From Girardia tigrina (taxonomy: Eukaryota), in the NCBI GenBank assembly GCA_001938485.1, contig MQRK01237023.1, forward strand, positions 1 to 54,791: a DNA stretch of 54,791 bases, in the 5' to 3' direction. The translations under genes and the position numbers were made by a program. A model generated the notes under the pieces. The model was not told where the DNA came from. It worked only from the letters and a program-made list of their open reading frames with translations, and did not search any database. Below, piece by piece: positions 1 through 54,791 of the stretch. Numbering within the stretch: the stretch's first letter is position 1; every line of letters starts with the position of its first letter.

Positions 1-106
1 TTTTTAATTTTTAAAAATATTTAACAAGCAAATTAATATAAAAATATTTTACCCTTTAAATTAAAAAATAATAAACTATTCAGGCGAGATAAAAAATTAA
101 AATTAA

Positions 107-479
107 CCCCTCATAGTTGCAATAATAAAAATTAAAAATTTGAATATAAATCTAAATTTAAATAAATTAGTTTCAGATTATAAGAAATTAAATATTGATA
201 ATCCATCTGGTTCGGAGAGGCAAATCCCAAATCAACATACAACATTTAAACGTGCAAACACTACAGAAAACATCCACACACCAAATATTCCTCACATTGA
301 TAATATTTTACATTTTGTCATATTTTTATTTTTGCCTGGGCCCACACGGACCTATACCTAATAATAATTAATTAATTAAAATAATGAATAAATAGTAAAA
401 AATTAAGAATATTAAAAAAAATCTTAGTACTATGTATTTGGTCATTTTCCCGCCAAATAGCTTTTGTGGCTATGAAGGG
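107..479. mobile_element. piggyBac-like MITE
   Basis: TTAA|CCCCTCATAG ... CTATGAAGGG|TTAA termini: CCC/GGG ends with a TTAA target site. Confidence 0.55.
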
Positions 480-579
480 TTAATTTAAATTTGCATCTCG
501 CCAGAATAATTTATTATTTTTTTAATTTAAAGGGTAAAATTTTTTAATGTTAATATGCTTGGTAAATATTTTAAAAATG

Positions 580-1440
580 ATATAATAAAACAACTATTAA
601 TAAATCAAATACGTATTTAAAAATAAAATATTTTTAATGTGTTTTTTAAATATTTTAAAAATTAAAAATGATATAACAAAGAAAATCATAAAAAATTAAA
701 TACGTATGTAAAAATAAAATAAAATGTTTTTTTAATGTGTCTATTAAATATCTTAAAATTAAAAATTATATAATAAAGTAACTATTAAAAAATAAAATAT
801 TTTTTAATGTGTTTTTTAAACATTTTAAAAATTAAAAATGATATAATAAATTTTGGTGTTAAAAAATGAATATTGATGTTGCAACCACTTCTCACAGTGG
901 CAAAATGAAACTATTCGTAAAATATTCATATCTTACGATCTATTTAATATTTAAAACAAAACTTACAGTGTTATACTTTAGAAAGATGTCTCCATTTATG
1001 TACGAGTAAACTCAGCTCCGGCGCTGTATTATAAATAGGAGTATGACAAGTTTACTTGTCTTCCGTTTTACAATGTGTAAAAATTAGAAGCAAATAAAAA
1101 TAATAATAATAATAAAAATAGTAAGAAAATAAAATATTAATGTAAAGTAAAATAATATTAACAATAAATAAAAAATAATTATTAAAATAAATTTTAAATA
1201 AATAAAAATAATTATTAAATAAATTAAATAATTATTAAAATAAATAAAATAAATCTTAAATAAATAAAAATAATTATTAAATAAATTAAATAATTATTAA
1301 AATAAATCTTAAATAAATAAAAATAATTATTAAAAAAATTAAATAATTATTAAAATAAATAAAATAAATCTTAAATAAATAAAAATAATTATCACAATAA
1401 ATTTTAAATAAATTAAAATAATTATTAAATATAAAATATT
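580..1440. repeat. AT-rich tandem repeats (about 85-bp units at 580-850; AT minisatellite at 1140-1440)
   Basis: Repeated ttttaatgtgttttttaaa..attttaaaaattaaaaatgatataa and aaataaataaaaataattattaaa units. Confidence 0.7.
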
Positions 1441-1464
1441 TATCGAAAACAATTTGTCTCTCAC

Positions 1465-1898
1465 TCGATATTCATTTGTTTGGCGAATTCGCACTTCGAC
1501 AATTTCGACAACAGCAGAACGAACTTCCCAAAATCCTTGCCGGAGAAAATCAAGTCGGATGCGACCAAATCGGCCTCGCTGATCTGGAAGTGCTTGACGA
1601 CCAATTTGTTAAACAGCTTCAGATTCTCGATGCAGTCGAATTGCGATTCTCGCGGATTCGCAGTGAACTCGCGGTATTTCCCCAAATCGATCTCTTTGTT
1701 GCTAAGGACACTGAGGATCCTGAGCGGCAGCACTCCGTCAGAGATCTCGGGCATCAGGAACGACACTGGGTCGTGATTCTGGTAAATCGCGTCCGATTCA
1801 TCGATCAGCTTCAATCGCTTGATCCATTCGCGACATTCTTCCAATTCATATTGGGAATTCTTGTCCGTTATCATATCGATTGGCGTTTGTGATTTCAT
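1465..1898 (-). CDS. vav: Vav-type calponin-homology (CH) domain first exon (MKSQ...ECREWIK...ISDGVLPLRILSVL...SQFDCIENLKLF...DLIFSGKDFGKFVLLLSKLSK...NIE)
   Basis: Matches the Vav CH pattern (C..W; DGV.L..L; SQF.C..NI..F; DLF...DFGKV...LS.LS). ATG at 1898 (alternative 1874). Ends at a GA|gtgaga donor in phase 2. Confidence 0.85.
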
Positions 1899-2699
1899 AG
1901 GGGAAAAAACGGTCGAAAAAAAGTTTTCGTTTTCCAATTCGAATTAGCCGCGATAATTTTTTGTAATAGTAAATTAAATTGCGCGCGATTTCATTCAAAC
2001 AAAAACTGAATTTTTTCTGTTTGTCAATTATTTAATCCGATTTTCATTTGATAAATATGTAAATATATCTTACACAAAATTATCGCAAATTGTTAACGAA
2101 AAGTTTTTTTCGTTTTTTTTAATAGTAAAATTATTTTTTGTCAGATAAAATAACTTAGTGAATGTTAATTTGTTTGAGTGTTTTTTCAATTATGATAGCG
2201 CTAAAAAATTTTTTTTAAGTTGAAGAAATATTAAATTGAAAAAAATATTGAATAAAAAAAAATCATTTTTTGTTAAATTCATTGAATTTTGTGGTGAAAT
2301 GTTGATGCATTAATTTTTTCAAATAATGAACGGATGATTGCATCCTAACCTATACACGTTACCGGGGAACAGAAACAATTATGTTCTATCAGAGAAGAAT
2401 TCTTTACAATCGCCGTGCGCCTGTGACACGCAGCTAGTGAGGAGTTACCCTAATGATCACTTAGTAAGGTCTCACAAAAATATAGTCTGAGTCACTTAAT
2501 GATTGACTTTTTATTTGAAGGTACATGAGAAAATCAATAATAATTATGGGAGTATATGTTATGTGGGTATACACATGAGAAAAAGGTGGAATTTTATCAA
2601 CAGCTGCAGAGAGTGATAGAGAAGGAAAAGGTATTCACGATGAAAATAAGATGAAACTGCATGGGAGTTCTGAATTGTTTGTTGTTTTATATTTTGCAT

Positions 2700-2985
2700 G
2701 TTGTGTATTGATTTGGATTGTGTATTTTCTTTGATTCCTACTAATTGACTTTAATTTAATGTTAAAGTAAAAATATTTAAAATATTTTTCAAATGTAATA
2801 TTTAAATTATTAAATATAATATTTAATTTTTATAATGTTATTTAAAAATTTATTCTTTAATTGAAAAAATATGTAAATCTAATTTTAATCAATAAGAATT
2901 TTGATAATTAATAATTACTATAATAATTTTCTCATTTTTTCAAAAGAACTAGGATGACAGAAATATATTTGTTAGTCCTGTCACT
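2700..2985 (+). repeat. Dispersed repeat, second copy at about 19270-19550
   Basis: Shared tattttctttgattcctactaatt...ttaaagtaaaa..atttaaaat block and downstream colinearity. Confidence 0.7.
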
Positions 2986-3009
2986 ATAATTAATAATTAA
3001 ATAATTTAA

Positions 3010-5430
3010 CGATATCACAATTTGTATTTTAAAACACACAACCCCGTCCATTTATAGTTATTGTATCACGTCATCTGGGGAAATACGCAACAATACTATT
3101 ACACGACTTCTGAAGCTTTCTAATTGGTGANNNNNNNNNNNNNNNNNNNNNNNNNNNNNNNNNNNNNNNNNNNNNNNNNNNNNNNNNNNNNNNNNNNNNN
3201 NNNNNNNNNNNNNNNNNNNACATCACACACTACAACTCTCATCATACTCTCAGTAATTATCTCATAGGTTAATTATGTCATATATCTCTTCATCATCTTA
3301 CTCTTCGCACACATCAACATTTCCTAACTCACATTCCCCCCTCCGACGTGACTTCAGCCACTCTAAGTTTCGAACAATCTCTGTCCCATTATTGTTTCGA
3401 AGTCGATAATTTCGGTCGTGAATTCTCTCTATCACTTCGTATGGCCCGTCATACCTCTTTTCGTCTTTTTGTCGGATATCAATCCTCACATCCACTCTAT
3501 CTCTGATGTTAAACTCCCGTCTGGTAGGTGTTCCCTTTTCTCCATTTGTATACTGTCGTCTGTTGCCTTCTATTTCCGTAATTACTATCCCTGTTTCATC
3601 AAGTCCATTGTCTATGAAACGGTCCAAGTTCAATCGTCTTCCCAGTATAATTTCTGCTGGGCTGCTCTTTATCGTTTTTTGGAAGGTTGCGTTGATTGTA
3701 AATTCTATATGTGGGAGGCACTCTTCCCAATCCCGAAACAGTTTATCCTTTATACAACAATAAATCCAGTCTCTGATCATCCAGAATTGTCTTTCGATCT
3801 GTCCATTAGCCTGGTGATGGTAAGGGCTCGAATATTGAATCGAGAAGTTATATTTCTTCCCCAGCTGTTTGAAACTATCTAAAATGAAACATCTGCCATT
3901 ATCCACGTGAATTGTTCTTGGTGTTCCAAATTTTAATATCCAGTTTTCTGTTAGTGTTTTTATCAAAGTCCTGTCGTCCTGAGTTTTGACAGCCTTCAGT
4001 ACCATATATTTACTAAATTTGTCAATGATCGCTAAAATATATTTCTTCCCCGTCATTGTGGTCTTCATAGGCCCACAAAAATCGATATATAGCGACTCGA
4101 ATGGTTTTTCTGCTGTTAGTGTGCATTTCTCTTCTTTTGTCTTCTCCGTGAAAACCTTTCTTTCCTGGCATATCTCGCAGTTCCGGATCGTGTCCCTCAC
4201 TATGTCCTCAAACTGGTCCATTTCATAAAAAGGCTTTAGAAATTTGAAAATCTTCTGGGCCCCTATTAGTCTATTTAATGCTGTTGAAGATCGGCAGCTT
4301 AATCACAGAGAGATTGTTTTTTTGTTTGGCAAAATATAATCTGATTGACTATTTTTTTTTGCTCAATTTCCTTTTCAAAAAACTGTCACTTTGACCTGAA
4401 TGATAAATGTTCTCTTTCACTCACTGCTTCCTGCGTTTTGGTATTAATGAGAACGTAATTGTGATTTTCGACATTATTCAGATTATCATCCTGTAAATAG
4501 GGTGAATATTACGTAGAGTAGTTTGGACTGGTGTTAATATGTGATGATGCTCCAGTGGAAAAAGAAACAAAACTCGACGTTCACTATGACGTATTATTGT
4601 CGCAAAATTTGAATGAGAGTTAAAAATCTTTTCATAAATGTTCTTACATCTGCCAAATTTCTTACGAAATAAAAACCTTCGATTCACAAAAAACAAACGC
4701 AAAAAGACACAACCACACAAACACATCACACATCACAAACAGGAACAGCTATTCACAAACAGAAACCGATCAAATAAGACTCTGTACAGGCACAAGAGAA
4801 AGATAACGTCAAAGTCGTTCTAATCACACGGAGTTTGGGTATCACACACGTGGTGTATCCTCTTGAATTCTTCTTTCTCTGTGTTCGATAACCATATCAA
4901 CCCTATCCCGAAACTCTGTTGCGACGGCACGCCTCTGACCATATGAGGTTTTAAATTTTCCACTACCACGAACTTAACTTTCCTTATACATTTACCTACT
5001 TTACATTCGACATCTACTTCTCCTACAACAGTCATTGCTAACCCGTTTGCTACCGCCAATTTCTGAGTAGTCCTATAGATTGTCGCTGACTTAAAACGCG
5101 TTGCCGTCTCAGCTGCTATAACATTCATAGCCGCCGACGTGTTCAGAAAACATTCCAACCCTATTCCTTCTACTTCCACCGTTATGCTCGGTCTCCCTTT
5201 GAGCTTATTTTACGAAATATCTTCGTGTTCATCATCTATTGACATCATCTCTGGTTGTCCCCTATTGTTCTCTTTTCCAAAGCATTTCATCTATCTGGCG
5301 GTCCTTTCAGCTAACCCTTTATGTTTAAAAATATTATTTCTCTTCTTTTTTTACTGTTTATCGACTCTCCTTTATCCTCGTCTATCTCATCTCCCCAAAA
5401 TATATCTTCCTGAGTCTCTGTTCTCCCCTG
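3010..5430 (-). mobile_element. Ty3/gypsy LTR retrotransposon remnant A (gag tail, protease, integrase, PPT, 3' LTR; no RT/RNase H)
   Basis: Integrase ORF 4221-3298 (C..C zinc finger, YIDFCGP, VDNG, NGQIER, YDGPY). Protease-like 5179-4820 (FLNTSAAMNVI). PPT GGAGGGGGGAA precedes a TG at 3333, and the LTR runs into the gap at 3131-3219. Confidence 0.88.
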
Positions 5431-5739
5431 TTACAATTCGAAACTACATTACCTTTACTCGACAATCTACTTTTAAGTTTTATTTTATTATCATTAATAT
5501 TATAATTAATCGAAAAAAATTACTACGTTTATAAATAATACTTTTATAATTACTACTTTTATAATTATTACTTTTATAATTACTAATATGATAATTATCA
5601 CATGCATTATTTACATAAACCGGTTTAACATTAATAAAACGTAAGTTTTATGCCTGTTACAATTCGAAACTACAATACCTTTACTCGACAATCTACTTTT
5701 AAGTTTTATTTTATTATCATTAATATTATTATTAATCGA
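5427..5739 (+). repeat. Direct duplication of about 87 bp (5427-5513 and 5653-5739)
   Basis: cctgttacaattcgaaactaca.tacctttactcgacaatctacttttaag... occurs twice, 226 bp apart. Confidence 0.9.
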
Positions 5740-5824
5740 TAAAAGCGATCTATCCTGGAACAAAGTCCCGGCACGTCTAAGAGGTGCCGATCGTCGCCAC
5801 TCGGTCCGGCTCCCGGCACCCCAT

Positions 5825-5842
5825 TGGTGTCAGAAGTTGGAT
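5825..5842 (+). promoter_or_regulatory. Primer-binding site TGGTGTCAGAAGTTGGAT (tRNA-Leu-like)
   Basis: Follows the LTR end CACCCCA at 5823. Resembles the complement of a tRNA-Leu(CAA) 3' end; the match is from recall and has one mismatch. Confidence 0.7.
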
Positions 5843-8800
5843 TAACCGATCCAACACAGGTAAGCGATTTTGGATGTTTTTTGAAACGCGGTTGTTGCAA
5901 CACTTATACGCACTACAATCACCACGCATGTACCGTAATACTGACACGCCCCACATGAAACAAATTTACTTTCACACAGCACTCAACAATCAAATAAGCA
6001 CACACCACATCGAAAACACACTGAAAACAATAACTTTCACACACACAACAATAACAATAAACACTGAAGGGAACATTGTCACCATACTCCAATTGTCCAC
6101 CGACTGTTTTATCGAATACATCATAAATCATCTCACCAGCCAGTCGGGACATCCAGTCACACTTTATAAGCGGTTTAAACCTTTGCGCTCTCACCTCTCT
6201 TTCAGGCAGTAAGGGATCGTGACCGACATCACAATCACTTGCCACGTAGCACTTTTAGGCAGTGGTGATCGCGACGAGGGACCTGAACTTTTCTCTGAAA
6301 CCGGCATATCACAGCTGCATGAGACAATCGTAGTGCACTCATTGGCGTTACCGACGTTCCCGTTTTTTCTTGATGACAACGGATCACCTCGAACCTTGCT
6401 TGGATTAATGGAGTTCCGCCTGAAAACCGTGAGAAGCCAACATGTGCGGTTTCAACACAACACAGCCGCATTACCGGTCGATCAACTGCGGGCAATAAAC
6501 AAAGAACTGCTGCTGATCATGTCACATGACCGACCATACGATTAGTTGTGCCACCACTTAATGAAGGCATACTCGCAGTCTTTCGATGCGCACTTCTAGC
6601 AATATTTCAGGACTCAGATGATGGGAAACATGAGACCCACTCAGTTCCTGAACAAGTTTACAACCGATCTGCATGCGCTCAACCCAGCACTGGTCAATGA
6701 TGATGCAGATCAGCGACTGTTGCGGAAGCTCTTCCTCCAAGCTCTATGGGACACACAACAGGCCATACTGGCCGCGTCGGACAATTTACCACTCGTGGTC
6801 ATGATCGCGGACAAAATCGCCGAAACCGTTGGGCACGACAAGTGCCACTGCTAACCATCATGTCGGCAACCAGCGACAGCAGCCACACACCGAGCTCGAG
6901 AAAATCACAAGACGCACACTTCACGGAGGTAACCACACTGTCTAAACAGATAGCGGCTCTTCAGGCCAGTCTGACCATTATCAACCGCGACCGTGATTAC
7001 TCACCAGTCCAAACCGAGCCGCTCAGCAATGCAGTGACCCGGGGATCGCGGATCCATACTGCACGGATGACAGTTGTCCGATGTCCTAGAGGGGCAGCAA
7101 CCCCGCTATCCGGTTCATTCATGAAGGTCACTGTTATCCTGTGCTATTTTCACCGTCGATTCGGCAAAAAAGCTAAGAAATGCGCACCCGGATGCACGAA
7201 CCACAAATGACCGACGTGCGCATCTGGTACGCCAAATTCAGTACGAATGCTAAGGGTTGTGCTCTCAGTTGCTTCCACTTCAAGAGTAAAAAATTAGTAC
7301 CGCCCATCGTCCCGGTGGCAAGAGAGGTGGACAGAAATAACTGCTGCGGCATCTTCACATCTGAGACCAGAGTGAAAGCGCCGATCAATAGCGACCTTCG
7401 CTTTCTTGTCGCGACCGGATCCGCCGTTTCTATTATTCCTCAAACGTTCATGTCTCACTTGAAGCGACGCCCGCAGTACATCAGCGCCGCTAACAGCACC
7501 ACCATCCACACGTACGGCACTGTACAGCTGACGATCACATTGCACCAATTATGAAATCAATTCACTTGGACATTCACCACTGCCGGGGTGACACAACCCA
7601 TTCTCGGAGCAAATTTTTTGGAACACTTCAAGATCTTGGTCGACTGCAGCACTCAAACTCTCGTGGCCAAGGTACATCACAATATCGACCACAACTACCG
7701 ACAGGAATCAGCAGTCCCGCCGTCGACCACGACAGAACGTTCGATCAACACCCTGGATGCCGACACCACCATACAGATTCGCGTGCAATTTCCAGGCCTG
7801 CTGGATGACACGAATGCCGACAAGCCTACAACCTGTGTATCAATCAACACACGTAATCTCCACCACGAACTGTGCTCCAGTTCATCATGGCGTAGGAAAC
7901 TGTCACAAGCGATCCGAACACAAACTGCAGAAGAATTCCGGAAATTGGAATCAGCGTTTTTCAGGGTGTACAGTATTATCGTCACTTGACCTGAGTAAGG
8001 CGTACCACCAGATCCCAATGGATGAGGCATCAATCCAAAAAACCGCCGTCACTACGCCATTCGGTCTATATGAGTTGTTGCGTATGCCGTCGTAAACATT
8101 CCAGAGGCACATTGACATAGTTTTTAATGGGCTCAACAACGAGCCGCATATGTCAATGACATCATTGTTTCCTCCAGGAACCATGATGAACACAAAAAAC
8201 ACTTATTCGAAGTTCTGGCAAGGTTTCAGGATCACAACCTTCTCATTAAGTTCGACAAATGTCAATTCTTCAGCCAAATGTGGAGATCCTTGGCAACAAC
8301 ATTTCCAGAGACGGGGTCAGGCCACTGGATACTAGAATAAAAGTCATTCGAGACTTTCCTTTTCTAGAGACCGTCACGGCTATCCGTAGTTTTTTAGGTG
8401 TGGTTAATTATGTCAGATGATTCATACCAAACCTGTCCGGAACACTTGCTCCACTTACAACATTTTATACTGGTCCGAAACAATCCAAAATAGCCTGGTC
8501 ACGCCAAGCTGTCATTGCGTTCCAACAGGTCAAGGAGGATATGCTCGCTACAAAATCGTTACATTTTCCAGACAGCAATCTCCGTTAACCTTGAAAACCG
8601 GTGCATCGAACATTGTCATCAGTGCAGTGCTCATGCAGATTCGTGGAGACAAACCAGAACCGTTAGGGTTCTTTTCACACAAGCTGTCTCCACCGCAGAC
8701 GCAGTACTCGACCTTCGACCGCGATCTATTAGGGTTGTACCTGTCCGTTCGTCACTTCGAGCATTTCATCATCGCCCAGCAGACTACTGTTTACATGGAT

Positions 8801-10533
8801 CATAAACCCCTAACGTTCTACCTAACGATGAAAAATCCATCTCCACGACAACAACACCATTTCAGTTACCTATCCCAGTTCAACATCAACGTACAACATA
8901 TCAAAGGAGCCAACAATGTGGTGGGAGATTGCCTTTCTAGAGCTGACATAATGAGTCTTGACTTCGAGCCGTTGTTCACCACAGAGGTCTTGGAGCAGTA
9001 TCCACCCACATGGAAAGATCTCAGCTACTTCAAAATCCCACCAATCAAAAAAGGAAATGTGTGTTATGACACGTCGCTCTCGGGGTGCCTCTGACCAGTG
9101 CTCAGTCAGGATCTACGGGCTCAGGCCTTTCAGGCAATTTACAACTCATCACACCCTGACTCAAAGGTCACCTACCAGCTGATAAAAAACAAAATCATTT
9201 GGCCGTTCATGCAGAAAGACATTACTCTTTGGTCTCGCACCTGTTTCCATTGCTAGAAGAATAAGGTCATGAAGGACACCAAACTGCCAATACTGACGTT
9301 CCACACCGGCAGCCGTTTTGACAAGGACATTGTGGGACCACTTCCTATGTCACATGGCTACCAGTACATCCTTACCACCCTAGATAGGAACACAAGGTGG
9401 CCCGAGGCGTTCCCACTCAGATCACTGGCCACTGATACTATTATTGAAACATTTGTCAACCACTGGATTTCTTGTTTCGGCATTCGGAAGAAGATCATAA
9501 CAGATCAGGAGCGACAATTCGAGGCAGAGTTATTCAGCGACCTCACTAAACGATTGGGCATCCAGAAAATCATGACCATCGCGTACCACCCGCAAACCAA
9601 CGGCCTGATAGAACGATTCCACCGTACCCTGAAAAACTCATTCAGAACGTTAGCAGAGAAACATGATTGGGCGAAGCAGTTACCACTAATTTTGCAAGGC
9701 TGGAGAAACATTCCCCATCGCAGATATGGTACCTTGCCCGTAGAAATGCTCTTCGGCTTCAAACACCTCACTAAACAACGAACTATTCTTCAATGAGGCA
9801 CCAAGAAACGATGAGATGTTAATGGCGGCGCGTGAACACTTTTTGCAAGCAGACAGAACATCACCAAACCCAGAGAGACAGCATATCTTCGTCCCGAAAG
9901 AACTTGCGACCTCAAAGTTCGTCTGGCTCTAAAAGGAAACACGAACTCTCTAGAAAGTCGATACACTGGACCACATAAGCTTCTAACCATCGCACTAGAT
10001 AACAACACAGCTTAAATTTTGGTACATGACAAGGAGATCACCGTGAATATTTGCAAGCTCAAGCCTTGCCTGAACTTGGAGATTCCATCCAGGACGAAAC
10101 CAAGCCAAAGCCTGACAACAAAAACTTCCCCAAAAAGAAAACTACAACGTTAAAGCGTCCATTAGCCACGAAGACAACAAGAAAACCATCTCAAAGGAAG
10201 ATCATACGACCGGCACGTTTCGTGACAACACCAAGTAACGCGTAACGACCTCACGCCCTCGACACAACTACAACACACGCTCACAACATCACACAGCAAC
10301 ACATCACATAAAAAACACACACCACCACAACAACAACATCACGCAATAACTACTGCACACAATCACACCCCCACAACACAACGCATCACACGCAAACAGA
10401 CACACCAACATGAACAACACAACACTGCAATACACTGCGTTTCGAGGAATATTCATTCTCGCACCCCTCCTTCTTCCAGCAGCCCTCCCCAATGCAACAA
10501 CCACCATCCTCTGCATTCTTCGGCGGGGGCTCA

Positions 10534-11049
10534 TGTGGTGATAGAAAATCAAACAAAAAAACATGACAGTTATGTTTTAATAATATTTGATGGCACAATT
10601 TTAAATGAAATAAATAATTTTGTGTTTTGAATAAAAATTATGAACGTTCCTTTTTATATATTTTCGATCAGTTTTGAATATTAATCGTCGTTCGGATGTT
10701 TTTACCCGATGCTGATATTGACGGAAACCGCACTATGCGGCACAGGCTCCAATCGGTCGGATCCCGTGCGCCATCACCTAGCACAATTTGGCGACGCATG
10801 ACGGATCCCCACAGTTTCGCTGGTCGCACACTGGGGCCGTATTTCGACAAACGGAGCGGTATCGGTGTNNNNNNNNCCGCCGCGAGCCGATTGCGGGACC
10901 GCCGTCCCATGGCAAATTGACCGATGATCACCGGACCCGATCGGCAACAAGACGTCGTTGAACTGACGCGGCGATCTCTCCGGGATTCAAGTCCCGGCAC
11001 GTCTAAGAGGTGCCGGCCGTCACCACTCGGTCCGGCTGACGGCACCCCA
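10534..11049 (+). repeat. 3' LTR of element B (TGTGGTG...CACCCCA)
   Basis: Starts with TG after the PPT and ends with CA. Its last 80 or so bp match 5745-5823. Confidence 0.85.
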
Positions 11050-11749
11050 GAGACATTAGCAAAAATTTATCAATTTAGCGATATGTCAAATTAAGAAAGT
11101 TTTGGTGAGAATTGTTCAAAAGACAATTCAAATTGTGATAAAAATAAATGTGTGAAAACCCATTTTGGTGTTCTTAATAGTCAATATTAAATTTTTATTC
11201 TCCTTTTCATATATTCTTTAAACCAATATGCACTTAGATGTCGAATTCACAGTTGTACAATATATAATTTTTTTCTATGCGTTGATTAAGCGATGTACTT
11301 AAAATATAAGTTCAAGTGTAAAAATGAAAGTGAACATAAGTCTAATTTCTAAATCTCTTTTATAGTTTTTAGTTAGTTTGGTTTTATTTTTATTTGTTTG
11401 ACTTATTTCTTTTATTAATTAATTATTATTATGCATATTTCTCAATTAAATAATATGATTTTATAGATAGTTTATATATATAATTAATACCAATTTTACT
11501 TTAAATTTGTTAAATATTTTCCAATTTACTAAAAACATAAATATTTTATTTATATTATTTTTTATTCATATAAACAAAATATATTAGTTAACATTATAAC
11601 CCTAACATTTGTAAACTTTCATTTTTTATATATTCTTATTTTTTAATATTTTTATGACTGAATTTTTATTAAAACTAAATAACTTTTTTTCATTTTTGAA
11701 ATGCAATAAAATTTTATATTTTTATACTACTTTTCCTTCATCAGAATAC

Positions 11750-12325
11750 GGTTAGGTATGGAAAGCGTTGGTGTGGTTCCTTTTAGAAGAAATATCACAA
11801 AGTTCTCTTGATATTTTAAATAATAAAATCTCCAACTATTTTTTTAATAAAGTTAAAACAACTTTGGGTATGAAAGCTGATCTTAGTTCCAAAAAAGTCT
11901 TAGTTCAAAAATTCCAGATAGATTAATTCGATTATGAAGTACAAGATACGAGGAAAATCTGTAAGCGAAGCTTCTGTGGAACGAAATTTTAAAATTATCA
12001 AAAGGATTCACACATCTTTAAGAGCCAGTTTAAAGGAAGATATTTTTGAAGATTTGCTTTTCATTCGATATAATCATCCTAATAAAACGTTAAAGATGAT
12101 GATGCTGATGAAAATTCTGTCAAAAATGAATATGAATCTTTAAGTGATTAATAAAATTTTGTCTTTTCTATATTCCTTTATTTGTTTTTCTTAATGTATT
12201 AATATATTATATAAAATGTATTAAATAGTATATAATATATATTATATAACGATTAATGAAATCAGAGCCCGTACCGTGCCACCACATCCGATGGCCGTAA
12301 AATCAGCCCGTGTCCATACGGGTCA
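11750..12325 (+). mobile_element. hAT transposase 3' fragment (dimerisation domain) plus subterminal motifs
   Basis: SEASVERNFK...HTSLRASL......LLFIRYN (hATC motif); ccgtaccgtg / cccgtg subterminal repeats. Confidence 0.7.
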
Positions 12326-12600
12326 CAAGTGTGAATTGTACATTGGAGATTCAAATTGTCACTTCCTTACTAGAATTACTAAACATACTCAGTTAAGTAG
12401 AATAATTCGATTAAGGATAATATGTTGAAATATCATAGAAATTGTAGGAAAGGACATGACAGCAATTTTCGGGTTTTAATCAAAAACTTTGATCATACTT
12501 ATGAAAGGATAATTACTGAAGCACTGATAATTAATTTCTGAAACCTAGTTAAAACGTGCAAAGTGAATCATCCAGTCATATTAGAGTATTTTAATGTAAG
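12325..12600 (+). mobile_element. Penelope-like GIY-YIG endonuclease remnant
   Basis: CELYIGDSNCHFLTRITKH ... NFRVL ... RIITEALI, heavily decayed. Confidence 0.5.
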
Positions 12601-12855
12601 AGATGAATGACATGTTGATATTCTAACTACACAGGCAATTATTAGAATTCAGAACTGATGATGTCAAAAAGGCTAAACATTTTTTTAGTTAATAAAACTA
12701 TAAAATGGCGTTATTCTCTTTGATTATTAAATCTGTTATTAATTAATCAAAATGTCGAATCAAAGTAAAATGCATTAAATAATAATAAATAAAAATAAGT
12801 TATTATTTTTCAAAAAGTTATAAATAAATTTGAAAACATGTACAACAACAAAAAT

Positions 12856-12861
12856 TTTATT
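12856..12861 (-). promoter_or_regulatory. Candidate polyadenylation signal AATAAA
   Basis: AATAAA on the minus strand about 30 nt after the vav stop. Weak evidence in AT-rich DNA. Confidence 0.35.
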
Positions 12862-12888
12862 CTTAAAAAATATCAATTAAAGACCAGT

Positions 12889-12942
12889 TTAATATGATTT
12901 ATTGTGCGTTCTCTTCACATATTTCTTTGGAATGTACCCACG
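12889..12942 (-). CDS. vav: Vav last exon (RGYIPKKYVKRTHNKSY*)
   Basis: SH3 G..P..YV motif, tttag acceptor, TAA stop. Confidence 0.88.
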   Translation of the reverse strand, partial: RGYIPKKYVKRTHNKSY

Positions 12943-15468
12943 CTAAATAAATTGAAATAATATTAATAATTTAAAAGTAAAATTTATATACAAGGGATAA
13001 AAAGAAGACAGTTGCATATTAATTATAATTAAAAACATAAAGATTTTAAAACATTTACAAAAGTTTAAAATTGTTTTTTAAACAGAAGAAATCTTAAAAT
13101 TGAGCTAATTTTTAAAATAAAAGTTGGTTGTGGTATAACAGAGCTCGGGCAGTAACCAGACTGCAGATCTGTAGCGTTGGTGGAGTGTCTCTAGTTGATA
13201 GAGGGAACTTAATTTTATCTCATTGTTAGATCTAATCTCATCTCTCGTGACGAATGTTCACTGATCTTAATTGACGATTTTCATGCATTTTTTATATCAT
13301 TAATATTGTCTTCCCTTTCTCTCTTGTTGTGTATCACGAGTTTCGCTTCGCCTTCGTCGTCTTTTTTTCTTTGATGGTGATTTCATTCGGTTCAAATCAT
13401 CTCACCGGGACCGATGTCATGAATTAGTGAGATGAACGAACGCGGGATGAATGAACTTGGGAGGAATGGGTTGGAATGAACGAACGGGATACCATTTTTT
13501 TTAATCTCACACTAATTTCATTGTGGATATTAAACTCTTTCCCGATTTTTCAACTGAAGTTTTTTCAACCAAACTGAAGTTGAAAAATCGGGAAAGAGTT
13601 TAATATCCACAATGAAATTAGTGTGAGATTAAAAAAAAGGTATCCCGTTCGTTCATTCCAACCCATTCCTCCCAAGTTCATTCATCCCGCGTTCGTTCAT
13701 CCCCGTTTGGTCATCCTACATTCGTTTATACCAAATTTATTTTAAAGTACCAGCTTTGGTAGATTTACCTTTTTTATTTTTTTAAATTTATTTTTCTTCT
13801 TTTTTTTGTGTAAGATAACATATAAACATGACATTTAAATATAAAATAGTTACACATACATCCTAGAATTTAATTGAAAAAACTTATTTATCTTATAAAA
13901 GAAAGTGAAGTTTAGCAGAGTACAAAAGTGAGCAGGTAAAAGTGTTGGGTATAGGTACAGGTATTATATTTATTTAATAAAAGATCTTTATTTACTGATT
14001 ACTTTTATTCCCAATTTAGTAATTTATTAATTTAGAATTTGTATTTCTTCAAAACCAAATCAAAAGACAACAATTTATCAATATAATAATATTTTAAATC
14101 TATCATAATACAAATAATAAAACTTCACATAAAGAAAGAAACTATAAAAAGATTTATTTAAATAAGCTCATTGACCTTAACATATACCTTATTTAACGTT
14201 TTTTGAGCCGAATCTGTAGGTTGAACTTACACTTCTTAACTCTTGATTATTCTTAATAATTCAACTACTAACATAGATTTAACCCTACGATTAATATACT
14301 GAATAGTTAAGTTCAAATAGGAATCTATTGGAACTTAAAGAAAAATTAAAATCTTGGAAAAAATTAATTAAATATAATAACCTATATTCAATCAAATTAA
14401 ATTATTAAATATAATAAGCTATATCCTTTCCCTATATCCAACACTTCTATCTGCTCACCTTTTTACTCTGCTAAACTTCACTTTCTTTTAGAAGATAAAT
14501 AAGTTTTTTTCAATTAAATTCTAGGATGTATGTGTGTAACTATTTTGTATTTAAATGTCATATTTATATGTTATCTTACACAAAAAAGAAAAAAACAAAA
14601 AAAATAAATTAAAAAAAACAAAAAAGGTAAATTTACCAAAGCTGGTCCTTTAAATTTGGGATAAATGAACGCGGGATGAACGAACGCAGTATGGACGAAC
14701 GGGGATGAACGAACGCGGGATGAACGAACGTGGGATGAACGAACACCAAACCAAGAAAAAAGACAAAGAAGCAATTAATGAAAGAAAATACGAATATGAC
14801 AAGCGTTAGATGTTGATAAATATTAAAAGAGATTTAATAATGGAAAAAAATAAATTATCTTTATTGATGAAAAGGGTTTGATGTCATGTAGAGTTTCGAC
14901 TCTCAAAACTCTTGTGATTTTTAAGTTTTAAAATTTAATCAGATGACGACATTGATTAAAGCTTATTAAAAAAAGGACGAATTTCCTATTATTTTGTGTC
15001 CCAGGATGAGTAAAAATCGATGGAAAGTCTTTCGAGGAAAACCAAATAAAAATGTTTTCCTTTAGGTGAAAGAGACTTTTAATTATATAACTAGCAAAAG
15101 ACCCGTTATATATGAAGGGTGAGCTAAATTTTCGTCTTTGAAAGTTTCTGTTTTATTTATTAAATCGAAATTTTTATCATTTATAATTTCGAATTCGGTT
15201 TTGATACAACAGTCGGTTGACTAGTACGGTTATCGGTCGATTTCGTCGGCCTCCCGGCATCTTTCCGCAAAAGCGCCGAACTGACAAAACCGCCTTGGTG
15301 TATGCTATCCAGATTGAACACGTCTTTATTTGGATTCACACCGGTTCTTCCTCCATTTTATATTTTAGACAAATATAATACATAAAATCAATTTTTATTT
15401 AATGATCTACTTACAATTTTAAGTAGATCATAAAGAGTGACCAACAAACTAACTTACAAACATTTTAG

Positions 15469-15515
<47 letters not shown>

Positions 15516-18500
15516 TATATGGATGTATAGGTAGAATTACTACTAAATAAAAATAACTTTTAAATATTGTCCAATAATTTTTTAGACCTAGTTAGTAAAT
15601 TTTTTAATATAATCTAATTTTTATAATAAAATGACAAAAAATATCATTTTGTTAATATACTAAGATAATTAATGCAATATTTTAATTACAAAAGCACTAA
15701 CAGCATTATTTAAAACTCCGAGAAGCCAGTCACTATTGCTTGTATTTTCTGAAATGATTTTTATGACATCGTTTTTCCTGAAATGTAAAACATTCGCCCG
15801 GTCAGATGAGTCGTTGTCTCTTATTGCCAAAACATCATATAAATAAAATGCTAAATATTAAAATATAATAACAAGTAAAGAAACTAGTAAATATATTAAT
15901 ATTTAATTATCAATTATTAAAAGAAAATTAACATTTATTTATCACATAATAAATAAGATTTTTCTTTAAGCCAGAAAAATATTAAAAATAATTATTTCCG
16001 TAATTAATTTCAATCGATTGTCCAATCGCATGATTAAATTAACATTAATTTAAATCTTAATTTGTGTAATAATGATTTTGTAATGAATAATGTCATCATA
16101 CTATTTGAAAATGTTTAGCAAAGAAGTTGAGGCTTTTGTTTGAATATTAATTTTCTGATTCATTGATCTTATTATTAGTAATGTCTCAAGCAGCAAAATA
16201 GGTAATAGCGCAATGAAGACAGCTCCAAATATCCCGTGAAGCCTGGGATCGATGCTAGTTACATGATAGATGCTGTATGTGCTTTGACTTGCAGTATTCT
16301 CGTATATTTTATGGACATTAGAAGATCAACTGTTATCGATTGTTTTCCTTCCTGACTTCTGATTTTAATTGTAAAATTGTTTTAATTTCGAGAAATTGAA
16401 AATTAAGTTTGTTTACTTGACGAAATTCTTCTTGATTTTGAATAAATTGTAAATTTAAAAAATATCTATCTGATGTAAAAAAGATTGAAAATAATAATTA
16501 AATAAAAATTTAAATTAACATTTAAAAAAAGATAGAATTAAAATGACAAAACTAAAATTTTTGTTTATCGACATAAAATTTATTGTATGGAAATTGACAT
16601 TAAACTTTATCGTTTACTTAATTTATAAAACTGTTGATATTGAAAAAAAAACTGTACTTGGCTGTTAGGATTTTTATGTTGACTTTTTGAGAAGTTTTTC
16701 AAGAGTGTGAAATGAATTTTTGTGTAAAACATTTTGTTGTGATCAAAAAATAAAGGTACGCCGACTTTACCGCGGCGACTTTACCGCAGACGACATTACC
16801 GCTGACGTCTTTACAGCGGGCGACTTTACCGCGGAAAATTTACAACAAAATTGTCAATAAGTGAACAATGTCATCTAAAATATGAATAAAAATTTTTAAT
16901 TATGTTATGATAAAACAATGAATCATACACAGGTTTAATTTTAAAACATAAATGAATAGAAAATTTCAGATCGACATGACATTTAATTATTCTTTTTAAT
17001 ATAAAAAAACAAACAACATACGAAAAATTAGTAAATTCCTAATTTAAAAAATTCAAAAAACATTCTAGAACAAATGAATAACACACCAAAAAAAATTGAT
17101 GTGTAAATAGTAGAAAGATACAAAAACATTAAACTGATATATTAAAGTAAGGTAATAGTAAATATATACTTTAATCCAAAAAGTTTAAATTATGAGCAAC
17201 ACCTCTAAGATAATCTAATATTGGTAAACTAGTAAATAGTAAATAACCCGTCATGTATGACGGGTATAATTATAGAGTTAAAATTTCAAATAAATTTTCA
17301 AAATACGTTTTTTTCTTAAAATTCATTTATTTTCAACATGAATTATTAATTTAATTATCTACTTACAATTGTAAGTATTTTTATACAATACAATGGCATC
17401 ATAGCGTTCTTGATAGAATCAGTAAATCAGTCAGTCAGTCACAAATCAAGACAAATATATATTAATTAATGTATTGCTCAACGACACATTCAATCCTCTC
17501 ACTTACTTTGGCATAAATTTGCGATGAGAATTGTGGGAATTCTTCTATTCTAAAGAGAATTTTAATGCGCTGCAAAATTAGTTCAACAAAATCTTGTTCA
17601 GTACGAAATTGATTTATCAAACTATAAACAGTTGGGTGATAGCGAGCGATAGAATTTTGAAACGCACGATGCCAATTTTCTATTGCATTGTTTGTGCTTG
17701 GTAGATGAGAAATAACGCCGTCATATACATTCCAACACTGAATTGAATATCGAGGACGTAATCTTCGTTCTTCATGAGCACGGCCAATATATGTATCCAC
17801 AAAATATGCAAAGACATCATCGAGTTCTGGATAATCATTGGAAAGATCATGTAAAACAAAAAAGGCAGTGAAAACATCATCCACAGGAACAAATGCTAAG
17901 GCCATTTTTGATTTCAGAATGGTTCTTATTTCATCATTGTTTGAATAGAGATCTGGAAGATTTGATGTTTCTTTTATTTTTTCCAAATTGATTGGTTCCG
18001 ATGAAAAAAAACAGCCTTTAATCCAAGCGATGAGAATAGCCTGCATACGCATCAATCGGATTTCCAGATTTTGAAGTAAAGAATTGAAGATTCATGCTGA
18101 AAAAAGTGAGAGAAAATTTTTTAGAAATTTATAATATTTTAAGGTATATTTTTAAAGGTATATTAACGTAANNNNNNNNNNNNNNNNNNNNNNNNNNNNN
18201 NNNNNNNNNNNNNNNNNNNNNGGAAAATTTTATTATAAATATTACTCCGAGTATATTTTAATAAAGTATTATTCGGTAATAATGGCAAAAAAATATATAA
18301 AAATTAAAAATTTTAAGAAAATTGAATTTATTTAATTATTAATATTATAAATATTATATTATTATTAATATTATATTAATATTATAAATTTTTAATATTT
18401 TTTTCTGAAAAAATCCGCGGTAAAGTCGCCCGCTGTAAAGTCACATGCGGTAAAGTCGCCCGCGGTAATGTCGCCTCACCAAAAATAAAAAATATCTGTT

Positions 18501-21500
18501 TGTTTTAATAATCAATTTTTAGATTAAAAGAAATGTCGTGAGAAAGACTGTATAAAACGTGTACGATAATACATAGTAAAACAGAAATATAGGAACTACG
18601 ACAAAAAGACGCGAACAAAAATGTCGTATGTTAATAACGCTGAATTTAATCATTAAATTAATAATATTAAAATTATTAAATTTAGAATGAATCATTGTTT
18701 TACTAGTTTTAAACCATAAAAATATTTAAATCATTAAGTACCCTAGGCTCCAAATGGGGATCAGTCAATTTTTATTAATTTTATCTGATATTGCATATTA
18801 GTTTAGAAGAAATTTAATCATTATCTACTAGTAAACATGTCGCGATATTACCTCACGTGTTATCTTTCAACTCCGAAAATTAGATGAGACGATATTGAGT
18901 CATTAGTTTCAAAAAGTCTCAGATGACATAGTGGGAAAGAAAAAAGTGTGATACTTAATGGGTTAATACAAAATATTTTAATATCAGTTTTATCAGAGTC
19001 TGTGGATGTAAAAGGAAAATATGAAAAAGTAGGACTCTGGACAACACTCAAAAGTTGCTCTAAAAAGAAATATATATTTTTGAAAGTATGATGATGACTG
19101 ATGAAAGAGTTCTGTAATAATGAAAAATTTGAATCACTTTCTAACACTTAGAAGAGATACAATCGGTTTTTCTCATACGTATATCCATGTTAAAACATTT
19201 GATCAGCTCTTCTTTAAATTTTTTGAATTGTGTGTTGATATTGTGCATGTTTTAATTTGATTCGGAATGTGCCTCTCTTACATAGTTGGATGATTGGTAT
19301 TTTCTTTGATTCCTACTAATTAAAAATAATTTAATTTTAAAGTAAAAAGATTTAAAATAATTTTTGAATGTATTATTTATTTTTGAATGTAATTTAAAAT
19401 TTTAATATATTAATTTAATATGTTCTTTTTTTAAAAAAAATGTTGAGATTTAATTTTAACCAATTAGGTTCTTTATAATTAATATTTTTTATTAACAGAT
19501 TTTCATATATTGAAAATACTTAGTATGAACTCAGAAATATATTGATCATGAAAAATGTCAAATAGTGAATGCGCTTGTGATATTAATAAATGTTGTAAAA
19601 CTCATATTGATGTTGTTAATATCATTAATATTCTTTAACCAATTAAACTTTTTGAAATGTCCAATGATAAATTTATATGTGATAAAGTAAATTTTCATGA
19701 AAATTATTAATTAACATGTCAAAAAGACTTCATACGTGGCAAAACTTCTCGTACGGGAATCACCAACTTAAGATTAGATATATCAAATCTACATAAATAC
19801 TCATTCAGGGGATGCAAAGAAAAGAATTTGACTAATTCCTACAACAATATGTAAAATAAAGTTATAAATTGAAGAAGATCGGTACTCTCAAATCGGAAAA
19901 TTTCATATCTGAATTTACGATAAATTGATCATTTTTGAATTGAATCTCAATGTGTCTAGCTTTTTTGTCCATTACCGAGAGAGCAAAATGTCCATTTCGT
20001 TTGTTAGAATTCGATAGTCGGATCAAAAATGTTCCTGGTGGTGTAATCTTTAACATTTCATTGGCACCATCTCTATCTAGTTCACCAACAAACCTTAATG
20101 TTAAATATATGTTATATTTAAAAGTTATGTAAAAATTTTTTTTATAATTTCCCTAACTGATTATATTAATGTTCTAAATAATTTACATAAAAAAACTGTC
20201 AAGAGTTATATAATTTTATATTTATTCAAATGCATACCATGATTCTTTTGAATAAGACACTGTAGATCCGGTCTAAAAAAATAAATTAATTATAAATTTA
20301 GACTTAAAGATAATGTTAAGCAGTAGCGCGGGAACATTGTAAAAGTTACTGGGGCCAAGGCTTTAACCCACCGTCTTTATAGGCCACGTTTTTGGGAAAA
20401 AGAAAAGAGTGTATAAATGTTTTCTTCATAAAATGTTAGCAATGAAGCCAATGTACACATTATATTAGCACTCAAATGTTTTTTTCCCTTTCTCGGGTTT
20501 TACTAGCAAATGCATTACACAGCATTGAAATATCCAAACTGTCTAATTTGTCCTGATAACATTGAGGTATAGCAAGATGAGTAAGTCTCTTCTGTGTCAT
20601 TGTAGAGCGTGTCCATGTTTTTAATCGCCGTAATTCGCTAAATGAACTCTCCGATGTTGCTGACGTTGCTGGCACCGTAAGGATTAAATGAATTAATTTT
20701 ACAACATCCAAGAATAGACTTAAGAAAGCCTCAGGTTGCGTTTTGAGAAATGAGGCAAGGTTTAAAATAGTGTCAATCCGCTGGTCTTGTTTTAGAAGAT
20801 CAGGGAGCATTTTCAACTGGAGGAGGAGTCAGATGTTTGAAATAAAAATACCGTATAAATTTTTTTAAACATAACATTTACAAAAATTAGCATTCGTACC
20901 GAGTTCGATCAAAATCCGTCTTATAGATCTCAGGAATATCTTCCAACTGACGTTCAACAGATGTTCTCGCAAATGAAGTCATGAGAAGGTTCTCCATTTT
21001 CATGATTGTTGTTATTCCCTCTTGTTCAAAACGACGTCAAAGTTCGTTGACCAGTAAATCGATCGCCTCGTAAAGGTTTTTGAGCTCTTGGTTTTCCCAT
21101 TTATTAATGACAGTAGGAAGAGCGGGTGATTCTGACGATTCAAGCCTGAAATTGATATTGGTGTAGTGTTAATTTACCGAAAAGACAAGTTATTTAATAG
21201 GACGAGTTAAGTACCTCTGGCTTAGACATTCTGCTCTTCTGTGGCACCTTCAGGTCAAGTTTTGTTCCCTTTTCTTTAGCAATATTGGCAAACTTTTCAA
21301 ATTCAATTTCCGATCAAAGCCCCTGTAATTAATGGCTAAATTTTCACAAGGAAAAAAATAGGTTTTTGGCAATGAGTAAGCGCAAATATGTGTTCATTCC
21401 CTTCATTTCTTTTGCAATTGCACAAGCTTTGCGTCTTATCTCCCATCGATTTGTTTTATCATCTGTAATGGCAACAATAGTCTTTAGCATAGCTTCATAT

Positions 21501-24500
21501 TTTTTTAGGACAGAGGTAACAGCTCTTCCACTAACACATCATCTAGTTGGACATAATTGTCTCAATTTAATGTGTCGATAATCGTCATAATACGCCTTTT
21601 CTAAGTCGTTATCGATGCACTCATAGCATGACTGGCGTTTGGCTGATTCTTTGATCAAAATTAACAGTCTCGCGAACAAGTGACAGAGATTTTTCGATAG
21701 ACTTTACCTCTCGAACAGTTTCTTGCAAAACAAGATCAAGGTGATGATTGGCGCAATGCACGAATATCGCTTTAGGTTGTCGGCTTTTAATAATTGATTG
21801 CACACCATGATTAACTCCAGCCATATTTGCTCCCCAATCAAAGCACTGTCCTCTCAAATCTTCCATAGACAATCCAAATCGAGTCATTGTGTCAAGAAGA
21901 CAAGTTGACAGAGTGTCGCTAGTAGTATCTAGAGGGCAATAAAATCCCACAAATGTTTCGTGAATTACAAAATTATCATCATGTCGGAAAGATATTGACA
22001 ACTGTTCCCTTCCGTCACAATCTGCTGTGCCATCCGATATCAAGCTAAACCATTTTGCATTGTCGAATTTCATTTCCTAATTGACGCTGGATTTCGTGCG
22101 CAAACATTTGCAGAATCTCATTTTGGCATGTGTCTGACATCCAGTTGTTTTTCCTTTCAATGCATTGTTTAAGTGTTGGTATGTACGCCGTGTGCATCTT
22201 GAGCAGTTGCATAAAACTGCCAACGTCGTGCAAATGACCTCGCACAGCAATTCCTTGTCTTGCTAAAAGGCAAAAATTAAGAGGTAAAAATTGCATGTAG
22301 AGTGATTCTGACATCATCTTGATTTTTACGACATTCTGCGTTGAGTTGTTCCATTACAGATGTCTTAGCCTGCATTGACAATTTCATAGTTGCTTCCTTG
22401 TGCTGTCCGCAGCTTTCATGCTCAGCAAACATTTGGGTGGCTTTCTTCCAATTGCAGAAGCCGTCATGTAGGAATACAAGCTTCTTGTGTTTTGAAAACG
22501 TTATCAAATGTTTATTTTTCGCTTGAACACAAAAATAGCATCTCATTGTATCCGCACTTGGGTTATAATCCAGCCACTTCCAAGTGTCGAACCAGGAAGA
22601 TTGTGCAGATCGCTTCCCACAACCAGGAAAATCACGTTTAGGAATGATAAAGTCCTTTGGCTGATTGGGTCCATCAGAACTAACTGTTTGTTGAGAACTT
22701 AGTTCAGGTACATCCAATGCATCTTCAGCAATTACTAAACAATTTACATCAGATGTAGAGTCTTCGTTAACCTCAACACTACAGTCTTGAGATAAGTCGG
22801 GCTCACACTTCTTTCGCTTTAAATTAGAACCAACCAATAAATCTATCAGCCTTTTCTGTTTACTCATTCAATATGTTATAATTTCGTGGAACTGATTTTG
22901 CAAATTACATGATACGAGAAGTTTAAAAATACAAAATATTTTCTAGTGTGCATAAGAATAGATGTGAAGGGGAGAGTATGTGTCTACTATTTACATGAGA
23001 GTGTGTGTGAATGGGGTGTGTGACATGGAGTTATTTGGATATGTGACTCACATAATGTGAGTTATAATGGAGAGAGAAAAGAAAATGTTCTAGAATATTT
23101 ATCGATATGTTGGGTCTATTAGAAAATGAATAGCTGAATACCATTTTGAGAGTGGCTGAGTGGATGTCTAAATATTAGTGAGTAAATGAGAGGAGATGAC
23201 ATAGGCGGTATGTGTCTACTGCGTGTAGATTTGACATGTGAGTAAGTATATGGTGTTTACTGTTTGAGAGAGAAAGAAGACAGATAAGAATGGTATTGCA
23301 GTTACTTGCATGCTTGTGAAACAGCTGGAACTTACTGGGCAAAACATATACTTCGCCCCCTGTCACATAAAGCTACCAGGACGGCCGCCCCTTCACCCCC
23401 TATTTCCAGTGCCACTGATGTTAAGTAAATGCATAGTTTAGGATAATGAAGTATAAAAAGGAAAGATATAATTTGGAATAATATATTTGTAAGTCATAAT
23501 TAAAAAATATATTTTTAATATTATTATTTCTTTAATCTTTTTTAAATAGTCTTAACTACTTAAATTATATATTTTCTTTTGAGATTTGAATGTCTTATAA
23601 ATGAAGAAAAGAGATATTATGAATTTGAGATTGATTTTCAGATTAAATGTTTCTCATTTTATAGCTCAATCGATTTCCAGAATAAACGCAGAGAAATCTT
23701 AAGAGAAATATACAGAAAGAGTAGAAATGACATAGACCCTATATTATAGGGTGTTTAAAAAAACCGCTTTTTAAATATCAACTTAAAACAAATCTCACAT
23801 TTACATTAAAATTATTAAATATAAACTAAAGATTTGTCGCTTTCCAATGGTCTTATTAATGCTGAAATCGATGGCGGGAGTTTCGATCCGTTGTTTGATA
23901 AATCTGATAGTGACGATGGGGACAATTTGTTCGTGGATGAGATTTCGTATGATTTCAGGGATTCTTATTCTTCATCGGAGAATCTGTTAGGGGAGTAGAG
24001 TTGGCGGGAGGACAATATGGAGTGTAATGATGTAGTGCCCTACTTATTTTTGTATATTTTGTTTTGGATTTTATTTTTTTTGTTGTATGGCGTGTTTGTA
24101 ATTTTTGTGAATGTTTGGTCCTGTACAGTCACAGAGTTCTGACCATCAAATGAGAATGCCTGTTGTTTACCAGTTTAATGTTAGCGTGTGTTGTATGATT
24201 TATGATTCTAGAGAATTATGTATAATGGTGTTTGTGCGCGTCGCGTTTTACTCATCATTGTCTTCTAAATGTCTTATGTGAATCTTATTTTTTGATGAAT
24301 GTATTTCTTTTTAATATTATTAACTATTTTTAGTTAATAGTAGGTAATGTAATAACAATTTAATTGTCATTGACCCTTATGATTTATCTAATCATCCTCA
24401 CTAAGATTTTCGACCTACTTAATTCTCATTTCAGATATGTGATCTCCAATATTTTAATACTTATTTAATTTTACTTTTAATTGAAGCGAATTAAATGGAA

Positions 24501-27500
24501 AATCAAGTACAGCAATCTCCAACGAAATAACAAATAAAAAAATCAGAAAACCAATATCATAAAAAAATTCGTTCAGTCCAATCTGTTTTCCTATAAAATT
24601 TTTATAATATTACGTTATAAATTTATAACGTAATCAATAAAATATAACGATTGAAAATAAAGCGTATTAATCCTAAAAAGGAATTATTTTGAAGATTACT
24701 TCTCTGTTTTTTTGTAATCGGAGATATTTCAAATTTCTACCAAATTGAATTGAGTCCACTATCGAGACAATCCGTTCATCATCTTTTATATTCCAATTAC
24801 TGTATGTCCATTTGTTGTGTTATTTAATGCTGCGCTTAATAAAGTTTTATAAGTTAATTTGATTAGTGTTTTTATCGTTTATTAAGAAAAAAACTAGTTT
24901 AATCCAACACCGGAATATATTGTGGATTAAGTTAGTTAAACTTTTATTGAATTATTATTTATTTTGTAGTAAAATTAGTGATTTGCGTGATTCGTCAAAT
25001 CACTATTTTTATAAATGAAATTGAAGGAAACTGTTCGTTTGAGAGCGGAATTGCAGAGTTGAAAATCCTTTCTCAAATGTCGTTGGAGAAGATAATTTAT
25101 GAAAATCAGTTTTTGAACAGCGATAATATCAATTTGAGGTCCAGTGGTGGTTCTGATTTGGTCGATAGTGACTCTTTAGTATCAAAGGCTTTGTCTAAGG
25201 ATGCTCGGGGTGAAAAATTGCAATCCATTCTGGCGACCTCATTTTCGGAACTACTTTCCATTTCGAGTAATGAAGTGTTTGACGCATTGTTCGGGAACGA
25301 ATCTGTAGATGGAAATTGTGGAATAAATGATAGAGGTGGAGGATAAATCGGCGAGACTCATTTATCTTCCACCCCCACCCTCGGAAGCACTGATTTCCCA
25401 ACCTCGGGACGCCGTCACTGCGCTGTGCCCGCTCTCACACCAACAATAGGTGTCGGTAATATTGGTGAAGTAATACTTTTAGCTTTGACTATAGAAGTAT
25501 GAATAACCTTTACAATTTTTTTTAATTCTGAATCAAATTCTGGATTTATTGATCTAAAACGTTTTTCAAAAATGTAGGAGTTAAAATGAAGATTTTACAA
25601 AACTGTGTAAATGAATTCATATAAAGTTATAATGGACAAAAAGATTTTAATTTATATGTAATTTGTTAAAATGTGAATATTTGAATTACGTTTATTTATA
25701 AATGTAAATTTTATTTGAAGCAAAATATTTATATTCAACAAAGACTTACTTCAGAAATGGAAGTTTTATGAGTCTTCACCGGAATACATTTTCCATGACT
25801 GATTATTTTGGTTTCTATAAAAAGTAAGACAATATTTGATATGACTTTATAGATACCTACTTTGACACTGATAACCTTGGAAAAATAACCCATTGAGATA
25901 CCTTTCACAAAAATGGCATTTTGCGAAATTTTCAAAAGTTGTCATTGTAAATTGATAACCATTTTCATGATAATTAGGGGGATATTGATTATTTCTAATT
26001 AATTAACATTTTAATTAGTTTATTATTTTATTTATATTTCATTTTCGCAAATTATTGTCAATTAATATGTGTCCCATAATTGATAGATTTTTTTATTTAA
26101 CAAAATAATTGAGGAATAAATAAATAATAAATAATTGGGAATAATTTGTTCTAAGTTATTTTAAGTGATAGCATAATCTTTGAATCTTATATGAACTTTT
26201 TCGCCATTCGTAAAACTACATATTTAAAATATTCTTCATAAATCCGTGATTGACTTTTCAAACTCTCAGTATCTCAACTGACCCGCTTTTCTTATACTGG
26301 TAATAGTTCATGAGATAACAATCCTCTTACAAATATCTCTTGAATATTTTCCGGGATCTTTGCTACTTTAAAGTATCTAGAATAAGCGGATGTAAAAGTT
26401 TCTATATCCTCTAGTCTCATATATTTCTCTGGGAGTACCCTTACAACCAGTTGTTTTGAATTACTGGATATGGTCTCCATGTTAGATTTGGACGTATTTG
26501 ATGAACCCGTATTGTAATCGAACTCAAGATTAAGAGTAGACATAATTCCCAAAATTTCATTTCTATACTAATTTCGGTTTTTGAAATTTCAGATAACATT
26601 ATTTTTTATTCGTAAATATTTTAAAATAAATATATGTAAAATAAATATAATGTAATATAAATATATATAAAATAAAATAAATATAATATAAAATAAATAA
26701 TTTAAAATAAATATAATGTAATATAAATATGAATACGTTAAAATTTTTATTTAAATTTTCCAACCTCACAATTCTCAAATTTACAAATTTTCAATTTTAA
26801 TGTTTTACCAATTTTTAAAATTTTACAACTTAAGTTTCACAATTTTAATTAATAACGCTCAAAATTTTTTGTGACAACAAAATCCTAACATAATTCATAT
26901 TAAAATATTATATATATTAAAGACCATATATTAAAGACCAGTTGTGATCTATGTATTAAGAACATTAATTAAACTTTCAATATTTTATTAGTACTACAAG
27001 TTCGATTGTCCCCAACAACCTTTGTCAAAACTTTCGTACATTTGCATCCTTTTAATTGTTTATTGACCTAACTTTTATTATCTGAGTAAATGGAGATTAT
27101 ATAGTCCGTTAAAATATTTACTACAAATTTTATTGGTTAAAAATAATAATGCATATTAATTACAGTGTACTCTCGATTAACCGGTTTGCGGATTAACCGT
27201 GCCTGAAAATAAATATTTTTTAATAAAAATTTAAATTTTGACACCTTAACTTCATTTATCTTTTTGAAATATATAAATGAAAATATAATAAAAAAATAAA
27301 ATTGATTAATATGCACTTGTTTTTATTTTAAGAAATAGAATTATTGTTGTTTCAGTTAATTTTAATACGTTTTTTATTTTCGATAAACTATTCGAATATT
27401 TTGAGATTTTGTTATTTATTATTTGAATAGTTTTAAAGTTCAAATAGTTGGAATCTCTAACCAAACAGCCCACGAAATCAACAGAAAACTGTGCAGGTTG

Positions 27501-30500
27501 TTATTAACCGCTCTCTATCAACCACCAATTTATGTTAACCTGTTATATTATTGAAATGCTGATCTTCGGATCGAGTTGTTGAGACCAGCAACTCTGGATC
27601 AGCCGGTCTAAATACCGCTAAATACACACGCCCGAGTGCGTGGTCGGTAAGTTTGTGGGGATTCGCCATGCCTCGCCAAATCGTGTGAGGCGATGGCGCA
27701 TGTGATCCGACTGCTTTATGCCGCTTCCGCACAGTGTGGTTTGAATTGTTGTTCATTATAATTGTTTCCTCAGATTTCGTCAACGAAACACGATTGAGAA
27801 TCATTCCGTCAATATCATCATCGGATAAAAACATCAGAACGATGATTAATATTCAATTCGATTAAAAATATTACAAACATTCAAAAATTTATTCATTCAA
27901 AAAAATCGTGTCACCAAATATTATTTAAACAAAAATGTAATGTTTTTTTGTTTAATATTCGATCACCACAATTATCATTTATGATAATTATTAAAAATGA
28001 TTAAAAAATAGAAATTATTAAAAATAGAAATTCATATATTGTTTAAATATTACTGTTTAAACATTTTTTTGTTAATAAATATGTTGTAAACCATCTTATT
28101 AATCTTTTATTTAAGACTATAACACTTTTTATAAAACTGGTGGTTAAGAGAAACTTTACTGTAATTTAAAAATTAACAAAAACTTAAAAATCTGGATGAT
28201 TCGTAGGTGTCTCGATCTGGGATCAGTATTTTCATCAATATTCACCACATCAATCTCACACATACCACCATCATTCAACGAGCTCCGAGGAACAAGTCTC
28301 AACCCTGTGCCATGCTCTATTTTATTTTTTTTAAAAAGGGCGGTTATCAGAAATTGGCGGCTGATAGAAACTTTCTATGTGAAATTGAGAACCATTAGAA
28401 TTTTTGGCGGTTAAGAGGAACTTTAATATATATTTCTTTCAATGTGAGAAAGGTTAAATTAATCTTTCAATAGATGATTACTTTTCGGAAATACATAACA
28501 ACTGATAACACCCGATCATCGAGAGAAATTTAACTTTGGTATTTACTAAATAAATGTTAATATTCTCATATTTAGCAAATACATTGGTGTGTAACTAATT
28601 TGGTACACAAGAAAATGATTTAAGAAGATTATTAAATATATAATAAATCAATTTATAATTATTTCTAAACATACATTGCTTGTTCAAAGGCCCTAAACCA
28701 ATTTTGACAATCTCTTTCAGATTCAAAAAACAATTTAATTGTAGTCGTTTCATTTCGTTTTTTGTACAGCGCTATGGTTAAATGTTGAACCTAAAATAAG
28801 GATAATAAATTAAAATAATACTGATAATCGTTATACTTCATGATTTATTGAGATTTGAGGTTTCTTATTTTGAATGAAATAAGCAGTTTCAAATTCAAAA
28901 TTTGGACACTAATTAACATATGTAATGTATAAATAAAAAATAATATAAATATTAATGATTATTTCTTACATAAATTCTTAAAAAAATAAACAATATTAAT
29001 TCGATGAATTCTTCGATATCAAGTTACATTAACTAGTTACTTTTATTTCTTATTCCTTATCAACTTACTTTTAACTCTAATAAAGTTATTAAGTCGATGT
29101 TGAAGTGCAAACAAGCAAGGGTACTACTAATAAGCACATTTATCAAACATAATAACCTTGGTCATAATTTTGACATCAGAGATATTTAGTTGATATTAAC
29201 AACATCACAATTTGAATGCAAACATTTATTTACAACACAAACAGATTCTTCACAACAATTTTCAGTGGTCATCCTTCTTTGATTAATATAGTTTTTGATT
29301 AAATATTTAAANNNNNNNNNNNNNNNNNNNNNNNNNNNNNNNNNNNNNNNNNNNNNNNNNNNNNNNNNNNNNNNNNNNNNNNNNNNNNNNNNNNNNNNNN
29401 NNNNNNNNNNNNNNNNNNNNNNNNNNNNNNNNNNNNNNNNNNNNNNNNNNNNNNNNNNNNNNNNNNNNNNNNNNNNNNNNNNNNNNNNNNNNNNNNNNNN
29501 NNNNNNNNTTCATTAGATTCAAATAATTAATCAAATAACATATCAATCCCATCTGGGTAGGAGAGTCACAAATCTAAACAGCATACAAACAACAAACTTA
29601 CAACATTCACAATTATCCCTCACAGTTGAGAAGTTCTTTTTTCTGATAGATGGAAAGTACAATTCAAATGAACTAATTGTCTAAACGATTGAAAGTATAA
29701 ATATATTTCTTGACAATCACTATATTGACAAATATGATAGAATCATAATAGCTAGCGTTCCTTTTCTTAAAGACACTTCAACAGGCTTTCTTTAATTAAT
29801 AGAATCAATTTAATATTTTAGGAATTATTAATCATGAACTCCTTATGTTTTTTTCATAACCTGTGCTGTTAACCTAACAGGGGAACACGTCAATTTGTCG
29901 TGGTAAATTGGTCGGGTACACAATTCGTGGGCGACAATTCATCGTGGAATTTTGGTAGTGGTGACAATTAATCAGGGATTTATCAAGTAACAACAATTGA
30001 AGGATGCAGAAATTGCACAAATTCTGGAGGTCAAAATTTGACTGGGCAAAGAAAACAGTACAGAGGAAGGCAAGAACTCATACGAAGACACATCAGAAAC
30101 TATGATGCTTAAAACGTAATACATTATTTACGAGGTATTGCTCACAACTTTTCATTTTAATTGTTGTGTAGTAATATTTATGTTTTATAATAAATTGTTG
30201 AATTAGTTAATGTTTATTTTAATTTCTAATATATCTTTCCATTATTTAATTTATTAATTGTTATTATTAATTATTAATTAACTTATTAAATATATATTTA
30301 TATATAGTACCACGAAAATTTTGTACAATTCGGCGATCATATATCTTGCTGACCAGTTATCAACCATAATAAATTGTCAATCCTAAATCCCCCGACAATT
30401 GTCGAACAAACCAAAACTCTTAGATTTTTTAGAAAAAAAGATTGCTTAAAAATAATGTTACAGCAACTAAATAAATAATTAAATATAATTATTTCAACAA

Positions 30501-33500
30501 TGAGTTTTATTTTTTTATTATGGTATATTCTTTTTTATGGAAACTCAATTGAGATTCCATGTATTGTCAAAAGAAAACAGTCTTTTTGTACGCTTCGGAG
30601 ATCATATTTCTTGAAAAAAAAATTCCAAAAATCCCCGACCAATTTACCACGACAAATTGACGTGGACCAACCTAACAGCATGGCTTAAAGATAATAATAA
30701 ATTAATGTCCTTTACAAATCCTATGGTATGACGTGAGCCTAATGATCATGTGGCAGACTGTTATTTCTGCCTAACACATGTTTCTAGGTTTTCTGCATAT
30801 AATAAAAAATTAATTGAGTATCCAAATTTACCATCGATAATGAGACTTGTACCACTCAACAATACTCTTCCTATACCGAAAGCTCAAGAGACCTTAGACT
30901 TCTTGGATGAAGAAGAATTAAACGAATTTGAAGCGGAAATAAGGAAAAGGTTGATGATGTCAAAGATGAAGACTTTGAGCCTTCCATTTTAAGAAGTCCT
31001 CATTTCATTAACCAATCTGATTTAAACGATTTAGTCAGAGATTTGAGATTGTCAAAGAGGGATGCTGATTTACTGGATTCAAGGTTGCAAGAATGGAATC
31101 TTCTCTCATGGGGTACAAAAATTTCAGTTTTCCGTAATCGTCAAAGGAATTTAACCCAGTACTTTACATACTCAGACAGTTGCAATATGTGCTTTTCCAC
31201 AGACATTGATGGATTATTTTTTACACTTGGGTGTCAGCACAATCTGGACGAATGGAGATTATTCATGGATACATCGAAATTCAATCTGAAAGCTGTTTTT
31301 CTCAATGATGGAAATTTTGTTCATTAGTTCCGGTAGCATATGCTGATCAAATGAAAGAACCCTATAAGAAATACAAAAATGATATTGAATTGCATAAACT
31401 ACATCAAATATAACTGGAGCACATGTGCAGATTTGAAGATCGTAGCAATTTTTCTGGGATTGCAGCTGGGGATACGCCAAATAATGTTACTTCAATATGC
31501 GAGTAGAGAAGCCGAGTAAGGACTTCGGCCTCAGATTGCCGTCACGTAACATTTTTCTGCTATGACAGAAGAACATCTCACATGAACCACTCATTGATCC
31601 CAAAAAATTCTATTAATCCCACTTCATATCGAACTTGAGCTTATGAGAAACTTTGTTAAAGCAATGAGTAAGGAGGGAGAAGGATTTGAATATCTACGAA
31701 AGCTGTTTCCAAGTATCAGTAATGCCAAAATTAATATGGGAATTTTTGTTGGACCAAATATTAGAAAGTTCTAAGAGAATAACAGTTTGAAGGACTGTTA
31801 CAAGAAGCCGAGCTAATGGTGTGGAATGTGTTCAAAGACGTATTCAAGAACTTCTTCGGTAACAACAAGGCTCCAAACTATGTACAGCTGATTGGACTTA
31901 TGATCAAAGCATACATTCAGATAAAATGTAACATGTTTCTCAAAATACATTCCCTACATTCGCATCTCGATTTCTTTTCAAAAAATCTGGGTAATATTTG
32001 TAATGACCAAGGAGAAAGATTTCATCAGGACATTGCCGTAATGGAAAGAAGGTTTTAGGACAGCTGTAATGTATCTATGTTAGTTGACTACTACTGGAAT
32101 CTAATCAGGGATAAACCAGACAATGCCTATAAGAGAAATTTTTTTGCAAAAAAATTTTAACTTTACAGTAACAATAAAATATTTCTACAACAAGAATTTT
32201 TTATTTTGTATTTCTTTGGTGTTCGCAATATAATGATTATAATCTAGAAAATAATTTTTTTCTGAAATGGTATGTGATAGGCAACCCTGAATACATATTT
32301 GAAATCAGCACCGCAAATCCATAAAAACAAAATATTTTTGAACAGGAAGCAGAAAAAAAATTAAATTTGTTTTCCAGTGTTCTTTTGCACAAAAAAAAGA
32401 ATTTTTTTAAATGGTTCGAAAAAATTTATTCTCAATATTCAACAAAATATCCAAAATAATCAAAATTAGTTTTGCAAAATTGAAATTCAGTAAGAGTAAA
32501 TAATTGAATATCAGCTCGGGTACAAAATAATTAAATAAAATCATGAAACAATTTCAATATGTAATCAGTAACTGTTTCGGAATTTCTCATCAATTTATAT
32601 TATATTCGATTATCTTTATTCAAATTCTAAATGTCTCCTCTCCTGCCAAAAGATAGTCTTTCAAATCGAATTTTGTTGTTCGAAAACCCATTTTTTTATT
32701 GAATTGTTTTAGCTGATTTGTTTACCTTTGTTATGTATATGAAAATATTGTATATAATAATAATATGAAAATTAGATTATAGACTGTTTTCTTCATTATT
32801 TTTTTCCTTTCCTCGCTGCAATATTATATCTTTTGTTATTTGAAGTTTGGAATAAATGACTTCCAACACTTGATTTTGATATTTCCAGAGTCTCTGCAAC
32901 TTCCTTGTCGTCATATGTGGATTAGATTTGATCAGTGCTGTTATTTTGTCGCCATCAACTTCAACTAATCGACCGGAGCGTGGTGCATCTTTCAGATGAA
33001 ATTTTTCAGAACGTAATCTTAGAAAACTGTCGAAGTTTTAAGGAGTCACTACCATATACAAAACATATCTTCTTATGAGCTTGCACAGTGGTTTTCCCTT
33101 TGCGAAAATAATGCAACAAAACATGACGAATAAGCTCATTTTGATTTTACATTTCGAATTGACGGTAAAGTAATAAATTAAAACAAAATCAATTAATATT
33201 TTGTATAAACATAGTCTGAAAATTAAGGTTTTATATAATTGAATATATAATTGAATTTAAATTTTATCACATCGTTTTATATTTTCAAGCTTTTTATTAG
33301 GACGTACTCAAAAACGCAATGACTTTTTGGCCAACCCAATACAAACATAAATATACACATTTTTATAATTGAATTTAAATTTTATCACATCGTTTTATAT
33401 TTTCAAGCTTTTTATTAGGACGTACTCAAAAACGCAATGACTTTTTGGCCAACCCAATACAAACATAAATATACACATTTTTATGCTTACAGGCCAATAA

Positions 33501-36500
33501 AATTCATCATACCGAGGAGATTTTTCTCGAGATTATTCAAATTAAAAGACTAAATTTTATTTGATTTTGAAATTTTAATTTTATTAAAATTTCTAAATGT
33601 TATTGTAAATAAATTTGAAAAAATGACAATTTATTAAAATATAAAATTTGAAAGCCATTTAAAATTGTTTACTAATTTCGATGGATTAACCTTCATCTTC
33701 AGAACAACTGATTTTTTAAAAAAATCCACTTTATACTGCCAGTAATGATTATGAAATCATAACATCATCAATAAATCATTTAAAACCCATCAATAAAGTT
33801 GTCGAGGGTGCATTTTGAACATTAATTTTAGGATCCAAAGATCTTATATATAACGCTTCACATGTCACTCTCTCCCAATAATTTTTAAATTGAGTGCCCA
33901 GAATTTTAAAGTTATGGGTGTTTATGTCCCTTTCACAATGTTTATTATGTCCAGCAATATTACTTCCACTTTCTCTACGACTGTGTTCATGGATTCTCTC
34001 ACAGATATGACGTCATTAATATCATATGTGTCATCATATGTGGCATTAAACCCATTTCATGTACATTGATTACCAAAAACACATTTTTTAAAATTAAAAA
34101 AATATATATAATAAATTGTTATCATTTATACTGATTTCTAAATAGTACTTAAATAAATTAATGACTAATAATTACTTGATTGATGAAAATCATTAAGATT
34201 TTATCAAAAACACTCAAATACCTGGAATTGTTACCAATTTCAATAAAATAACAACATAAATATATAAATCTAACCGAAATATTTTAACACTGTCGTTCTT
34301 AAATTGTAAAAGAACCAACCCGTAAATTTGCAGCCGACCGTAATCCTTTAAAGACTTATTGTTCGGCTTAATTATTTAAATTAATCAGAAATTGATGAAA
34401 CTCAAATATTATTAAAAGTCGGTAATAATGACGGGTCAACAAAACTTCATTATTTTTAATAGTTATTTATTTTTTTGGTGCTGCCTACCACTGGAACAAG
34501 AATGCGGGAGCGTAAAAATCGCGTATATTATAGTATTTACTCAATATTAAAATTAGTAGGGCTAGTTCTACCTTTATCCTTTTTGGTGCCCCCTGAAAGT
34601 TTTCTCGTCCCCCACGCACCAAAATCTAAATCCGCCACTGTTCTTAACCCGCGTATGTGTATATAATTCGTCCAATGCAACTGTGAGGAATATTTTAAAT
34701 TGTTTGAATGTGTAAATGTAGGGATGCTGTATGTTGATTTAAGTATGTTGAATTTAGAATGGTGCTTCTCACATCCAAATGGAAATTGGGATTTTTTTAT
34801 TAAATTTAAAGGAATGATTATTCGAACATAATTAAAATAATCATTTGATAAGTTCATATTTTTAATTTCACAATTAAAATTAAATTTATTAATTTTTAGT
34901 AAAATTTAAATTAAATGCATTTTTAATAATTTGATGTCATTTTTATTATTTTGGGATTTATTGAAAAATGGTAAAAATTATTATTTTTTAATTAATATTT
35001 TTTAGAGGTTAAATATTTTAAAAAATAACTTTGAAAAATTGTTCGAATAATCATGATTAAAAACCGAAATAAGAAAACCAATTAGAACGATGGCAAACGA
35101 TGAAAGGCCTTCTGAAAGTTGTAATGACTCTAAATGTAATTGCAATAAAAATTCAAATGAGACTTGTCTAAATGTTCTTAATAATAACCTTAATATTGTG
35201 ATCTATTTGTTTGTTTTTGTACATATTTTCCTCACAATTCCTTTAAGAATATGTACAGAATGATCTACGATTTAAAAACTGGAAGTCATATCAAAAACTC
35301 TGTGAACTAAGCATTTTATTATACCTTTTCTCTATTTTTCCTCACAAAAGCACTGTATGTGATGTTGAGTCATGTATCTGTTGTCTAATAGTTATTTATG
35401 TGGGCTGAAAAACAGTCGGATTTTTTTAATAATATTTTTTGTCTTGTATTTTATTGATACTAAAAACTATCTTGGCTATAAAAAGGATCACATTTACCGA
35501 CACACTGAATGTTCAAGGGCACGAAGGATTTAGGTCTCTGGTGTCACAAAATAAGAATACACAGGAAATATTGGTGATAGAATTGTTATCGCACGAATTA
35601 TTACCAATATATGAAAGTGTATAAATTTAGAGAGGTCAAGAGAGTCGGTAGAGGAGTACTTTACGAAAACAAGTAGATTAGCAGAAAAAATAGTGAAACA
35701 CCAATGGACGAAGGAAGAAATCAAAAGATGCATTCTAATTCACGGATCAAAAGATAACGATATGAAGAAGGAAATTAAATTCAGGGAGATAAAGGAAATA
35801 CTAGTTATAAAGAACATAATAAAGAAAGTGGACGAAGTCCGGAAATCGGAAAAAACGGTCCATGCTATAAGACCAAAGTATAGAGAAGTGATACAAAGAG
35901 GAAACGCGGCGGAAAATTCGACGAGAAAAACTGAAACATTCGAGAGACGACCCCCTTGAAGAACAACATCACATGTTGGAACTGCAAAGAAGTGAGCAAT
36001 AAAAGCAGCGAATGCAAACGAGAGAGGGAAATCCCGAGCTATGCATGAAGGGAAACAGGTCACGTACGTAGAGAATGCAAGAAAATAGTATGCACCAGAT
36101 ATAAAAATTCTAGACAAATGGTCCATGTGTGCTACACGAACCTGAATAGACTTTACCAAAGAAGAAACAGGTACCATTGGAGAACGAAGAGCGACAGACG
36201 ACAGTCGTCACATGGCCAGTAAAGAGACAGGAGAAACTGGAAGTCGGAGGAATATCAGAGAGGCTTCGAAAGAGGACGTGGTTTTGACTGTCATAAATGT
36301 GTCTTGATTGTTTTATATTTGAATCATTGATTTTTTATTGATTAATTTTAAAGATTTGCAAATTATTTTATTAGCTTGAAAAACGATATCGTTGGTTTTG
36401 TGACTTTTAAATCTAGATGAAATCAAACAAATGAACACTCTGCACAAATATAAATTTTAAAGTAATTTCACTTTCCGCAATCCAACGATTTAAACAAATG

Positions 36501-39500
36501 AATTAAATCGTTCTTTATATTATACGCCCCAAGTCTTTAAGGCGCAAAGACAGACACAGTCCGAACAGCTGCACACATATTCGAAAAATCGATTTCTACT
36601 AACTTTTTGGATAATATTAAAATGGTTTCTGACTATTCATATATAAGTTCCTATCCAAGTGCATCAGTACAATTTGCGTATTATGCTTTCTTCGACCTCT
36701 AAAAGCTATGGGTATTCTGCATCACTTTGCACTATAAAACACAACATTTCTATAATCGATTTACGTGCATTTTTTCGAAATTCTAAAATTGGATTCCGAC
36801 TATTTACCTATGACTTTCTATCCATATGTACTAGCTCAATTTTGATTTTGTGCTTTCTTCAACCTCTAAAAGCTAAGGGTCTTCTGCCTCACTTTGAACT
36901 TTAAACTCTATTCTAGGAAAAGTAAATAAATATATCGAAATTATAATTACACAGTTGGATAGAGAATCAAAATGTGCACAAAACCCATAGGAGCAATTAA
37001 AACAGTTTGCACTTTGGAAAATTGTGAAATTTTGAATTTCTCGATTTTGCACACTTGCACATATGCAGTATTGATTAGCACTTTTAGCACTTTTTCCTGA
37101 AATTGTGATGGTTGATATTATAATTTTGATGATTTTTAATGTGATTTTTATGGTTTTTAATGTGAACTTCATAGTTTTAAGGTAATGGTGACGGTTTCTA
37201 AATAATTTCATTGTTTGTTTAGGTGATTTTAGGATTTATAAGATTGTAAGGTCTTGTAAGCTTGTGATGGTATAGCGAATGGGTCTCTGATTTTTTTTAG
37301 TTATGTTATTTTTTTGGAAAAGATTCTGAGATTGTTTTTTGTGAAAGGTGGACGATACTCGATAGAGGAATTGGTCAGAGAAAGTCCCTAAAGTTTTGAT
37401 GTTTGGAAATAAATGTTTTTTATTATTATTTATTTATTTATTTTATTATTTACTTGTTATTTATTTTTGGCCACAAAGATGATAATTAAATTCATAATTG
37501 CTATGAGCGATTTTTAATTTAATTTGTAATTGATATATTGACGAAAAATTCAAAAAATGAATATTTTTTTATGAACTGGGCTGCATTGTCAGAAATCGCC
37601 GTTAGACTGCTTTTAGAATTATATTTGCAGAATTAAGTCACAAATACTACAATTTTTTTCGAGAACGATACCTCGACGGTTTCCAATTCAAATTACTCAT
37701 TGAATCGAGTACAAGTTTATCAAATAAATAACTGATTTTCGTAACCATCGATAATTATTAAACATTTGTATTCTCCTATTCCTGAATATGGAACGTTATA
37801 TATATCGTACAGATTATTGTCGATAGTTATTAAACGTTTGTAAGTTATTGTAGGTATTAAACGTTCATTGAGTTTGTTGACCCAATTTCATCCTTTAATT
37901 GTTATTTTTTTATTAAATCACTCTTAACTAGATTCACCAAATAAGGCACTTTTTGGTTAGCTTAGTTCACCTCTAATAATATTTATTCAAATTTTATCAC
38001 AACTGAATATTTCAATGACAAATTGCATTGCGCTCTTATCCCAAAAAAAACAAAACAAAGAAACTCAAGACAAAGAGAGGAAAGACAATAATCTATATAA
38101 AAATTCGATAAATCTAAAGAGATTTATCACCAAATATTTTCATTTTTAGAAAAATGTCGTTTTCTCTTTATTCGCGTATTAAAATATAGCAAGTGATACA
38201 CCAATTTTCTTGTCTTGACGTGCTCAATCGGATTCTATAGATTTCCTTGTGAAAATCAAAGTGTAAAATTTTTCGAAAAATCTGAAAAAATTAATTTTTC
38301 TGAGAAATTTTTTTGCAGAAATAATCAAATTTTATCACAACTGAATATTTCAATGACAAATTGCATTGCGCTCTTATCCTAAAAAAAAACAAAACAAAGA
38401 AACTCAAGACAAAGCGATGTAAGACAATAATCTATATAAAAATTCGATAAATCTAAAGAGATTTATCACCAAATATTTTCATTTTTAGAAAAATGTCGTT
38501 TTCTCTTTATTATCGTATTAAAATATAGCAAGTGATACACCAATTTACTTGTTTTGACGTGCTCAATCGGATTCTATAGATTTCCTTGTGAAAATCAAAG
38601 TGTAAAATTTTTCGAAAAATCTGAAAAAATTGATTTTTCTGTGAAATTTTTTTGCAGAAATAATCAAATTTTATCACAACTGAATATTTCAATGACAAAT
38701 TGCATTGCGCTCTTATCTTTGATTTGTTGTCTTGAAATAAAAGGAACAAATTTGTTATTCTACATTTACTAAGTGATCGGAACCGTTGCTTTGGACCTAA
38801 GCTTTAGATGATGTGAACCATTGCTATGGAAATGAGAACCAATCAGAAGCGTTGCTATGATAACCTTTGCCCCAGGGGGTATTGGTGGAGAACCCGCATT
38901 TTTCCAATACTTCCATAATTGATAGCAATTTCGCAAACATATCCATGAACAATTTATTCGAATTCCAGAGTCAGGAAACCACGATCAAATCAGAGCCGTA
39001 AGTCCGTTACTAGATCTCCTGATTGACATCTTGCATCTGATAGATGCTTTTTTACACATATCAATATGGGTAATCAACGCGGTTTCGTTAAAGAAGAAAC
39101 AAATATCAGATTTCTTTGCATTCAAACCACAATTTTGAGGTCTTTTAGTTTTGTTCTCGAATCGATTGTGATATTTGTTTTGAAAATGAATCGTTTTGTT
39201 GGAGTACACATTAAATAGAGATGATTCGATTTAGTCACTACCCAAATAAAACAATTTTCATTACATTCAAAAAGGTAAACCTGTGTTCTCGTGATCTGTA
39301 AATTGCTTGTTTGTTAATTTAATTTCAGAAACCCCCAAAATAATTTTAAGTCGATGTAACTCCTTATAGAGAGGTTTTACTGTAGTTATTTTTTTTAATT
39401 TTAATGTTAAAAATTTTTTGTAAGTATTTAAGTTTTAACTCATGTAACATATCAATGACTGAATAATGTAACATAATAATGTTGGCGAAATCAAACACAA

Positions 39501-42500
39501 ACCATACCAAAGATATGCGTGTTATGCTGAAAATAGAACAATTAAAGCACATTTGAAATTCACATTATACCTTTTTTGAAAATTGTCGATATTTGCAAGG
39601 CAATTTTCGTCAAGGTCAATGTCCGTGACGAATTTCTCTAGTTCTATCATTGCCTGGTGGGCATCGACGAGCCCACTATAATCTGGGTGTTCTTTGCTCG
39701 TCTTTGACAATAACTTCTAATTAACATAGCGTTTATTAACATAATTTATACAATAACGATAAAACGATTTACTTCTAATAATAAATGATAATTTATTATT
39801 CGCTTTTTTGGTAATAACATCAAATTTACTAAATTGCATTTTAAGACTTCTTTAGATGAGTATTTCTAAATTCATATATATATGAAATAATGAAGATTAC
39901 ACCTTAGACAATAAATTTAAATAAATTAAGTAGATATTCGTACAAACAAGAAATACAAAATCAAAGACCTCAGTATTAGTCAGTAAACAATAGTATTCTT
40001 CCACAAGTTCTTGACCAGCAATTTGGATGGATTGCAGTGACGAACAATATTGTCCGTAGATTGGCAAATATGTATTTATCTCCAGAAATATTGAGTGCAG
40101 TTTACGACAAAATGTAGTTGAATGAGTTTCACATATTTGAACATGATGCAATTTTTCATAAATTCCTTCATGTGTTTTCAAAATTTGCTTAATAGAAATA
40201 TTTATATATTTTTCATTTCAAATTACCCAATTACTTCAATATATAGAAATACATGATCCAGTCTAAGTTTAGGAATGACGTTCTCCAATGGATTTCTATA
40301 ATTCTAAGAAGATATAATTCATTAAATCAAAACTATGTGCAATATGAAATTAATGTTTGTAGCATTATATCCAGAAATTAATGTTAAAATATCTCTCAAA
40401 CTAATATCACTTGTACAGAGTGCTAAATCTGACATAAAAATAATATATTAGTTCAATAATATTCGATGTACAGTGTACATATAGATATAAAGTGTTAAAG
40501 AGTGTTGAGAGAATGATCGAAACTGTCATAATAATAAAGATTGTAAAAATGTGAGATCTCTTAAAACCCAAAAACAAACCATATTAAAATAATAATTATC
40601 GATTATGATCAATTAGGATCAAAATATGTACTACAATAGTTTTTTTAATTTTCTTTGTCAAATATTTAATAAAATAATATCAAATTAATGTTTACGAGAC
40701 TAAAAATAAAATTTAATTTGTAATTTTTAAGGTAAAATACTTTTCTAACAGAAAATTTGAAGTGATGAGTGTACATTGTGCACAGTCTTTTGACTTACAA
40801 TCCAATGGCGATTATTAATTAAACAAAAGTAAATTCAGAATATATCTTAATGTGTTTTTTCACACAATTAATTTCAAATTTGTTTTTGGAGATTTGCGAT
40901 TTGACTCTGGCTTTGAATTGTGAATTTTGATTTGTTGTGGGAGGGAGACAAGAATACAACAGAGCTGTTGATAGAACAGACGAATTTCATACGCTGGTCA
41001 TAAAGTATAGATTTTCTGATATTTCTATTATAACACTTGCAATATAATGTATTTGTGATCTAAACGTAAATTGCAATAGCCTAACTATTAAAGACTTCAA
41101 CTCTATTGTCGTTCGTAAATTTCTGTAGATCAGTAATTGAGTAACAAAAGTCCTAACAAAATTCACATTTACAACCAATGCAATACGTACTTTACATGGA
41201 AGATTTGAAGCACATCGTAAAAATGTACATTGAATATTTTCAACCCCTGCACTCAACATGTTAAGACAGCTCAATGAATAGTACAAAAATGTCCATGTTA
41301 TAGTTGTGAGGAATATTTTAAATTTGGTATGTTGAAATTGGTTTGTTGAATTTTGTATGTTGAGTTTAGTATTTGGAAATGTGTTTCTCCCACCCAGATG
41401 GAAAATTGATATTTTAGANNNNNNNNNNNNNNNNNNNNNNNNNNNNNNNNNNNNNNNNNNNNNNNNNNNNNNNNNNNNNNNNNNNNNNNNNNNNNNNNNN
41501 NNNNNNNNNNNNNNNNNNNNNNNNNNNNNNNNNNNNNNNNNNNNNNNNNNNNNNNNNNNNNNNNNNNNNNNNNNNNNNNNNNNNNNNNNNNNNNNNNNNN
41601 NNNNNNNNNNNNNNNNNNNNNNNNNNNNNNNNNNAATAAAAATTAATACTAAAACTACAAAATTGAATTTTAAAAATAAAATCAGAAAATAATGAAAAAA
41701 TTTGTTCGAATAATTGTTTATTAACAAACATTAATAAAAAATTATCAATTTAGAACGATGTCGAATGACGAGAGTTTCGCTGAGAGTTGTCCAAAAGACA
41801 ATTCTGATTGTAATGAATATAAAAGTTTGAAAAGCCATGTTGGTGTTCTTAATAATTACGAATTAAAATTCTATACTTTTTTTAATAAAAAAATATAAAG
41901 TGAATTTATTAAAATTTTGCACAAAGATTTTGTTGCATCTTTTATTAAATTTCAATTTTATTGTGCATTTAAATTTATCTGTTTCTCAATTAAACTTCCC
42001 AATTCTATACAATAGCATTTTTCATTTCGTTTTCATAATAGTTTTAAAAATTACTTTTCGATTTAATAAAATAATATTTTGAAAATAGAATTTAAAATCG
42101 CATTTTCGTTTAATTTAACAACTATTAAATTACCCCTTTTTTACATAAAAATAAAATTATATTTCCATTAATAATTATGTTTTCCAAAATAAAATTAAAA
42201 TCGCATTTTCATTTAAGTCGATTTAATTGTTTTAAAATTATATTTTGATTCCAATTACAATTTCCGAAAAAAATTATAATTACATTTTTAATTTACTTCG
42301 ATTTAATCGTGTAAAATAAAGTTACAAGAAATATAGTTTAGTTTATTTTCATTTCGCAAATAAAATATTAAACTTTATATTACTTTTGATTTTATTTCAA
42401 TTAAATATTTTAATCAAAATTGAAAATAGCTTTTTTACTTTGTAGTAAATCTTTGCACAAATCTTTTAATAAACCTACCGTAAAATTTATTTTATTTTTT

Positions 42501-45500
42501 ACATAAATTAATTTTTACATTAAATTTCTGAAAATCTTATTTTAACATATCTATAACAATATTTTACGGAATGTAATTGTTTAATTATTAATTTGATAAG
42601 ATTATAAATTCAAAAATTTTATGAACTCAACAACGCTCCCAACATATACTAAAATGGATTTTTCGACAGTTTAAGTCCTCAATCATAGTCGATGTCTATC
42701 CAATTATTTTTTTGACAATTTATTTGATAAGTTTAAAAAACAACATTGGTGGCGAATTCTGTAGAATTTGGGATACTCGAAATTAATATACGAAGTTTAA
42801 CAAATAAGATGATTCAATTGAAAAATAAATATTTTTTAAAATTGTCTGTTTAAAAATACAATTAAAAAAACTTTAAATATACAAATAGATTTGTTTTCTA
42901 TCCGCGTAGCTGTTTGAATTGAACACTTGAATTACTTTATTTATATTAATCTTTTTACAACCATTTGGATTTTAATAATATAAAGAATTTACATAATTAA
43001 AATCAAAACTTGAAAGTCAATTGAAAACGTTTATTAATTTCGACGGTTTAACCGTCATCGTCAGAACAAATGATTTTTCAAACGAAATTTACTTATATAG
43101 TGCAGTTAATGATTATGTAATCAATACGTAATCAGTACATCATTTAAAAAATCTCAACAAAGTTGTAGAGAGTGCAGTTTGAACGTTAATTTTAGGATCC
43201 AAAGATCTAATATATAACACTTCACATGTCACACTCTCTCCCAATAATTTTTAAATTGAGTGCACAGAATTTTAAAGTGTTGTGAAGTTATATCTCCTTT
43301 ACAATGTCTTCTATGTCCTGCAATGTTACTTCCACCTTCATTGCGACTGTGTTCCTGGATTCTCTTACAGAGATGACGTGAAGTCTCTCATTTACTAATA
43401 TACATGTAATGGGTGTAACGCCACATACATTTCTATAAAATATGAATATTTTAATATATCGAATTATTAAAGAGTTTACTATATGTAAAAATTAGTTTTT
43501 AAAAATAATTTAATTTCTGTAAAAAAATGAACATTTTTAATATATCGAATTATAAAGAGTTTATTATATGTAAAAATTAGTTTTTAAAAATAATTTAATT
43601 TCTGTAAAAAATGAATATGTTTTTAATTGTTTGAAAGATTAAGGAAGTTTATTTTTAAGAAAATTAATTTATAATAACAGTTACAAAAGTATGATGAAAT
43701 AACAAAAAAATAGATAGGGATTTAATTTCCTTAAAAATATTTAAAGCTATAATTTATTATACTTAAAGTATAAAATTTAAATTACATAAAATTATATATC
43801 AATATTTATATTTGAAATAGGATATTTGGTTATGCTAAAAATGAAACATTGTTCCTCAAAAATTTGTTTAAAAAATCATTGTTTGGTAGAAATAAAGTTT
43901 TGTGTTAATGACAACGTCTTTTGATCAAGAACCCAATATACTCCAAAGGAGTCTTCATCATATTCTTCTGAAGAATTGTTTGTACTACTGTATCTAAAAT
44001 TCGTTATTAATCAGATGAACAAGAATAAATCAAAAATGAAGTTCTCACATCAAATATATCTAAGATATTTTATTGTAATTATTCTTACATTGATGAGTTC
44101 TCGAATCGATTTGACAAAGTTTAATTCCCCACTGACAATTTCGGCAATACAGTGATCCCTGTTCATTTCGATTTCAGGCAATTCCTGAAATCATATAATT
44201 TTCAGATAATAAATTCGCAATATATAATATATCTATTATTTATCTATTAATATTTATTAAAAATGTATATTTCTTTTTCAATCAATGAAATATTTCATGA
44301 TGTAGTGATTCTAAAGACACCAATTGTACTAGGTCTTATGTAGTTCGAGGTAGTAGAGAGTCCATAAATGTGTAACGTACTCCCAATACTGCACGCGTGA
44401 GAAGCTTGAGACCCATAGCACATGACTAAAGGTGGTTAAGGTGCATGTCGGGAGACAAATTGTGAAGGTTTTCGGATCTAGAGAAAAAAGTAATTGAGAA
44501 TATTTAGATGATCCGTGCTCTGACAGAGCTGTAACTGAATTAATGATTAGTGCAATGTTGGGACCAGAATGGAAACGCTGATACTAATAGATGATGAACA
44601 TTGTACTCTAGATTTCATTTTGAAATCAAACTCGTTATTAAATGACTACTGCTGCACAGTTGCTTTTCAATCTGATCGAGTAATGCTACTTTATCCGCTA
44701 GTATTATTTCATGGTATATGAGCGTTTAAATTTCCCCACTTCACAACACATAAATTTTAAATGATTTAAATAAAACATTATAGCAACACGATATGGTAAC
44801 TAATATCAACTTTTACTTGGGTGACAAAGAAATTTGAAAAAACACTATATTATTTTCGAGATTGTTTTCAACAATTTCATGAAAAGCAAAAGATTTTTAA
44901 AATTACATTAAAAATGGATTTCTGACACTATTTAATGATGGAATAATCCAAATAAGCTAAGAAAATTCAGTTCAAATACTAAATGTGTTTCTGTTCTCCA
45001 GGTTTTAGCTATAATAAGTACCTGCAAACGTTAACCCATCGACCAAATAAGCCAAATCTACCTAAGGGATAAAAATAAGACGACGAGTTTCGAGTAAACA
45101 ATCTCATCATTAGGTCAATTCACATAATGTACTTAACTAGTACGCTATACGGAATTATACAATAATTAAATAACATTTCACCAATAAATTATTGGATTAA
45201 AATAAATTTATTTCCTTTTTCCTAAACATTAAGTAAAATGCACTAAATGTGATCTATTTTATTCTCGGTAATAAACCATTGGTAGCTAGAAATTATCATT
45301 TGATAAAATGATGTGTGTTCTCTATCGTTTTGTACTTTGCGATGTAACGGGACGTACGAGAAAGATGACAACTGACAGGCAACCAAAAGCTAATCTTTGA
45401 GATGAAACTTTTCACACTCAATGAATTCAAATTTATTTTAGCTTTCTTATCTAACTTAAAACAACCCGAAATCTCATTGATGCAATTAGACTGAAATTGT

Positions 45501-47575
45501 ATGTTTCCGTATAGTATCCTCGTTTATTACATGGTGTGGATTGACCTGATGATGAGATTGTTTTCTCTAAATGTGTCATCTTTGTATTTATCCCATGTAC
45601 AAAGATTTTACTTTGCGATGTACATTGTTCGGGATTCAATTAATTTTCTTATTTATATTTCAAATTAATTATCTATATATATATATATATATNNNNNNNN
45701 NNNNNNNNNNNNNNNNNNNNNNNNNNNNNNNNNNNNNNNNNNATATATATATATATACGAAATTGAAATGGATCCTGCGCTCCCTCATTTATTGTAAAAA
45801 AATGCAAAACTTTACTTTTATTTTTACTTATTTTTGTAAATGTTTAATCTGAAAATCGTTTTTTTGATGGTTTGTATCGATTTAAAAATATTGAATGAGA
45901 AAAAATTTGTAACAAGTTGTTTAAATGAATAAAAGAATGATAAATGAAAGCTGAAAATTATGAAAGAAAATAAAGCGATTAAAATATTGATCTTCAATAT
46001 TGATTTACGACGGCGATGTATTTTAAAATGGGCCCAGCAAACCGAGGAAAGTTCCCTTCGCAACCCTGTCACCTCCGTCCGATACTCGGGGCAACCTGAG
46101 TGTCGGGCGGAACACTAATATTGTAACGAAGTATTAAGTATATATTCAATACATACAAATTATAAGAAGAATTCAGACATGGATGCACAGTTCTCTCTTC
46201 CATTATTACTTTGTATAGCCACCTTTTGCATTATTCACTCCTGCCAATCGGCGTGGCATTGACGCGATTAGATTGCCAGTGAGTTCGGGGCTGATCTCCT
46301 GTACCCAAAGACGTTGAATCATGCAAAGTAGGTCATTATATGATGTGGGGGCATGCTTAGCAACCTTTTCTTTCACTATTCTCTAACAATTTTCAATCGG
46401 CGATAAATCAGATGAGTTGCCAGGACATGGACCCTGAACGGCGATCTAGTTTGCTTCCAACCAGACTTTGTCTAGTCGCGATTGATAGAGTGGAGCCCTG
46501 TCATGTTGTAAATAATTGCACTGACGCATTTGAAGGAAGCGTTGAACCTAATTGCGAAGAATGCCGTTGTACACATGCGAAGTGATAGTAGTTCCCTTGG
46601 GACAGAACCAAAGACTGCAGCGACCTCTGGCAGCAATTGCAAGCCAAATCATAACTTTCGGCGCACTCCGCAAAGTGGGAACAGTGACCTGTGGCCTTAA
46701 GCGGTGACCAGGCGGCCAACGCACCGTGCGGATCCATGTGCCTTCTTGATAGATTGTGGTTTTATCACTGAACATCCCCGAATGCCGTTGATCCACTCTC
46801 CAATATTGGTCAGCTTTTGCAAACGCGAGAGTATCAAGAATATTCTTCAACGATAAACGTGGTTTCTTGGCAGGCTTGTACGATCGAAAGCCTCCTTCAA
46901 CCAGACGTCAACGAATGGTTCGTGCGCTAGGCAATTTATCAATGTTAGCTGGAAGATCAGCTTCTATTGCACGGGAACCAGCCAATGAATTGTCTTGCAG
47001 GATCTCAAAATGGCTCGATCTGTCACCTTGCTTGTGATACGCAGCCTTCCACTGCGTTTCGTGTAGGTAAAGGCGCCGGTGGCTTGATGAAGACGGAGAG
47101 TGTCGGCTATTATTGAATCACAGGGCAATTGCATGGTTCGAGACTCCAGTGTCGTGTAAAGCAACGATTTATGCCCTTAGAGTGGCTAAAATTTGGTTAC
47201 CAGTCATGTCGGAATAGTCACAAATACTTGACAAAAATACTTTTATATATTATAATAGCATAGTGGGTATGCTACTAAAGCTGTATTATTATTGGATGTT
47301 GGTTAAGAATATTATTTACATGCACTTACACACACGCATGTAGATATTAATTTTCTTTAAAATTCAAGGGTGGTCGGTGAATTATGACCACGACTGTATA
47401 TATATATATATATATATATANNNNNNNNNNNNNNNNNNNNNNNNNNNNNNNNNNNNNNNNNNNNNNNNNNTATATATTACAAGCCTAATTGTCTAAATAT
47501 AACAGAAGATAAATAAAAAAATCAATAAAAAAATAAATAATTTTTATTTATCTTTTGTTCAGACAATTAGACATG

Positions 47576-47620
<45 letters not shown>

Positions 47621-50600
47621 TCGGAATATTATAAGAATCCTACGAATCCTATAAAAATAATCAAAAATATAAATGTAATTTATTATATGGATTTTCAGTG
47701 ATGGTCGATATAAAATCACTCTGTCTAGTTTTTCCATTCTCAATGAACAGAGACATGGAAAATACAACATTTGACATGCTGGATAATAGTTATAGTAACG
47801 AAATCCTACCCGTTTCCTACAATTTCTACCTACTAAAATCCACTTTAAAATATATTATAATAATACTAGATGGCCGGATACTTTTGCGAGGATGGTATAA
47901 ATTATTCACCGTGTTTCTTAATTAAAATATAGTTATCCCAATGTATAGAATAGTTCATGGAGGTCATTTTTTTAAGATGGGTCATGAAAGTGGAAAGTCT
48001 CAGAGACAGATAGTCGCCATAACTGGATACACCTAAACTAGACATAATACACTCATTCCAAACGACATTCAATGTTTCTTTTCTGTCCATAAGGGACTGT
48101 TTACCCTTATTTCCAACGGAAAGAAACATAACTTAAAGAGGCTAGTGAAGAGAAATAGAAATACTTCTTTCGCCCAAATCACTTATCTTTACACCACACT
48201 TCCAGTCTCCTAACGGACTATAAGGAGACGTCTGCATGAAATCAGTTATTCATGAAGATCTAGCAAGGAAAAACTATATTAGTGACAAAAACAAAAAACA
48301 AAGATTATCGCGATGTAAAGATCGAAAGTCTGAGACTCAGTAACAATGGGCTAACATCGTTTTGTTTGACGATTTGCGCTTTATGCTTTTCAAATCAAAT
48401 GTTTGAGTATTGGTTTGGCTACAAAAAGAATAGTGGTATCACCCTGACTTCCAGGTATGTTCAGATCAAATTTATTGCAATAAACATCAGTATACAGAAT
48501 ATAGGTTTTAAGACTTTGTTCAGGTTGTCAATGTAAAACCCATAGATGGTCGGTAATGGCGTGGGGTTGCTTCATTCGAGAGGCAATTGTACTCTGTTTA
48601 TGTGTCCCGAACGAGTCAAAAGCCAGGTATATCAACATTTGTAGAATGGTCTTATTCCCTTTTGGCTGGAGGTGAGCACCATGACATTTCAACAAGACAG
48701 TACGACTTGACCATTGAGGTACCCATGGCATTACAGGAATTCCTGTAATATCAAACCAGCTTTTTATTGCCTCGAAAGTGTGACAAGTCGCACGCAGGTA
48801 AAATTTCCTCCCTATGTCTCTTAGCTGTTCTGAGTCATTATTTGTAGGAAGAGTGGACCTCGATCTCAATGGAATTTGTGCCTGCAAAAGTTTCTGAGAT
48901 TATAAAGTCTCAAGGATTTTCAACATAATATTGATTTGCTGTGCTGTTATTATTGAATTCATGAAAATAAATGATTATTTGATTGTTCTGCTTTCTGCTG
49001 CTTCATAGAAAATAGTTATTACTCTGAAATATAATCTGAAAAGGCGGTTTGATACTTTTGCGATGGCGGAGTATATATAAAAATAATTTATATATAAAAA
49101 TAATAATAGTTTTTCCAAAATAATGACTATTGAAGATGTTTTGAAGTTTCATACATCATCATCAGTACTTGTAATAATTTGTAAAATATTTGAATGAGAA
49201 TTTTAATAGAAGATTTATAAATATATGTTTGAATTTTTCAAGATATCATTGTATATTTTTATTTGTTTAAAAAATGTGATTTAATTTTGTAAAAGAAACT
49301 TTAAATAAATGACTCAAAATGTATAGTCTCATTTGAAGTCTCCAGTTTATATACGAGTGTACCCATCGATTAAACAATTGATTTGCATAAAAGATTATGA
49401 AATGATAATTCTGATTTTTGGAATCAAATAATGAACAAATGGGCACCGAAAGAATGTTTTAAATTTTTTTAACCATGAAAAAATTCAGAAAGAAAGAGTC
49501 AGGAAGTCTCTTGACGATAAAATCAATACATAACCTGAGTAAAAATCAGTGTTGTATACGAGATACGAAGATGACATTTTTCTTCTTTCAGAAATCAATC
49601 CCTGATGGAACCTTATTTAAAATTCATGAATGATCTTTTTCCTCATACTAAATTCTCTATAGAATCGAAAGTAAATAACAAATATTTTTTCTTGACATTC
49701 TTGTCACTGAATTATACAGAAAAATAACAGTTACATGGTGATGTAATTACGAACAATGACTTTTTAGATTAGAATTATGGTTAGTATAACGGTTTTATGA
49801 GACTAAAAAAAGCTAAGTCGCGTGTAATACAGTACAAGCTGCAATAATTTAAAATTTAGATAATGATTTCGATAGGTAATGATAATTTCGTTATTATGTT
49901 GTCGTCGTAGTAAATGTAATAAGACCAGACCTGTAGTTGTTACTCCTCTACCCATGGGAATCTACTTTTAAAATGTTGAAAATCAAATTTAATTGATAGT
50001 TTTAAAAGAGCGGAAATTTGGCTGATTGATAGAACTTTAAATAATGTCCTACTTAATTTTCCAAATATATTACATTTATTTTAAATTCTGAAATGGAATA
50101 AATGCTTTTGCACTCATTCATCAAATAAATGATAAAATTGTTTCATTTAGTACAATATTTAAGGTGTTATAAAGCATTCTGGAATTAGTTGTCCGCTAGA
50201 AAAATAGTTAAGTGTGATGAATCTTCCAGTAATGAAACATCATAGAATTAAAAAACATAAAGCTACTAGTCCAAATTAGATTTATACAAATATAACAAAA
50301 GAAAAACCTAAAATTGATTAAATGAAATTTATAAATAAGTCTGTGGTCCGGCTGGTAACTCGGTTCGGTCACGCTCCAGGCTACTTAATTGTTACGATTG
50401 TTTCTGATCGAAGGTTCTGCTCGCGATCCTGTTCAGACATTTGGGATACTTCGATTCATTTGTCACTTCCGGCAAGGTTTGATAAACGCGCTGAGTTGAA
50501 GAATTAAAATAAGGTGAAGCAAATAAGGATTGACAGAGATCCGAATCGACAACGTCTTTGAAGTCAGTCGTGAAGTGACATTCGTTTCAAGAAGAAATAA

Positions 50601-52136
50601 CAGACGACTTTTTCATTGAAAACATTTATTTTATAATTTACACTTTTTATTTGTACAGATTTAATACGTCAAAACAAGCGATTATCTATTCGCAATTTTA
50701 ATTAATAATCATAACACAATTTGTTTTAAAGTTTGTTAATTAATAGTTTTTATTTAAATTATTGGGGAACCCTAAAGTCCATGTTAAGTTTTAAATTAAT
50801 TTGTTAAAAACTATTTTAATAAAATAACTAACCTCAGGAACGCACTGAACAGGAAGATCGATACTATTCACAGAATCTATTTTGAATCTAAAAAAGGTTT
50901 TCGAATATCCCGCCTCGATCTTAAATAAATAAATTATTAATTATGATGCATAGATAAATTTGTATATAATATGTTTATATATATGCTGTTTTTAGTGATT
51001 ATTTGATTCTACTCTATAAAGGAGCTTATTGGTTATGTGGTTTCCTGAATAATATAATGGATTGACTGCAGTATAGTTCAAGTCAACCTGTTCGCTTCCG
51101 GGCTTCATCCCCAAGTGGGGGGAGCATAATGCTGAGCCGTGTCTCAGGATTGCTGATTATCCGAAGACAATTATGATTTAATATCTTCAGATTTTTCAAT
51201 TTTAATATCGTTTTCATTGCTTGATGATTTGTTTAAATTGCGAATGTATGTCGACGTTGTCCAATTTAATTTTAACGGTTCACATTTTTAAATTAATTTT
51301 CATGATTTAATTTTTATAAGAAAATCTAAAATATTTTTGACTTACAATGAAATAGCAATTATTATTTAAACAAAAGTAAATTCAGAATATATTTTAACGT
51401 GTTTTTTCACACAATTAATTTCAAATTTGTCTTTGAAGAGATTTACGATTTGACTCTGGCTTTGAATTGTGAATTTTGAGTTGTTGTGGGAGGGAGACAA
51501 GAATACAACAGAGCTGTTGATAGAATATACGAATTTCATACGCTGGTTATAATGTATAGGTTTTCTGATTTTCTATTATAACCCTTGCAATATAATATAT
51601 TTGTGATCTAATCGTAAATTGCAATAGCCTAACTATTAAAGACTTCAACTTTATTGTCGTTCGTAAATTTCTGCAGATCAGTAATTGAGTAACAAAAGTC
51701 CTAACTAAATTCACATTTACAACCAATGCAATACGTACTTTACATAGAAGATATGAAGCACATCGTAAAAATATACAACGAGTATTTTCAACCCCTGCAC
51801 TCTACATGTTAATAACTCAATGAATAGTACAAAAATATCCCTGTTATAGTGGAAGCAGATTTTGAATAACCAAAGTACTAAATACTGTTTTAACAGAGGC
51901 AATAATATTGTATTCAGCTCTTCATAATGCGAGGGATGATATTATTATATTACTTTATAATAAACAAAGGTTTTTCATAAAAAATAATTTAGTTTAATAT
52001 TGAAATTAATTATTATGATATAAAAGAAATAATTTTATAGTAAAAATAAACGAAATGACTCACTGAATCAATAGAGTATAGAGAACTCGAAAATGAACCA
52101 TCTACATTGTCTTCAGTCGGCAATGGAATACATTCT
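12889..52136 (-). CDS. vav: Vav-family Rho/Rac GEF-like gene, exon 2 to last exon (linker-DH-PH-C1-SH2-SH3), multi-exon
   Basis: About 17 GT-AG exons chained by hand with matching phases give the domain order DH-PH-C1-SH2-SH3, which is diagnostic of Vav. Many segments align to Vav1 motifs (HLLL, LFF..W..FE.A, FQGY.C, GTFLIR, GYIP..YV). One mid-PH junction between 39265 and 28908 is unresolved. Confidence 0.9.
13431..13701. repeat. Near-perfect palindrome, arms 13431-13555 and 13578-13701, 22-nt spacer
   Basis: The arms are reverse complements over about 125 bp, with a difference only in the T/A run next to the TIR end. Confidence 0.95.
13639..14752. mobile_element. Foldback / MULE-like non-autonomous element with long TIRs of about 340 bp
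   Basis: 13639 to about 13985 is the reverse complement of about 14395-14752. GG/CC termini and 15-bp subterminal repeats (gatgaacgaacgcgg). TSD unclear. Confidence 0.75.
15090..15520 (-). mobile_element. Helitron-like non-autonomous element with a (TA)n tract
   Basis: Minus-strand 3' end has an acccttcat..ataacgggt hairpin followed by CTAG. Shares atctacttacaatt.taagta and agacaaatatat blocks with 17229-17461. Confidence 0.55.
15702..15850 (-). CDS. vav: Vav C-terminal SH3 exon (VLAIRDNDSSDRANVLHFRKNDVIKIISENTSNSDWLLGVLNNA)
   Basis: SH3 pattern A..D....L.F.K.D.I.I......W..G. The phase 1 start matches the preceding donor. Confidence 0.85.
16755..18480 (-). mobile_element. MULE/Mutator DNA transposon (internally deleted)
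   Basis: TIRs built of gcgactttaccgcg repeats. Exact 9-bp TSD aaaaataaa (16746-16754 / 18481-18489). Transposase ORF 18055-17462 (LAFVP, YF..TY, WNVY, TNNAIENWH) and C-terminus ILDYLRGVAHN at about 17225-17190. Confidence 0.92.
17229..17461 (-). mobile_element. Helitron-like insertion inside the MULE transposase
   Basis: Perfect hairpin acccgtcat-gt-atgacgggt before a minus-strand CTAG, plus a (GTCA)n microsatellite. It splits the MULE ORF. Confidence 0.65.
19736..20272 (-). CDS. vav: Vav SH2 exons 20272-20238, 20093-19886, 19838-19736
   Basis: YSKESWFVGELDRDGANEMLKITPPGTFLIRLS...FALSV...RHIEI...FSDLRELVKFFSLHPL: the W, alphaA Arg, FLVR motif and betaD His are present. Phases chain correctly. 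Confidence 0.92.
20321..23417 (-). mobile_element. hAT transposon (ZMYM1/DUF4371-type transposase), full length and decayed
   Basis: CAGTAGCGC / GTGCCACTG TIRs and an exact 8-bp TSD atgttaag. Motifs: TTF-type zinc finger (WF..WKWLDY...CYFC...GFCNWKK...HE...H), ISDGTAD..GREQLS, GQCFD.GANMAG, FVHCANH.LDL, CPTR*, PATSATSESSFSELRRLKT. Confidence 0.95.
25750..25994 (-). CDS. vav: Vav C1 (zinc finger) exons 25994-25861 and 25814-25750
   Basis: NNQYPPNYHENGYQFTMTTFENFAKCHFCERYLNGLFFQGYQCQKTKIISHGKC aligns to Vav YP....NGH.F.M..F....C..C...L.G.FYQGY.C..C....H..C. 46-nt intron. Confidence 0.9.
26150..26555 (-). mobile_element. LTR retrotransposon gag N-terminal fragment
   Basis: LPEKY...DIETF...YF......QEIFVRGLLSHELLPV, homologous to TQEILVIELLSHELLPIY at about 35560. 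Confidence 0.55.
27161..28425. mobile_element. Possible pogo/Tigger-like MITE remnants surrounding the LTR copy
   Basis: TA|CAGTGTACTCTCGATTAACCG start and repeated tgg(c/t)gg(c/t)t(a/g)a(g/t)agaaac motifs. No clean matching end found. Confidence 0.3.
27540..27970 (-). repeat. Diverged copy of the element-B LTR family
   Basis: Begins tgtggtgat..aa.at.aaacaaaaaaacat like 10534 and is colinear with 10534 to about 10860, apart from a 63-nt indel. Confidence 0.85.
28675..28908 (-). CDS. vav: Vav PH C-terminal exons 28908-28837 and 28790-28675 (...IKLFFESERDCQNWFRAFEQAI)
   Basis: Contains the PH terminal helix Trp and aligns to Vav ELFFKT..KKKWMEQFEMAI. The exons are separated by a 46-nt GT-AG intron. 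Confidence 0.85.
29510..29620 (+). repeat. Short dispersed repeat family (copies at about 190-300 +, 29510-29620 +, 34700-34860 -, 41330-41417 -, 54490-54610 -)
   Basis: Shared core ccatctgg.t.ggagag...aaat..aaa..caacatac. 29510-29620 is nearly the reverse complement of 54490-54610. Confidence 0.7.
29830..32379 (+). mobile_element. Chapaev3/CMC-like DNA transposon, decayed transposase
   Basis: MV*REPNDHVADCYFC, QSDLNDLVRDL.LSK, EWRLFMDTSK..LKAV, CADLKIV, PLHIELELMRNFVKAM, GIFVGPNIRK, KIHSLHSHLDFF..NLG...DQGERFHQDI..ME. Right end ...TTTTCCAGTG. The superfamily assignment is from recall. Confidence 0.75.
29880..30668 (+). mobile_element. MULE deletion derivative nested in the Chapaev-like transposase
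   Basis: TIR cacgtcaatttgtcgtggtaaattggtcggg at both ends. Exact 9-bp TSD aacctaaca (29871-29879 / 30669-30677). Carries the MULE C-terminus YLRGIAHNF. Confidence 0.9.
32780..33342 (-). mobile_element. mariner element 5' fragment (HTH region)
   Basis: TIR TATTGGGTTGGCCAAAAAGTCATTGCG; peptide IRHVLLHYFRKGKTTVQAHKKICFVYG...LKDAPRSGR...ITALIKSNPHMTTR. Confidence 0.85.
33247..33482 (+). repeat. Exact 118-bp tandem duplication that includes the mariner TIR
   Basis: 33247-33364 is repeated at 33365-33482. Confidence 0.92.
33780..34070 (-). mobile_element. Penelope-like GIY-YIG fragment (copy 1)
   Basis: RHICERIHEHSRR...SNIAGH..HC...NFKIL......WERVTCEALYIRSLDPKINVQ, homologous to 43150-43430. Confidence 0.7.
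35530..36290 (+). mobile_element. LTR retrotransposon gag remnant with a degenerate CCHC knuckle
   Basis: ESVEEYF...KEEIKRCILIHG...; YA*RETGHVRREC knuckle at about 36040-36080. Confidence 0.65.
37988..38718 (+). repeat. Tandem repeat, 338/339-bp unit, about 2.2 copies
   Basis: caaattttatcacaactgaatatttcaatgacaaattgcattgcgctcttatc starts at 37988, 38326 and 38665. The units are nearly identical. Confidence 0.92.
39265..39526 (-). CDS. vav: Vav DH-PH junction / PH N-terminal micro-exons (39526-39508 ITRISL; about 39362-39333 ELHRLKIILG; 39295 to about 39265 ITRTQVYLFE)
   Basis: GT-AG bounded 19-31 nt exons. FQKSI matches Vav FQ.SI, and QVYLFE matches the PH motif R.vFLF. The boundaries are ambiguous. 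Confidence 0.5.
39571..40303 (-). CDS. vav: Vav DH exons 40303-40235, 40187-39969, 39865-39773, 39716-39571
   Basis: Spliced peptide NYRNPLE..VFLYIE/QILKTH..IYGQYCSSL../..NLMLLPKKRIINYHLLLE/KLLSKTSKEHPDY..AM..L..FVTD..IDNFQKS. Introns of 47, 103 and 56 nt, all GT-AG, phases consistent. Confidence 0.9.
40793..41310 (+). repeat. Dispersed repeat of about 520 bp (copy 1; copy 2 at about 51338-51850)
   Basis: Colinear and highly similar to 51338-51850 in the same orientation. Unclassified. Confidence 0.9.
43150..43430 (-). mobile_element. Penelope-like GIY-YIG fragment (copy 2)
   Basis: ETSRHLCKRIQEHSR...SNIAGH..HC...HFKIL...E.LYIRSLDPKINVQ. Confidence 0.7.
43442..43618 (+). repeat. Tandem duplication of about 85 bp
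   Basis: atgaa.atttttaatatatcgaattat..agagttta.tatatgtaaaaattagttttt... occurs twice. Confidence 0.85.
44089..44184 (-). CDS. vav: Vav exon, DH helix 1 / CR1 (NRDHCIAEIVSGELNFVKSIRELIN)
   Basis: tttcag acceptor and gtaaga donor, 96 nt. Aligns to the DH start R..CL.EI..TE..Y...L. Confidence 0.85.
44301..44748. mobile_element. Solo LTR
   Basis: TGTAGTGA...TCACAACA inverted termini, flanked by catga/cataa (5-bp TSD, 1 mismatch). GC-richer than its flanks. Confidence 0.7.
46150..47396 (-). mobile_element. Tc1-like transposon, decayed
   Basis: TIR CAGTCGTGGTCATAATT next to (TA)n. Motifs RSGRLRITSKVTDRAI, RTIR*RL, KPAKKPRLS, FSDK, KVMIW, PGNSSDLSPIEN. Confidence 0.9.
48130..49071 (+). mobile_element. 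Second Tc1-like transposon, decayed, with an internal inversion
   Basis: RTIRRRLHE, MAWGCF, FQQD on the plus strand; CHT..IKSWF...IPVMPW on the minus strand; EEW on the plus strand. Right end gatacttttgcgatggcggag|TA. Confidence 0.8.
49300..49760 (+). mobile_element. Penelope-like reverse transcriptase remnant
   Basis: SFEVSSLYTSVPID (consensus SFDV.SLYTNVP), YTRYEDDIFLL (RYVDD), FSIE...FLDI. Confidence 0.75.
50833..50919 (-). CDS. vav: Vav exon, linker (IEAGYSKTFFRFKIDSVNSIDLPVQCVPE)
   Basis: 87-nt phase 0/0 open exon with ttaag acceptor and gttagt donor; a GC-richer island in AT-rich flanks. No motif support. Confidence 0.6.
51338..51850 (+). repeat. Dispersed repeat of about 520 bp (copy 2)
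   Basis: Colinear with 40793-41310. The minus-strand RDIFVLF is reminiscent of RT DDIF, but this is weak. Confidence 0.9.
52064..52136 (-). CDS. vav: Vav exon, post-CH linker (ECIPLPTEDNVDGSFSSSLYSIDS)
   Basis: catag acceptor and gtgagt donor; 73 nt (1+72). Resembles the Vav post-CH segment I.PFP.E....Y..L. Confidence 0.7.
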
Positions 52137-54657
52137 CTATGACAAATAATATTGTTGTCTATTTAGAAGATTTTAACCTTTGATATAACTTTTAATAACA
52201 GTTACTTTTGCAAAAGAATCCTTGATTAATGGAACCATATAACACTTTTCCACAATAATAACACTTCTCCACTGTTTTAAAAGTTTGGATTTGGAAATAA
52301 AAGCTGTTACTCATACAGCCAGGGGGATATAAATTGTCTCTACAATATATTAATGCTTGTCAATTCTAATACATACGTGGTCGGTTTGTGTTATTACAGA
52401 AAGAAAGTCTTTATATTTTCCCTTTACTTTAGATAAAAAAACATTAAAAACAAATATTATGGGTCTTTGAGTTCAAAATTGTTTTTATTTTTTTCAAGAA
52501 TAGGAAAAATGAAATTTCGATATTAAAACGGTCAAATCTTATTTGTATAAATTATCTTCTAAAAGACAAAGACTCAATGTGAGCATCGAAAACTTTACAA
52601 TTTTTTTTTTATTTCGATTCTTTCCATCAAGTCTTTTAGTTCGTCTTATCGCTCGATTTCTAAATATTCTACTTTTAAAATTGTATTCTTCGCACTATTT
52701 TGTAAAATTAAATCATTTAAAAATTTTTGACATTTTTATTTTTATATTTGAATAAATATTAACTATAAATGTTTATGAATTTGTTTAATTTAATCTGCTA
52801 ATCAACTTTTCACTACATCAAATATATGCAACCTCTCTATAAGAATATTTATAATATATTAATGTTTCTCAATTATCATAGTTATTATCATATTATTACA
52901 CAAAAAATGTTGCTGTAGAATGAGACACATTATTTTGTCACGTTGTTTGAAAGTGAAATTAAAATTGTTGTTTTAAAAATCACGAACGTTTTTGAAATTG
53001 TATTTTGATCGTGGAAATAAATCATTATTTTTCGTTCCTGGAATCACAGTTGCATTTATATTTTCACTTTAGCTTAGATATCTAATAATATAAAGATTTT
53101 TAATAATCAACCCAGAGCAAAATACGTATTTCCAAATTTAGTCTCATATGATGATATGTATCAACGCAGGTTTTGATGCAAAATTATGTAGAGTGAAATT
53201 TGATATTTTTTATGCTAAATGTTTTGCTGTGATAGCCGAATCTCGAAGTTTTAAGATCAAGAGCAGATATTTTATATCAGATATAAAATTTATATATAAT
53301 TCAAAAATATTTTGAATTTCAATTGACATCAATTAGAAATAAAAATAAATATAAAAATATTATATACTAAATTTCGGTATATAAGACGACCCTTTACTCT
53401 TACAAAAATGTCGAAAAAATATGGGGCAATGAAAATGAGAGTAATTTTGAAGAAAACATTTTTAATATAAAAATATATCCAGCTAGTGGCCATTAGAATG
53501 ATAATATTCGAAAAAAATATTAGGGAAAGCCGATTTTCAAAATTATCATTGTAATTGTTTCGATCAACATTGATTATCATCACAAAATATTTATTCCTTT
53601 ATTATGAAAATTTTATTTAAAAATGGTATTTATTTATTTTAATTTGATTTTATAGGATGACAAAAATAATAAAAAATATTTTGAGGGTTCTTCGTTTTTC
53701 TTATCAATGAATTATATTGTCTGATTACCAATGATTCACAATACAAATTATAATGTGAATTAAAATTCGTTTAAACAATAGAAAATTCATCCTTTGAAAT
53801 TGAAGAGATACTATTTTGGCTCTTTTTCGAGTAAAAACCTTGAATTATCTCATTTAAATCGATAGAGATGCGAGGAATGTTTGTAATGTTTCATGTTTTG
53901 TATTTGAATGTGGAATGTTGATTTGAAATTGTTTTCTAAACAGTTGGCTCATAATTATTTTAATGCTTATTATCTGAAACTAATATAATTTAGATTTAGA
54001 TTTAATGTTTAAATTTGTTTTTTCTTTAATGCCACTGTTAAATTTTAAATAATTTGATTAATTTTATTTTAAATTCATTAATGAATAAATACAATTAATA
54101 TTTTTAAATAATTAATATTCCTTTTTGTTTCAATCAATTAAAATCCTTGTAAATATTTAAAATGAATATCTAAGTGTCAAATTGATTTGGATAATTGAAT
54201 AAAATTATTAATCTACTTGAACGATGCATGCCTACGAGAGTTTGTTAATGATTATCTTAAGGACAATTAAAGTTGTAATAGTAAAAAAAATTCGCAAAAA
54301 TTATCAATTTTCTAAATAGTTCTTATCACGGAAAACAAAGAATTTCATAACACTCAGATACTCAACATGATGCAACGTTACCTGAAACAAATTTAAATTT
54401 ATTTTATCTTTAAATTAAAATTTATAATCATAACTTTTAATTAGTATTTAACCATTAATCTCATTAGATTTAAATAATTAATCAATAACATTGTAAGAGA
54501 TAATTTGAAATGTTGTAAGTTTGTTGTTTGTATGCTGTTTAGATTTGTGACTCCTACTCAGATGGGATGGATATGTTTATTGATTGATTATTTGAATCTA
54601 ATGAAATTAATTTAATGATATTAATTTTAAGTACTAATTAATTAAAGTTTGATAATT

Positions 54658-54791
54658 ATGAATTTTAATAATAAAGAGGCAGTAGTATATTTGGACGATA
54701 TTTTGGTTTTTGCAAAAAATAAAGAAGAGCATATGCAACGAATAAAAAATGTACTGGAAAAAATAAAGGAAGCAGGTTTAAGAATTAACCC
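54658..54791 (+). mobile_element. Ty3/gypsy reverse transcriptase fragment (truncated by the window end)
   Basis: KEAVVYLDDILVFAKNKEEHMQRIKNVLEKIKEAGLRINP, with an intact YLDD motif. Confidence 0.88.

Follow-up and report, generated by a model that had tools for sequence, protein, structure and literature searches.

An apparently permuted vav locus in the planarian Girardia tigrina is probably made up of head-to-tail vav copies cut by the edges of the sequence window

Genes with trans-spliced or permuted parts exist, including mod(mdg4) of Drosophila and the permuted tRNA genes of red algae. When the edge of a draft scaffold falls within tandem duplicates, the 3' part of one copy is followed by the 5' part of the next, and the outcome is an apparent circular permutation. 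Here, we analyze a locus in a 54,791 nt stretch of Girardia tigrina DNA (contig MQRK01237023.1, positions 1–54,791; hereafter, the window), in which a Vav-type gene body is followed on the minus strand by a Vav-type CH exon. The locus resembles mod(mdg4) and the permuted tRNA genes only in its out-of-order appearance in the DNA: no junction joining the out-of-order parts turned up in the contigs, and the junction that was observed leads elsewhere. In contrast to plain cut tandem duplicates, 8 kb of retrotransposon cluster, including two gaps, stand between the parts in the window, and we infer their adjacency across it.

For the Vav family itself, the accessible portion of a review (PMC6562523) states that invertebrates have a single vav gene with a constant order of domains from CH to ZF, and describes ‘exotic’ invertebrate forms with foreign domains added at the ends and atypical DH-PH, including a case in the flatworm Macrostomum lignano. 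These ‘exotic’ proteins and the window locus both depart from the standard domain plan; however, neither a second C1 nor a doubled cassette is named among the ‘exotic’ forms in that portion of the review (PMC6562523), whereas the window has two C1 domains. Compared to the Vav proteins of other flatworms (Rodentolepis nana, P0003; Schistocephalus solidus VAV2, P0005; Cichlidogyrus casuarinus, P0006), to which its CH exon is 29–38% identical, the locus shares the order DH, PH, C1, SH2, SH3 and a post-CH GFP motif in register, and its body has one SH3 only, as in many invertebrate Vav forms. It differs from them in having two C1 domains within 55 kb and a CH exon behind a complete 3' end. A literature search over titles and abstract openings returned no description of a planarian vav gene; supplementary tables may list transcripts.

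The window, part of a draft assembly, is AT-rich animal DNA interrupted by seven N gaps, and its 2860 six-frame open reading frames were scanned with our own Vav HMM. The body gene (hereafter, gene A) lies on the minus strand in the order DH, PH, C1, SH2, SH3, and stop, with an SH2 and then an SH3 of Vav type. Five DH (RhoGEF) exons, supported by HMM, tblastn, and splice sites (44184–44089, 40303–40235, 40187–39969, 39865–39773, and 39716–39571), match HMM positions 197–397 in order. The PH exons (34366–28675, inner boundaries approximate) start at 34366 and continue with 29126–29069, an exon from 28908 onward, and 28790–28675, within which 28790–28677 matches Pfam PH (E 0.0025). The following C1 domain (C1 no. 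2; HMM 44.7 bits) comprises exons 25994–25861 and 25814–25750 with a 46 nt intron, and scores 56.9 bits with its second exon versus 41.9 bits without it. Exons from 44184 to 25750 thus match HMM positions 197–564 in order, showing that a DH-PH-C1 cassette is present. Three SH2 exons (20272–20238, 20093–19886, and 19838–19736; Pfam SH2 E 8e-12 for 20092–19886) and an SH3 exon with splice sites (15850–15702; Pfam SH3 E 4e-4) precede the last exon (12942–12841), which holds the end of SH3, the stop codon at 12891–12889, and an AATAAA at 12861–12856. The window yielded neither a CH nor an acidic exon for gene A. An open acidic stretch of 52 nt with AG/GT ends (YSSTNNSSEEYDEDSFG) is found at 43993–43942 on the minus strand, 96 nt behind the first DH exon; it resembles the Vav acidic region, has a phase unsuited to its place, and may be due to chance.

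The window also contains several repeats and decayed transposons. The last intron includes a near-perfect 270 nt palindrome (13431–13701, 96%) within a larger inverted-repeat element. Decayed DNA transposons in introns include a Tc1-like element (45743–47420) between two TA-flanked gaps, as well as a hAT-like element and two transposase remnants (20500–23400, 30700–32060, and 32780–33150), which were named from the look of their reading frames. Local repeats of 339 nt x 2.2 (37984–38717, 97%) and 118 nt x 2 (33246–33484, 100%, possibly an assembly echo) were found, together with a 517 nt pair (40788–41304 and 51335–51850, 93%) whose members are 10.5 kb apart.

The CH exon occupies 1898–1465 on the minus strand (144 codons plus 2 nt; Pfam CH E 3.4e-7) and has a phase-2 donor at 1464 (GA/gtgaga), 11.0 kb downstream of the stop codon of gene A, as the original prediction had described. 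That prediction also saw no CH exon at 52137–54791, which agrees with our searches: no second CH exon was found anywhere in the window using the HMM over all 2860 reading frames or tblastn with the two closest CH relatives. The nearest relatives of the exon are Vav proteins. Domains were scanned in 26 of 48 HMMER matches, 22 of which carry CH and RhoGEF (16 of these also SH2); the remainder consists of two CH-only proteins, P0001 without a family at the cut-off used, and one unrelated protein. The two closest relatives, P0001 and P0053, are CH-only gene calls (61–62% identity) that end at the same exon boundary, and the next named matches include tapeworm and monogenean Vav proteins. In a CH tree the window exon, which is far more diverged than the CH of flatworm Vav, shares one long branch with P0001 and P0053 (100/100) among the flatworm rows, with weak placement. 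A feature search of the ESM Atlas ranked general CH clusters (myophilin, transgelin) first and did not single out Vav. Word-indexed protein searches, which are weak tests, gave no full-length close relative among 523 longer candidates of the CH exon, one CH-only protein among 23 candidates of similar length, and no hit (0/6) for the two C1 exons aligned to such candidates. The CH exon is likely the first coding exon of a downstream vav copy (hereafter, gene B).

To follow the exon into transcripts, we used contigs from four of 21 candidate sequencing runs, aligned to 1432–13400 of the window. Two runs from separate studies are RNA-like, X5 (RNA by guess) and X7 (unlabelled), and their contigs were treated as spliced because their exit from the CH exon falls exactly at the GT donor. 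Record 16 of X5 and record 24 of X7 (2700 or 2702 nt) match 1465–1822 with zero and two differences, depart from the CH exon precisely at the 1465 donor, and go on with identical loose letters, which adjoin the alignment break, a placement confirmed on two other rows. These letters read ...QMNIEGFPRQNQSI, giving the junction peptide IEGFPRQNQSI. The splice partner of 1465 is therefore an exon outside the window: a 30-mer of the partner exon gave no match within the window at three mismatches, the best site having 12 mismatches and position 52136 having 20. Neither the CH protein nor the loose 30-mer had a match in metagenome scans. The join from 1465 to EGFPRQNQSI adds 13.4 bits in an HMM built from 22 Vav proteins, and its GF stands at the offset used by 12 of these 22 homologues; six of the nine partner-exon codons have G or C in third position. 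There is no contig break at the 1465 donor in the CH contigs of X5 and X7, so a second junction at this donor is absent or rare in these runs, with the proviso that contigs drop rare variants and rare splice forms could thus be invisible. The CH contigs of both runs begin exactly at 1822, and one short contig continues to 1933 or 1909; position 1822–1823 is a shared branch, from either an allele or an alternative 5' end, the other arm of which is not among the listed contigs.

The same contigs bear on whether the CH exon belongs to gene A. The original prediction had joined 1465 to 52136, regarded as the start of the most upstream body exon, and had presented the CH exon as the body's own first exon in an apparently circularly permuted order. 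This junction was looked for in the contigs of X5 and X7, and both join 1465 elsewhere. Position 52136 is not an exon start either, because it is located 22 nt inside an exon (52158–52064, minus strand; AG acceptor at 52159, phase-0 end; NIICHRECIPLPTED) of a C1 domain (C1 no. 1) whose first exon is further upstream at 52339–52206 (tblastn E 1.4e-7; HMM 29 bits). The Pfam C1_1 match of this first exon (E 1.2e-4) is below the family cut-off, being that of half a domain, and adding the exon at 52158–52064 lifts the score of C1 no. 1 from 28.3 to 44.8 bits. Its first exon and that of C1 no. 2 are both 134 nt long with the same phases and 36% protein identity, and the introns that follow measure 47 and 46 nt, respectively. 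What had been taken for an acceptor (ag/A GAA TGT) is CAT AGA GAA TGT, the His-Arg-Glu-Cys within an exon that reads HRECIP, and in the alignment this HREC falls on the Vav zinc ligands HxxC. By BLASTP the sequence 52156–52064 alone gave no alignment to P0005; a score was obtained only in combination with the C1 exon before it. A PH-tail exon candidate at 52426–52377 was dropped, its phase being incompatible with the C1 acceptor. The Vav likeness of the peptide that had been joined across 1465 and 52136 is ascribed to chance, since the join adds only 1.2 to 2.0 bits to the CH score (1.2 bits in the 22-protein HMM).

A truly permuted or circular locus, in which CH is connected to the body by trans-splicing or read-around transcription, is thus highly improbable. 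Only the exon order on the scaffold speaks for it, and its proposed acceptor is internal to a C1 exon, the 1465 donor is joined to another exon with no contig break there, the body transcript ends near 12841 behind AATAAA, and the two window ends do not overlap, sharing only a dispersed repeat. It also presumed single-copy exons that make one complete gene; instead, the window has two C1 domains and lacks exon 2, and CH-like sequence is not single-copy. Specifically, both DNA-like runs hold a CH-exon-like sequence that is ~90% identical, on account of which the CH exon is not regarded as single-copy. This sequence has 28–29 differences over 1663–1951/1957 and a higher contig depth than the window's form (depth is not read as copy number); it was not seen in the RNA-like runs X5 and X7, and could be a paralogue, only a fragment, or a haplotype that has diverged. 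No other RNA-like contig in X5 or X7 is at least 88% alike on the CH exon; with two copies, the own first exon of gene A would have to be more distant, which counts against that reading.

Using the contigs at the 3' end, we found that the last exon of gene A is carried by a separate contig (X5 record 23, 861 nt, depth 17.8). It covers 12841–12942 with zero differences, ends nine letters later, and places the transcript end of gene A near 12841, 15 nt past AATAAA. The X5 bin with the last exon has a mean depth of 6.53, too low to accommodate the 11.2 that record 16 by itself would contribute if the exon were part of it; record 16 therefore lacks the last exon of the window, and in X5 the depth of this exon reaches no more than 0.58 of that of the CH contig. 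Record 16 must then be the complete message of a different vav gene, or else the 5' portion of a single long message. The contig ends of X5 and X7 differ by 2 nt, which is not a multiple of three and so suits a true transcript end. Codon usage also differs sharply: GC3 is 0.68 (98/144) in the CH exon versus 0.30 (176/586) in 15 body exons, with 0.48 in the highest body exon. GC-rich first exons can occur within one gene. Length difference, depth, and GC3 are each weak, and combined they lean toward two genes.

These numbers need to be weighed against an alternative in which there is one long vav gene with a doubled cassette (CH-Ac-DH-PH-C1-DH-PH-C1-SH2-SH3), the piece 1–3130 having been put at the wrong end through an LTR, and exon 2 to the first PH lying outside the window. 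Of the mis-scaffolding first proposed, only this form survives. It draws on the donor at 52064 and the acceptor at 44184, which are both phase 0 and place C1 no. 1 in phase with the first DH exon, and on the 7.9 kb between them, in which our Vav HMM showed no SH2 or SH3 exon. Records 16 and 23 of X5 total ~3.5 kb, which also fits one long gene with two cassettes: about 3.2 kb of this lies past the CH exon, near the sum of a typical CH-to-C1 stretch (374–425 aa in 19 of 20 homologues reaching C1) and the 2052 nt modelled here. The position of the gap within a high-copy LTR, the lack of a further RNA-like contig of at least 88% likeness on the CH exon, and the single vav gene reported for invertebrates in the accessible part of the review (PMC6562523) point the same way. 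However, the mis-join would have to happen to strike the same gene, the 2 nt difference in contig ends, the depth ratio, and the GC3 difference all count against one message, and none of the 22 Vav homologues scanned has two RhoGEF or two C1 stretches. Taken together, we consider a single long gene unlikely.

The DNA between the two vav parts was examined for evidence of their order. It consists of a nested, decayed LTR-retrotransposon cluster (3062–11052, end points read by eye) with rve, aspartyl protease, and RT-RNaseH matches and two gaps (3131–3219 and 10869–10876), and its summed contig depth exceeds that of the flanks by a factor of tens to hundreds. The gap at 3131–3219 lies inside an LTR, as the original prediction had noted, and the element there lacks a 5' counterpart of this LTR within the window. 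In an X2 contig, 23 letters connect 3130 with 3220, and five contigs of X1 are similar; because these contigs continue across, both sides of the gap belong to one high-copy LTR family, although such a bridge is compatible with either a true or a false join and neither proves nor disproves it. No unique DNA contig spans the cluster among the joints listed. We nevertheless infer that true adjacency of two copies is simpler, because a chance mis-join at an LTR would seldom bring in another vav piece with matching orientation. Within the cluster, 250 nt (4319–4569) are ~91% alike to part of a 3.27 kb contig that occurs in X5 as well as X7; this is probably a repeat carried by some other transcript.

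A second pair of gaps (47421–47470 and 45693–45742) has TA runs on its flanks and the Tc1-like element between. The scaffold might be a disordered series of fragments from several vav copies, with breaks at either of these gaps as well as in the LTR, with C1 no. 1 coming from gene B or from a third copy. Consistent with this are the TA flanks around the element, the missing CH and acidic exons of gene A in the window, and the absence of an SH2 behind C1 no. 1; but a gap that TA runs flank on either side is usually a short interruption of one microsatellite, and scrambling of this kind is quite improbable. There are two ways to account for C1 no. 1: gene A carries it as an additional C1, which may be where a second cassette ends, or it is part of a third copy that was cut at a TA-flanked gap. 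Whether C1 no. 1 is spliced to the DH exon of gene A is a roughly even call. A fuller version, with a cluster of at least two vav genes and a gene A that has an extra C1 directly ahead of DH, most simply as the tail of a second, diverged DH-PH-C1 cassette, is put forward tentatively.

The best explanation of the locus is that head-to-tail vav copies are cut by the window edges, which is the tandem-paralog option of the original prediction and, in our judgment, probably correct: the CH exon likely starts a second copy behind the gene that ends at 12889. Both copies would then be expressed through ordinary transcription and cis-splicing, with the poly(A) site of gene A near 12841. Gene B would have its own promoter near 1930–2000 (contigs reach 1933) and would run out past position 1, where its partner exon would lie in cis, provided that the LTR gaps join sequences that are genuine neighbours. 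The second CH-like sequence and the two C1 domains in the window indicate that vav sequence is not single-copy; on the other side, the statement of one vav gene per invertebrate, as it stands in the accessible part of the review (PMC6562523), sets a prior against tandem copies.

A permuted protein-coding gene that needs trans-splicing would have been striking; it is absent here, and the locus is a case of a window edge and an in-frame internal AG faking a permutation. From their domains, the products would be Rho/Rac exchange factors as other Vav proteins, presumably regulated by tyrosine kinases (PMC6562523). If C1 no. 1 does belong to gene A, a C1 would occupy the position usually held by the inhibitory CH-acidic region, and the way in which the enzyme is activated would be altered. 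The locus suggests that an invertebrate has two or more diverged vav units, compared to the single vav gene given in the accessible portion of the review (PMC6562523).
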